Assembly: GCA_051294905.1 (NCBI GenBank)
Contig: CM119371.1
Span: forward strand, 12,464,001-12,528,000
Source of the DNA: Botryllus schlosseri
Lineage: Eukaryota
Length of the DNA stretch: 64,000 nucleotides
Direction: 5' to 3'
Shown here: positions 1-64,000 of the stretch, one piece after another
How positions within the stretch are numbered: position 1 is the first letter of the stretch
Layout of the letters: each line of letters opens with the position of its first letter
Notes under the pieces: model-generated
What the model was told of the DNA's origin: nothing
Seen by the model: the letters and a program-made list of their open reading frames with translations, nothing else
Database searches by the model: none
Translations under genes and position numbers: made by a program

Positions 1-1061
1 TCTAAGCTCGAGATTTACGTACTCATGCTTGATTTGTTTCCATAGCCTCGACCTTGGGAATCGCTTGTATGCGTCCAAAGAAAATAAGTCGTGAAATGTG
101 GAAACTGTAGAAACCGTTAGCAATCGCGTACCTGCCGCGAAAAGTTTGTTTAATTGTAACGCCGAGCATTGTGCGCCTACGGCTAGTCAGTTGGCGTTTA
201 GCGCTGATTAAATTATCCTTATACTCGACATGCAAAGTAAATTTGCAGGTATTGGAATGAATTCAGTTGTAGTGTGCGCTCATATTAGGTCTTGAAATGC
301 GGAGACCTCGGCAATCGAAACCGCGATCTGTCTGCGCTCAAAATCGCATTTTATATGAATTAATTAATTAGTGATGATGTGTAGAATATTGATATATCAT
401 CATAGAACCCCGCGCCTAGTTCAACGTTGATGAGTGTTATCTGTGAATATCTGGCAAATATAGTATTCTATTGACATCATAGTTTTCGAAATTTATGTGT
501 AATCGGAATGTTATTTATATCCAAAAAAGTAAGTTATTACATTAATATTTTCAAGTCGCAGCGCTTAAAATCGCATTTTATATTAATTAATTAGTGATGA
601 TACATTTCAAGTTATTCAATACATATTGCTAAATATACATGGAAAACCGGTATTGAAATTCACAAAACAATGAAATTTGCTCATAAATACACACGATGTG
701 GCAGTGGCAGGTGACGTGGCAATGGGCATCCTGTAGGCGTGACAATGGGCGTCATATAGGCGTGGCAATTAGGATGACGTGGCCTTCTGTGATTGGCCGG
801 TCTATAACCCAGCTATGTCTACTACTGGCCAGTATGCTAGATTTTGGCTAATACCAGCGTCTGCACCATCGCGTCATATATAAATGTTCTTACCGACACT
901 TAACGATACTTCTTATGATACTCAAGTAATCCCTGATATCGAGAAACATCGAAAGGCGCATCAGTTTCTCTAGTGATCGGCACCTGGTTCTCAATGTGTA
1001 TTGAATTTGAAATACTAATTTTTGATGCATCATTCAAGTATACATTTTGTCATATTTATAG

Positions 1062-1214
1062 GGTCCGCCGCCTCAGCCGAAGAAGGAAATACTGAACAAA
1101 CTATCTCGAATGCAACAATCAATGTTATAGGTGGGAATCAGATTCATGGAACCGCATCCAATATTGAGCAGACGCCTACGGATGGAAATTTAAGGATCCC
1201 TTATAGCGGGGAAA
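1062..1214 (+). CDS. NLR-like gene, N-terminal exon carrying motif copy 1 (NATINVIGGNQ)
   Basis: Acceptor tttatag|, donor |gtatgt, phase 1/1; open frame SAASAEEGNTEQTISNATINVIGGNQIHG...; phase fits the next exon. Confidence 0.7.
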
Positions 1215-1549
1215 GTATGTTCACAGCAGTGTATCCTCAATTGTGGCGCGGCTACTAGAGATGGTTCGTGGATATATAAGCGTTCATGATTGATTATTGG
1301 CTGCTTTTGGGGTTATGGTTGAGAATGAGGCTAGCTTGGTCGCTGCGAAACTGCCACGAGCCGGAATATCGAGAATTATCAGATATGACTGAAACGTAGA
1401 AGGCAGTGATATCATTACGGTTGGTCCATTAAAAATCATTTTCAATCCCCAGGATGCAGATCCATCAACAATCACAACGTAGACTTACACGCTGGTATAA
1501 AGCAAAAGGGAAGGAATTGTTTAAACTGATATATAATACTTGTTTAAAG

Positions 1550-1657
1550 GTAGAGCCGCATTAGCAGTTGGCGACCACGTGAAGCTGCATTTCGTCAACG
1601 CAAACATTAATGTGATTGGAGGAAATCAGTATAATAATAAATTTTACCAGAGGTCAG
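1550..1657 (+). CDS. NLR-like gene, N-terminal exon carrying motif copy 2 (ALAVGDHVKLHFVNANINVIGGNQYNN)
   Basis: tttaaag| ... cag|gtatgt, 108 nt, phase 1/1; encodes the same 11-aa motif as the previous exon, mostly with synonymous differences. Confidence 0.75.
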
Positions 1658-1891
1658 GTATGTGATACGATATTATGTTACGTCATATCGATGATAACAG
1701 AAATATCTTTATAACTTAGAATTGTGTTCTATATTAGATCGCAGATTGAATGGCAATGCAAATGAAAAGATTTTTGCACGTTTGGCCGAACAACTCGGAA
1801 TTTTATAGCATTATGTTGTGATTTATTATGAAATATCCGGTATAAACGAATCGATATCTCAAACGTAATGATGCCGTCTGTGTTTATTCAG

Positions 1892-2032
1892 ACTCAGATG
1901 AAAATACAGAAGCTGATCATATCGCCGGAGGTGATGGACGCAACGAAACGAAAGTACCCGAAATTGTCCATTCCCCGGTATTCGATCCGAAACACAATTC
2001 TTCGAAGGTCAAGTTAAAAGAAAGAATGACAG
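1892..2032 (+). CDS. NLR-like gene, low-complexity linker exon (DSDENTEADHIAGG...KLKERMT)
   Basis: tttattcag| ... ag|gtatgg, 141 nt, phase 1/1, open frame. Confidence 0.7.
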
Positions 2033-2361
2033 GTATGGATTTTAGTTCAGTTGCAGTTGTGCAACGATCTCCCGACATGAGACGCGGAATAATGCATTCT
2101 CCTAAATACCGTATTGCATTAGTCAAGTGATTGTATAAAAGCAAATTTGATGATAAATAACAATCATGAAGATATTAAGGTATTATTTCGAAAAGTAGTT
2201 GATGGTGCATCAAATAAATTAAATTGTTATCATCATTCTCTGCACCTATTTCATCCACAGGTCTACTAGATCTGTCGCTTGCTTTTTTACAGTCAACAGA
2301 CAATCGATTCACTTCAATAGTTGTTGATGAAAATTCAATATATATACATTCATAATATACT

Positions 2362-2929
2362 TGGGGTTGCATTTAAAGCAAAAATATTTTAAAACAAACA
2401 TGTTTAAAACAAGGCCCGTGTTTGAAACGTGCTTTTCAATATTTTTTTAAAAGCCATGTTACGAATATTTTTTTTGTGACATCATATTTGATTGACATTG
2501 ACAATTGAAAATGTAGGATAAATATACTTCCTCTGACAAAATAGGCTTTCGACCCCTGTAATATTGGGACCAGAAATAATATTTACCAGGACTACATCGT
2601 CATGGAGCATTTACCGGTCGTCGGCAGTCATCATCTTCATAACATTCATTTCGTACCAGTAATCTATAATTCTATATATTCGTAATTTAGCCGTGGATAC
2701 GACTATTTCGAGGGTTCAGCCTTTTCATATAATATACGTCGGCTATACCAGGTGTGAAGCGTCCGTAGGTTCATACTACATGTTTTTTGAAAGTATTTAC
2801 ACACTTATGGTATAATTATCCAACTTGAAAAAATACATTTTTATTGAAATGCCCTCGTTGAAAACACTGTTGAACACAGGTTTTAAGAAAAGTGTTTTAA
2901 ACAACCATTTGATTTAAATGCAGCCCGGT
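2362..2929. mobile_element. MITE with gggttgcatttaaa TIRs (family also at 16819-17226)
   Basis: Terminal inverted repeats; internal similarity to the 16.8-kb copy. Confidence 0.7.
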
Positions 2930-2962
2930 ATATAGTAAAAGGTATTAGTAATCTAATGCCAG

Positions 2963-3072
2963 ATTTTTCTGAGGAGCTTTCCGACCCAATTTCCAGCAGC
3001 AGTAACACCAAAGTCACTTTGAGTGGAAGTAAAAAACCCAGGCTTGAGAAGTACTCAGGTCATTCCGAAAAG
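2963..3072 (+). CDS. NLR-like gene, linker exon (DFSEELSDPISSSSNTKVTLSGSKKPRLEKYSGHSEK)
   Basis: gccag| acceptor, phase 1. Donor is either |gtaatc after 3072 (phase 0, needing a further small exon) or |gtcatt after 3058 (phase 1, joining 4378 directly). Confidence 0.55.
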
Positions 3073-4377
3073 GTAATCTAATCGAAGGGTCGAATAATTT
3101 AATTAATCGAAGGTGGCCACTGGCCATATTCTGTCTGGCAAGACACTTATGCGTGACCACCGAAAAATAAATCTTGATACTACAAATAATTGCAATTTTT
3201 TATGTATGCAAGTATATATAATATGCATGGTTCTTTCTGTTATATTATATATGTGCGATACAGCATGTCCCAACGCGTAGGCAATATGTCCATTGTCCAA
3301 CCTATAACCGCTATCAGAACTAAGAAAAGATGAAAACATTCAACTCGCACTAGATTGCTTGAACAAACCTGACCGTAATTCAAACCGCTTACTGCAACGC
3401 ACCTGGTCGTAATTCACAATTTGTTTGGCTATCAAAATTATCGCCAACCGATAAGGCCAAGTACAACCACATTTGGGTAGGATTCTGCTCATGCATGTCA
3501 AGTGTCCCAGACCACGGTCGGATGGATTGAAACCAAGACAGTGTAATCAGTTCTTTCAAAGCCGTCGACATAAGAGGTTTACGATGTAAAGCCCTCGTCG
3601 CCAATATTTCTACACATTCAATCAGAAAATATTATTTAACTTAATTTCCATCAATCCAATTTGTGATGTAGAAATTGTATATACGCTCTTATGACAGAAA
3701 TATCGGAATAAAGTGAATCAAAACAGTTAAGCTACTTGTTACCTCAATTCCTACCACAATGAAATAGAATTCGCAATGAAATAATATATTCATATCGAAA
3801 CGAACCCGAATATTTTCTGCTGACACTCGTCGAGGGTAATCTTCACAGCATCTTCGAATTGGAAGAACATTGTATGTATAACAACGATCGTATAACCAAA
3901 TATAACGTCACCGGCATGAATATTTGAATATTTGAGGGAAAGAGATCGCTTATGCTCAATTTAGTATGCTAGATGGTACACAAACTCCTCCTATTGTTAC
4001 AAACTAACTTGGCGTATTTTGACAAAAGTCGACTAAAATGCACATATATGAAAGTGAAAACGCCTTCTCCTGACGACACGAAATGTGTCGTCTCGATAAC
4101 TTTCCGCACTAACAGAATTATGCAACAAATGTTTGTCAATGGCACAATTCATGGTCGTTGCCTCGTCTAATTTAATCTTCAGGGCCGGAGTGAAGAGTTA
4201 CCGTGTGTTAATGAATGTAGGGAGATGCTATTTTATGCGGTCTTGTAAATGAGCAAAACCTTCAAAACTATGTGGGCTGATAACAAATTGGTTCCAATAC
4301 CTCCAATTAAGATGTTACCACTATATTCGACAGCTATTTTCGCAGTTGATCAGCGAATAAAATTAATTTTTATTTAG

Positions 4378-5784
4378 GAAAATATCTTGCTAAATTCACG
4401 GAGACCCTCAAACGTCTCTCGTGGAACAATGTACAGGGTAAAGTCCTAGAATCGTACGAAGATTTATCGGAACCAGACTCTGAGTTTTATCCGCAATTGA
4501 AAACAGGATTTAAATTATACAAAGGAGAATATTTACCACAAGAAGGATTCAGTGCCCACGGCAACCCAAAATCAGGACGTTATATAGACTACAAAGCTTG
4601 TCTAAGTCGCATCCAAGAAAAATATGCTGGGCCTTGTGCCATCATCGGACAACCGGGAAGTGGTAAAACCATCATGATGAAAAGATTAGCAAAGAAACTT
4701 ATCATTGCAAATAATCTCCACACTCAAAAAACTGCTATATGGAAGAAATTTGTTAAGGTATTTCGCAATGAAGCCAAACAATATAATATCGTCATGCACA
4801 TGAACATCAGAGATATTCCTGATCAGGAGAACGTTACTTTGGCTAACGTTATATTTAGCCCTAACGTCACCAAGTTATCAGTTAATGAGCTAGGATATGG
4901 TCTTAAGGCAATACTGGATGGGGTGATTAAAATTATTATGTTCTTCGATGGATTGGATCAAGCTACATGGGATCCGATATACGATAGAAAAATTGGTCCA
5001 TGGGAGGTGTCGAACACACGTACGATATTTGGTAATATACTGGCAGGAAATCTTTTACCCGACATTTCTATTATCATATCATCGAGGGAGCATTCAGTAG
5101 CCCGTCTGTCCATTGAGATGCGACCGGAGTTTATTGTGGCTTTGGTGGGATTCAGTGAAGGGGAAGCGGAAAAGATGTATTGCGAGTTGATGGGTCAAAA
5201 TTCAGAAAAGGATTGGCATGAAATGAGGTTATCCAACCCCGCGATGCACTATATGTGCCTGACACCATTGTTTCTTGTATTTTACATGATCACAAGAAAA
5301 CGAGCCCCATCGCATCCTCCAAATTGTGCATCCGGAGTGATGGTCACTATAATACAGATTTTCTTGGAATGTGAGAATACACGAAACATCAACAATATCA
5401 TTGATGTAAACGACGTCATCAGCAAATTGAAGGAAATGGCATTCAATGGTACCATGAGCCAACAGGTATCATTCACCAACGAAGACCTTTCCAAATATCG
5501 CCTTGCGTACAAGGATATCAGTGATATTATCATTAAAGTTCCTGGATTGACGATTCTAGGTCAGAAAATGCTTGCTGGGATGTATAGATACTTTTTCAGT
5601 CATCAGACTCTTCAAGAAGTTTTAGCGGCACTTTTCGTGGTGAGCATGAAACTGGATGATTTCAAGCAAATCGTGGATCGCGAATTCAACAAACCCTACT
5701 GGGCGGTTGTCCGCAATTTCACGAGTGGTATTCTAAAAAACGAAAGTGTTAGATCTGATATCAGTTCTGCAATTCTTAAGCCAG
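4378..5784 (+). CDS. NACHT (STAND NTPase) exon of the NLR-like gene
   Basis: Walker A GQPGSGKT, Walker B IIMFFDGLDQ, sensor-1 IIISSR, HD1 LTPLF, winged-helix FFSHQTLQEVLAA; acceptor tttttatttag|, donor ccag|gttggt, phase 1/1. Confidence 0.92.
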
Positions 5785-6537
5785 GTTGGTATTTCATTGT
5801 ACTCAAAATGTCAATATGTTGGTATACGGCTGGATATGCCCCTTGTTCCCATCCAGGGGAAAAATTCCCGAAATGTAGTAATTTTAGTGCGAAGAATCTG
5901 CCTATATTTAATAGGAGAAAGTATACATGGACTGATCAAAGTTTTCATATTTTGTCACAGAACCGTAAGGTATGAGACTAGATCCGACGTTGAAATCTAC
6001 CCGAGGGGTCCACTTGATCAAAATGGCTCAGATCAAGACATGGGGTCAGTTATTCAAAAAATAACAGTCCCGCGCTGGTTACGTGGTGAAAATCTATATG
6101 TAAATTGCGTACAACAAGATATCCAAAAGACGCATGCGATTCACTTTTCTGCAATACTGCAGAGAGTTGCAGAAAATGTGGTAATTTCACCGTGAACATC
6201 CGACTACACTAATACCTCCCGGGGTCCACGAGACACTTTTTTAGGAATGCGTAGCACCTTCAAAATTATCACGACATTTCGGATTTCTGGAATATATAAA
6301 TCTTCAGACAACCTAATATACGAACCAAACGCAAAAGTTGCCCAAAAATTATTCGGTAATCAACATCAAGTATAGTTTTTGGTGCATAATATTCAATTTG
6401 AAATTTCAGTCACTATATTTCTTGGTTTTATTGTGCGTAAACACACCCTCGAACAAAATACGCATAATTTCAACGAAATAAGTCGAATTGTGTTCGTAAT
6501 ACATCGCTTGGGGTTATTGGGATGCTTTCGTCTAGGG

Positions 6538-7826
6538 CAGTGGTTCCCAACCTTTTACGACTCATCGCCCCCTTGTGAAGCTCCACACCGATCATCGCCC
6601 CCCTAAAACGTTGGTCTTCGTCCCCATAGGGTGATAAACCCCCTCAGACCCCCTGTCAGCCAGTGGGCTTTTTTCGCTACATATCAGCTATACCCTGCCT
6701 GTTTCATGTACTGTTTGGTGAGTCACCGTATTTCGCCTAAACGCGCGAAGTGCCCCAAATTTATATAATTCATGTTTGAATCGGTCAATATGGTCGGGAA
6801 TTGCATATATATTGCTATCAATTTTTTCATCCTCTTTCTGCTCACGTAATCAGATTTACCGGTAGAGCTGAGTGTGGTGTGTTGGAAAAGTTAGAACACC
6901 CCTAAATAATAATTAAACATCTCCGGGCGTATACCCGTTGGCAGGAACGAAGCAACACTTTGGTCTTGGGCTCCCATTGGGTGATAAACCGACCCCCATC
7001 ACGTTGTTCGCTTTGGCCACGAAATTAGGTGGAATCGTTGTTATATTGACTACGTTGCATGTTGCTATCTCGTGACCTCCTATATCTGCTATGTCAGAAG
7101 ATATGGAACTCGTCAAAACGTACCAAACGAAAAGACGCATATGATTTCAAATTGGTAAATAATATTTTCTTTGCGGGATCGCATTTGTCCTGTAGGGTTA
7201 AGGTCACCGGGGCAGGAACATTCGACGCCAGCCATTGAGGCACCTATGGACAATTAAACATATATGTATAGGTATCGAAGTTTTCGGTCAGCACGAGGGC
7301 ATTCCTTTTCGGCCAACGTCTTCTCGCCGCTGATCGTTCTGGCACACTTCTCGGAGTCGCATGATACATGGCCTCTAACTTCATATGTCTTGGTGCGTCG
7401 TGGCGCAGTAATGGCTGACACCGAAGTCTCCCATTTCCATAAATCCTGCGTAATTTTGTTGGGGGACTGGTATCCCAAAGTCAAGATATATGAAAATATG
7501 AAATAGTGACCAGCGCGAAAATTTTTTGAAAAAGTTGCATGAATTATTAAGAAATTACTCTACAATTTATGTTAATTAACGAAATAATTTAGGACTCCTT
7601 CGAGTTTGGGCCCCCCACCCCCAATTGGGGGGGTTTGGGGTGCGGTAGTTACGGTCCCGACTCCAATATAGCCGTCTTAACGCGCCATCGCCCCCCTATC
7701 GCCCCCTTCGTTGTTTTCGCCCCCTTCGTCCGTTTTCGCCCCCCTATCGCCCCTTCGTTATTTTCGCCCCCCTAAACCGCCAAATCGCCCCCTGGGGGGC
7801 GATATCGCCCACGTTGGGAACCACTG
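6538..7826. mobile_element. hAT (Buster/Charlie-type) non-autonomous element
   Basis: TIR cagtggttcccaac / gttgggaaccactg; perfect 8-bp TSD gtctaggg; tcgccccc subterminal repeats; interior is similar in inverted orientation to ~62995-63900. Confidence 0.9.
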
Positions 7827-8778
7827 GTCTAGGGCTTTTCAATCGACCGGTGCATTGTATGCATTTCGGCGCTGACCATTTGCAAGCCAGAACACATCAA
7901 GGCACGGGAAGGTATATTCAATCCAAGTCAAGATGATCATCAATGTCTGCCGAACTTTAGACATTGATATTTTCAGATACCGAAATAGTCAGCCCGAATA
8001 GCCAAGTTTGTTTGATGTAGGCTATTCGAGGCGTTTGTCGAATACCGTGGTTATTTACCTCTGACCAATTTCTTCATTTTTATTCCGTAACTGCCGACTT
8101 GTAGCATGTCCCACTTCTAAGACACCGCTTACATGGAAGATATTGTATAGCCAAGTTATTGTCATCATATGCCCCGCGCGATACAAACGTGACCCGCTGA
8201 AAAAAATAATGCTCCTGGTGTTAAATTGCGAAGTGATAATGATATTTTTGTTTGATCTAGCAAGTGCGAGCGATTCCAATATCTGTCGAGTAACGGCAAT
8301 CATTACCTTCACAAAACAAAATTCATGCGAGGCCGATAGTATTGACTAAATTAATTGTCTAAAATATATTCGCACACTGATTTTTCGAAACACTGGGTTG
8401 TACTTATCTAGGCTCGTTGTGGATCGCATAACAGCGTTTGTGAATCAGATGTATGAAGGATAGTGATTAAATTACATGCAGGGGTAATAAGGTTTGAAGG
8501 CCAAGACCTGCGTTTTCTTATGGGATTCGTGATATTAGACAGAGTTGCTTCAGAAGTAATGCAATCAAACATACCTGAGCTGGTAACAAACATCAGCTAC
8601 ATTTTTTACATTGACATGTAAATCCAACGTGTTTGTGATTCATTTATAAAAAATTTCAAGGTGTCGTCTGATCAATTTTCATCAATTGTTTGGCAACTAG
8701 TGGACTACACGATCCGACGAAATCACTTATGGATTTTCACTCAAATTACTTCTCCAAAAACCGCTAGGTCATACAAAC

Positions 8779-9088
8779 TAGGGTTACCATAAGTCCTCTC
8801 TTAAGAGGACTTGTATTTTTTTACTCTATTGAGAGTGTCATAGGAGGACGCCTAAATGTCCTCTTCTTTTTAGAATTTTAGTTTAGATATAGGAAATCAG
8901 CGGTCAAGTAACGGTCCGACGGGATTTTCCGGACTTGAGCCAGAAAAACGGAGTCAACCAACGGAAAATCTCATAAAATGCCAGTAATTCGGGATTTGAG
9001 CCTGACAGAGGACGAGAAAAATTTACAATTTTTCGAGATTTTACTCCAGTATTCTAAGTCTAAAGATTCCCAAATTATGGTAACCCTA
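8779..9088. mobile_element. hAT-like MITE relic with tagggttaccataa TIRs
   Basis: 14-bp TIRs; no clear TSD. Confidence 0.55.
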
Positions 9089-9556
9089 CTATAAAGTCAC
9101 TTGGAAACATGAATGACCTCTGGCGCACGAATGCAATATATTTTGAACCGAGCTTTAGAACTGTTTCATTTTGTATAAGAAGTTTTGGACATTCACTTTG
9201 TAATACGGTGACCCAAGCTAACAATAACCCACACCCCGATTACGCCTGAGCTTGATGTAATCGTGATTTATGGCATTTTAATCATTTATCACGACGGTCG
9301 ATTTCATGAGAAAGAAATAGCGAAGTAATCATAACCGATTGCTTTGCAAACAAAAATTACTCAGCTGTTTGATTTTACCAGGACTTTGGTGTGATCTGAG
9401 CGGTGCGATATATCTTATGAACAATGGAAACGTCGGATTTGTGAAAGTATTTTCTTATTATTGCACCACAATAAGTAACTGCGTATAAATATTTTATCCG
9501 GGCGTACTCAGTAGCTTTTCGATCTTCACTGTGCTAGTAGGATTTGGAGTTTAGAC

Positions 9557-10657
9557 CACAGGTGGGCAAACTACGGCCCGCGGGCCGCATGTGGCCCGCA
9601 ACATGGTCCTGTGCGGCCCGCGAGAGTCTAAAGAAACTTTCTAAAAATATTGATAAAATGCGCACTAAAAATCGAAATAATGCAGGGATTTGATTAAACT
9701 TTTTCTTAGTATATTTCACCATGATAATTCAGTGGTTCTGAAACTGGGGGCACCCCCTTGGGTGCGTGAAATTATCTGAAGGGGGCGTGAAGCTAAGCTC
9801 AACTGAAAAAATTTTCGCGCGATTTACATACAATTCATAGTTATTGCTCTGTATTTTGTATTATTCTCACATTTTTAAATCTCTTATCCACAGTCGTAAC
9901 CTTCCATGTTATCAAACTATTCATTAGGTTTGCTAGCATCCTGGCTGCGTTTTGTGATATGACGATGAGGGGTGCGCGAAATCTTTCACCATCGTAAGGG
10001 GGGGGGGGGCGGGCGTGTCCTAAAAAGTTTGAGAACCACCGTTCCAAGGTTAATAATTTCGCTGCGCGACAGCCCAATCTCAAGGCCCACCAAGTTTAAA
10101 ACGTTTCAACTGCTAAACATCACAGAAATCCTAAACGATATTGACTTAATTCGGATCGCGAGTGAGATTGTAGATTGGCTACTCCTGTTTTAATTATTTC
10201 AGGGATGTGCTTATAAAAAACGATTCGCTCGGATCTTAGAGGTAGATTCGTTCTGTGTATGCGTATAATTGGAGTATTATTATTTTATATACACCTGCGT
10301 GTTTGAAGCAAACATATATGGTCATGATGCTGTCAGCATTGCGTGTTCTGAAATTTAGGCAAAGGTGGAATCAGTAAATCTATGAACAGATCGTTGCTCA
10401 CATATTTAAATTTCAATCCTGTTCTAAGAATCGGAATAACCGACTTTCATCTCTATAGTTTTGACAAGTTGGTTATTGAGGTCGGCCAGCCTATGAAATC
10501 TCGCGACTATGCTTTTGACGCGTGTAAGATATCACCAAAGCAATGTTTTTTAAAATAGGCACATATACTATCTCCATGTCCTCACTTTATAGTGCTGCCC
10601 GCGAATGGATTCAGATGTTGAATGCGGCCCGCGAGCTCAAAAGTTTGCCCACCCCTG
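9557..10657. mobile_element. hAT (Charlie-type) MITE, same family as 33940-35184
   Basis: TIR ca(c)aggtgggcaaact / agtttgcccacccctg; TSD gtttagac; gcggcccg subterminal motifs; contains a smaller cagtggttct MITE at ~9730-10042. Confidence 0.88.
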
Positions 10658-11207
10658 GTTTAGACAATCACTACTCTCCTATGCTTCAGTCACTACTACC
10701 ATATATGATTAGCTTGCACGAGTACGATAAGCCTCTCGCATTGGCTACTCCTCGCTATGATCTACATAAGCGGAGTCTTGAAAAAGTATAGCATTGGGAC
10801 GTGTTTCTGGTTGGTAGATATGGAATCGTAACGAGGAATTTCACCCGGGTGAAAATGAATATTGCAGTCGAAAAACACCATGAATACCACAACAAACACC
10901 AACAAGTCTGTCGCACCCTTCATGGATTGAAATGTTTTAGAATCGCGCATTTCCATATTATCGCAATTGTTCATAATGACGTATGGTTACTCTTACAAAG
11001 TGAACTCCCATTGGTGTTGCTGCTATGCGACGTGTATGTGAGTCGCAGAAATGCTCCGATTTAAGATGTGAAATTTTTGTGAACTTTACATTCAGCGGGC
11101 CATCACAACTAGATTTGGCCGACCAGCGACAATAATTTTTGGTCAACGTTTCATCGCCGCCGATTACTTTGACACGGCACCGCTCGTGGTACACCCATAC
11201 ACTAAAG

Positions 11208-12468
11208 CAGTGCTCTTCAACCTTTTTCGACGTGGTACACCCTTTTAACGTTTGCTCAAAACTCGTACACCCCTGTTCATTAGGGGTCTTCAAAAATGAC
11301 TTTTTTTCTCAAATTGTACTGGCTACTTGATAAAATTGTTAGGTTACCTAACTTAAGCCTACACACCAAATTTGGTTCAATTCCTACCAGTAGCCACATT
11401 GCTACGGGAGAAGAAAGTTTCTATTTATCATATAAAAATAAATAACGAAAAATTTCAAATTATTCTGTTCACCCCATGAAAGTATTAGGTTGTCTATAAA
11501 AACGATGTTCTTCAAATTTGGTTCAATTCCAACCAGTAGAAGCGGAGTTATTGCCGTCAAAAATTTGGATTTGAATAAAATAGTATTTTGTCGCAGTGTA
11601 TATATTCGCAGCTAGTTAGGCCGCCCGCCACGAAAATTGGAATTTATTTCGTGTCAGCCCAAAAACAGCATGACATTACGAACGATAATCAACCTAAATG
11701 TAACAGTATTGGGGAGAGATTAGGTAAAGCTACTGCTGCAGAAGCGGTAATTCAGATCAGCGATGATAACAGGCGCACCAGCCTACTGCGTATCAGGCCT
11801 GCCCCACGCCACACACAGTCGATAGTAGCACATTAGCTGCAAGAGACGTCAGTAACCTCAGATCGTATGCCGCTATACACAGTCTATTGTCGCTAATTCG
11901 CATCACAAATAACAAAATACTAAATTGCAAATGTCTGGCGAAATATTGGACATAAAATCGGCATTTTAAAACGAAAGGGTTTTGATTTCAACGTGGAAGC
12001 TGTTTCGACCCTGGCCGGCTACGTCACTTCATTTTTGTGCATTGCGGTATTTATTAACGTAGGGTAGGAAGTACCGATTCAAGAAGTCTGAGCTATCGCG
12101 GCGGTTTCCTCAAAAATCATTAAAAGACAAATGACTAGCTGGACACATGTTTGTTAACTGCATACTTTCCAACACCAAACGGAACCATTGGTCTGTTGCC
12201 GGCGGCTAAATGAATAGGAGAAATATTTGCTTATGACATCACAATCAAGCGCTGTACAGTATTACACTTAAGGTAACATCGTACCTATTGCTCATTAACC
12301 TGTGCGCCAACCTGTATAGTGACCCATAAACCTGCCTTTGTGATAGCTAGCCATCGGCCCATTGTAATTCGGATCTGGTACACCCCAGTACACCCCATCC
12401 GAGTGGTACACCCTTTGCAAATTCTGGTACACCCCAGGGTGTACGGCAACCCCGGTTGAAGAGCACTG
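11208..12468. mobile_element. hAT MITE with cagtgctcttcaacc TIRs
   Basis: Perfect TIRs; TSD cactaaag; gtacacc repeats; related ends at 51342 and 55992/56165. Confidence 0.9.
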
Positions 12469-13034
12469 CACTAAAGCACCCCAACGATGCTTCAAGGTGT
12501 GAAACCAAATGAGACAAACGTGGGACAAATCATATCATGAATTCACACCAATTTATCCATACAAAGGTCGGCACATTTTCACGATCAAGCTATATTGTAG
12601 TAGCGACTTTTCAGCGCGTCTCGCTGGTTGGCTGAAGTAGGCCCTATCCAACACGGTAACCTGGGATATGTACAAACTATCTATACTATAGGCAATCTCG
12701 CAAATAATTTTTGGGGGAATTAAAAAATACTAAATACATAATTACAGATCGGTCTGGTGTCGTGGCGACCCAAAATTATGTCTTTGCGGCCGATACTTTT
12801 TAACACCCTGCTATAACCATTCGCCAAGACCAGTGTTATGGTCACTGATTTACTGCGACTACTTATCTCATGTTTGATTACGAAATAATTAAATATGCTG
12901 ATCATTGACCACGTATATATCACACTTAGATACAATACTCCTGTGTGACGGCAAACATTTGACTGTGAAATGTTGAAGTCTTTTTTACCACACCCTCTCT
13001 GACGCTAATCTTTATTTTATGTATATTGATACAG

Positions 13035-13342
13035 ATGATTTACATCTTAAAGCGGAATATCTCATGCAAAATTTGAAATATCAACTGAGGCAAGATATAA
13101 CACCAGCTCAAAAATTGGACATTTTCACATCGTTGAAAGAAGCTGCCACGCTCGAAATACTAGAAAGTTACGCACAAGATCTTGACTTCTCGAATTATCC
13201 TCTTACACCCGCAATACTGAATACGCTGTGCTCGGTGATTGGAAATCTCGGGAGAGTGAAATCCTTATCGTTTAATAATTGCGGCATCGATGACGATTTG
13301 TTGAGCGTTCTAGCTTCTGAGACGAAGAGACAGTTTATCGAG
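13035..13342 (+). CDS. NLR-like gene, HD2-end / first LRR exon
   Basis: atacag| phase 1 matches the NACHT exon end; LDFSNYPLTP and VKSLSFNNCGIDDD are RI-type LRR segments; donor gag|gtaaaa, phase 0. Confidence 0.85.
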
Positions 13343-14759
13343 GTAAAATTGATTTCATCGTCAGTTCAGTAGATTTAGTACTGGTGCGACTTTATAACAT
13401 ATGTTCCGAGTAGATACAATCTCGCTATACTGTCGTAGTTTATTTGAAGGAATATATCTTGGATCTATTGGTTCAACTACCAGTACTGCCACGATTATTT
13501 GCCGCCATAAATTGGACATCTTCCTTGAATGTAGCGGAGATTAGTCACTGTATCCTAGGGTTGCCATACGTCCAGAATCTTCCCGTTCAAACTGCGTCCG
13601 AGGGTAAATTATAAAATATGCCGGAAGGTCCGGAATGGTGAGGACTTGAAATAGGATCCATTTTTTTCATAAATCAATAAAAACGAGATTATTTTTGTGA
13701 AGATTTATGCTATTTGAAATTGTTTTTCGCGCTAGGCGCGATTTAGTGTCGCATTCATTGATTCCTGGTATGTGAACCAAACCCTTGCAAAACATGCAAT
13801 CGAAAATAAATGAATTAACCATCATTTACTGAAATAGGTCTAATTGTCATCACAATTATAGGAGAATGGTATATTCCTAGAGTGGGGTAAACCGTTTAGA
13901 TGCTTTAGTCAAATGTAGCGGCTGCAAACCTGGGGTCGTTTGTATTTATTATAGGATTCGCGAAGATGTTGAGCGTAATCAGCGTCCAGAATAAGCCATC
14001 AGTAAGTCCAGGCAGAGGTGCTCACCGTTTTACAGTAATCATCTTATCAAATTTTGAGCTGGGCCACAGGACATCTTCAAATTGGAAATGAAGTCGCGAA
14101 TATAAAAGGTTGAAAAGCAACGGGTGTGCAACCAGTTGGAGCGGAGCAACATTTAGGCTAATAAATAATTTTATACGCGTAACATGACATGACTTTACGA
14201 CGTAGGATTACGTTCCTTGTATTTTCGAAGTCATAAACCTCCACCACCTCCCCCGTAAACGATGATCATGTGGGCGGAGTGAGGATCAATATTTTAGAGT
14301 TATATACGGAAAAACCAATAGTATAGCCATATTTCATTCATAAAATTAACGACCAGATGCAAATAGAAATCAGATGTATATAGTAAGCCCCCACCCAGAA
14401 GCTGCATCAATTACCCTATGGTGGACTGAAGATCTTTATTCGGACGGAAGTGGACTGAAAAGAAGTTGTTTCGGTCCTGGTTACTACACACAACCACTCA
14501 AATGCACCGACCCAACATTATATTGACTCTTGATCCGGAACGTAACCACCTCTGTTCGATAGACACAGCTTTGCCAATGTGACGTCATATTGATAAACAC
14601 TGTGTCATGCCCAGGGTTGTCATCGACATGGACCCAAAAATAAGGACAGTCCAAAAATTAGATTAGCATCAAAAGGCGTTGTTGTACATACTTTGTTTGT
14701 ATTTATAGGAGCTGCGGTATATCACATTCAATTCATCTTATTGCTAATAATTTCGTCAT

Positions 14760-15265
14760 TTTAATTCACCGCAAGACTGCGAAACAATGAAAGATAGGAC
14801 GGTGTCGGAACGACTTGTAGTAGTTCCGAAATCGAACCCCCATCTGGCCTAAGCGATGTAAAAAGGAAGCCTTAACACTGAATGAAAAGTAAAAGAAGAT
14901 AATATAACTATGAAAGGACAGATGACAAAAAGTGGGATATGTCGGAAGGCGAGATCGATTTGTCAGGTCCGGTAAACTAGAGGGCTGACTAAGATTCATT
15001 CAGTATAAATTGGTGGTATTTCGACTTGAATGTGGACAGGACATACTCGATGACTGTCGGATAGCCGGCGAGACACTGTTCCACAAATTGTGTCCGGCAT
15101 ATTTGATGGAGCGAAGATCTTTTTTTGCCTACGATATGGTAGTTGGACGACGTGGACGCGCGTCTGTCGTGCATCTTTGATACCGAGGTGAAGTTATTGA
15201 AGTTTTCGGGGCAGTGGCACTGATACATAAACCTGGCAATTTCTAGTTTCCGCATATCTTTTATG
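14760..15265 (-). mobile_element. 5'-truncated LINE (CR1/L2-like) 3' end
   Basis: Frameshifted peptide KDMRKLEIARFMY...SNYHI...KYAGHNLWNS, typical of the C-terminus of non-LTR ORF2, followed by a 3' UTR. Confidence 0.6.
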
Positions 15266-16818
15266 TTTAGACCGAATCATTATAGCAGTGATTTGCTGGG
15301 CACACATTCCGGTCAGTTTGGGGCCCTGGCTGTGATACGGAGAACATGAAGCTGAGGTTTTGCAGAGGCTTCAGAGCGCTAACACTGGCAGCCTCCCCAA
15401 CAGATGATGCCATATTGTTATTTTGATCGGAATACATTTTTCCAGAAACAACCTGCTCCAAGGACTACTTGTTATTAGAAAGTTCCTCGTGGATCTCACG
15501 ACAACTGAGGTCTAGGTTTACCGTGACTGGTGGCTGGGATTTGACTGTCATTTCAATCTTACGTCCACTTTGACAGGCTTGCCGAGCGCTAAATTTAACA
15601 ATTAATGGATAGCTGTATACCGATTACGAGAATACAAAGTTAATACTGCTCATGGCCCTTGAGCCCCCCACCCCCAAAAAATCACCCTCAAATTTTGCAT
15701 TGGGCTGGAATTTGACTTGGTGATGTAACGATGCTGTTTGGCTCTTTCTCTCGAGCTGCACTCTCGTTTTACCAGACAAAATTGTTGTCTCACAATGGAA
15801 AATACGGGATGGTTTTTGGGGTTCCAGGACCACGAGCAGAGTCAAATTTATATTTTCGTAATCAGCGCAGTAGCAGCTTTCCATTATTACCAATTTATTA
15901 ATGTTAGCGCTCGGCAAGCCGGTCAGAAATGGCCGTAAAATTGCCTTTGGCCAAATGAAAAGTATGATGTAAAAACCCAAATACAATGAGCCGTTCAATC
16001 TCGCTGTGTCCACACCGTTTATGACAATAAGATCTCACCACTTAGAAGTCAGATCCTGTGGTGTGTACACGCCGGGCGTTCCTTTTATTTCTGATGAGAG
16101 AGAGAGAGATATGATATTCTTTTTCGCCTGCACCATCGAGATGCTTTGGGGACGGAGTTGCGATACGGCCCCATGAGGTCATCTAGTCTGCGCCCCCGTT
16201 TTTTCTTCTCCATGCTATCCGTGATTGCTGAGCGCCAAGCAGGATAGCAGCGGATACCATTTTTCGAGTCTTCGGTATGACCCGGCCGGGGATCGAAGCC
16301 ACGACCTACCGCTCGAGAAGCCGGAGGCATAACCCAGGGATATATAGAACTCCGGGATGGCTGACTTCATTTTGGCCTTTACCTAAGTAGGTCCAGAAAG
16401 TTACCTGCAATCTGCCTCGAAATATCCACTTTTCTGCAAACTAGCGATACAGCTGTTTCTAGAATAACGATCCTCAACCTTTTGCGGAATAGTCAGTGAG
16501 TAAGCTAGACATTCTTCCCTTATCACAACCTTACTGCTGTATAGCCAACCTCGTAAAGTATGACACTGTTGTATAGCCAACCAAGTAAACTATGACAACT
16601 CTGATTTTCAATAAATCATGAATGTGTTTAATTTCTACACATCATATAATTTGCATCAGGCCATAAATAACAGGGTGAATAACGAATATTATCAGCGTCT
16701 TCTACCTATTTACAAGCCATTGTCGGAAACCTTGCAGCTGGGAAGGGGGGGAGGGGGGGTTAATAGGATTGAATAAATTAACCGTTTCAATTCGCGTTAA
16801 TCGACAATTACCATGGAG

Positions 16819-17226
16819 TATAGGGTTGCATTTAAAACAAACATGTTTAAAACCAGGCCCTTGTATAAAACATAATTTTTTCAAGCCATGACGTCAAGAA
16901 TATTCAATAGTGACGTCATATTGGATTGACATTGACAATTGAAAATATAGTGTAAATATAGCTCCTTTGACGAAATATCTGTGCTATTGCTGTTGAACCG
17001 ACTATTTTGAGGGTTCCAGCCATCCCATATCGATATTCGTCGGCTATATCGGGTGGTAATCGTCCGTAGGCTCATACAACACGTATTTTGGAAAGTATTT
17101 ACACAATTATGGCATAATTTTACAACTTAAAAAGAATTTTTTTCAAAAGGCCTTTGTTTAAAACACTGTTTAAAGCATGTTTTAAACATGGTGTTTCAAA
17201 CACCGTTTGTTTTAAATGCACCCCTA
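16819..17226. mobile_element. MITE (tagggttgcatttaaaacaaac TIR) inside the P-like element
   Basis: TIRs; ccatggag present on both flanks. Confidence 0.8.
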
Positions 17227-17436
17227 CCATGGAGCATTTCCAATAACGAAAAGAAAGCACGGCCTGTAAGGACTCGAAATTGTGATAGCAGCATTGTCAG
17301 CTTCTGTGTCACTAAATGAAAGTTGAATGCACCCCTAACATGGAGCATTTCCAATAACGAAAAGATAGCACGGCCTGTAAGGACTCGAAATTGTGATAGC
17401 AGCATTGTCAGCTTCTGTGTCAATCAATGAAAGTTG
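17215..17436. repeat. Tandem duplication of ~111 bp
   Basis: aatgcacccctac...aatgaaagttg repeated twice, nearly identical. Confidence 0.9.
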
Positions 17437-18346
17437 ATCAAGAAATCAACACACCATTGATACTTCTCTTCAGGTTCAAATGTAGCCAGGCTAGCAGTTT
17501 GGTACATATCATTATCAATTTAAGAAGCATTCGGTAGACCCAGTTAATGAATTCAGCTGATATTTTGTTCACCGAGATATAGTTTCATGACCGCAGTGAA
17601 GAAATTACCACCATGGCTTAACGGTACATCACGAATGGGCCTCCTGAAGCATTTCATGCCATTTATCAGTTAAGAAATATTCAGTATCATTGTCTTGCAG
17701 ATTTTCCGATAGAGCGATAGATGATTCCATGTCAAAAAATCATCTCGGTGAGGAGGCACGAGATCCAAATATTCAGATCGTGGCCATCTTTGCCAAGATT
17801 TCAATGGAATGTGCCCAGTATAATATATCAGGATATCCACCGTTGACGTGATGCAAATGCTGGAACATCGCGTTTGTTTTTCCGGAATCTGCAACAAAAA
17901 TGAACAAATGATGTATTTAGAGACACAAATTAACATTAAGAATCTATATAGATGTATGCAGAGTTGGTCGGTAATGAAGAACTTCTACTTCATTGCAGTA
18001 CTCAAGTAGGTGTTGCCTATTTTCGAAGATACATCTTGTAATTTTGAAGCAGCCATCTCCAAACTTAAGTACCTTGCAGGCATTTCACTTTCTACAGCTA
18101 CTTGAGGAAGTTTGAATACCAGTACGCCCGGGAATACAACTGTTACTTGAGTAGCAATGCAGACTACTTTAACCACATCAGGATTAATGTAAATCGCTCG
18201 CGTATCACTAGAATCAGCCAAACTTACCTTGGGCCGACTGAGGAGAGGTCCATGCGTTATTGCGACGATTTGACTAAACCTTGCAAATTGAAAGCAATCT
18301 TCAGAGTTTTCTCTTCCTCCATCGTACAGGCCTATAGCCTATAGGC

Positions 18347-19159
18347 CAGGGGTCACCAACACGCGGCCCGCGAGATCATTTTTTGCGGCCCGCGACTTGA
18401 TTTGAGATTTTGTAAGAAAGCTAAGAAAACATTTTGAAATGTTGAAATTGACGTTCAATGGCCCAAACACTCCCAAGAGCAAGACTCTTAGAAAACGGTT
18501 TAGGACAGTGGCTCAGAAACCCCCCTTCTGGGGGCGCGAAAGTATCTGAAGGGGTCGTGAAGCTGCGGTAAACTGAAAAAAATTTCGCGCTTCGCGCGAT
18601 TTACCTCGGATTTGTGGTTACATTTATTGCTCTGCTGTATATAATCCGGAATTCATATTATAGAATTCTCTCACTAACTTTCATAACCTTCCATGCCACC
18701 AAACCACCTGTTGGGATTGTTAGTATTATGGATGCATTTTTTGATATGATGATAAGGGGCGTGAAATTTTTCAGTATCATGAAGGGGGCATGTCTAAACA
18801 GGTTTAAGAACCACTGGCTCAGGGCTTCCCCATACGATCAAGCTTTAAGTGGAGATGGTCTTTCAGCTAGCATTGTATCTCGCTAGCCCCCAAAAGCGTT
18901 TCCAGGTATCTTGCACAGCTCAGAGTATGAAATTGAAATTGATGACAGTGATCTTTGTTGTCTTTTTATTCTTTTGATAACATATTACTTCTTTTGTGGT
19001 CACTATACCCTTCGCCTATGTTCGGTAGCACAACGTTGTACTGACATAGAGTTTTAAAACGTGGTTGCCTACTTTATATCGATATTAAATTCATGCGGCC
19101 GGCGGCCGCTTGGAAATTTGAAAAGTGGCCCGCGACCCGTTTTGAGTTGGCGACCCCTG
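18347..19159. mobile_element. hAT Charlie-type MITE containing a smaller MITE (18506-18816)
   Basis: TIR caggggtcaccaac / gttggcgacccctg; TSD ctataggc. Confidence 0.88.
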
Positions 19160-20649
19160 CTATAGGCTATAAGTGTTTATATGGTAAAGACAGTCCGTAT
19201 CTCAGGGTCGTATCGTGTCCTGACGATTGTGTTGGCTTATCCATTCAAGGGAGTAGGCATCTTCATGGCTTCAGTAAGAGCAAATGGTCAACAAATGCTG
19301 TGGCCATATACTGGGAGTCAGCCATTGACAGTTCACAACAGTGCACTTCTGTTGAAGTATAATTCCAGTACTGTAGCATTGAGGTGCCGTTCATTAACAA
19401 ACATATGCCTGCCTTGTTTTACCAGACATGTAACTGATGAATAGTATCTGTAACAAGAGATTGGATTCAACAGTTGTTATGGACACTTACAACTGCAACG
19501 ACCTTGACGTGTTGCGTTTGTATTGGATTCAAATGTTTGGTTATCGTCAATTGAAATGTCTCTCGAATCTTGCACACCGGTGGTGTACTCAGTGGCTCCA
19601 ATTCTTACTAGGAATAATCCAGCAATGATCTGGAATACCGGTAAGCCTGCAATACCAGCACTACCTGCATATTCACATATTAATCTATAGTACAAGATCT
19701 TAACTGTCCCTCCTAACGGTCGCCTTCATAGTTGACACGGCACAGTGTAAATGTACACTTGTACTTAAACAATGTACACTGTACAGCCTTGGATGGTGAC
19801 ATACATTCGCATAACATAGCGGTAAATGAAAAACATACCGCAAGGCGTAATCAAAATCATACTGCGGATATCAATGTTAACGTTGGAAATTAATCTACAT
19901 TTTGTTATCTTCTCACGATTATCAGCGCAGCAAAACATGTTACATAAGATACTACAGAAGCAGAGATATTCCGAAGGCGAGTAAATGACCGTACCGGTAT
20001 ACCGGTAAATTGCTGCTGAAGGAATAGGGCTAATACCGCAAAGTTTCAGACTACCTGAACATCTTATAACCTAGTTAACCTTTAGCTTTATATAATAACA
20101 TAAACATGGATATTATATGCCTCTACCGGTCTCAAAAACTTAAAATTACACACAGATGAAGCGGCTGACCGGAACGTGCATCAAAACTGAATGCGCGAAT
20201 CTGGACCCACTTAGGTAATACCGCGATGACGCAATTGACGCAGTCAGCCATCCCGGAGTTCTATATATCCCTGGCATAACCATTACACTATCTCGCTCAG
20301 TGTGTCATTATCTGATGTCATTAAATCTACCCTTAAAATCATGATTTTAGAATATTGTGGAACACAGATACCAGAGGAAAAAGATAGAAGTTCTGTAGTT
20401 GTTGAAAATAAGACAAAAGACGGACGCAAGTCGAAAATAAGGACATTTCTTAGAAACAAGGACGGTATGGCAACCCTGGTCATACCTCATTTTAAAAATC
20501 CGCTAGTGGGCAATGAAGAGTGTCTAGAATTTGCTTCACAAAAATATGGTAACCCTACTCTTTCCCAATTATTTTTTTAATTTGACGATCCGTTCATAGA
20601 ACACATGAAATGCTTTCCCGCCAGATTATAGTTATAAAGAGGGTAATCT

Positions 20650-22454
20650 TTATGATGGTGTGAACGTAAGTTACACGTTAGCGTTCGGTATGTGAACCCC
20701 TGGAATTTGGAAGTTGGCGTCCACAAACGAACATTGATAAATCTGTACCGGGAACCTGTAATACAATTTTCAAGAAACTATAACGTATTCGGTTGACCAA
20801 TCTCCCCATGGCACTGAAAACATGAAAATAAATTAAACACTGAATATTAAAGAAGCATGCTCCTTAAAAAAGTCGAAAATTATTTGCTCGAAAGTTTGCT
20901 CGGAATATTGGGCTTTCCGTTTTTGACTCTTTAAGGAGTCTCAGCTGTGAGCTTTGACCGCAATCACACCTAATAGAAAGAACGAAACACACCACACGTA
21001 AGTGAATTGGGATTCGTCAATCATGTAATCAGTTATTTCGATCAACGAAATTTTTATGAAGAATGCATTGATGTCTAATTTAAGAAATCTGTCATTCGTA
21101 CGGAATCGATCTTGATTTGACATCCTTTTTTATCTCAAAAACCAAATCCGTCCAATTGTGGTGTTGGCTAATCAATAACTTGTGTTTAAGATAATATTTC
21201 GCGCAAGTATAGAAACCGGTATTTGACTCTGAAGAACACATCCTTTCGGTCTAGCCGACTCCTCGTCGAGATTGCAGGCAGAATTATTTTGTGGAATTAT
21301 TGTAGCTTTTGATTAGTCCAGCTGATACATTTAGTGACGCATAAAAAGTCAGCATGCAGGGGAGATGTGGTACCGATGAGACAGCGGGACAGAAAATACT
21401 TGAGAAATTATCTGTGATAATCCCATGAGTATAGTACGCCAATTTGTCTACAGATAAATGCTGTCAGAATCTTTCCTCACACGCACAAAACTTACACCTT
21501 CGTGAGTTATGTGCCCTGAAACGGATGATTTATGTTTTCGGGAGTGTAAAATAAATTTGGATCGACGTATACATAATTGTATATCACCTCCCACACTAAC
21601 AAACCAGCCATGATTTTTGTAGTGAAGTGTAGAACTTGTATCGGGATATATGAGGCCACATATTGTTTATTTTAATACCATCCTCGAGTGGACTATTTTC
21701 AATTCAATTATAATATTCATAGAGTGGGGCCTATGGTACCATAGCCGCATCATGCAAAATAGTTGGACCAACTAATCACAAAACAACAGAAACACGCTTA
21801 CATATATAATGGCCGCATATCATAGGTAACTGTGGTGATTTATCGCTATAACTAGGCATTTGAGAATCAAATCGTCGATTTACAGGTAATAGGCTATGTA
21901 TGTGCCATTATTTTACGTCTACATTCGAGTTGATAAATCTATTTTATTTGTGAAGGCGGCGACGAAACATTCTTCATTGACTTGCTTTAGCTTAGATTAG
22001 TACACAACAAAACAGGATGTAGAATTTAAGCTTTTGAGCGTATGTTTGATAGGTCCCATGGTCGTGTGCCTTGGATACACCGGGTGGGGACCGATGACAC
22101 GCTCGAGAAACAAATTTTGAACGTTCATAAATATTTTTTGAAGAGGCTGTATTCATGTATTATATGTGCGCGATAGGTAGAGCCTGCATCAAAGTGTTGA
22201 GCCAGAAAAAGATCCGCTATTCTCGGCTGAAGATGTTAGGGCCAAACATCATTTTGAAATTTCTGATCCATCGGTACCACATGTCCATGTTTAGCATTGT
22301 AGCACTCTATTGGCTGAGTCGTCGCTAGTTATCATGTACATTGATATATACCTTCACGGATATATGGGGTTAGCAATATGCATTCACATGACGTAATATT
22401 TTCACGTTCGGGTTCACATAAACCAGAACTACTCAGAAGTTTGTACCATCCCTA
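20650..22454. mobile_element. Degenerate MITE of the tagggatggtgtgaac family, with an internal insertion (~21360-22286)
   Basis: Similar to 41511-44048; right end accatcccta; inner TIR gatgtggtaccgat / atcggtaccacat. Confidence 0.6.
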
Positions 22455-22710
22455 TAACCATGCCATTAGGGTTGCATTTATTACAAAAATCAATATAAAA
22501 CAAAAACGTCTGAATGAAGATGTTATAATGACGTGAAAAATTGTAATACACGTAAAAGCTTTACAGTGCAGATCCTACCAAGGTTCGTTTGTGAACGCGA
22601 ACCTATAAATTTCTAAATTCACACACACAACTCAAACGTGAACTTCTCGTTCGCATCATCCTAATTATTACCCAACGAGGATGGAATAATTTGAGAATCT
22701 TCTTCCCGAG

Positions 22711-22827
22711 ATCGGCAAATTTGATATAAGAAAAAATACAAGCTGGTCAAACGTGGATTCTTGGCTGGAGGTTTTGGAAAATATGGAAGTTTCTATGTTA
22801 CTCATGGATATACCTCGCGATGTACAG
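22711..22827 (+). CDS. LRR-like exon A0 (IGKFDIRKNTSWSNVDSWLEVLENMEVSMLLMDIPRDVQ)
   Basis: 117 nt, phase 0/0, strong donor cag|gtaaag, LxxLxLxxN-like start; DSWLEVLENM resembles DAWRETFQNM of the later cassettes; the acceptor is the uncommon GAG. Confidence 0.6.
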
Positions 22828-22903
22828 GTAAAGAACAAAATTCTGATTTTGAGTGCGCGATTCTTTGGCCATCGCCTGTATACTGTACACCTATATTGTT
22901 TAG

Positions 22904-23044
22904 GAATGTGAAGATATTGTTTTCAAACTTTCAAAAGCAACTGAAAGGACGGTTTCTCAAGTCGAAATTGGTAGTCTGGAATGTCTTCATATAAGCAGTG
23001 AAGAATTCGAAGAAATTGTCAAGTCTAATATAAAGTTGACGAAA
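22904..23044 (+). CDS. LRR-like exon B0 (ECEDIVFKLSKATERTVSQVEIGSLECLHISSEEFEEIVKSNIKLTK)
   Basis: ttgtttag| ... |gtatgt, 141 nt, phase 0/0; follows A0 after a short intron, as in the later A/B pairs. Confidence 0.6.
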
Positions 23045-25374
23045 GTATGTACTGATTGAATTCTTCCTTCAAGAGGTATGCATTTTGTATGTTAGCCAAC
23101 TTCACTGATAACACTGCTGAATACAATACGCAATTCAGACAACAGTAATAAAGTATACACTCCATTAACACTATTATTCAATCGGTACTATGGGACAGTT
23201 TATGCGGGACGAGTCGTAATGAGTCGCTCTCGTTTTAGAAACCTTGTAAAACGAATATGTCAAGTAACGATTTCATATCATGTTAGATCAAACAACTGCG
23301 GATAAGCTCTGATGAGGTAACATTCGTCAAAGAACTTTGGCGAGTAACATTTCAACGGATATCATGCAGTGTTAATCATTATTTTGTCGAACTTACCAGA
23401 GTGGAGCAGGTGACGCGACTGTAAGTTTGAAAGAATGTATTTCGAACAAACTCTATCGTGCTTCAGACAAATATAATTCATCTCAAATCATGGAATGATT
23501 GGGGATTTTGTTATGGCAATCATGGCATCTCTGTCGTCAGTGCCGTAACTGCCTCACCTCACGCCCCCTAATTGGGCATGGGGCGAGCTCGAAGGGGGGC
23601 AAAAATTAATATGTATTCAATAGACATTATATTTTATTTATTTGAAGATTTTTCCAATATTTCCCAAGTTATCTTTGCGTCTGGTTAAATTTATTGTCGC
23701 TAACTAGCATCTGATATAATATGATTTCCCTTGCCTACAAAAAATACTTCTAAGTTAAAGAAATAGGTATTTCGCGTCGGACATTACCGTGTCACAACAA
23801 ATCAAGGCATATAGGAGGGGACTCCGACAATTGTTCTGAATCGCCGGCGAGAAATTATTAGTCGAAAGTAACGCCCCATGTTGACCGAAACCTTTCTAAT
23901 GGCCCAAGTTCCGTAGGCTCCTGAATCCCACGGACAAATGCAACTCGCAGAGAAAACGCTGCGCTTCATCAAGTAATTTCAATTTGACATTGTGTTCGTC
24001 GCACAGAAGTTATCCTTTCAGTTTAGTCTGGTAAGATTGGTTAATTTTACTATCTTTTGCACTATATAGCAAAAGGATGGTCACGGAATAACAACATGCA
24101 ACAAATTCAATTCAATAACGGGCCAGTTTGAACGTGAATAATAATTATTAATTAGTTGCCCTTAATTTTTAATGACATTACTTCGCTCCGTCATGCTGCG
24201 AAATCTGATCATGTGAGCTGAAAAAGAATTAAAATTCATAGGCATATATATCTGAGCACCAATAATATCGAGCGAATTCAATCATGAATTTTAAAATTAT
24301 TGGCGCCCAATGCAACCACACATCCGAAAGACAATGGCATTTGATAACAAGAGTATTCGCGCTGCTTAGAAGTAGTGGCCAAAATGTTATTCGCAACGCG
24401 GGCTTGTGGGTGAATTTCTCTTGAAGTTTGGCTCACCTCCCCATGGGGGATCCGAGATGTACATTTTTTGGTTCTGGACGAAGTCCTGTTTCAGTCTAGT
24501 TCTTGGCCGTTGTGACAAAATCAATTGATTAATTCCGTATTTCCATAAAATGTGATAGTTAAGTGATGAATTCAACAAAATGTGTACTAATTGAGTATAG
24601 TCTGAGTTGCCACTTCGATTTAAATCCTTGTTTGGTAGATTCAAAAGGCATTGCATATGACATGGTCTCATCTAAAGAAAATTTATGATTTCTCCATACC
24701 GTTGTGGGTTCCTCCGCGCGCATCTACCGTAATTACTTGTAATCAAGAGACATCTACTGATTGGGTAACGTCCGATACCAGTCAAAATCTATAGCATCAA
24801 TGTATAGATGGTAAGACGCAACTATGACTGTTAAAATCGTCATTTAAGTAGGATTATTGCAGTTGGTAAAACTCGAAAGCTACAGCAAAAATTGAACTCA
24901 TTCAGAGTTCAAGAAACTTCATTTCTTTCGAGAGAATTCGCGCCGCCTTCAGATGCTTTCATGACCTCAAGCGTGAGAACCACGTAGTGCTGAGGGATAC
25001 AACTTCTTTTATTATGCCAAAACAGACAAGCGACAGTGATATTCGAATCACAAGTTTAAGAAATAAGTGGATTATTGATAACGCTGCATTCGTCTGATTT
25101 CGAGTTGAATTTTCTTTTTGATGTCAATGTGATATTGCGAGTGATAGTAAATTGAAATTCAAGTAATTTTGACCATCATGTTGAGGTTAGTGTAACTTTA
25201 TTTCGTTCCGCTAAAAAGTTCACAGCTATCAGGCTCTTATATTAAAGCATATACATCTTGTTTATCGAGGTTAACCAGAACGTGAACATACGTTCGCTCC
25301 ATCCCTAATGTACGGATAACTGTTGGGCAATGAGTATATGAATTGAAAATATCGACGCGTTGTATCATTTTCAG

Positions 25375-25706
25375 ATCTCTAACTTATGGATGAAGGTTCA
25401 GCTCCATCCATTCGATCCCGATGCATGGCGAGAAACCTTTCAAAATATGAAATGCACCGTCTCCCGTTGCATTGTTGCTCCGGAAACACCAGAGGTAAAG
25501 TTAAATAAATATTCAACTAACTTGACGCCACTAAATCAGCTAGTCCGCAATTACAGTGTGGGAAAATAGACGTGAAAAAATGGATCGAAGCTGCCAAAAT
25601 CGCAGAAATGGGGCCAATTAAGGAAGTTCTTTTGTCTTCCGCTGATGGTATTCCACTCCAAATTGGAGACATCCGACTACTTAATGCAATACAATATCGC
25701 TGGAAG
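25375..25706 (+). CDS. Repeat cassette 1: exon A 25375-25494 + exon B 25557-25706
   Basis: ttttcag| 120 nt |gtaaag; 62-nt intron with ctaac branch-like site; tacag| 150 nt |gtgaat; ISNLWMKVQLHPFD.../CGKIDVKKWIEAAK... Confidence 0.8.
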
Positions 25707-27831
25707 GTGAATAGATTGAAATATTTGAGCTGGAAAAAATATAGATTTTTGATTGGTGACTTTGTAATGGCAATTATGTCATATATTTTGCCAGGGCCCG
25801 TGGCTGCCGCACCCTACGCCCCCGAAATGGGGATGAAGCGAGCTCGAAGGGGGAAAAATTATCATGTGATTGAATAGAAATTACATATTATTTATTTTGA
25901 GATTTTGCATTATTTTCCAAATTATCTTCGTGCCTTGCAAAATTTATTGTTGCTTACTAGCATCAGATATAATATGATTATCCTTGCCTAAAAGAAAACA
26001 ATACTTTCAAGTTAAAGAAATAGGCATTTCGCGTCGGACATTACAGTGTCACAACAAATCAAGGACTATGAAGTTCCCGTTAACATGGGAATCCGAGAAT
26101 TGTTCTGAAAAATATCGGCGAGAATAAAATGTTGGTCGAAAGTAACGCCCCATGTTGACCAAAACTTTTCTAGTGGTCCAAGTTCTCTAGGCACCTTAAT
26201 CCCACGGATAAATGCCATCCGCATGGAAAACGCTGCTCTCCGTTGAATAATGTCAATTTTACATTGCGCTCGTCGCACAGAAGTTACGCTTTTACTTTAG
26301 TCTGGTACGATTGGTAAATTTTTTCTATGTTATGACTATATAGTGAATGAATGGTCACGGAATAACAACATGCAACAAAGTCAAATCAATAACGGGCCAA
26401 TTTGAATATGAATAATAATTATTAATTGGTTGCCCTAAATTTTCAATGACATTGTTTCCCTGTACTGCCCTTCGTTGTACTGCTAAATCTGATCACATGA
26501 GCTGAGAAAGGATAAAAATTGATAGGAAGATATATCCAATCACCAATAATATTGATCGAATTCGATCATTTCAAAATCTTTGGCGCCTAATGCAACCACA
26601 GATCAGAGAGATACTGACAATTGATAACAAGAGAATTGGCGTTCAGAAGTAGGCTAGTGTCCAAAACGTTATTCATAACGAGGACTTGTGGTTGAATTTT
26701 CCTTAAAGTTTGGCGTATCACCCCATTGGGGATCCCAGAACTTTGTTTTTCGGTGCCGGACAAAGATCTGTTTCTGTCCACGCTGTCGTTGATAAATTCA
26801 ATTGATTAATTCTGTGTGACCATAAAATGCGATACTTCAGTGAGGCATTTTACAAAATATGTACTAATTGAGTATACTCCGAGTGGCTAGTTCGATTTAA
26901 AGCCTTGTTTGGTAGATCCAAAAGGCATTTATAGATCACATATGACACGGCCTTATATAAGTAAATATGTTATTTATCCGTAACGTTGTGTGTTCCTCCG
27001 CGCTCATCTATCCTATCTCATCTACCCATCCTATCTCCTAATCCATCTATACCTACTGATCGGGTTACGCCCGATATCAGTCACAGTCTAACATCGATGT
27101 ATGGATGGTAGGACGCAACAATGACAGTTAAAATCCTCATGTAATTAGGAATATTGAAATTGGTAAAACACGAAAGCTTCAGCGAAAATTCAATTCATTC
27201 AGAGTTCAAGAAACTTCAATTCTCTCAAGCTAATTTGCGCCTCTCAGATGCTTTCATGACCCCCAGTGTGAGAACCACGTAGTGCTGAGGGATATTAGTT
27301 TTTTTATTATGCCAAAACAGACAAGCGGCGGGGCATATTCTAATCAAATGTTTCGCAAATAAGCGGATTCAAGATAAAGCAGGATTCCCCTCACTTTGAA
27401 TTAAATTTTCTTTTCCGCTGTCATTTTGATATTTCGAATGATAGTAAATTAAAATTCACGTTATTTTGACCATCATGTTGAGGTTAGTGTAACTTTATTT
27501 CGTTCCGCTAAGAAGTTCACAGGTATCAGTCTCCTATAACAACGCCTATACGTCTTGTTTATCGACATTAACCACAACCTCTACCTACGTTCGCTCAATG
27601 CTGGTTTATTTCACTTTTTTGTTTTGCGGTATTCATGATGTTTGTCGACTACTATGGTCATTCACACCAGGCCGATATACTTCATTTCCTATTCCGTAAC
27701 TGCCTATTTATGGCACGGTGAAAGAGGTAGCGAAAAAGCCCAATCCCTAATATATGAATAACTTTATCGGCGCATTTTGTTGGGCAATAAGTACATGAAT
27801 CGTAAATATAGATGCGTTGTATCAATTTCAG

Positions 27832-28163
27832 ATCTCAAACTTATCGGTGAAGGTTCAGTTCGATTCATTCGATCCGTATTATTGGCGAGAAACCTTTCAA
27901 AACATGAAATGCACCGTATCCCGTTGCATTGTTGTTCCTGAAATACCAGAGGTAAGGTTGAATAAATATCCAACTAACCTGCCGCCACTAAATCCGCTAG
28001 CCCGTATTTACAGTGTGGGAAAATAGACGTGAATAAATGGATCGAAGCTGCCAAAATCACCACAGTGGGGCCAATGGAGGAAGTTATCTTGTCTTCAGTT
28101 GATAGTATTGCACTCCGAATTGAAGACATCCAATTACTGAATGCAATACAATATCGCCAAAAG
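27832..28163 (+). CDS. Repeat cassette 2: exon A 27832-27951 + exon B 28014-28163
   Basis: Same splice sites and 120/150-nt lengths, open frames; starts 2457 nt after cassette 1. Confidence 0.8.
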
Positions 28164-29649
28164 GTGAATATAATAAAATATTTGAACACTAAAAAATATA
28201 GATTTTTGACGTGGGATTTTGAAATGGCAATCATGTCATCTCTGTCGTCGGGCCCGTAACTATTGCACCCGACGCCCTCTAATTAGGGATGGGGCGAGCT
28301 CGAAGGGGGTCAAAATTATTATGTGATCCTATAGAAATTACATATTATTTATTTTGCGATTTTTGCAATATTTCCCAAATTTTCTTCGCGCTGCTCGAAA
28401 TTTGATGTCGCTAACTAGCGTCTGATATAATATGGTTATCCTTCACTGCAAGAAAAATTACTTTTAAGTTGAGGAAATAGGCAGTTAGCGTCGGTCATTA
28501 TCGTGTCACGACAAATCAAGGCCTTTAAAGTTCCCGCTATCATGGGACTCCGAGAATCGTGCTGAAAAATAACGGCGGGTATAAAATGTTGGTCGAAATT
28601 AACGCCCCATGTTAACCGAAACCTTTCCAATGGTCCAAGTTCTATAGCCGCCTTAATCCCACGGATAAATGCCATCCGCAGAGGAAACGCCGCACTTCGT
28701 TAAGTAATGCCAATTTTACATTGTGCTCGTCGCACAGAAGTGACCCTTTTAGTTTAGTCTGGTAGGATTGGCAATTTTACTATCTTTTGACCATATAGCG
28801 AAAGGATGGTCACGGAATAACAACTTGCAAAAAAGTCAATTCAATATCGGGCCTATTGAATATGAATAATAATTATTAATCGGCTCCCCTAAATTTTCAA
28901 TGAGATTACTTCCCTCAGTTGTACTGCTAAATCTGATCACGTGAGTTGAGAAAGGATAAAAATTGATAGGAATATATATCCGATCACCAATAATGTTGAT
29001 CGAATTCAATCATGAATTTTAAAATTATAGTCGCTTCATGCAACCACACATCAGAAAGAAAATGATTGTTGATAACAAGAGATTTCGCGCTCAAAAGTAG
29101 TGGCTAAAACGTTATTCGCAACGACAGCTTCTGTTTGAATTTTTCTCGGAGATTGGCTTACCGCGCCATGGGGGAGGGGGGATCCAAGAACTACGTTCTG
29201 AGTGCAGGACGACGTCCTGTTTTGGTCTAGGCCGTCGTTGAGAAATTCATTTGATTAAATCTGTATTGCCATAAAATTCGATACTTAAGTGAGGTATTCT
29301 ACAAAATCTGTACTAATTGACTATACTCTGAGTGGCTACTTTGATTTAAATTCTTGTTTGGTAGATGCAAAGGGCATTTATACATCACATATGACTTCGG
29401 ATTTTATAGGGAAATTTGTTATTTCTCCATAACAACTATGACTGTTAAAATCGTCATATATAATTAGTATTCTTGCATTTGATAAAACAAGAAAGCTTCA
29501 GCAAAAATCGAACTCATTCAGAGTTCAAGAAACTTGATTTCTCTCAAGCGAATTCGCGCCTCCTTCAGATGCTTTTATGACACCCAGTGTGAGAACCTCG
29601 TAGTGCTGAGGGATGGATTTTTTTTATTATGCGACAACAGACAAGCGGC

Positions 29650-31426
29650 GAGAGGTGTCTTTTATTTGTACATGTCTCTAATGACACCAATGTCGCCAAT
29701 GTCACCAATATCGACGATGCCGCCATTGCTGACCATGCCGTCATTGCCGCTCGGGGGCCAATGGGTTGCGAGTTGGAGTCCGATCGAGGTTGGCTCCACA
29801 ATTCCTACCTAAGTGTTGTTATCTAGGCTCCTACTCGATCCTCGCTATTCCTTCCTAAGTGTTGAAGGTTTATCTAGGCTCCTCCTCGCCATGTCATTCG
29901 TGTGAGCCCGGGGGGCCAACCTGCGGCCGCAGTAGGAAATTTGTGTGTATAAATGTGTCGGAGAAAGCCTATACCATGGTTTACAAAAAACGGTAAAAGA
30001 AGCCCAACTCTGACCAGCGAGGATATCTCGAGCTCTCGCCCCAGCCAGATCCTCAAAGCGTTATTAAAGTTGGAAGGTATTACGCAACCCTAAAAGGAAA
30101 CAAATTACCAAAAAGAATTTCCTGGATCGAAGATGAAAATGCGCCGCCCCTGTATCTCTTGTGGAATATAAAGGTGAGCTAGTGGAATGCAAAGTCATGG
30201 AAACATCAGTGAAAATAATGAAATCTATATTCGGACGCATTCTAACATTACGACTGAAATAAAAAAGAAATGTTTCTATATTCCCGCAAATATACTTTAC
30301 GGCAAGTTGCAAACGGAGACGACAGATTGCGAAAGGCGATAGGTGACAGGCCACGAAATCCATATTAAATCCACCAAACCAAATATCGGACAAAACATGA
30401 GCAGCCTGACAATAAGATTTATATGAAGGGTGGGGGGGTTCGCTGACGTGATGCTGCAAGTGTTTAACATGGCACATACTTCCAATTTGTTAAAAAAGTC
30501 ATCCATTCTGAAGACAGTCCCCCTAGCATAATTTTATGCACTGACGAACAAATGATTGATTTGAAAAATCAATGCGTTGCAGGTAACGCGGTTTTCGGCT
30601 TCGACAAAACATAAAACTTGGGAAACATCTACGTGAAAGCTGCAGTATTCAAAAACATGAAGCTAATCAGTGGTAGAACGAATTACCACCCTATCTTTAT
30701 TAGTCCATTGTATTTGCATCACAAATCGGATACTGAAACGTATAAAGACTTTTTTTTTAACCAGCTCGCAACATCTCTTGGTTCAGACTTCAATCGCTTA
30801 ACCGTTGGAACTGATAACGAAACAACTCTTCATACAGCCATGGAGAGGTCGTTTCCCAAGTGTACACATATACTTTGCCTAAAACATTTGAATGAAAATC
30901 TCAACGAGAAGATGCAAAATGGAATTGGAGTCTGCAAAGTTCTGAGACAGAGTTTCGTCAAAAATGTTTTGATTCTTCTCGACAGTGTCACGGAAGATGA
31001 GTTCGAACAACGTCTAAATAACGTTATTTCACGCTGCCATTCGGACTGCCCAAAATTGATTCCATACTTTCTGAAGTGATGTTCGATTTGCTAAAAAACA
31101 CAGTTTGGAAAACTTTCAAGATATCTCCCGGAAACAAATTTTGGACAAATAACAACAACGAGAGTATGAATCATGTCTTTAACCGACTTACTGGTTGGAA
31201 ACTTGAAAAGATTCCAGAACTTATCGACACCTCGCGCAGGCAGTTTCGACGCAATATCGTGATGCTCGGCGAAGCATAACTAATAGGCCTACTGGGCCAT
31301 ATCGTATGATCGGTTGCTGCAATAAATTTCCTGTTCCGCAGTGGGATTGGAGCCTTTTTACCGATGAGCTACAGGACATGATTTACAGTGATTTCTTGAA
31401 GTACATTCCCCGGAGAAATTTGCATC
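29650..31426 (+). mobile_element. Truncated Mutator-like (MULE) element with transposase pseudogene (~30420-31400)
   Basis: VFGFDKT*NLG, VGTDNE..L..AM...FP...HILCLKH, WTNNNNESMNH; stops and frameshifts; interrupts the spacer between cassettes 2 and 3; 9-bp tandem repeats at 29680-29750. Confidence 0.8.
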
Positions 31427-31783
31427 GCTGTCATTTTTATATTTCGAGTGATAATGAATTAAAATTGACGTTATTTTGCCCATCATGTTGAGGTTAGTGT
31501 AAGTTTATTTCATTCCGCTAAGAATTTCATAAGTATCAGGCTCCTATAACAACGCATTTACATCTTGTTTATCGAGATTACCTAGAACCTGAACCTACGT
31601 TCGCTCAATCCTTGTTTATTTTATTTTGTTTGTTTTATTGTATTCATGGTATTTGTCGACTACTATGGTCATTCACACCGTGCGAAAACGCCCAATCCAT
31701 AATAGATGGATAACTTTATCGGTGAATTTTATTGGACAATAAGTATATGAATTGAAAATATTAATGCGTTGTATCATTTTCAG

Positions 31784-32114
31784 ATCTCTAACTTATGGAT
31801 GAAGGTTCAGTTCCATTCATTCGATCCCGATTCATGGCGAGAAACCTTTCAAAACATGAAATGCACCGTATCCTGTTGCATTGTTACTCCGGATATACCA
31901 GAGGTAATGTTGAATATATATTCAACTAACATGACGCCACTAATCTGCTACTCCGTATTTATAGTGTTGGGAAATAGACGTGGAAAAATGGATCGAAGCT
32001 GCCAAAATCGCAGAAGTGGGGCCAGTGGAAGAAGTCATTTTATCTTCGATTGATAGTATTCCAGTCCGAATTGGAGACATTCGAATACTGGATGCAATAC
32101 AATATCGCTCGAAG
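31784..32114 (+). CDS. Repeat cassette 3: exon A 31784-31903 + exon B 31965-32114
   Basis: Same splice sites and lengths, open frames. Confidence 0.8.
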
Positions 32115-32925
32115 GTGAATAGAATGAAATATTTGAAATGTAAAAAATATAGATTTTGGATTGGGGATTTTTAATGGCAATTATGTCATCTCTGTGGCCA
32201 AGGCAGGGTTGTAACCAAGTCACATGGTTCCGAGTCACGAGTCAATCTTACTTTTGTGGTTTTGACTCGAGTCAAGTCGAGTCATTTTCAATTCATCACC
32301 GACTCGAGTCCGAGTCCAAGTCACCGTGTGAAGGGTCAAGTCCGAGTCATAGTGTTATGACTCGAGTCGAGTCCAAGTCACAGTATTGAAGTCACGTTCC
32401 AACTCATGTTTTCAATCCTGCTTGGGTGATATCGAATTCCTTGCTTGCCAAACATGCTCATTTTGTCCCTATCAAGAGTCTTGGCACGTGTTTATTTAGG
32501 CATATAACGGACAGGTCCTGGCCTCATTTACTGATGCTACAGATAACTTTACTACTCTTAGATTTTAAAATCAAATATCTGTCTTGTCAGTCTGATACAT
32601 CACCAGTACAAGCATTCAGTTTTTATTAGGAGCACATCGACGACAGCTTACATATAGCTGATAGAGAGCCAACGAATTCACGTTTATCAGACTGTCTGAT
32701 AGAGAACCAACGAATTCACGTCAAGATACCAGCTGATAGAGAATCAACAGATGCATGTTTATGTAGAGGTATTTACACCAGGTCAGCATGCTGTAAAAGC
32801 GTGCATGCAGCTATGTGCATTGTGCAGTAACAAAAGTACAGATTCCTTTTGATATTACCATAAAAAGGTTTTCCCAATTTTATTACAGACTACATCGCAG
32901 TTACAGCATTGGAGAAATAACTGTA

Positions 32926-33413
32926 CAATGGGGCTGTTCATAAACATTTTTCCAAATTTTCCGGCTACTTCAAAATTGTTAGATTGCCTAAAAAATTCAA
33001 ATTTTGCTCAATTCTAACCAGTTGGAAGCAATGCTATGAAAGAAAATTTTGGAATAATTACAAATAGAGATTTTCGAATTATACCGGCTATCTCATGATA
33101 TTGTTACATTGTGTAAAAATATGATTCATAGCAAATTTGCCTCAATTCCAACTAGAAGAACTGAAGTTATTAGAGTAGAATGTTTTGGATATGAGAAATA
33201 GTCGGCTTACTACTAGCATGTTATTATATCATATGAAAGAATTTCTCACTAAAGATACTCCACGTATTTTCAAATCAAAAATTTTCTCCTCTCATATCAT
33301 TGATTCTACTTTGTAAAATTGAGCCAGATTCAATGTTCTTTCTATTCAACGTATCAATTTTATCAAGTAGCCACCAGTTAAATAAAAAATAAGTTATTTT
33401 AAAAGCCCCACTG
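32926..33413. mobile_element. Tc1/mariner-like MITE
   Basis: TA|caatggggct ... agccccactg|TA. Confidence 0.55.
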
Positions 33414-33939
33414 TACAAACATCACGAAGCAATAGCCATTCATTATTACCCATGTGCACAATGCACATACCTAACAAAAGGTCAAATGGACAGAGGGTAT
33501 TGTGTGTTTTAACAGACAGCAGATCAAATCATTGAAAACGTCAAATTAACAGAGGGTATTGTGTGTTTTATCAGTCAGCAGATCAAATCAATGACGAGTT
33601 GCACTTCAAAAATACCAAAGTGGAAAGGAGATCCTCAGATATATTAGAGCGGCATGGCCTTATAGAATAAATCCAACTCTACTGATTACACGTTCCACAG
33701 GTGCACTAGATGCAGGAATTGACAAGCATTTTTGAACCACACTGAAGAGCATTGGATACTCATTCTTTCGAGTCGCCCAAAAATGCAAAGAATCATCGCT
33801 TTCAAATCTACACATGAGCTTATCAGTCTCTTCCAAGTACTTGACCATCTAAGTCATTGCATTGGCTCTAATTGAACTTTGCATTGTTTGCTTGTATAAT
33901 TGAAAAGTCTTAAGCACTTTGATTGCGGAGGATCTAGTA

Positions 33940-35184
33940 CAGGGGTGGGCAAACTACGGCCCGCGAGAGTCTGAAGAAACTTATTAAAAATATTGATTAA
34001 ATGCGTACTAAAAATCGAATATTATCGAATCGAATAGTATATTTCAACATGATAATTCTAAGACAGTGGTCCACAAACACTGTGGGGATGGCTAGGGGCG
34101 TGAGAGTATCTGAAGGGGGGCGCGAAGCAAAGCTCGAATGAAATTCTTCCGCTTCGCGCGATTTACCCCAATTTCATATTGCTCTGTATTTAGTCTGAAT
34201 TTCATATTTAAAAATCTCTCATCCACAGTCATAACCTTCCATGCCGTTAAACTATCCGTTACGTTTTTCAGCCTCCTGGTTGCGGTTTGCGATATGACGA
34301 TAAGAGGGGGCAAAAACTTTCACCATCATATGGGGGGGGGGGGGGCGTGTTTTAAGAACTTTGAGAACCACTGTTCTGGGGTAAATACTTCCTATATTAT
34401 TTTTTATGGCGCGATAGCTCGATCTCAAGGCCCACGCAGTTTGAAAAGTTTCAACTGCCAAACAGCACATAAATGCTAAACGAGAATTATATAATGACGA
34501 GTGTAATTTCAGATTATCCACTCCAGTTTTAATTATTTTAGTGATGTGGTTATCAAAAACGATTCGCGCGTGTCTTCGGTAGAATCGTTCTCTGTATGCG
34601 TAGAATTAGGGCAGTGGTTCTCAGAGTGGGGGTGCGCCACCCTTGGGGGCGTGATAGCATCTGAAGGGGCGCAAAACTGCGGTCAACTGAATTTTTTTTC
34701 GCCCTTCGCGCGATTAACCTCTAATTCATGGTCTTTGCTCTGTGTATAGTCCGAATTTCATATTTCTGAACTCTCTCTTCAACAGTCATAACCCTACATG
34801 TCATCAAACTGTGCGTTGGGATTGCAAGCATTCTGGTTCCATTTTGTGATATGATGAAAAGGGGGCGCGAAATTTTTCACGATCCCCAGGCGTGTCTAAA
34901 GAAGTTTGAGAACTACTTAATTAGGGTATTTATTTTTTATCTACACATAGTATGAATGGTGTTCGAAGCTAACATGGTTATGATGTTTATGACGCGTGTA
35001 CGATATCGTCAAAGCAATATTTGGTTTGTTTTAAGTAAGCATATATATTATCTCCATGTCCTCACTATATAATCAAATACCAATATTGCGTTTTGGTTTA
35101 TAATCCCAATTTTACATAATGCGGCCCGCGAATGGATTCAGATGTTGAATGCGGCCCGCGAGCTCAAAAGTTTACCCACCCCTG
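33940..35184. mobile_element. hAT Charlie-type MITE inserted in the transposase gene
   Basis: TIR caggggtgggcaaact / agtttacccacccctg; perfect TSD atctagta; carries two small cagtggt MITEs. Confidence 0.9.
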
Positions 35185-36819
35185 ATCTAGTACCTCTTCA
35201 TCACCGGATCATTTTGTAGCTTGGCTGGTCATATTGTATGAATGAGTGTCAGCCTCAGTCGTTATCAACTCGATTATTTTCTGACGCAGTGCAATTCGGG
35301 ATTGTTCTGAGCAATTTAGATCCATGAGCCAATGGAAAGCAAATTTCGGATCGAGCACGCAGGATGTGAGGTAGATGGTTTCACCAAACGGTTCGGGATT
35401 ACCGATAGGCCTATCCAAAGACTCATTAGTTGTGATCATGTTCACATTTTCAAACACTCCTGCAAAACGCTGTAAAAGAGAATTCTTCAATGCTTCAACT
35501 AATGCGCGCAAGTAATTAACAGTGAGGATGTGCCTATTTGCATGGTGGCGAGAGCAGGGTTGGTACGACACAACTGATGGTGGGTGTATATTCTCTCTGA
35601 GTGAGATCTGTGGCAATAGCAAAGGTCCAAAATACCAAAATATTGATAAGTTTTTTCAATGGGGCATTTCCACTTCATTTTGAACACTAGGGGAGATAAA
35701 GATAACTCGACCCAAAACTGTTTTGTTGCTATATGCTTTACTATGGGACTGGACTAAACGTGGACCTAATTTCGTCTATTGAAGTACAACGAGGATGGTG
35801 AAAGTATCAATATCAATATAAATCATCCATAAGGATATCAAATAGCTGTTACCGACGAAAATGATGCTATTTCTTGGCGTCTTGTCCTCGTGATGGACAT
35901 AGACATCCTAGCAGCTTACATTGCTGTTAATTTTCGAGAGTCATATGATATGGCTGTGCTCATTGTGTAAGGATGACGGTCATTTGATCTCAAAAGATGC
36001 ATCAAACAGAAATAGAAAGTTATCGTGAGGATGGTTCCGTTTACAAAGAGGTATAGATGCCTGGTCCTGGAAAAGTTGTCTGCAGAATATCATTTCACCA
36101 ACATGATTTATCCGGCTTATCTTGCAGTTAATCAGCTCCCCCATGAGCGTTGTGTGCGTTATGGAAAATCATGCAATGTGCAGTTGCTGCTGTGTGGTCC
36201 TACAACATATAAAAATCATGTGTTTGAATTACAATGAAGCTGATGAAACTTCAATATAGGAAGCATGACGTCATTTTTCTACTGCCAACTGAAAGACATC
36301 CCAGCAAACACATTACGGCATGCGGCCATCCGTCGGATAACTTGTCATTTGGCCCAGATTCATCCTAGTGCCATCCGGTTGAACCGAGCGCGTCGACTCT
36401 TGGTGTTATCCAGTGGGTGACCTCTGACTATCCATCAACTCATTTTTGAGTCACTTCCTGGCCACTGTAGGGACAAAGTCCTGTTGGGACCGATATCCAT
36501 AGACTATCCACTGATCTAACTTCTGAATACTAGCTAGCTCCTGGACCTGCATATTTCCTTACCACAGGTTAGGCGACGCACAAATACACTTAAACAAGAT
36601 TGATTTTCAGGCAAAAAGCTTCTATTATCACATTGTCAACAATAAAAGTTGAGCAGCAATGAGTAAAATCGACAACGGCTGTAAATCACGTCAAAATCAA
36701 TCACTCAAGTTTAAGAGATACAATAAAGCAGCAGGTGCACTCAAAAATAACATAAGTAGTCGATCAATCAATTAATCAATCGGGCCAAGAATGAAATGAC
36801 TAGGAACTATGTACAGTTG

Positions 36820-37330
36820 TACACTGGGGAAAATACCACACATGGGCTAGTGGTGAAAAATAAAAAGGAAGTTCGAAGCAATTACCTTCAATTTCGTCCA
36901 TGAGAATAAAAACAAGACACGCTCCGCATTACACATACACAGCTATATCAGAGGTTGGCAAGTTTTGAAAATCATTATAGGCAATAGTAAAAATTTCAAC
37001 AAAAGCACAGCAAAAAGTCGAAGCAACAACTGTCAAACAATCAAGGTGAAGAAGCATGCACACTGGGAAGATTACAGAATACGACACATGGGCAAGTGTT
37101 GAAAAATGAAGATAGGTCGAAGCAATTACCTAGAATTCTGCCAATGAGAATATAAAAACAAGACACAGCACCGCACTACATGTATACAAATGTATCTGAA
37201 ATACAGAGGTTGGCAAGTTTTGAAAATCATTATGCAACAAGACAAAGCGATAGGCCTACATTACAAATTGCAGTGAAGTAGAAAAACGCACAGCATCGAG
37301 TCAAAGCAACAACCGTCAAATCAAGTTGAA
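36820..37330. repeat. Diverged tandem duplication of ~240-250 bp
   Basis: cgaagcaattacc and cagaggttggcaagttttgaaaatcatta each occur twice. Confidence 0.8.
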
Positions 37331-40300
37331 AAAGTACGTTCACAATATGATAATTCCATAGAAATGGGTGGTTGAAGTTCTCCAATGACAGCAAAAATAC
37401 ATGCACAGGGAACTACCTGTTGTTGACATTCAAGATGGCAAGTATTGAGGTGAAGAGGTAATACAAATAGAGATACAAAAAATAGGATGTTTCAGTCTGG
37501 TCAATTGGTCGTTCCGACATCCTCTATGTGCAGATCTGTCCCACATTGTGCAAGGTGTAGTGTGACAAATAATAAAACACTTCTACTTGGTTTTTCAGAC
37601 ATAACCAGTTAGATAGCCCCTATAATGTAGCTATAGTGAGAGCAATTTAGAAATCACACTATAATTAAGTGCCATTCTATATTTGTTGCGGTGATATATC
37701 CTGCAATTTCGAAAGCGGCCCCTACCTACTGCAGTAACCTACAAGTGTGCGACTCGTTCTACTTTTGGAAAGTACTCAGGTAGTCAGATTCAGATCCACC
37801 TTTACTTGAGCAGCAAGGATGACTCACTTTCACCTCTTTTTGATCGTATATACCTTGTCTAGAGCGGATGAAAATAATGATCAGCAGATTCCACTGTAAC
37901 TTGTAAAAAATTCCAGAGCAAGCATTGCACACTTGCAATCAACAATTTCTCTAGCTGGAAATATCATCAATCTCGATACAGGTTTAACTTGCAACGAGAT
38001 GAAAAGTTGGTATGATGGGAAGAAAGGTCTTTACACAGCATCCTCTTTCTCGTCATCGTCTGGGTAAGGCTGAGACTGGATATGGACTGTTCGGCATGCT
38101 TGTCCTAAAATAAGTAGCAAAATCATTACAAGCAAACATGAAATAATCCTTCAAAATGCTACCAATTCCTAACGCCTTGCAAAAAATATTCAAATACTTA
38201 CTAAGTACAGCATACTATGCATAAACACACAAATCATGAATATTAAAATTTACGACCATTATTGAACAGTGGACACTAGGGGTAGGGGTGTCCAAAGAAA
38301 CTTTTTTCCAATTTCATTGGATTAGTTGGCAAATCATTAGGGTACCTAAAATTACCTTGCACAACAAATTTAACTAAATTTCAACCAGTAGAGGCCAAGG
38401 TCATCCAATTCTAAATTCCAATCATTTTTCAAATAATAGTATTTACGGTGGAAAATTTCACCACTCCGAGATGATCAAAAATGCGTATGATGCAGGGATG
38501 CTTTTCTCCACCCGTTTTCATCTTTACAAGGGCCTATGCTAGAGTTTGGATGAAGACATTACCAGTTGGTGAATAAAAGATATGACACGGATTAGCTGGA
38601 AATTAGTAGATTTCATTGAAATAGGCAGTAGACACGTTCAAATGATGGTGAATTGGTGATATTCTTTGCAAATAAACTACTTTTCACATTAAAATTAACG
38701 AACACGAAAACGAAAAATAACTGACACGCAGGTAAAATACCCCCTACAAAATGCTGAAACGCCAAATTTTTGTATATTTCCATTTTCAGGTCATTTCGAT
38801 ACGACATCAGCGCTGTCGATGAGCGAGTCCGTGATATCGCGTAAATGCTAAGTATTAACCATTAACCGATACACTCGCAAATAATTGAATACGCAGATTC
38901 GTAGGCGGCGACAAACTAATGCTTGAAACGCCCCAGTAAATTGTAATCCTGGATTTCGACATGCAATTGTTGCGATGTCAGACTAGGTTCCAACCCATTG
39001 TGCTGTAGTCAAGTTAAGGAATTACTGATTAGATGCGCTGGAGCCTACAATATTCGCATCGTAGGCCTCGGATGCGTGCTTTCTCGTTTGCAATCATCGG
39101 TAAGCTACTGATTCGCGTCTGCTTTATACGCTCGTATTCCTTCAGTGTCACTTGTCGGTGTTGGATTTGTTATTAATAATGCGCATTGTGCAGTGCACAG
39201 CGTTTGATTACGTTCTCAAATTTGATGCAACACGAGATTCTCGGTGGCGCAAATTCTGAATTTATTCGATTAGTTTGAACGGGAACCTTCTACGTTCCAA
39301 TACATTAAACTTCAATGGACTCGACACACCAAATTTGGTTCAATTCCAGCCAGTAGTCGCATTGCTACAGGAGAAGAAAGTTCTGATTCATTAATATAAA
39401 AATTATTATTAAAAAAAGTTCGGGTTTGAGTCTTTACGGTGACCGATTCTTTGTTTATTTACTATAGTTATGCTCACTGTAAATACTATTTTATTCAAAT
39501 CCAAATTTTTTGAGGACAATGACTCTGCTTCCACTGGTTGGAATTCAACCAAATTTGGTTTGTAGGCTTAAATTAGCTAACCTAACAATTTTATCAAGTA
39601 GCCAAGCCTGCACGCTATAATTGCTGGCATGAACCTTAATGTGCACCGGGCTACGCCTGATATCGTTACCAGCCTGAACTATCGAGTTAGAGTCTACAGC
39701 AGGACTGGCGCATGTGATAACATTGCTGCATGGCCGTAACTATAGCGTCTGCTACAGGCATGATTTGCCTGTTATCTCTATTTATTCGATCGTTATGATA
39801 TACTGGCTTAATACTGACAGTGTCAAATTGAATAGCTTTAAATCAGCGCAATTGGCCACGAACAGACGCGAACGGACATAATTGATAAGCGCTAATAGGC
39901 CTACTAAAACATCAGAAGATGCATGTACTTAACCGTTTTAAACGATGCTAACTTGATAAATTTTTAACAATTTCAAACCACTCCCTTATTTCATCTGTTC
40001 ACCCTATGTAGAAATAAAATTCGGCGCCTAGAAGTATGGTTACACAATATTACCATTATGTGCTCTCCGCATACATTTAGCCAATCAATATTGCATCTAC
40101 CTCGTATTGCTGATTTCTGTTTTTTGGATGGTGCATGGCACAACGCAGATCTGACTGCAATTCTGCTGTCTTTTTCCGGAACAGTCGTAGTAATATTGCA
40201 ACAAGCACCTATACAGGAAGATTATATTAAACAAATTGAGACGCCAAACTAGTTTAACCGATGATATACAATATTGCATTAACTCAGTGCACACAAAGAT

Positions 40301-41510
40301 TTCTTCTCAGTTCTGCCCAACTTTATCAGTTGCCACTCTATTGGGAAACTCAGCACAAATCTAATAAACATACTATATACTCACAATTTCTAGTAGGAAA
40401 TTCCCAGCAGAATGAACCTAGACGACTCTCTATGAAGGGCTACTTGCTGGGACAACGTATCTGAACAGATGAATAACAGTCAGTGGCACCTCAAACACAC
40501 ATATTAACCGGCATGGCATGAATAAACGCATTGAAGTAGGTATAATCTTATAGCTGGCGAACTGAGCGCAAAATTCAACAAAACAGGTCTAAATTGAAAG
40601 CTACTTTTGCAAATGATTCAGAAAATATCAATTAATATCTAGTCCGGTCACTGAAACCCCCCCCCCCCCCCGAAAATTGCCTTCAAATTCAGTAAGGAAT
40701 CGGTGCGACAGTAGCTTTCGATTGAGACCTGTGTAAGTGTAATTAAATTGTGCGTTCTGGTCGCAATGAGCTATAAGATTATCGTTGAGTTATCAAATTG
40801 GTAGTTTCTACAGTCACCATTGCATGTGCATAAAAAATTTCAAGAAATTCATAACTTACATATGCAGTTTTAAGCTCTCTATATTTATACTCAGCTCTGC
40901 TTCTTCACTATACTTGAGAGTTTAATAAACTTTTCAGAAATCAAACGGTCATAACTGCGGATTTCTTGCTGTTTTGATACCATATCGAGGAATTAAGCTC
41001 TAACCTGCATTTGATGAATTATTGATGCACTGTCAGTATATTCATGACATTCCTGGCAGATTTCCTTTTACACTTTCTTCAAGATGCTGAGATTCCTTTT
41101 CGAACTGCTTCGCCTGAGCTTCAGCAAGATCCGTATCAGTGGAACATGTGCGTTTTCTTCTAATCTTCGAATCGAATCGAATCAGACCTTGAATCGGAAT
41201 CATATTTAGTAGATCTTCATATATATTGTCTTTTCCCCGCAACTGAGCTATCCATAAGTTAGTATTGCAATATAGTACTCTTGCGTAACGGAACCATATA
41301 GGGCTGGGTAGAATTGAATATCGGTGCTTTAATAATACAATTTCGAAGCCAAGCAATGATATCATAATCATGATTGCAAAACCAGCAACCATGACTCAAG
41401 TTGGGCTTCGGGTCGAATTCAAAACTTCTGATATAGCCCTTTGTCATTATTAGTCAAAAGCTACCTTCCAATCCATTTTTAGTTATAAATCGCAAAACAG
41501 TAACTCTTAC

Positions 41511-44048
41511 TAGGGATGGTGTGAACGTGAGGTTCACGTTCGCGTTCTATGTGTGAACCTCGGAAATTTACAGGTTCGCGTTCACAACAAAACCTTGATA
41601 GGTTCTGCACTGTGAACCTTCATCATATATTACAATTTTCACTTCATTATAACATCTTTCGTTAAAATTTATTGCATTTCAACTGCGGGCCACTCTATGC
41701 ATTGCGGTGGCAGCATAAAAAATCAACACTAAACGAGCATGCACCTTGACAATCTCAAAAGTTTTAGTTGCGTTGTTACAAAAGTTTGCTCGAAATATCC
41801 AGCTTCCCTTCGTAAATATTTAGTGACTCTCTGCTGTGAGCCTGACCCGCAATCACACAACATCACGAGCGAAATGCGTAGTCAGCGAATGATGCTTATC
41901 CAACCAAGCAATGAGATTGATATCGTTTCTGATGTTAAAAATTTAGCAGGCGTGCGGGGTCAATCTTGACTTCATATTTTACTGTATCATTAAAGCCAAA
42001 TCCGTACCGTTGAGGTGTTGGCTACTGTTTTATAGAACTTGTTAATGGGTTAATATCGGCAGCAAGTATAGAAACCAGTTTTACTCTCTGCTCAATATCA
42101 ATGTAGCAATACTCAGACGCTGAATGCATTGTCCGGTCAGGCCTAGACTGTTAAGGATTAAGCTTATATTCCCTGGTAAGCCCTCGTCGAAATTGCCGGC
42201 TAAGCGACGGAGGATATCGACTTTATTGGATTATTATATCCTTTGATTGCCTCAGTTGATACATTTAGCGACGTCTAAAACGCCAATATGTACTCCAGCA
42301 TTGTGGCATTATGTGGCCCGAGTCGTCGCTAGGTATCGTGTACAGTGTTTACACCAGAGGTCTCAAACTCAAATGTGCTCGCGGGCCAATTTCCTAATTT
42401 GTGATGACCCGCGGGCCGCAGAATCAATGAATAGGGGTATTCAATCTATAATATCCTACTAGGCCTTATTTAATGGCACCTTGCAGACAGGCATTCCACA
42501 ACCACCGAAAAAATGTAATTTACTATTATACGATTCACGCTTCGCAAACAAACTACATTTTCAAATATTTGAATAAAATGAATTTTGTGTCGGGCATAAT
42601 TTGTTAGAAATAATGAGTTTAGACATCATACGAGAAGACGCATGATGATATCGTATAAGCTGTTGGGTTGTAATATTGCAGCTATTGGACCTTTGAAATG
42701 CCACAATTTTATGTAGAATATTTTAGAATTCACTAAAGATTGATCTGATATCAGAGCTTGTGAGCGGTGTAGCCTAATCGGGGTTTCTGATATACACGTG
42801 ATAAGTATAGGCTATTGTTACTGTCATTGCCAAAGTCAAATTAAATCAGCGTTAGGTTTTCTTCAATTAATGTTGGAACAGATAAATAACAACTGAAATA
42901 TAATCATTATTGCTCCATAGTAATAGCATTGTTTCTTAACCGTTTTAGCGATCGTACCCCTTGTACTTTCAATTAGATTTCCAGTGACCCCTGTCGATTT
43001 CCAACACAATTTCTGATGGGACCTATAAAAATCAGAAAGCCCATTTACATAAAATCGCGCGTAGCGCGAACAATATTTTCCAGTTGAATAAATTGGCCCA
43101 GAAAATATTCCACAGCATATAGGCCAATTTCCACAATGCATCTGGTACCCCCTGATGTGGTGCTTTGTACCACGAAGGGGATACGGACCCCTGGTTAAGA
43201 ACCCCTGGAATAGAAATGACTATTCGCCGAAGAATCCACTGGTGTTACAGCTGTGGAGCGTACCACTATAACCGATAATAACATGGACAGGGAGAGCAAA
43301 CAACATCCAAGATGTAACCAAATATACGTCACGGGGGCCACAGAATGCCAATGGTTTCCATACAGACCTGATTCGATTTCTATATTCTATATACCCTACG
43401 CAACGCAAGCTACGCGCTTTTGATATAGTACTATTCCCCCATTGCCCAGTCACTATTCCGGGAGGCAAGTCCTTCTCCGATTTTAACGTTCGACCCTATA
43501 CTCAACTCGAGTCATTTTTAGTTTATCACCCAGTCAATTAAAAATCGAGTAATTTGACGAAAGGTCGCACCATACAAAATAACAATTTTCAGTAACGAAA
43601 CATCAACGGTTCATGCTTTGTCATCATGAACCTGAAATGCGACGTAATAGCGATCTTCAACTGCATGGTAGATTTTAGGAAGTGATGTGATAGTGAAGTT
43701 TGTTTAGATTTCAGGTTTTTGTAGTAGTTTTGGAGTGAACTGTAAGTTCCTTAATCTACAAAAAGATATATGACACTAGAATATATTGTCGAATGGTTGA
43801 AATTGTAAAATACCTTCGCGGGCCGCACAAAATGTTCTCGAGGGCCGCATGCGGCCCGCGTGTTTGAGACCTCTGGTTTACACTCTGTCACATTAATATA
43901 GGCTATCACATCATTGAAAGATAGGATTGGAATCAGCAATATGACGTCACGTGACGTCATGAGGTTCACGTTCGCGTTCACACAGAACCTTTCAAAAAGG
44001 TTCGCGTTCACACGAACCTGAACCTTTCAGAGGTTCACACCATCCCTA
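41511..44048. mobile_element. hAT-like MITE with 5-bp TSD
   Basis: TIR tagggatggtgtgaac / gttcacaccatcccta; cttac on both flanks. Confidence 0.85.
42355..43875. mobile_element. hAT Charlie-type MITE
   Basis: TIR cagaggtctcaaac / gtttgagacctctg; TSD gtttacac. Confidence 0.9.
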
Positions 44049-45893
44049 CTTACCTTATGCTGATCAAAAAATCAGGTTTGGTTACAATAGAAGGACGTAC
44101 TATAACAGTGTCAACTCTAAACAATAATAGGCCTACCGAACATCCATCATTGCTCTTTACTATAGTGATTCCATAACCAAGCCCAATTTCGTTGTGCACA
44201 GACGCCACTTCTGACTATAACGCATCATTGACTGACTACACTAACTACAACCAGCGGTTATGATTAAGTTATCACCGACGTAAGTGGCACACAGCCGACG
44301 TGGAAAACGCGTCTGGCCGCTGAAAACAATTCACTTCACAGAATCATTACGGTTCAAACTTCCCAGATGAAACTTTGAATCACGTGAACTGTGCTCGCTG
44401 CGCAATGCGCCACTGCGCATGTAAGGGAAAAAAGCTAACGATCTCATTCACTTCAGGCTTCACGCATAGCGCTACGAGACGCACGAGGAAAGCTCGTCAA
44501 TCGATGAGTGGTATTCACCGCAGGAACATCGGTAAAACATTAAGCGGCACAAAAATTGTAAAGTTTATTACATGCTCGAAATAAAAGTACGGAAGAGAAT
44601 ATACCATTATCGAAGTCGATAATACCATCAACTATTCAGTACCAGCATATAATCCATATGGCGATCAAGTCATAAAGAAATACAGATTCACTGTGCGCAG
44701 TAACCATTTCTGCCGACCCACTAAGCGCATTCAAGTGAAAACCGCTAAACATCTCACGGTATGACGCACGCAAAAAGTCAGTAACATCTTTCGGAACGGC
44801 GAATGTTCGCCGCTGGAACAAACAGTAACACAGCACAACAGCCAGAAGGGCACAGAAATAGCAAAGTTTAAAAGCTTGAAATGTAGGCCGAACAGGGAAT
44901 ATCGACCATTCAATGCCAGCATACATAATCCGGTTACGTGACGTCGGTGACGAATCACATCCAGTGACGATTTTCTTTCAAATTCTCTTGAAATATTTTT
45001 AAATTCTGAAATATGTGCAATCTGTGCATATCAGTGCCAGGAGTTAATGAGAGGTTGACGAAATAGAACTATCCTCACACTGTCCGAATATGATATCCTT
45101 TGGAATTCTGATTCGCATTTTCAGTGAACTATCACCAATATCAGTGTGCAAATGTACGATTTTTGTTCGAACTGTACTCTTTAAATATTTTGAAAGGATG
45201 AAATATGTGCATTTATCAGCAAGAGCTTGAGAGGTTGACTTTTTAGCTGAAGCAACATGGAAAAATCCCCACACTGTCAGATTATGGTATCCAGTGGAAA
45301 TTTAATTGTAAATTTTAGTGGACTATCCCGAATGTATTTCTGTATGTATGTCCGAGGATATCCGAACCGAACATTTTCGAACGTGGATAGCCAAGTATTA
45401 GCCCACGTCTATCCAACCGGACACTGGGACACTCGGACACTGCTTGGATAGCCCTCGGCAATTATGTGTTTGCTGGGATGGAAATTATGCTTACTTGTAA
45501 GACAGTGAAGCAAACGATCACATATGTCCTCGACAAATCAGGATACCCAATGAAAAGCGCACTTGCAAGAATGGAAAAAGCAAGAAAGAGCTGTGGAAAA
45601 GAGACTGACATGAAAAAAGGAGCTGTGACATCGGGCACTAGGCCGAGGTGGATGCCAGAGACCGCAACTGCAATCGCAACTGGTCGTTCGGCATCCTCCT
45701 ATCTGCTCATTAGTCATTGCATCGCATTGTACATTGCGTGTGCGTTGTTCAGATGAAAGTATAATCTGACGATTATCATTTATTGTAGGCTGCTCGGTAC
45801 AGATACTCTTATGATATGTATCTGATACATTATGTTGGTAGCGCAACGAACTTTGCTAAAACCTTCAAGATTTTCCAGTACAACTATCTAGAT

Positions 45894-47324
45894 CAGTGGT
45901 TCTCAACCTTTTTGGCTTCGCGGACCCCTTTTGACCGTCACGGACCCTCGCGGACCCCCTCAAGTTTTAGTTCAATTTTAGCTCTATTATGGTGCAACCT
46001 TCATCTGTCTTGTGCAAATATGAACTGTAGGCTTGTGATAAACAGCAAAATAATGATTTTTCTTGAAGATAACATCATACTATTTACGTGTGGTGGACTT
46101 TTATTATTTCAAAGCTAATTTTGCTGCTGTATTTCTTGAACTACGTGGTCGTGTCTTGAAAATCCGCGTCTGCGTTTTGATATGAACGAGGAGTCCGAAA
46201 ACCATTTCCGCAAAGATAGATGGAGGCTAATGCAATATTAACGCATAACTCTTCGCTTCCGACGATACTTTTGGTGTGATCGCAACATTTATGGTACCAA
46301 AATGAAGAAACACATATTTTATGAACATATCACGTCCAGCATCTAGCACAGGGACGGGCAACATACGGACGGCTGGCCGGATTCGACCCGCGACGGCATT
46401 TTGATCGGCCCGCAGAGAGTTTCTACCGTCAAAGTGAAATCCTAATCTAAAAGTATAGACAAATTTTATGCTCCAAATGGATCCAAGTTTTCCAACCAGA
46501 GAAAGACTGTCATGAAACGAATTGTTCTGTTCAGGTTTACATATACATTTACGAGTAAACATTTTCGACCATGAACAATTCGACATTAACAAGACAAGGC
46601 TGCATACCAATATAACTGGTGATATGAATTTCAGGGTTCGAGCGTAATGCTTTGATAGCAACGAAACACTCGTTGTTCATCAAAAAATCAGCCTTGTCGA
46701 TAGGGCATCCGCAATAAGAATGCGCAAAATCTGATAGCCGAGCTTTAAGACCAGGTATATTATTGTCCGATTTATGACGAGTGTCAGCCGAAAATATTCG
46801 GATTCATTTCAACATGAATATACTATTCAATTGTATATTAAAGTTCTGTACCTCCAAGAAGCTGTTCCCTGCATTGGGACAAATTATGGAAATACTTCGG
46901 AAATTTTTATTTCAAACGACTGTTCACTAATTTGATGAGACTACGACAACTTCAAATCGAGAAGGTTTCGCAGACATTACGAAGTTACCCTGATTGACGT
47001 TACTATCTCCATATTTTTATTTTTTTCACAGACCCCAACAAAACGTCTCTAAACAGCAATATGTTTGTATCAGCAGGTTATTGGAATATTTGCAATGAAA
47101 ATGAGTTTTCACACTACGATAGTCCATGTCGGACGATTATTATGATGATATGAGTCATGAGGTTTTAGCAGTTGTGGTGCGAAACTGCCTCATGCTTTCT
47201 CAAATTAAAAAATAAAATAAAAATTAGGTTATCAACCATTTTAAAAATTTAGAGGTCTCGCGGACCCCCTGAAATTGCTTCACGGACCCCTAGGGGTCCG
47301 CGGACCCCCGGTTGAGAACCGCTG
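45894..47324. mobile_element. hAT Charlie-type MITE
   Basis: TIR cagtggttctcaacc / ggttgagaaccgctg; TSD atctagat; cggacccc repeats. Confidence 0.9.
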
Positions 47325-47664
47325 ATCTAGATGATCAAGAATGACCAATGCTTGTGAGCTCATTTTTGTGTTACAATCTGCAAGTTCCTCATTATCATTC
47401 TCGTTGATTATTCTTGGATATGGTGATACTATTTGTATCAATTGGGTTTCCACCGTAGTATTTTGCTTTGTGTCTTAGAGCAGTCCCATACATGGGTTTC
47501 TCAAATAGCGGGTTGACATTCCTTCAACCAAGTTAATAATTATTATGTAACCGAGTAATAATATGACCATGAATAATACGTTACTTCGAAAGTTTATGTG
47601 CTTACTATACAATTTATATCCTGTGTCGGGCAAAAAAATATTCGAGATACTCTGCTTGTTCAAG

Positions 47665-47830
47665 ATAACTGCAACAATACAGCTGGTACATCATATAATT
47701 GTCAATCATCAGAGAGGATGAGATCTAGTTGGTATTAATTAGTATTATAACTGCAACAATACAACTGGTACATGGTTCATCCTTCAATTGTCAATCATTA
47801 GAGAGGATGAAATTTAGTTGGTATTGTTAT
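47665..47830. repeat. Tandem duplication of ~85 bp
   Basis: ataactgcaacaatac...gagaggatga..tagttggtatt twice. Confidence 0.75.
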
Positions 47831-50800
47831 AGTATTTTATCATTTAAAAACACCAACAGATAGTGATGAGATTAAAGGATAAGAGGGTATTGAAATACAT
47901 GAAGTGTTTCAATCAGACAGCTATTTGGCCAAGGTTATAATACATCTAGAAAGGGTTTGTGTGGAATCCAGTCCATCTGGTGAAGTTATGAGTGATAAAT
48001 GGGGAATATAAACCAATACAGTTGGTGATAAGGATAGAATCATAATTTCAGCACTTCCAAGACAGGACAAGACGCCAAGAAATAGCATCTTTATCATCGC
48101 TAACAGCTATTTGATATCTATATGGATGATTTATATTGATGTGGATACTTTCACCATCCTTATTGTACTTCAAGAGACGAAACTAGGTCCATGTTTAGTC
48201 CAGTCCCATAGTAAAGCATATAGCAACAAAACAGTTTTGGGTCGAGTTATCTTTATCGCCCCTAGTGTTCAAAATGAAGTGGAAATGCCCCATTGTGACC
48301 ACTCACGTGCCGAGAATATCATTTCAGGGTGACCCACACTTTCACATAGTTCACTCAGCTGTGTATGATCCAGGGCACAAATAGGGCCTACTTTGTACTT
48401 CAAACAGCATGGAGTCCATCTAGTTTTGTTTGATGTAGCGATGGACTTCCTTTCTCCAAATTTCGATTCGAAAGTATCTTTGAATATTGTGCTTGAATGG
48501 AGCAAATCAGATAAAGCTGACAGCTTTGATAACGCCGGTCGCATTGGAGTTCCACGCTCCAACCCATCTTTTATACATAGTTGACGGGTGTGCGCGAAAC
48601 AAGCAAGGCGGCCCTGCGTTACCGTTTCAGATATTTCACCAAGAATTTGCTCATGACCTTCCGGAGTCTTCCACATAGTTGCATTCTCAAGAGAATCCTC
48701 CGAACCGCAATCATTGCCACCCTGGGCAAATCAAAATGAACTGAAAAAGCCTTCTTCATATTGGCAGCATTGTCAGTAATGACATAATCTAATTTGTCTT
48801 TTATGCGGAATTCGACCAATGTCTTCTCAAAGGCTGCTGCAATATTTTCCCCAGTATGCCTCCCGCGAAATCGATTACAGGCCAACGTATAGGAGTCGAT
48901 ACTCATTTTATTTGGGTTCAAAACGTACGCCGTTACTCCTAGGAAGGACATCATTTTTCTATCTGACCAGATGTCAACGGTAGCACTTACAGATCTGGAG
49001 CATTCCAATTTCTTCGTAATGCTGCTCTTGACTTCCTGGGCTTTGACGTGTAATTGTTTTTTGACCGACCCTCGACACAATGGCTTATGTCCAGGGGCTA
49101 AAATTTGTAGAAATTTCTCGAATCCGGGTGTTTCGACAATTCTGATAGGCAGGCTTTCGCAAACGATAAGATCATACACAATGCTTTGATTTATTTGGGT
49201 TGCTAATCTGCTGCCTGGAACAACTTGTCTTGCGTTGGTTCGACTCCCAGAAATATATTCGGTTATAGTTGGCTGCGATTCGTCAATGGTCATGTTTTTT
49301 GAATCTTTAACTGATATCTGTATGAATGGAGAAGAAAAAACGATTTTAATGATTTAGACGGGACTTTGTCCACTGATACCCAAATTCCTATCTCAACATT
49401 TGGTTAGCAGACCGCAATGGAATATTTTCGTTACACTTGATTTTAGTATGCCAAACCCTCATATGGAATATCAATATATGGTCAATTTCAATTCACACAC
49501 ATATTAACAATTCTTTAGGTTCCACAAATAGACTGAATATAGTAGCCATCACTCAATACTCTAAATGAGTTTAAGACACATTTGTCGCAAAGGTTATAGG
49601 GGCATTATTTGGATTTAGCCTGTTCAATATCTGATTTCTTAAAATATCACGCATTTAATAATATGTCATTGCAATCAAGAACAACTTTACATTGAAACAT
49701 ATGTAGCGATCAGTGCTTAAACAGAGATCCTCAATATATATAACACAGTACTATACCAGTAAGAAAAACATCTGTACTAGTACTGGAGTAATCATACATA
49801 CTGGTCTGGATGACTTTGCTTGAGGTGTCTCGTGAAGTTGGACGTAGTGCCAACTTTCTCGCATAAAATATTCTGCTTCACGCACAATTTACATTTTGCA
49901 ATCTGTTTGCTACCTTCTCTGACTTCATAGCCGCTGTATGCAAACTGGATGACAGTAGGTGGTCTGGACATAGCGAAGTAACTAAAATCTAAAGTAACCT
50001 GCGAAACCGTCTCAGCATATTAGCGATTGCCTCAGAAACAATGCAAAAATCCATTTTCCACAACCGCTAAACATCTAACACACGCTCGATGCCATTCATA
50101 ACAACATCTCCTCTCCTCGCGAACTGTGCTCTCTGTCATGCGTCCAGCCGAAGAAACGACATACGGTACTCATGTTTCGTAACAATGCGTTGCGACTATG
50201 TACTATCGTCTGTTGTTTTTGCGACGGCATATCTGATATCAGACGAGTGCAACGAAAGCAGTGGTGACAAATAGCGATGTCGGCAGAATTCGTCAGATTT
50301 GTTGAACTAGGCATTACGATTCGAAAATTTATTCATCTTCAAGTCATATAAAATCAGCCGATTCATTGACTTGGGTCGAGTCATGCGTAATGACTCGAGT
50401 ACAAGTCGAGTCAATCCAAATATTGACTCGAGTCGAGTCGAGTCATTTTCCCATTTCCAGACTCGAGTCATTACAACCCAGGGCCAGGGCCGTAGCGTCG
50501 GCACCTCACGCCCCTAATTGGGGATGAGGCGGGCTCGAAGGGGGCAAAAATTATCATGAGATTCAACAAAATTATATATTATTTATACTGAGAGGTTTTT
50601 ATTATTTGCCATATTACCTTCGCGCATTGCAAAATTTATTGTCGCTTACTAGCATCAGATATAATATGATTTTGTCCTTGCCTAAAAGAAAACAATACTT
50701 TCAAGTTAAAGAAATAGGCCTTTCGCGACAAATCAAGGCCTATGAAGTTCCCGCTAACATGGGACTCCAAGATTCGTGCTGAAAAATATGGGAGAGAATA

Positions 50801-52810
50801 AAATGTTTTTTGAAACTAACGCACCATGTTGACCGAAACCTTACCAGTGGTTCCAGTTATCTAGGCCCCTTAACCCCACTCGAGTCACTTTGCAAAATGA
50901 CTTGACTTGACTTGACTCGGAGCTTCAGAAATCTGCATTGACTCGTGACTGGGAGCAAAATTTACGAGTCAATTTCAAGTCATTAAGTAAACAGTGTCGA
51001 TTTAATCAATGTATCTTGTGCATGTTCGGATTGTTCAAGATACGCCGGTGTCACTTGTGAGAGCAATTATTCATTCACTGATTGTACGTTACACTGATCC
51101 GTTACACTGATACGTTACATCACAAATAATTTGACCGCAAATGAAACGATCACAGTTTACGTTGTCGTACCAGTAGCAGATTAATCTAATAGCAATGTGT
51201 CTCAGTTTCTGAGACGGCTCAATGCTTACGCTGCGCATTGCTCACTTGCTCAGTTTTGCCAAACCTCTTGTATGATTTAATTCGAACAAATATAGTATGT
51301 GCGTTTATATTCTTACGGATGCGTAGATGGGTATTGTAAGCCAGTGCTCTTCAACCTTTTTCATCGTTGTACACCCTTTTAACATTTTCTCAAAACTCGT
51401 ACACCCCTGACCATATAATACACCGATAACGCAGAAAGCCGCATTTTGATTACATATACAATACGTCCAGATTCCAGCGGGGAGTCGCCATGGCCCATGG
51501 ACGACAAACATTCGTATGAAATTTGATATTGGGAACTTAACACCGCGGAGAGCCCTTGTGGTGTTCTGTGCCTTCACTTATTTCTTGAGATATGCCTTGC
51601 GTAAATTTCCTTATTGTAGAAGCAAAACATCCCAGCAGGCTTACAATATATAATTTATGTACCTAAATCGCGAGTATCAATGTCAAAAAAATATACTAGA
51701 ATTATGGGTGCAGTCGCGCGGAGCGCGAAAATTTTGCCCCTTGAATGGATTTAATCGAAAATGTGGGTAGTTTCACATATTATAGTCAAAAGTTCATTCA
51801 TTCTTAGCTCACGTGATCAGATTAACCCGTAGAGCTGATGGAGGGTATCTTCAAAAATATTGGGCACAATAATAATGATGTATCTTCCGGTTTTTATTAA
51901 TCACTTAGTTGCATGTTGTTATTTCTTGGCCTCCCACCAGGATTGTTTATAGCCTATTGTTATTATTAGTATTTCTATTACACATCAATGATAGTGGCGA
52001 TAATCGCATGTTTAGAATTTGTGCGCCTCTACAGTGCATTTCTTAAAGTTTAGTGTCTTTGCATTGGGTAATGAGGACGACTTTCGCTTGCACGCGCACT
52101 CCCATTCTTCATTCTCTCTCGCTAACGTGCGTCCACTTTCAGGACTCTGCTGCTGACTTTGGAGCTCGGCTCAATCTTTTTCTAGCTAGACTTTCAAGAC
52201 GCTACGACGGCGACGAGGAGCCCAGATAAACCTCCGACACATATAAACATGGCTAAGCCTAGACTTGAACCAGCATCAATTGGTTGCATAATGACGGCCG
52301 TCAACACATGCTAATTTAAATATGTGTAGAAGGTCGCAAAATTATGGGTTTGCGGCTGAATGAGGCCGCACATCTGCAGGTTGAGCACCCCTGGCCTAGC
52401 CGAAATAGGGATGAAGGCTGCAACGTACAGTAAATGCTAAATACGAATAAGGGCTCGAGGTTACTCGACCACCATCTAACGCAGTGATTCGCAAACTCGA
52501 CCCCCTAGCTGCGCAATCATGTATTCTGCGCTATTCATAAGCTTGCCGCCGGAAGCACCAATTCAAAATGTCTGAGCTGTAGCGGTGTTTTCCTCGAGAA
52601 TCGTCAGACAGATATCGCAAGCTGAACACATGCTAACTCCACCCTACTCTATGCGAAAAGGGTGGCCGGTCAATACCGAGAATGCAATACATGCAGTACA
52701 GGCATGTTATGCATATGAACAGGTCGAGTGTGTGCATAACGGCGTTGCCAAATTCGGTATCGATTCTCAAGTATAAATTTCTGCACAACGTTCGTTACAT
52801 TAAGCTAGAT

Positions 52811-54239
52811 CAGGGGTTCTCAACTTCCCTCGTATAACGGGCCGCATTTTAACAGCGAAAGACGCTGCGGGCCGCAGATCATCATTTCCATGTATATAGT
52901 GGGATATTATTAAATTTAGGCTACTATAGCCTATTTACCAGTCGCATTCGTGCGTTTAGTACATTTTTATGCATTCTAAAGCATTAACGGACAGAGTTCG
53001 CAAGATTGCGTTTTTTTTTGCGAATATTATCTTCCAGCGGCGCAAGCATATCCCGTCATTGAGCGTGCATTGCATTAATTGTCAAGTCAGTATATGCACC
53101 GTCAAACCCTTCCACCAGAGAAGTCTCTGTTTCAATGCGTGAGCGAGCAAGTATAAAATTCCGATAACTTTTTCGCTACAGAGGCCATTATCACTTTGAG
53201 CTCTCAGTGATATGAGAAGAAGTCTGGCGTTTGGGTCATTTTTGAACAAACTAATCAACCCTACTCCTTTCCTTCAATGGGTGGAGCCCTGCACGAATAC
53301 AGACAGAATTCAGCGTTTTAAAGTTGATGTTTTTAGCGGGTCCCTACTCGCGTTTGCCCTGCCAGCATTCCCAGTCTAATAGAAAGCCCTCAGATAATGA
53401 ATTCGCTCTGTAATGTCCGTCGAGTCAGTGGATTCGTCCGATGCTAGGCTAAAAAAATACGCGTCAACGTATTTCAGAACATGCGATGAAAGATCGACTG
53501 AAATTGCTGTTACTCTTCTGGTCACGGTTGAAACAGACAACTGTAACTTCAAAATTTGTCAGGTGATGTTGTCCTTGTTGTTAAGTATCGGAAGCAGCGA
53601 ATATTCGTTTTATTGACATCGCACATTCTTTGGCCAATTTCACGGGTTTAACGATATTCCAAGCAATTTTAAACCATGCGTCTGTAATATAGTCGACAAT
53701 TTTAACAATGCCTCGAAATATAGATTGGTGGGCTTGACACCCAGCTAGCAATGTTTTTTCTAACATCAGGCAATACGTATAACTTCAGAAGAGAGTGCCG
53801 TGGTATAATTTTAAGCTTCTACCCTTCGTTACGAAAACTGTTATTCGACAAATATGTAGCATCGGTTTTCCATTTATATCTGAGAAAGCAAATTGATTGT
53901 TCCAAACGGAGTTACAAACCCAGTTCCCGCCGTTTAATTTCCCTTTCCTTGTTCTTGTTGAGTTAAACACCCTTTAAGAGTGTACTACACAAAGGAATTC
54001 TCTGAAACTAGAGTCCAGCCGAATACCGATTCAAAACAATAACAATCTACACTGGAGCATATATCAAGAAACCAGAATATATTAAAGAATGAGTAATTAA
54101 ACGAGACATAGACGGTGCGATAAGAGAACTAAGTAGCTAAATTAATATGTAACATCGTGTCAGTAGCAATTGCGTTTATAATGAAAGATGTCGCGGGCCG
54201 CAAAATAGACGTCTGCGGGCCGCGGGTTGAAAACCCCTG
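52811..54239 (-). mobile_element. Buster/Charlie-type hAT deletion derivative with transposase relic
   Basis: TIR caggggttctcaac / gttgaaaacccctg; TSD agctagat; minus-strand YFFSLASDESTDSTDIT matches the Buster-type catalytic SLALDESTD motif. Confidence 0.85.
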
Positions 54240-54439
54240 AGCTAGATTCTTGGCATTGGCCATTTTAGGTAATGTCCATTCTCGGTAATAGCATTCCCGG
54301 TAATATAATGGAACCCTCGAAATGGAAGTAATGTGTCCATTACCACAGGTTAACTGATGAGAAACATTTGGTTATGACATCACATTGTACGATATTACAC
54401 ATCCAGTCAATCTGTTTTGAAGCGTAAACTGGCTTAGGC

Positions 54440-55816
54440 CAGTGTCTCCCAAACTTTTTTCAGCTACCGCCCCACTGGAAAACGAATAAAGTGCCAGCGC
54501 CCCCTGACACCCCCCTCACACCACGCCTAAATGATAAAAACGAAAGTTGTTCTGCATTTATTACAGCTTATAATGAGACGGATGAAGCTGTTGAAATATT
54601 ATCATCATCCTCGACATATTGGGTTTGAGTCGTGATAAGAACATTCTTATTCTAAAATATCCAGGGTTCACGTCCCGTAGGCCCTACTGTCAAGTCGATT
54701 TCTGCTGTGAGCCTTTATCACCTTATCGCGGCACTTTGTTTGTTTGTTTTTGGGTATTCATGGTGTTTGTCGAATACTATGGTCATTCACACCAGGCCGA
54801 TATTCTTTTTTATTTTTCCGTAACTGCCGACTTATAGCACGGCACTTAAAACACGTTGTATCAAATATGAGCGGGGAACGGCAATGACGAAAAATTCTAA
54901 CCGACTCCAGTGAGTGTATTGCTATTTGATTCGACTGTGTATCCAGAACGATTGATTGTAGATACTGAACTTTGGGTTGAACTCAAACTTGTTCTACACT
55001 GCAATGTAATCATCTCGCCAATCATTTCATGCTCGTAAACTTCACAGAATGGATTGAATATCCGGAGAGGAATTTCTTATTGGAATATATCCTGGAATCA
55101 AATCATCATCTCCTCGTGCAATTTTCTGAGTTGATTGCCTTATGTTTCTCCATCAAATTACGGTGAAATATCACGGGCTTATCATTGAATCTGTACGGTG
55201 CCATTTTAACCTTTATCAGGTTCATCGCATTACTAAGAACTGATATATTCTACTCATAAATTTTGGAAAATATGCCCGTCAAATCGAAGCGTTATCGTTT
55301 CTCGCAACCAGAAACGTTGTGTCGAAGGCCGCGGTCGCGGCACTGTGGTAAATCCACGATCGTTTGAGACAAAGTAAAATCACGCACGGCAGTTCTGTAA
55401 TGCCATCACACCTTGCAGTGAGCAATACCTGCTCAAATTCTCACAACACACAGTGAACCACGCTTTTCAGGGATACTGCCTTCTGCTAAATTAGTCCATT
55501 GATGGGCAGGTTCAACATTGTGAAGTAACAATGGACTTTTCCGGTACAGCTGAATAGATAGACGGACGACCCTAAATCGCCTTGGCTGAATCGATTCCGC
55601 ATTTTTACTGTGAATTTAGCTGCTATATTTATCAATAGTTTCGACACAACGCAGCAGTTGTCTTCTAAACCTACACCGCCCCATTTTCTCTCAGCGCCCC
55701 CCTACCGCCCCACTTTTCGAGCCAGCGCCCCCCAATCGCCCATTTCGTGGCCAGCGCCCCCTTCACGCTCGCGAACGCCCCCAGGGGGGCGCTGGCGCCC
55801 ACTTTGGGAACCACTG
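54440..55816. mobile_element. hAT MITE
   Basis: TIR cagtgtctcccaaa / tttgggaaccactg; TSD gcttaggc; cgcccc repeats. Confidence 0.88.
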
Positions 55817-56562
55817 GCTTAGGCTATCTATTGTGATATCTACAGTCACTGTATCATCGGTTCATCATAATGTGGATCTGGTACACCCATGTACAGTGTA
55901 CACTGTACAGTGTACACCCAATCCGAGTGGTACACCCTTCAAATATTATGGTACGCCCTGGGGTGTACGAAACACCCGATTGAAGAGCACTGCCACATTG
56001 CTCCTTAACCTGTGCGTCAACCTGTACTGACGCATAAACCTACCTTTGAGATAGCTAGCCATCGGCTCATTGTAATTCGGATCTGGTCACCCCACCCGAG
56101 TGGTACACCCTTTGAAAATTCTGGTACACCCTAGGGTGTATGAAAACCCCGGTTGAAGAGCACTGGTTTAATGTACATCTTTCTCAGATTGGCAAACTTT
56201 GGTTCATTCTGTGACGCATAAAATTTGTCAATACTTTCAGAATATAATTTCACTTTCAGAGTAAAACACTCGGCAGGTCGGATCCGGCCTGCGGGCCGCA
56301 TGTTGCCTGCCCCTGGTCTAGGCCGTCGTTTACAAATTCATTTGATTAATTCTGTGTTGCCATAAAATGCGATACTTAAGTGAGGTATTCTACAAAATCT
56401 GTACTAATTGAGTATACTCTGAGTGGCTGCTTTGATTTAAATCCTTGTTTGGTAGATGCAAAGAGCATTTATACATCGCATATGACATTTGATTTTATGG
56501 GGAAATTTGTTATTTCTCCATAACTTTATGTGCTCCCTCGCGCGAATCTACCGTATAGTTAC

Positions 56563-56989
56563 CAGAGATAAGCGGATTTGAAATTTCTATGTCCTAATGC
56601 AATCCAAATCCGAACCTTCAAATCCAAATCTAAATCCTAATCCATAACTTTTTCATATTCAAGTCCATGTCCAATCCTAATCCGATTCCAACTGGAAATT
56701 CAGAAAAAATGCTAATTTATACAACGGAAGGATTCGAAAATTTTCTTTCACAACCAACGACTCACTTGATTCAAGATAACTTAGTAACCATAAGTACATT
56801 AATAACTGATCTGAATAAAGTTTGTCGCCATTCGCCACACGACATTTCAATCTCCCAGAAAATAGGTAAATCCAATCCAAATCCTAATCCGTTCTGAAAA
56901 AAATGTCTAATCCAAATCCAATCCAAATCCGACAATATTTCCCAAATCCTGCTTTTTCAAAACCTAATCCTAATCCATGCTCATCTCTG
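56563..56989. mobile_element. hAT-like MITE with (AATCCW) repeats
   Basis: TIR cagagataagc / gctcatctctg; TSD atagttac/gtagttac; absent from the other spacer copies. Confidence 0.8.
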
Positions 56990-57642
56990 GTAGTTACTTG
57001 TAATCCAGAGTTATCTACCGATCGGGTAACGTCCGATAACAGTCACAATCTAGCATCGGTGAAAGGATGGTAAGAAGTAACTATGACTGTTGAAACCGTC
57101 ATATAATTAGAATTGTTGCATTTGGTGAAATTCGAGAAGCTTCAGCAAAAATTTAACTCATTCAGAGTTGAAGAAACTTGATTGCGAATTCGCGCCTTCT
57201 TCAGATGCTTTCATGACCCCCAGTGTGATAACCATGTAATGCTGAGGGATACATTTTCTGTTAATATGCCAAAAGAGAGATTCGGCGAGTAAATTATGAA
57301 TCACAAGTTTCGGAGAGAAGTGGATATTTGACAACGCTGGATTCGTCCAATTTTTATTAAAATATTATTTCTCGCTGTCATTGTGATATTACGAGTGACA
57401 GTAAATTAAAATTCACATTATTTTGACCATCAGGTTAAGGGTAATGTAACTTTATTCCATTTCGCTAAACAGTTCACAGCAATCAGGCTACTATATTACC
57501 GCATATACATCTCGTTTATCCAGTTTACCGGATCCTTAACCTACGCTCGCTCTATACTTAATTAATGGATAACTTTATCAACGCATTTTATTGGGAAGTT
57601 AGTATATGAATTGCAAATATCGACGCGTTGTGTCGTTTTCAG

Positions 57643-57974
57643 ATCTTAAAAATATGGGTGCTGGTTCCGTTCGATTCATTCGATATCGATGCATGGCGAG
57701 AAACCTTTCAAAACATGAAATGCGCCGTCTCCTGTTGCACTGTTGCTCCGGAAATACCAGAGGTGATGTTGAAGAAATATTGAACTAACCCGACGCGACT
57801 AAATCCGACAGCCCGCATTTACAGTGTGGGGAAATAGACGTGAAAAAATGGATCGAAGCTGCCAAAATTGCTGAAATGGGGCCAATTGAGGAAGTCGTAT
57901 TGTCTTCGGTTGATAATATTGCACTCCGAATCGGAGACATCCAATTACTGAATGCAATACAATATCGCCAAGAG
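57643..57974 (+). CDS. Repeat cassette 4: exon A 57643-57762 + exon B 57825-57974
   Basis: Same lengths, open frames (ILKIWVLVPFDSFD...); exon A donor weakened to gtgatg. Confidence 0.75.
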
Positions 57975-58748
57975 GTGAATAGAATGAAGCATTTCAAAAG
58001 TAAAAAAATATGAATTTTTGATTCGGGATTTGGTAATGACAATCATGTCAGCTCTCTCGCCATGGCTGTGACTGCCGGATCCCACGCCCCCTAATTGGGG
58101 ATGGGGCGAGCTCGAAGGGGGCCAAAATTAATATGTGATTTGATAGAGATTATATCGTGTTTATTTGGAGATTTTAGCAGCATTTCCAAATTATCCTCGC
58201 GCCGCTTGAAATTTAATGCCGCTAACTAGCGTCTGATATAATATGATTGGATTACCCTTCCATACAAGAAAAAAAACTTACAAGAAACAGGCATTTCGCG
58301 TTGGACATTACCGTGTCACGACAAATCAAGGCCCATAAAGTTCTCGCTAACATGGGACTCTGGGGATTTATCTGAAAAATATCGTCGGGGAGAAATGTTG
58401 GTCGAGAGTAACACCCCATGCTGACCGAAAACTTTTTAATGTTCCAAGTTCTGTAGGCCCTTTATCATTTTGAATTGAAATTTCTTTTTTAGCTGTCATT
58501 GTGATATTGCGAGTGATAATAATTTGAAATTAACGGTATCTCGACCATCATGTTAAGGTTAGTGTAACTGTATTTCGTTCCGCTAAAAAGTTCTCATGTA
58601 TAGGGCTCCTATATTAACGCATATCGAGGTTAACCAGACCCTAAACCTACGATTGCGCCGTCCTTAATAGATGTAGAACTTTATCGGCGCATTTTATTGG
58701 GCATTTAGTATATGAATTGCAAATATCAATGCGATCTATCATTTTCAG

Positions 58749-59079
58749 ATATCAAACTTATGGGTGAAGGTTCAGTTCGATTCATTTGATCCCGATGAAT
58801 GGCAAAAAACCTTTCAAGACATGAAATGCACCGTCTCCCGTTGCATTGTTGCTCTTGAAATATCAGAGGTATGTTGAATAAATATCGAACGAAAAAGACA
58901 CGAATAAATCCACTGGTGCGCATTTATAGTGTGGAGAAATAGATGTGAAAAAATGGATAGAAGCTGCTAAAATCGCAGAAGTGGGGCCAATTGACGAAGT
59001 CATCTTGTCTTCGGTTAATCGTATTGCATTCGGAATTGCTGACATTCGATTTATGTATGCAATGCAATATCGCGAGAAG
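58749..59079 (+). CDS. Repeat cassette 5: exon A 58749-58868 + exon B 58930-59079
   Basis: Same splice sites and lengths, open frames. Confidence 0.8.
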
Positions 59080-59223
59080 GTGAATAGAATGAAATATTTG
59101 AACAGTAAAAATTGCAGGTTTGTGATTGATATTTTATACTGGCAATAATGCCATCGCTCTGGCCAGGGCCGTAACTGCCGATACCTAATTAGGGTTCGGG
59201 CCAAAATTATTGTGTGATCACAC

Positions 59224-60785
59224 CAGAGTTGGATCAATTGTAATTTGTAATTGTAATTGAATGTAATTAATTACATTTTTCAATGTAATTGTAATGTAAT
59301 TGTAATTTAAGCATTTTTATTTTGTGTAATTGTAATTGTAATTGTAATTTGACAAAAATTTTGCTCAATTACAATTTTATTACATTAAATTGCTATTGAG
59401 ACCTGACAAGCACAACATAAAATAATTGACTTATAATGCATTCTCTTTAAATGTCGACAAGGAATTTGGTGGATCCATTCGCGGAAGCCCTTGACTGCGC
59501 CCTTGCGGGCGAAGTTTTTTTTATTTTTACCGCTATGCTGGCCTCGGCTGCCATTGTATACAATTTTTGATTACTAACCAACGGACGGATTCGCAACACG
59601 TGACTCACGATTGAATACGCCGAGAAGCGAACTGCCGAGCCGGCTAAAAGCAACAGAATTGATAGTCCCATAGCTGGCGATCCAAGCGTCGAAATTTGAT
59701 ATGTATGGTCCTAATCGAAAGCTAGTGTCGCACTGATTCCGCAATAAAAGTATATTTCCAGGCAATGGTACCATCCCAAAATAGTCGTGAAAGTCTGGGA
59801 ATCGGCATTGTTCTGAACAATCGCTGGGCGTAATTGGTAATTGTTGTGGTCATGCTGCGGCAGCGCTCTCACTTTTCAGAACAGTTGGCCTTAAACGGCT
59901 ATTTTGGAGCAGTTACATTGTCCTGACGAGATTTTATTTTGTATTTTTGGAATTAGTACATCAATAGCTTACGATAAAGACCAGATGCATCAAATTTGGA
60001 CGCATGGATCGCCAGCTCTAGGACTACAAAGTTTGCTGCTTTTAGCCGGATCTGCGGTACGTTTGTCGGTGCATTCATCCGTGACTCACATCTTGCGCAT
60101 CTATCCGTGGGTTGGCAATCTACAATACGATTTCAGATCACGATGCTGCATCGTTACTTCGTCTGGCTAACTAACCAGACCACTGGATATTATATAACGT
60201 CTTATCTGACAAAGCACCATTTTGTTTTTACTCCTCATCCTAATTCCTACGTCCCTCGATAAAAATAATAATATTTCTTTAATTATATACTATATGCGCA
60301 AATCCAACACGTGCATATATTATAATACTTTTTCAACGACATACTGCACCCTATCCTTAATCCTAACCCATAGGAAATTAGGTAAATAACATTTTACATT
60401 TCCAATTACGTGAGCCATAATTACCGAGCATACAAAACACGCTTATATTACGTCACAATGACATCTCACATAGCATACTATGTACGCATATAAACGCATT
60501 TATTACTACACAATCTGAACTAGACTTGAATTGTTGTTAAATACGACGCTACGGTTGTCAAGGAGCACGGTTGAATTTATGATTACTCAATTACATGTTC
60601 AACAGCAGCAATTGTAATTGTAATTGTAATGTAATTGAAGCATGCAAGGAGTAATTGTAATTGTAATTGTAATTTGATATTTTTAGCCTGGAGTAATTGT
60701 AATTGTAATGTAATTGACACATTCATGAAAGTAATTGTAATTGTAATTGTAATTGAACTGAAATAATGGAATTGATCCAACTCTG
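59224..60785. mobile_element. hAT-like MITE with (GTAATT)n subterminal arrays
   Basis: TIR cagagttggatcaatt / aattgatccaactctg; perfect TSD gatcacac. Confidence 0.9.
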
Positions 60786-61274
60786 GATCACACATATATT
60801 ATATATATATGTTTTTTTCTGTAATATTTTTCAAATTAAGTTCCCGCCTTGCGTCGCTGATATAGCAGGTAGTATAATATGAGTACCCTCCCGCACAAGA
60901 CAAAAATACTCACAAGTTATAGAAATAGGGATTTCATGTCGGATATTAGTGTGTCACAACAAATAAATTAAGTTTCTGCTGACATGGGACTCTGGAATTG
61001 TGCTGAAAAATATCAGTGGAACAAAAATCTTAGCAGACACTTTTCTAATCTTCCACTATTCATATCCGCCTGTGCCCCAGCACGGAGAAATGCTACCCAC
61101 AAAGATATACAATGCGCTTCGTGAAGTAATGTCAATGTGACATTGTGTGCGTCGCACAAAAGCTTTCCTTTTAGTTTAGTCTGTTACGATTGGTCAATTT
61201 CAAAATATTTTGCTTTCATAGAACAGGGGAGGTAACGGCATAACAACATGAAAAAAAAATCAATTAATTAATCT

Positions 61275-61786
61275 GGTAATCACACATTTTGGGGTCGAGA
61301 AGGTTTAAACGGTATTACGGAATTTTCAGAACGATGAATCCAAGAATGACATTAGTTTTTCTGAATTGGCTCGATTTTTGTAAATATTCCATATTTTTGG
61401 TTGGAAAAATGCTAAAAAGTCGCAACTTGTATCATAGATAAAATGTTATTTGTATAGTAAGGATCTTTGTAAACTACGGTTTTAGGGCATTCTTATGTCG
61501 CTGAATCCGAAAATGACATTCGTTTTCATTTCTAATATACCCTATTCTTTGACATACTCCGCATTTTTGTTTTAAAAAAGTGCTCAAAATACGCGAATCT
61601 TGGCATATGTAAATTTCACTTTATATACTACAACAAGAAAACAAATAAGTCAAAACTAGCGATATCTAAAAAACTATAGCTAATTCAAAGAAAGGGACGT
61701 CATTTTCGGACTCAGCAGTCCAAACACAACTAGTAACCTTTAAAATATCTTTGGCACTCAAAAAAGTTGTTTTTGCGGGCTAGTGT
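61275..61786. mobile_element. DNA-transposon-like fragment interrupting the last spacer
   Basis: Repeated gaatcc..aatgacatt motifs; not present in the other spacer copies; family unresolved. Confidence 0.45.
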
Positions 61787-62505
61787 AATTACTAATTGCG
61801 TAACCCAAATTTTCAAAGACATTACTTCCCTCAGTTGTATTGTTAAATATAATCACGTGACCTGAGAAAGGTTAAAAATTTCAAGTTAATATTGACTGAA
61901 TTCAATCACGAATTTTTAAAATTATTTGCGCCCAATGCAACCAGACATCATAATGACTCTGACTGATACTCTGTCTCTCTGTAAACATTCTTGCAGATCT
62001 CTGTGATAAGTAGCTTAGTGGGAAAACGGATAGCCCGATGAGAGGTCTGGGATGCGAAGACCCCCAGAAGTACGGTTTATCACCCTATGGGGGCCCAAGA
62101 CCGACGCTTTGTGGGGCTCATGACAACCAGACATGGGGTAATCGCGATTAGTAATCGTGATCGATTACGACGATTGGAGCATTTTCAAGTAATCGTAATC
62201 GCAATCGATTACATTCGAAAAAACTCCGAAGTAATTGTAATCTTAATCGACTACTTCCCATATATAATCGATTTCTTTGTGAAAGAACGATTACTTTCTA
62301 TTTGTACAAGGACTATGACATAAAGTGAACATTCGTGAACAAGGAAGATATATTATACCAGGTTCGTGATAGCACAAACGTCTGATTTTCAAATGCCATT
62401 TCTCATTATTATGTAAGAAGCAGCCTATTACCTGAGCTAGTAATTGCGTAAGAAGTATACGCAGTAAATAGACATTCGCCGTATGTACATTGGTGTGCTT
62501 GTAAT

Positions 62506-63996
62506 CAATGTTCCCTCTAAGCTGCGCACGTGCGCATATGCGCAGTGCTGAAACAGTCTCTGCGCACAGAAAATCCAATGTGCGCACAAAAAAAAATCCG
62601 AAGTGATGTTATTTTAGCCGTTGCGCACTGTTATTCAACGGACCACGCAGGCGCGCAGACTCGTGAAAAATTAGAGCGAACATTGTTTGGGGCAAATAGT
62701 GTTATGACTGAAGTCTGAAATCGAGGTGCAAGTGTGGCCCGCAAAGGTAAATATTTCGCTCCGAGAAGAAATGAGAATTTGCAATCACGTGCTCCTCACG
62801 AAGGAGATTTTTTTAGTATGGTCTCGTACGCGTGAGCGATACTGATATTTCAATAGCGTATTATTGTCATGGAATGGTTAAATAACATTGTTTAACAACG
62901 TTATAAATAACAGTGGGCTTGCTCGAAGTTAATTTGCGAGAAACTAACGAATAGTCTTCTCCGCGTGGCATGAACATTGCGTAAGATTTACTCAGGACCA
63001 TAACGGCCGCACTCATAGCCCCAATTGGAGGGGCCGAGATCGAAGGAGGCCCAAAATTAATTCGTGAATTAACATACATCATGGTGTCTTTTTTTTTTTG
63101 GCTTTTAAAAGAAAATTCGCGCTACGCGTGATTGAATTTCGCGGGATGTCTAGAAGATTGGGTAGGCCTATCCTTTCCCAACAAAAAATACGCATGATTT
63201 ACAGAAATGGGCACTTGGGCGTCGGCCATTGCCGCACCACGACGCGCAAAGACATGAAGTTATAGGCCATGTAACATGCGACCCGGTGAAGTGCGCCAGA
63301 ACCATCAGCAGCGAGACTACCTTGGCCGAAAAGGAATGCCCTCGTGCTGACCGAAAACTTCGATATATAGATACAAATATGTTTAATTGTCCATAGGCGC
63401 CTAAATGGCTGGCGCCGAATGCTCCTGTCCTGGTGATCCGAGTCCCACAAAAAGACAAATGCCATATCGAGGGAACATTATTTGCCAGTAAATAAATACT
63501 AATTTGAAATCGTGTGCGTCTTTCAGTTTAGTACGTTCGGGCAATTTCAATATCTTTCGACATATAGCAGATAGAAGGTCACGAAATAGGATCATGTAAC
63601 GAAGTCATCATACCAGCAGGTACGCCCGAAGATCTTTTATTATTATTTATTTATTCCAACACACCTCCCTCGATCAGATCTACCGGTAAATCTGATTATG
63701 TAAGCAGAGAGAGGATAAAAACTGATGGCAATATATATGCAATTCCCGATAATATTCAGCGATTCAATCATGAAATATATAAATTTGTCGCACTTCGCGC
63801 GTTTAGGCGACACCACTACTAGACAGGGGGCATCTAATGTAGATGATAAGTACCGGAAAAAAAGCGTATAGCCGTCGGGGGGTCGTTGGGGGGTCGTCGT
63901 CCTATGAGGGGGGGGGGGTTACGCACTGTTGTCCAAGGGCCTGCGCAGTGAGTTTGCGTGTTTGCGCAGACTCGTGAAAAATTAGAGGGAACATTG
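62506..63996. mobile_element. hAT MITE (caatgttccctctaa TIR) with internal insertions
   Basis: TIR caatgttccctctaa / ttagagggaacattg; left TSD cttgtaat, right flank begins cttg at the window end; lies downstream of another left end at ~62128 (cagacatggg, gtaatc repeats). Confidence 0.8.
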
Positions 63997-64000
63997 CTTG

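Follow-up and report, generated by a model that had tools for sequence, protein, structure and literature searches.

The window analysed here (64,000 nucleotides of Botryllus schlosseri, contig CM119371.1, positions 12,464,001 to 12,528,000 of the forward strand) carries close to its start a predicted multi-exon gene of the NLR type, in which two short exons (A and B), each bearing one copy of a conserved module, are followed by a linker exon (C), a NACHT exon and further exons (Table 1). All four junctions are in phase 1 and A-B-C-NACHT therefore stays in frame; the evidence for the splicing of exons A and B to the NACHT exon consists of this frame compatibility, of linkage statistics and of conservation in paralogues. 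We hold this predicted gene order, jointly with the identity of the module family described below, to be highly probable.

Table 1. Features of the module-bearing NLR gene (positions within the window)
Feature	Position	Strand	Description
Exon A	1062-1214	+	153 nt, phase 1-1; AG 1060-1061, GT 1215-1216; frame open
Module A	codons 1064-1141	+	SAASAEEGNTEQTISNATINVIGGNQ; row 1 of alignment A1; core 1109-1141
Exon B	1550-1657	+	108 nt, phase 1-1; AG 1548-1549, GT 1658-1659
Module B	codons 1552-1629	+	RAALAVGDHVKLHFVNANINVIGGNQ; row 2 of alignment A1; core 1597-1629
Exon C	1892-2032	+	141 nt, phase 1-1; AG 1890-1891, GT 2033-2034
NACHT exon	4378-5784	+	P-loop GQPGSGKT, NACHT and start of NOD2-type winged helix; phase 1 in and out
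Next coding exon	13035-13342	+	AG 13033-13034, GT 13343-13344; frame continuous with 5784

The peptides of exon A (TISNATINVIGGNQIHG) and exon B (HFVNANINVIGGNQYNN) contain the two N-x-x-INVIGGNQ motifs that a preliminary description of this DNA had assigned to two exon-like units, and our recount over the 11 core codons likewise gave 6 codons that differ synonymously and a single amino-acid replacement (T/N), corresponding by the Nei-Gojobori procedure to 6.5 synonymous differences over 7.3 sites and 1.5 nonsynonymous ones over 25.7 sites. The back-translated INVIGGNQ pattern occurs at exactly 2 places in the 495-Mb genome (both in the window) and its reversed control at 0, which argues against a chance occurrence of the motif. 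The flanks of the two cores, previously considered unrelated, are so on the 3' side only: the 15 codons preceding each core belong to a family-wide module, since A and B (with 3 of 15 residues in common) each fit the family consensus xA.LAEGD.V.Q.F, and both exons begin at the same module position and in the same phase. The tail of exon A (1142-1214) is kept in close paralogues only. Homologues of exon A were found at three paralogous loci (71-75% DNA identity), in the comparison of which conservation ends ~57 bp 5' of the acceptor, while exon B has one homologue with identical splice sites in a paralogue at C1:11.44 Mb (FVNANVNVVAGNQFNY) and a second one at locus L051. At a compact paralogous locus (C1:17.089 Mb), exons A, B and C all fall inside 900 bp.

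Exon C encodes a charged, proline-containing linker that carries no module, gave no match to Pfam and is kept at 74-79% in the paralogous loci L036, L039 and L051. The placement of the motif upstream of a NACHT domain is borne out by the exon that follows, in frame with A, B and C: its open reading frame (4350-5972), in which the Walker A motif GQPGSGKT is present, matches Pfam NACHT with 51 bits (cut-off 26.7, E 2e-13), and tblastn against Styela clava NLRs aligns positions 4377-5762 at 33% identity over 477 aa (E 1e-82). The next coding exon encodes the post-NACHT helical region and a first LRR-like stretch, and matches (tblastn, E 1e-6) residues 724-813 of Styela P0001, in its pre-LRR region; no Pfam LRR match was obtained among the 24 downstream ORFs tested.

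Towards the 5' end, no in-frame ATG lies within exon A or B, and the search for exon 1 recovered no conserved block upstream of exon A in the window or in loci L045, L047 and L051 (within 1.4 kb in the three paralogues), nor any upstream tblastn match to Styela and Clavelina N-termini. A coding start at the in-frame ATG at position 1025, ahead of exon A, was rejected, as this Met is not kept in the paralogues, whose frames moreover run through the polypyrimidine/AG acceptor. We mapped fractions (6-13% of each) of four bulk RNA runs with the same species label (X3, X5, X6 and X7) on positions 1-20000 of the window; in these fractions the depth was zero on exons B and C, on the NACHT exon past position 4670 and on the fifth exon, and 0.1-0.34x in the exon A bin (X3 only). 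Approximately 96-100% of the mapped reads continue into unlike sequence (with no GT-AG joint), which points to their origin in dispersed repeats. The closest paralogue (88% NACHT identity, L007/L036/L040) has exon C, and no A or B homologue was detected in the 9.6 kb examined upstream of it. That paralogue, as well as the fact that neither a start codon nor RNA read support was found, would be in keeping with exons A and B standing outside the NLR protein, be it as untranslated 5' exons, as remnants of a co-duplicated neighbour or as pseudo-exons. We consider this to be very improbable in view of the coding constraint and of the genomic placement of the module, to which we now turn.

The conserved unit is larger than first reported: it consists of an exon-borne module of 26-34 aa, xA.LAEGD.V.Q.F.N[AST][TN][VI]NV[VI][AG]G[DN]Q. 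Rather than being a feature of a single gene, the motif marks an N-terminal exon shared by a very large set of paralogous NLRs: when the 495-Mb genome was queried with a 34-aa module, 128 candidates were scored and 126 additional copies obtained at E<=1, of which 65 have E<0.01, and the number of 126 is a lower bound, as the single-module query missed the two divergent modules of the window itself. Every one of the 126 copies lies in an open frame (39-140 aa) devoid of internal stops. In an alignment (A1) of 23 distinct module peptides from 30 loci (from which L068, a chance match, and L049, L053, L061, L063 and L065 were left out), positions A5, N20, V21, G24 and Q26 are invariant and L4, Q12 and N16 are kept in at least 90% of the sequences; since A1 was gathered with a pattern that required the core, part of the core invariance is due to ascertainment. 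The family-wide alignment also substantiates the earlier claim that the motif is conserved at the protein level, with pS 0.71 and pN 0.15 in the core (ratio 0.21, synonymous sites being saturated), and pN/pS values of 0.45 in the 5' part of the module and 0.75 in the 3' tail. A count made with a degenerate DNA pattern (85 vs 7 in the control) was discarded because two kinds of dispersed repeat other than the module had swollen it (by eye, ~23 copies with an in-frame TGA and ~14 that read LNINVRAGDQ right after a stop).

The composition of the module (26 columns, 598 residues) is marked by 0 Pro and 0 Trp, 31% N+Q+G, 42% V+I+L+A+F and 2% K+R. AF2, run for the monomer on the 23-sequence alignment, gave a pLDDT of 63.6 and a pTM of 0.16 with no secondary structure, and the module is accordingly predicted to have no autonomous fold as a monomer; a complex prediction of four 34-aa module copies, in which the alignment was unused, ended in 'no answer' (score of 0.02, mark of 0.32) and speaks neither for nor against an assembly. 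The analogy with the two pseudo-repeats of HET-s, drawn previously, applies to the window gene, where the module is indeed duplicated, and to few of its relatives, forming a small subfamily: most paralogues have one module, and the 126 copies include five further pairs.

The genomic placement of these copies was compared with a set of 175 listed NACHT exons. A listed NACHT exon lies downstream on the same strand and at <=45 kb in 100 of the 126 modules, and within 15 kb in 75 of them (median 8.9 kb), while the orientation controls gave 4 (upstream, same strand) and 1 and 0 (opposite strand). Of the remaining 26 modules, four are on C8:3.86-4.01 Mb; at one apparently orphan module cluster a divergent, NACHT-like ORF with a P-loop lies 2.4 kb downstream. 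The module thus constitutes a short motif (26-34 aa) that is N-terminal to the NTPase of an NLR (100/126), in a gene whose predicted structure begins, for the present purpose, with exon A. This strand- and side-specific arrangement (100 vs 4, 1 and 0), the open frame of all 126 copies, the retention of amino acids in spite of saturated synonymous change, the shared phase at four junctions and the splice sites kept in paralogues together speak against exons A and B being foreign to the NLR protein. The nearest protein relatives are the NLRs of ascidians (tunicates), and among the module-bearing paralogues the NACHT domains are only 30-35% identical. We are confident that the module, which exons A and B each carry once, makes up the N-terminal part of a NACHT(-LRR) family that is massively expanded, lineage-specific and devoid of death-fold domains.

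With regard to the latter, the absence of CARD, PYD and Death domains reported earlier holds for all window ORFs tested. Upstream, none was found in 86 ORFs of the + strand (>=45 aa, a threshold which exons in shorter ORFs would escape) from the first 1061 bases of the window and the 20 kb that precede it, these ORFs yielding no domain other than transposon domains. On the genome scale, 0 of 116 Death matches fall within 60 kb of any of the 128 modules, and the 5 CARD matches are all more than 1 Mb away from modules on the same contigs (coordinates compared by eye). As far as their sequences indicate, the module-bearing NLRs thus appear not to be of the death-fold (NLRC/NLRP/NLRD) type, the N-terminal CARD, PYD or Death domain that defines it being absent from the regions searched.

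The motif had been likened to a RHIM, the core tetrad of which is (I/V)-Q-(I/V/L/C)-G. The module resembles it in having N-x-[ST] a few residues ahead of a hydrophobic-polar-hydrophobic...G core that is followed by N/Q, in its unstructured flanks and in its occasional duplication; a true divergent RHIM, homologous to those of RIPK1, RIPK3, TRIF and ZBP1 and of the amphioxus RHIM-NACHT protein, would account for these features. Nevertheless, the label did not survive the profile search: Pfam RHIM (PF12721) gave no match at E<=10 to the two window peptides or to any of the 23 modules, and its 3 genome-wide matches (15.9-17.7 bits, all under the cut-off of 20) are at no module and lie in short, stop-flanked and stop-ridden frames, as expected of chance. 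In all 23 aligned modules the core reads [IV]-N-V-[IV]-[AG]-G, with one residue more than the RHIM tetrad and N in place of Q, and a PDB profile search with the module retrieved 0 chains at E<=10, hence no RHIM chain. According to a RHIM survey, tunicates appear to be without RHIMs (PMC4262963). The same source provides an architectural precedent in the RHIM-NACHT protein BF82280 of the amphioxus Branchiostoma floridae (Kajava, Klopffleisch, Chen, Hofmann 2014, PMC4262963), by which an animal NLR with a RHIM replacing the death-fold domain is, in principle, already known. Descent from a RHIM is, on balance, very hard to credit.

The HET-s, sigma and PP-type motifs are represented in Pfam, which gave no match to the 23 modules at E<=10 in any of its other families except for DinI (2 modules, E 0.055), a match that we took as chance. 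The ESM Atlas contained no usable look-alike of the exon A peptide, and no description of the module was found in the open-access full-text literature searched. Another possibility is that of a SUMO-interaction-type or generic hydrophobic beta-strand motif, given that VNVV and INVI fit the SUMO-interaction consensus psi-x-psi-psi; it would leave unexplained why N20, G24 and Q26 are invariant and why N16 and the 5' half (LAEGD.V.Q.F) are conserved, the core adjoins neither an acidic nor a Ser run, and we judge it very improbable.

A protein that carries the same motif and could act as a partner, the existence of which had been envisaged, was not found by the profile, Styela and Death/CARD proximity searches. 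Among 1.84 billion representatives, the profile matched 14 at E<=0.001: 12 of these are exon-like ORFs of only 40-160 aa in which the module recurs, the other 2 belong to unrelated repeat proteins, and no full-length protein or additional domain is among them; nor was there a shorter Styela protein that shares the N-terminal region of the Styela NLRs. The pairing of receptor and effector by a common motif is hence without an example here.

The closest named proteins are four uncharacterised NLRs of Styela clava (P0001-P0004: LOC120335211, LOC120335076, LOC120333023 and LOC120341408; 33-34% identity over NACHT), which combine NACHT and LRR and likewise have no N-terminal Pfam domain. They have an N-terminal NIVNIQGSNINEVHG stretch and 1-3 look-alike copies of N-I-[HN]-I-[IM]-G-G, situated at least 165-200 residues ahead of the P-loop; the likeness to the module is visual, in that the best local alignments of the A1 profile fall there at a non-significant 0-1 bits, and the LAEGD.V.Q.F half is not recognisable. 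The amphioxus BF82280 and other invertebrate RHIM proteins share with the window gene a short, unstructured, beta-prone and sometimes duplicated N-terminal motif in an animal NLR-type protein, found in the usual place of the death-fold domain and in an invertebrate chordate whose repertoire of innate-immune genes is expanded. They differ in that the tunicate module fails the RHIM profile, has another core and is carried by more than 100 paralogues. The NLR-associated amyloid signalling motifs of fungi and bacteria (NWD2/HET-S HRAM, sigma, PP, BASS) are similar in length (~20-40 aa), in their position N-terminal to a NACHT or NB-ARC NTPase, in a composition rich in hydrophobic residues as well as N, Q and G, in an unfolded monomer and, in some members, in the presence of two pseudo-repeats. 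What defines those motifs, however, is that they recur on an effector, usually one encoded next door (none was found for the module), and the module, which has no Pfam match, is exon-encoded in a metazoan multi-exon gene. The cryptic RHIMs of Drosophila (PGRP-LC/LE and Imd; PMC13506858) offer a parallel for a divergent, lineage-specific innate-immune motif that the RHIM profile misses; their carriers are PGRP receptors and a death-domain adaptor rather than NLRs, and for Imd amyloid formation is reported experimentally (PMC13506858), while the tunicate module is known from its sequence alone.

In our best reading, the module would be a homotypic signalling motif, specific to the lineage, at the N-terminus of the receptors of an expanded family of tunicate NLRs, where it would serve in place of CARD, PYD or Death. 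In a mechanism modelled on the amyloid signalling motifs of fungal and bacterial NLRs and on the amphioxus RHIM-NACHT proteins, the module would be unfolded as a monomer, and the ligand-driven oligomerisation of NACHT would gather several N-termini, the proline-free, V/I/N/Q/G-rich segments of which might then stack into a cross-beta, amyloid-like assembly (conceivably with V.Q.F as one strand, N-x-T as an arc, VNVV as a second strand and G-D-Q as a further arc). Such an assembly could recruit or template a downstream protein with a compatible segment, and the two modules of the window subfamily would provide two rungs of the stack. We put forward this homotypic-signalling mechanism, cross-beta stacking included, tentatively, and the amyloid-like nature of the module, suggested by analogy with the amphioxus RHIM-NACHT protein and the fungal NLR motifs, as a possibility about which considerable doubt is warranted. 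The explanation as a whole, the amyloid step, partner and splicing of which we infer, may be correct, and we would stop short of calling it probable. Its strongest form, namely that the module represents a new family, specific to tunicates, of signalling motifs of amyloid (prion-like) type and the missing N-terminal effector of ascidian NLRs in more than 100 receptors, with NACHT oligomers nucleating a VNVVAGDQ-type cross-beta stack that templates a partner and with tandem modules acting as a HET-s-like two-rung seed within one chain, seems to us rather unlikely.

The main competing explanation is that of a short linear motif of non-amyloid type, which would dock an adaptor by beta-strand addition, or act as an autoinhibitory latch on its own NACHT/LRR, without templated polymerisation. 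Conservation, N-terminal position and the want of an autonomous fold support this and the amyloid reading equally, and the fact that no second protein family with the module was found fits a motif-domain contact better than a motif-motif one, even if the 26 modules without a listed NACHT exon were excluded from the partner search. On the other hand, ~26 conserved residues with five invariant and three near-invariant positions are long for a linear motif, the proline-free V/I/N/Q/G composition and its alternating pattern are those of beta-arch-forming segments, and position and architecture parallel the known NLR amyloid motifs. We regard a linear motif as a serious contender that nonetheless falls short of being probable.

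In published surveys, the NLRs of ascidians are described as NACHT-LRR or NACHT-only proteins with no N-terminal effector domain (PMC11508797) and no tunicate RHIM is reported (PMC4262963). With its invariant key positions, the purifying selection acting upon it and its location 5' of NACHT, the module is a concrete candidate for the signalling end of these receptors. If templated beta-stacking were true, it would represent a third independent sequence solution, after the RHIM and the fungal/bacterial motifs, and one present in a chordate; the amyloid signalling of NLRs would then reach beyond fungi, bacteria and amphioxus into a chordate lineage for which a lack of RHIMs is reported. If the module is not amyloid, it would still constitute a new N-terminal element by which a very large immune gene family may be classified, and a peptide of ~30 aa that would still offer a handle on the downstream pathway.

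Within the 495-Mb animal assembly (G000) the window was placed at C1:12,464,001-12,528,000 (C1 being a contig), and both peptides of the preliminary description were recovered in place on the + strand, in two exon-like units (exons A and B) whose first base is codon base 2 and whose last base is codon base 1 (i.e. phase 1-1). Since the phases of the predicted junctions agree (the acceptor at 4376-4377 gives the NACHT exon phase 1 and the donor directly follows 5784), the order A-B-C-NACHT-exon 5 constitutes one continuous frame, the closest named relatives being uncharacterised Styela clava NLRs (33-34% identity), together with one Clavelina lepadiformis NLR, from which relationships the animal is taken to be a tunicate. 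Over the 11 core codons exons A and B differ, as described, by six synonymous differences and one residue change (T/N), which by Nei-Gojobori counting amounts to 6.5 synonymous differences in 7.3 sites and 1.5 nonsynonymous ones in 25.7 sites; genome-wide, the back-translated INVIGGNQ pattern matches at these two places only (reversed control pattern: 0).

Predicted exons and NACHT-bearing frame of the receptor gene (window positions)
Feature	Position	Strand	Remarks
Exon A	1062-1214	+	153 nt, AG/GT-bounded exon-like unit, phase 1-1
Exon B	1550-1657	+	108 nt, AG/GT-bounded exon-like unit, phase 1-1
Exon C	1892-2032	+	phase 1-1; charged linker containing proline
NACHT-bearing long ORF	4350-5972	+	Pfam NACHT E 2e-13, 51 bits
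Exon 5 (next exon after NACHT)	13035-13342	+	predicted

Downstream of these exons lies a DNA transposon remnant, an ORF with a MULE transposase domain (30615-31076, + strand; Pfam E 9.2e-08). Two exon-like ORF types, with peptides beginning IENIDALYHFQISNLW and CGKIDVKKWIEAAKIAE and no Pfam match, recur on the + strand (25342-25874, 27799-28256, 31751-32050, 57789-58010, 58930-59145); they could encode the C-terminal repeats of the NLR, or else form a tandem family of their own. Over window positions 1-20000 the RNA reads leave the receptor gene uncovered, and considerable depth (about 17-42x; bulk RNA runs X3 and X5) is confined to ~16096-16366. There the reads continue past either edge into unlike sequence, and the RNA is attributed to a dispersed, expressed, SINE-like repeat; similar ORF text recurs at 20239-20577.

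A degenerate core pattern (two mismatches allowed) yielded 85 matches genome-wide against 7 for the control, of which some 37 (counted by eye) belong to two dispersed repeats and are no modules, while in the remaining ones similarity reaches well beyond the core. The 23 distinct peptides obtained from 30 excised loci align without gaps over 34 residues (consensus xAxLAEGDxVxQxFxNATVNVVAGDQ; A5, N20, V21, G24 and Q26 invariant; L4, Q12 and N16 kept in at least 90%), and an AG acceptor immediately precedes every copy in these loci, always at the same module position. The conserved unit thus comprises some 26 residues, followed by a tail that varies. The flanks, previously held to be unrelated, do share just 3 of 15 residues on the 5' side when exons A and B are compared directly, yet these 5' flanks are related to each other through the family consensus.

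Conservation of the motif at the protein level was borne out across the 23 sequences, in which synonymous sites are saturated (pS 0.71-0.78) and pN/pS rises from 0.21 in the core to 0.45 in the 5' half and 0.75 in the 3' tail. The invariance of the core is partly an effect of ascertainment, because the set was gathered through the core pattern; even so, matches to the whole-module profile from other assemblies retain VNVVAGDQ (7 of 12) or close variants (the other 5). These matches come from an exhaustive search of 1.84 billion representatives at E<=0.001, in which 12 of the 14 hits were short ORFs (40-160 aa) resembling the same exon with intron read-through, the other two being unrelated repeat proteins, and no annotated full-length protein carried the module. 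The module therefore seems confined to Botryllus schlosseri and close relatives. In the Styela NLRs no Pfam domain is present at the N-terminus; they bear an N-terminal NIVNIQGSNINEVHG stretch and, well before the P-loop, 1-3 copies of TN[VI]EI[NK][ED]SNI[HN]I[IM]GG. Of five proteins searched with the module profile, two have their best local alignments precisely on this motif (three sites, 0-1 bits). This is a resemblance, homology not being demonstrated, and no shorter protein sharing the Styela N-terminal region was found.

With one 34-aa module (from locus L066) as protein query we found 126 copies at E<=1 (65 at E<0.01), a lower bound, given that the window's own two modules are too divergent to be caught. 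Four genome searches, each scoring the best 80-108 of 196-224 first-look candidates, together gave at least 175 distinct NACHT exons; among those listed, one lies downstream on the same strand within 45 kb of 100 of the 126 modules (within 15 kb for 75; median distance 8.9 kb), in comparison to 4 upstream on the same strand, 1 downstream on the opposite strand and 0 upstream on the opposite strand (all within 45 kb). The number of linked modules climbed as the NACHT list grew (72, 95 and then 100), and one seemingly orphan module cluster is followed at 2.4 kb by a divergent P-loop NACHT-like ORF; 26 modules have no such exon among those listed. Four of these 26, on the + strand and spaced 35-56 kb apart (G000:C8:3863738, 3917728, 3973816 and 4008646), make C8:3.86-4.01 Mb the first region in which to seek other architectures or a partner. 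Because modules precede NACHT exons as little as 30-35% identical to that of the window, the module exceeds most of the receptor in both age and conservation. NACHT exons form a very large family (the 108th match of one query still has E 6e-123), with many of those listed clustering in two regions of C1 (0.2-4.5 Mb; 39.4-41.6 Mb).

Genes with paired modules are exceptional: among the 126 copies, five further pairs were found. The A-B-C layout recurs in three paralogues on C1 (17.089, 11.44 and 11.61 Mb), with splice sites kept and conservative substitutions (e.g. exon B reads FVNANVNVVAGNQFNY); the locus closest to the window gene in NACHT sequence (88%) shows exon C, and no A/B homologue in the 9.6 kb upstream examined. 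The duplicated motif is real and more general than first reported; its designation as a RHIM fails: the Pfam RHIM profile matches none of the 23 module peptides at E<=10 and produced, across the whole genome, three sub-threshold matches only, all in stop-ridden frames, in agreement with PMC4262963, according to which tunicates appear to lack RHIMs. No other Pfam family matched the modules except DinI (E 0.055, two members), which we took as chance, and no PDB chain matched the module profile at E<=10.

No death-fold exon was detected near the motif. Among 86 + strand ORFs (at least 45 aa) over ~21 kb upstream of exon A, the domains detected were one reverse transcriptase and a fragment of a hAT element; each of 128 modules lies more than 60 kb from all 116 genomic Death matches, and the CARD matches of the genome, just five, are all far from modules. 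The sequence 5-16 kb before the window (upstream pieces L005:2284-4728 and L004:4264-4548) includes an open frame of 815 aa in which RVT_1 (reverse transcriptase) matches at E 5.6e-08 and, upstream of it, the hAT dimerisation-domain fragment. Most Death matches form inverted pairs ~10 kb apart with identical scores (e.g. G000:C4:20656892(+)/20667428(-)), which suggests a repeated palindromic unit or a mobile element carrying a Death-like exon.

The 26 module columns (598 residues) contain neither proline nor tryptophan, are rich in N+Q+G (31%) and V/I/L/A/F (42%) and poor in K+R (2%), and AlphaFold2 predicted no secondary structure from the alignment (pLDDT 63.6, pTM 0.16). In composition, length, N-terminal position, occasional duplication, and the way its hydrophobic residues alternate with polar ones (G/N where turns are presumed), the module is similar to NLR-associated amyloid signalling motifs and RHIMs, and a short N-terminal motif on a NACHT protein has an animal precedent in an amphioxus RHIM-NACHT protein (PMC4262963). 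By this analogy, the module may act in the manner of NLR amyloid motifs or RHIMs, a reasonable hypothesis, albeit one to which we give rather low odds; the hallmark of amyloid signalling systems is the presence of the same motif on an effector, and no such effector was found for the module. A non-amyloid docking or latch motif is given similar, slightly higher odds, and the remaining probability falls to minor rivals and unknowns.

Taken together, a very large NACHT family without death-fold domains has as its predicted 5' coding element a conserved, translated-looking, unfolded and proline-free module of ~26 aa, which would act as the homotypic signalling end of the receptor. The gene in the window belongs to a known kind of NLR, in which a short N-terminal signalling motif, here a candidate one, stands where other NLRs carry a death-fold domain.

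Follow-up and report, generated by a model that had tools for sequence, protein, structure and literature searches.

A tandem array of two-exon, LRR-like cassettes downstream of a NACHT exon in the ascidian Botryllus schlosseri

Variants of Dscam are swapped within a single Ig domain by means of docking and selector RNA pairing, and the C-terminal repeats of fungal NLRs reportedly share a single exon, hardly differ from one another and are continually reshuffled. B. schlosseri belongs to a chordate lineage that is not known to have antibody-type immunity. In vertebrate NLR genes (NLRP3 and others), the LRRs are described by Hoss et al. 2019 (PMC6642158) as modular in-frame exons, the module being one 171-nt exon that specifies two RI-like alpha/beta repeats of about 28–29 residues, and alternative splicing is documented there for human NLRP3. 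Zebrafish NLR genes, according to Howe et al. 2016 (PMC4852459), range in LRR exon number from 0–6 to more than 20.

The locus described here lies in a 64,000-nt stretch of the B. schlosseri genome (GCA_051294905.1, contig CM119371.1, positions 12,464,001–12,528,000; hereafter the window). The gene in it (W) and a neighbouring paralogue (G2) carry short, paired exons downstream of a NACHT exon. It is reasonably probable that the paired exons of W encode the C-terminal repeats of a NACHT receptor, the product of a lineage-specific ascidian gene, and that they form LRR-like cassettes which were tandemly amplified before W and G2 split and are normally all included.

Anatomy of the array and its upstream exons

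An earlier note, made from the letters alone, had claimed five frame-intact copies of a two-exon cassette, and the array is as it described: exon A is 120 nt in 5/5 copies and exon B 150 nt in 5/5, all are in phase 0, AG acceptors (10/10) and GT donors (10/10) are intact, and neither a stop (0 in 450 codons, 1350 nt) nor an alignment gap is present in the exons (Table 1). The variable peptides quoted for exons A and B were all reproduced. The near-constant scaffold holds in every copy for KWIEAAKI (5/5) and in four of five for WRETFQNMKC, which reads WQKTFQDMKC in copy 5. The cassette units are tandem duplicates of ~2.4 kb; the intron between A and B measures 62, 62, 61, 62 and 61 nt in cassettes 1–5, successive cassettes start 2457, 3952, 25859 and 1106 nt apart, and unit-type intron sequence continues 3' of cassette 5 to ~61956. 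The count of "at least five" is a valid lower bound, two older and diverged two-exon cassettes (−1 and 0) being found further upstream. At an E cut-off of 0.01, a tblastn search of the 10 kb after cassette 5 (L007) detected no additional exon of either type, and a search for the 3' end and stop codon of W did not find them.

Table 1. Positions of exons and of the largest intronic insertion in the window
Feature	Position	Strand	Remarks
NACHT exon	4354..5784	+	inferred boundaries; within ORF 4350-5975
Exon E2	13035..13342	+	308 nt, phase 1 to 0; encodes the helical part that follows NACHT and the first LRR-like motif
Exon E3 (A-type, older cassette −1)	22696..22827	+	132 nt, phase 0/0; open frame kept relative to paralogue loci L001, L004 and L010
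Exon E4 (B-type, older cassette −1)	22904..23044	+	141 nt, phase 0/0; open frame kept relative to L001 and L004
Exon A0 (A-type, cassette 0)	23287..23409	+	123 nt, phase 0/0; alignable with the A exons of cassette 0 in L001 and L004
Exon B0 remnant	23467..23495	+	deletion fuses remnant to intron sequence usual after a canonical B exon
Cassette 1, exon A	25375..25494	+	120 nt
Cassette 1, exon B	25557..25706	+	150 nt
Cassette 2, exon A	27832..27951	+	120 nt
Cassette 2, exon B	28014..28163	+	150 nt
Cassette 3, exon A	31784..31903	+	120 nt; nearest kin is paralogue cassette G2_c2 (support 95/91)
Cassette 3, exon B	31965..32114	+	150 nt
Largest insertion block, intron after cassette 3	32205..50482		unit homology ends 32204, restarts 50483; transposon-rich
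Cassette 4, exon A	57643..57762	+	120 nt
Cassette 4, exon B	57825..57974	+	150 nt
Cassette 5, exon A	58749..58868	+	120 nt
Cassette 5, exon B (last cassette)	58930..59079	+	150 nt

The NACHT exon upstream of the cassettes is intact. Pfam NACHT matches its ORF at 2e-13 (51 bits, cut-off 26.7), the open 541-codon frame contains GQPGSGKT (P-loop) and FFDGLDQ motifs, and window positions 4353–5762 are 33–34% identical to NLRs of Styela clava (E about 1e-81). The exon ends with 1 nt of an incomplete codon before a CAG/GT donor at 5785, in agreement with the phase of the next exon, E2; this second exon is matched by tblastn to residues 724–813 of Styela P0001 and is 92% identical to its G2 counterpart without gaps (W versus G2 pN/pS 0.62). 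The AG and GT sites of E3, E4 and A0 were read directly from the sequence, and every junction from the NACHT exon onward, via E2, E3, E4 and A0, up to the cassettes is compatible in phase. The W gene would start at about 1 kb in the window and reach 59 kb at the least.

One exon of this chain has been lost. B0 can be aligned with L001 and L004 for only about 29 nt, its homology to cassette 0 of G2 stops at 23494, and from 23496 onward the sequence is that of post-B introns. The ancestral exon chain therefore cannot be intact, and any full-length product would need at least one non-ancestral in-frame join; because every exon is in phase 0, the loss nevertheless leaves an in-frame chain.

The introns have been heavily invaded. 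Unit homology in the intron after cassette 3 is interrupted at about 32204/50483, 50879/56316 and 56556/57001, amounting to ~23 kb of inserted DNA. The largest block holds two arms of 232 nt (35657–35888 and 48064–48295) that are 94% complementary and 12 kb apart, as well as a transposase-like ORF (48622–49353, minus strand) with 43 genome matches, and the spacer between cassettes 2 and 3 contains a MULE transposase domain. More than 25 kb of transposons had been claimed for the spacers, a claim that these insertions bear out in part.

Constraint and duplication history

Mean identity among the five copies is 86.7% for exon A and 83.9% for exon B, against 70.8–79.1% in the flanks, and individual copies are 80–92% identical in their exons, with 13–16% difference in DNA. 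As had been proposed, indels are concentrated in the spacers (0 gap positions in exons versus 0.8 to 21.6 per pair in intron and flanks). In a star-tree neutral simulation of 20000 trials, all five copies remained free of stops in 0.44% when the differences were as many as observed, and in 0.125% when divergence was set to the level of the intron. Five open copies are unlikely by chance, and the identification of the cassettes as constrained coding exons is supported. That constraint is uneven: dN/dS averages 0.62 among the five copies, with 0.32 in codons B1–27 and 1.29 in codons B28–37.

The NACHT family is large: of 205 first-look candidates in the genome, at least 90 were scored as matches. 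Each of the five closest NACHT exons (79–100% identity) has cassettes 10–30 kb downstream on the same strand (5/5), and these account for 16 of 17 exon-B and 15 of 15 exon-A matches in the genome. Four paralogous genes carry one to four canonical cassettes each, giving a range of 1 to 5 when W is included. Between W and G2 the NACHT exon has a pN/pS of 0.24 over 470 codons, and pS between cassettes (0.20) is near pS between NACHT exons (0.24). In the tree (16/16 rows used), the eight cassettes of W and G2 form one clade (100/100) in which the W copies interleave with those of G2 instead of grouping by gene. The pattern shows an array that is older than the latest gene duplication and whose copies have not been homogenised. 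The sister pair W_c3/G2_c2 is 92% identical in its exons (249/270) versus 84% in the intron (51/61), and its pN/pS of 0.43 points to constraint after the gene duplication. A test for gene conversion, which the earlier note had called for, gave no conversion tracts among the copies (longest invariant run 9 nt, P 0.75 by site shuffling).

Alteration of the array by both duplication and deletion is supported. Two deletion scars lie inside exons; G2 keeps half a B exon as a remnant. No alternative haplotigs carrying cassettes were found in the single assembly examined.

These features point to the following history. The ancestral gene already possessed the diverged cassettes −1 and 0, and its last cassette, together with its 2.4-kb intron unit, was multiplied in tandem, through segmental duplication or unequal crossing-over, before W and G2 separated. 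The copies then diverged by 13–16% under coding constraint, helices being conserved and residues at and after the strands being variable, as the introns gained transposons and lost sequence by deletion.

Predicted fold and comparison with known systems

For the alignment of exon A, the AlphaFold model (pLDDT 82.3) places strands at residues 3–8 and 31–36 and a helix at 15–21, and that of exon B (pLDDT 62.7) places helices at 6–17 and 36–49 and strands at 23–25 and 33–35. Leaving the short extra exon-B strand at 33–35 uncounted, the main strands start at cassette residues 3, 31 and 63. The fragments are thus predicted to fold as strand–helix units with the 28–32 residue spacing of an LRR-like repeat, and the cassette of ~90 residues most likely encodes three ribonuclease-inhibitor-like LRRs of 28–32 residues.

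Profile and structure searches returned little. Pfam LRR models did not match any of 4 cassette exons even when E values as high as 10 were allowed, Foldseek queried with the 40-residue model matched nothing at an E threshold of 0.001, and no protein containing the cassette repeat was found among those of 89–2000 residues. In a profile search of 1.84 billion proteins, two passed an E threshold of 0.001; one is a fragment of 52 residues, and the other, a repeat protein of low complexity, was taken as a spurious match.

Among named proteins, those most closely related to the NACHT exon are Styela clava P0001–P0004, annotated as 'uncharacterized'. They too end in tandem, near-identical repeats whose number differs between Styela paralogues; however, the Styela repeats, judged by eye from the sequences, are about 55 residues long, and they match Pfam LRR_6, and hhalign sees no similarity between that LRR region and the 90-residue cassette (probability 0.2).

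The resemblance to vertebrate NLRs (PMC6642158) lies in gene architecture: a NACHT exon is followed by short repeat exons of fixed length, whose borders cut the repeat at a constant position and whose phases are symmetric. Here exon lengths are constant for A and B and all exons are in phase 0, including the older ones of 132, 141 and 123 nt. In contrast to the vertebrate module as given there, the module consists of two exons (120 + 150 nt) and about three repeats of 28–32 residues, no LRR profile recognises it, and the alternative splicing documented is that of NLRP3. With the zebrafish NLR-B30.2 family (PMC4852459), W shares a large lineage-specific NACHT expansion in which each LRR, putative in the case of W, has an exon to itself and the number of duplicated repeat exons differs by paralogue (1–5 here). 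It differs in belonging to another phylum, in spending two exons on a cassette, and in that neither B30.2 nor a conserved, fixed terminal LRR was found.

As in Dscam, the exons of the W array stand in tandem, resemble one another, are equal in length, keep the frame and differ at clustered residues, but its units would be solenoid repeats and no specific pairing element was found in the gene. Like fungal NLRs, this would be a STAND/NLR receptor with C-terminal repeats that vary in number and at particular positions. Shuffling at high identity of the fungal type was not observed, the copies differing by 13–16%, lacking conversion tracts and not clustering by gene.

Transcripts, alternatives and meaning

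Four bulk RNA runs from unknown tissues were each sampled at 6–13%. None of the 14 joints listed from them falls on a cassette exon, no read joins the NACHT exon to the cassettes, and the bins with cassette 1 and with E4/A0/B0 have zero depth. Depth is 0.33 or less in the E3 bin and 0.1–1.7 in the bins of cassettes 2 and 3, where listed variants and loose ends fall within repeat fragments. E2 is covered solely in run X11, in which 13/15 reads have the G2 bases at 13147–13148 and 8/8 have a base at 13202 matching neither W nor G2.

There is some reason to ask whether the gene is silent or decaying, with an array that was constrained until recently and is now a relic no longer used as a receptor domain. 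The truncated B0, the ~23 kb inserted into one intron, the in-frame TAA in 2 of the five closest NACHT paralogues together with the half B exon left in G2, and the failure to find a protein with the cassette repeat among those of 89–2000 residues or, beyond a fragment and a spurious match, in the profile search would all be consistent with decay, as would the missing reads on cassette 1 and E4/A0, a weak point given the small sampling and unknown tissues. However, the 541-codon NACHT frame is open with a pN/pS of 0.24 against G2, all ten cassette exons as well as E2, E3, E4 and A0 have open frames and undamaged splice sites, the sister pair retains a pN/pS of 0.43, and the loss of B0 keeps the frame. 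Decay is unlikely on this balance.

Regulated combinatorial or mutually exclusive splicing, by which one gene would yield many sensor variants, is quite improbable. The claim that any exon could be skipped in frame is correct, every exon being in phase 0 and a multiple of three, and the differences between cassettes are clustered; moreover, the loss of B0 demands at least one non-ancestral in-frame join, and LRR exons of vertebrate NLRs do get skipped, on the evidence summarised in PMC6642158. Modular in-frame LRR exons are nonetheless normal in vertebrate NLR genes, so that skippability is no special sign; in-frame design is a general rule for such exons, and a solenoid domain is normally made by including repeats, not by choosing one. 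Dscam-like use of the cassettes found no support in the RNA runs (0/14 joints on cassettes, zero depth on cassette 1) or in a unique docking or selector pairing. The only inverted match between unique parts of the gene and the cassette introns, that of 6772–6864 against 26478–26569 and its copies, belongs to a dispersed repeat, for which the genome gave 585 first-look candidates on many contigs. Inverted repeat copies flank the array at 6.7–7.4 and 63.3–63.8 kb, and the stronger proposal, that skipping and A_i-B_j joins, perhaps aided by these bracketing repeats, give cells or individuals different NLR sensor domains, is highly improbable.

That the cassettes form a separate transcription unit is scarcely credible: no read in the four RNA runs connects them to the NACHT exon, and much of the 17 kb between that exon and E3 consists of transposons, either themselves transcribed or hit by transcripts from copies elsewhere, but order and strand recur in 5/5 closest NACHT paralogues, just 8 kb separates the NACHT exon from cassette 0 in G2, in collinear order with the window, splice phases fit, and in Styela homologues the same NACHT and helical region leads straight into repeats.

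The array is thus best regarded, with the reserve already expressed, as the sensor or auto-inhibitory C-terminal domain that a NACHT receptor would carry, its cassettes presumably spliced to the NACHT exon, folding as LRRs if the models are a guide, and by analogy with vertebrate NLRs probably all included as a rule, with at most occasional in-frame skipping. They look like ordinary LRR modules in a tunicate NLR; in-frame modular LRR exons and copy-number variation among paralogues are already known in vertebrate NLRs, and on present evidence the locus does not reveal a new mechanism of diversification. It documents the growth and erosion of a repeat domain in a lineage-specific tunicate NLR family, through duplication of an exon-pair unit, in-frame tolerance of exon loss and a heavy transposon load in introns. 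Gene callers will probably miss the cassette exons, and since this type of repeat is unrecognised by current profile libraries and protein collections, its description should be useful for annotating ascidian NLR repertoires.

Anatomy and constraint of the cassette exons

The five pairs of exon A and exon B that the earlier note had located were recovered at its coordinates by motif scan and alignment. Every copy has an exon A of exactly 120 nt and an exon B of exactly 150 nt, every splice site is kept (acceptor AG 10/10, donor GT 10/10), and there is neither a stop in 450 codons nor a gap in the exon alignments. The variable and constant peptides quoted in that note were correct as well, save that WRETFQNMKC occurs in four copies and not in five. 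The exon pairs, each divided by an intron of 61–62 nt, lie in tandem copies of a roughly 2.3–2.5-kb unit, in which identity between copies is 84–87 per cent in the exons versus 71–79 per cent in the internal intron and flanks, and in which the intron and flanks carry 0.8–21.6 gap positions per pair where the exons carry none. In a neutral star-tree simulation all five copies stayed stop-free in only 0.44 per cent of 20000 trials and, given this figure together with the contrast in identity and gaps, the exon pattern is beyond chance.

Constraint is uneven along the exons. The mean dN/dS among the five copies is 0.62 (10 pairs), falling to 0.32 over exon B codons 1–27, which include KWIEAAKI, and standing at about 1.0 over exon A codons 1–17. 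The variable cluster of ten codons in exon B (B28–37) has a value of 1.29, which is at most suggestive because these regions are short and were picked after the data had been viewed.

Comparison with paralogous loci adds two older cassettes upstream of the array (cassette −1, consisting of E3 and E4, and cassette 0, consisting of A0 and B0), with all exons in phase 0. The homology of B0 to its counterparts in the paralogues ends after about 29 nt and gives way to the intron that normally lies 3' of a canonical B exon; a deletion therefore took most of B0 and its donor. Since all exons are in phase 0, the reading frame survives when the B0 remnant is skipped.

Features of the NACHT receptor locus, in window coordinates
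Feature	Position	Strand	Description
Upstream open frame	1019–1258		Short N-I-x-G-like repeats
NACHT frame	4350–5975		Largest open frame in the window
NACHT exon donor	5785		CAG/GT, in phase with E2
Outer inverted repeat copies	6733–7384 and 63254–63810		One repeat family; about 650 nt in four collinear pieces, 84–90 per cent complementary
Inverted copy of dispersed element	6772–6864		In intron 1
E2	13035–13342		Post-NACHT exon
Intron repeats	15568–20903		In the E2–E3 intron
E3	22696–22827		132 nt, phase 0; cassette −1, A-type
E4	22904–23044		141 nt, phase 0; cassette −1, B-type
A0	23287–23409		123 nt, phase 0; paired with the broken B0
Canonical cassettes 1–5	25375–59079	+	Five exon A–exon B pairs
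Dispersed element	26440–26580		In the cassette 1 intron
MULE transposase domain	30615–31076		Pfam 9.2e-08; between cassettes 2 and 3
Inner inverted arms	35657–35888 and 48064–48295		232 nt each, 94 per cent complementary, 12.2 kb apart
Transposase-like ORFs	48272–49353	−	Adjoin the inner arms
Insertion	59222–60786		1.56 kb, just 3' of cassette 5

The NACHT gene and its predicted repeat domain

The NACHT frame matches the Pfam domain at 2e-13 and retains the P-loop. Its nearest named proteins are NACHT proteins of Styela clava (33–34 per cent identity, E about 1e-81), with a Clavelina protein also among them at 27 per cent identity, and E2 matches the region that follows NACHT in the Styela proteins. 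These similarities place the organism in or near the ascidian tunicates. The upstream open frame, which resembles the repetitive N-termini of Styela clava proteins by eye only, may be the first coding exon. Downstream of the array, blastn and tblastx over the regions of five paralogues found no conserved open exon that would hold the stop codon; the same comparison gave collinear blocks between the window gene and its paralogue G2 at 66.9–73 kb, outside the window.

The window is a 64-kb part (contig C1, 12,464,001–12,528,000) of a 495-Mb genome in which the NACHT family is very large: of 205 first-look candidates genome-wide at least 90 scored at E 1e-20 or better, a lower bound, and they lie on many contigs in open frames mostly of 450–580 residues. 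Clusters are seen, for example, at 1.19–1.93 Mb of contig C16 and 3.10–3.18 Mb of C12. Four NACHT exons share 79–88 per cent identity with that of the window. Two of these four, G000:C1:11594768-11596177 and 11431407-11432813, each carry one in-frame TAA while their cassette exons are open, and both are probably young pseudogenes.

The cassette itself is absent so far from profile libraries. Pfam gave no match on the cassette exons at E up to 10, the ESM Atlas no usable match, and hhalign against a Styela leucine-rich repeat (LRR) region a probability of 0.2. The exon-B profile found only two matches among 1.84 billion representative proteins, one of them a fragment of 52 residues and the other a repeat protein of low complexity that we take to be spurious, and against proteins of 89–2000 residues none of 18 candidates scored. 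Of the 360 matches that Foldseek listed up to E 10 when the PDB was searched with the 40-residue model of exon A, none reached E 0.001.

Fold models, each made from one exon's alignment alone, place in exon A a strand at residues 3–8, a helix at 15–21 and a strand at 31–36 (pLDDT 82.3), and in exon B a helix at 6–17, strands at 23–25 and 33–35 and a helix at 36–49 (pLDDT 62.7). With the short extra strand at 33–35 of exon B excluded from the count, the main strands start at cassette residues 3, 31 and 63, and that of the next cassette at 93, which gives three predicted strand–helix units of 28, 32 and 30 residues per cassette, a spacing that in these models is the period of ribonuclease-inhibitor-type LRRs. 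Variable residues sit at, or immediately beyond, predicted strands one and three, and the helices are made up of the conserved motifs; variable strand residues over conserved helices are the usual pattern of an LRR sensor. The models thus suggest that the cassettes likely encode LRRs.

Paralogues and the history of the array

Genome-wide, exon A has 15 matches and exon B 17; all of the former and 16 of the latter are found 10–30 kb downstream of the five closest NACHT exons (the window's own included), on the same strand. One exon-B match is left, and it adjoins a 54 per cent identical NACHT on another contig, in a gene where A-like and B-like exons alternate at only 33–50 per cent identity to those of the window. 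Canonical cassettes number five in the window gene, three in G2 (beside a halved B exon, the remnant of a deletion), four in G5, two in G3 (plus one divergent) and one in G4. These copy numbers, together with the A- and B-like exons of the distant gene, indicate that the cassette is old in the family and that its number has been altered by duplication and deletion. At the level of paralogues there is support for an array that can expand by unequal recombination, as the earlier note had proposed. The half exon of G2 (L001:5143-5214) stands without an A exon and corresponds to the 3' half of exon B, its 24 residues being 79 per cent identical to those of cassette 4; it is a second in-exon deletion scar of the gene family.

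In a maximum-likelihood tree of 16 cassettes, with all rows kept, the window gene and G2 contribute eight cassettes that form one clade (support 100/100), within which the window copies are scattered: cassette 3 pairs with G2 cassette 2 (95/91) and, weakly, cassette 5 with G2 cassette 1 (83/75). Synonymous divergence is about 0.20 for the cassettes and 0.24 for the two NACHT exons, themselves at pN/pS 0.24 over 470 codons, and amplification is therefore mostly older than the duplication that separated the two genes. The sister pair of window cassette 3 and G2 cassette 2 has pN/pS 0.43, with exons 92 per cent identical (249/270) and intron 84 per cent (51/61), so constraint persisted after the gene duplication in at least one lineage. 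No gene-conversion tracts were found among the eight copies, the longest invariant run being 9 nt (P 0.75), and the cassettes of these two genes are without homogenisation.

Mobile elements occupy several spacers. The MULE transposase domain accounts for part of the extra 1.5 kb between cassettes 2 and 3, and the inner inverted arms may mark the two ends of a large DNA transposon. A transposase-like frame beside them has 43 genome matches, two of them, at 91 per cent identity, within open frames 432 and 644 residues long; a Pfam search at E 0.01 found nothing in it. The insertion 3' of cassette 5, which is 96.5 per cent identical to L004:6654-8212 in a paralogous NLR locus, is a young mobile element.

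Transcription, splicing and other NLR repeat arrays

Public RNA runs exist under the same species label, and four bulk runs, sampled at 6–13 per cent (1.1–1.9 billion letters each), were mapped on 12900–32899, which runs from E2 to cassette 3; for the NACHT exon no run containing it was listed. Depth was zero in all four for the bins holding cassette 1 and E4/A0/B0, 0.33 or less for E3, and 0.1–1.7 for cassettes 2 and 3, where the variant listed at 27663, the molecule end at 27640 and the loose ends at 32204 and 32229 lie within a fragment also present elsewhere and at the transposon boundary. Most mapped reads fall on repeats at 15.5–20.9 kb (bin depth up to about 33, with many reads in every run) and derive from other transcribed copies, because 92–100 per cent continue into unlike sequence. 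Only run X11 gave reads on E2, and these are not assignable to the window gene, since 13 of 15 carry the bases of G2 at 13147–13148 and 8 of 8 carry at 13202 a base of neither gene. The runs point weakly to low expression of the window gene in these samples and are no evidence on isoforms.

An ordinary, mostly constitutive use of the cassettes seems to us the probable reading. It is doubtful that the gene is silent or decaying, with the low read depth and the broken B0 on one side and stop-free, constrained exons on the other. Functional combinatorial splicing, which the earlier note had proposed from exons that can be skipped in frame, is an unsupported and improbable hypothesis: none of the 14 joints listed in the mapped region falls on a cassette exon, no specific pairing element was found, and the in-frame design is no signal of such splicing because genes of this class generally have it. 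For the Dscam model, no docking and selector pairing was found; the only inverted match that links intron 1 to each cassette intron was rejected as a docking site because it is a dispersed repeat, with 585 first-look candidates on many contigs (it is the cassette 1 intron element and its inverted copy). Least probable is a separate transcription unit, a reading that the lack of joints on cassette exons would fit and that the consistent placing of the matches, on the same strand downstream of NACHT exons, speaks against. The outer inverted repeat copies enclose everything from E2 through cassette 5 and, judged by their complementarity, could pair in the pre-mRNA.

The fungal model of high-identity repeats also finds no counterpart, as these cassettes show neither near-identity nor ongoing homogenisation. 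Among the literature listed on ascidian and tunicate NLR repeat exons no description of the cassette was found. A 2024 survey gives ascidian NLRs as NACHT-LRR or NACHT only, without CARD (PMC11508797). The window locus has the same design as the vertebrate NLRs described in two reports: in NLRP3 each exon is exactly 171 bp with borders at a fixed beta-sheet position, and human cells skip one LRR exon (Hoss et al., PMC6642158), while in the zebrafish NLR family a single exon encodes each LRR and genes differ in LRR number, with 0–6 or more than 20 (Howe et al. 2016, PMC4852459). The module differs from these in having two exons, about three repeats and phase 0, and in a sequence outside profile libraries. 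The cassettes are constrained exons that probably make up the repeat domain in a NACHT receptor from a tunicate; tandem duplication expanded them, and deletions and transposon insertions later eroded the array.
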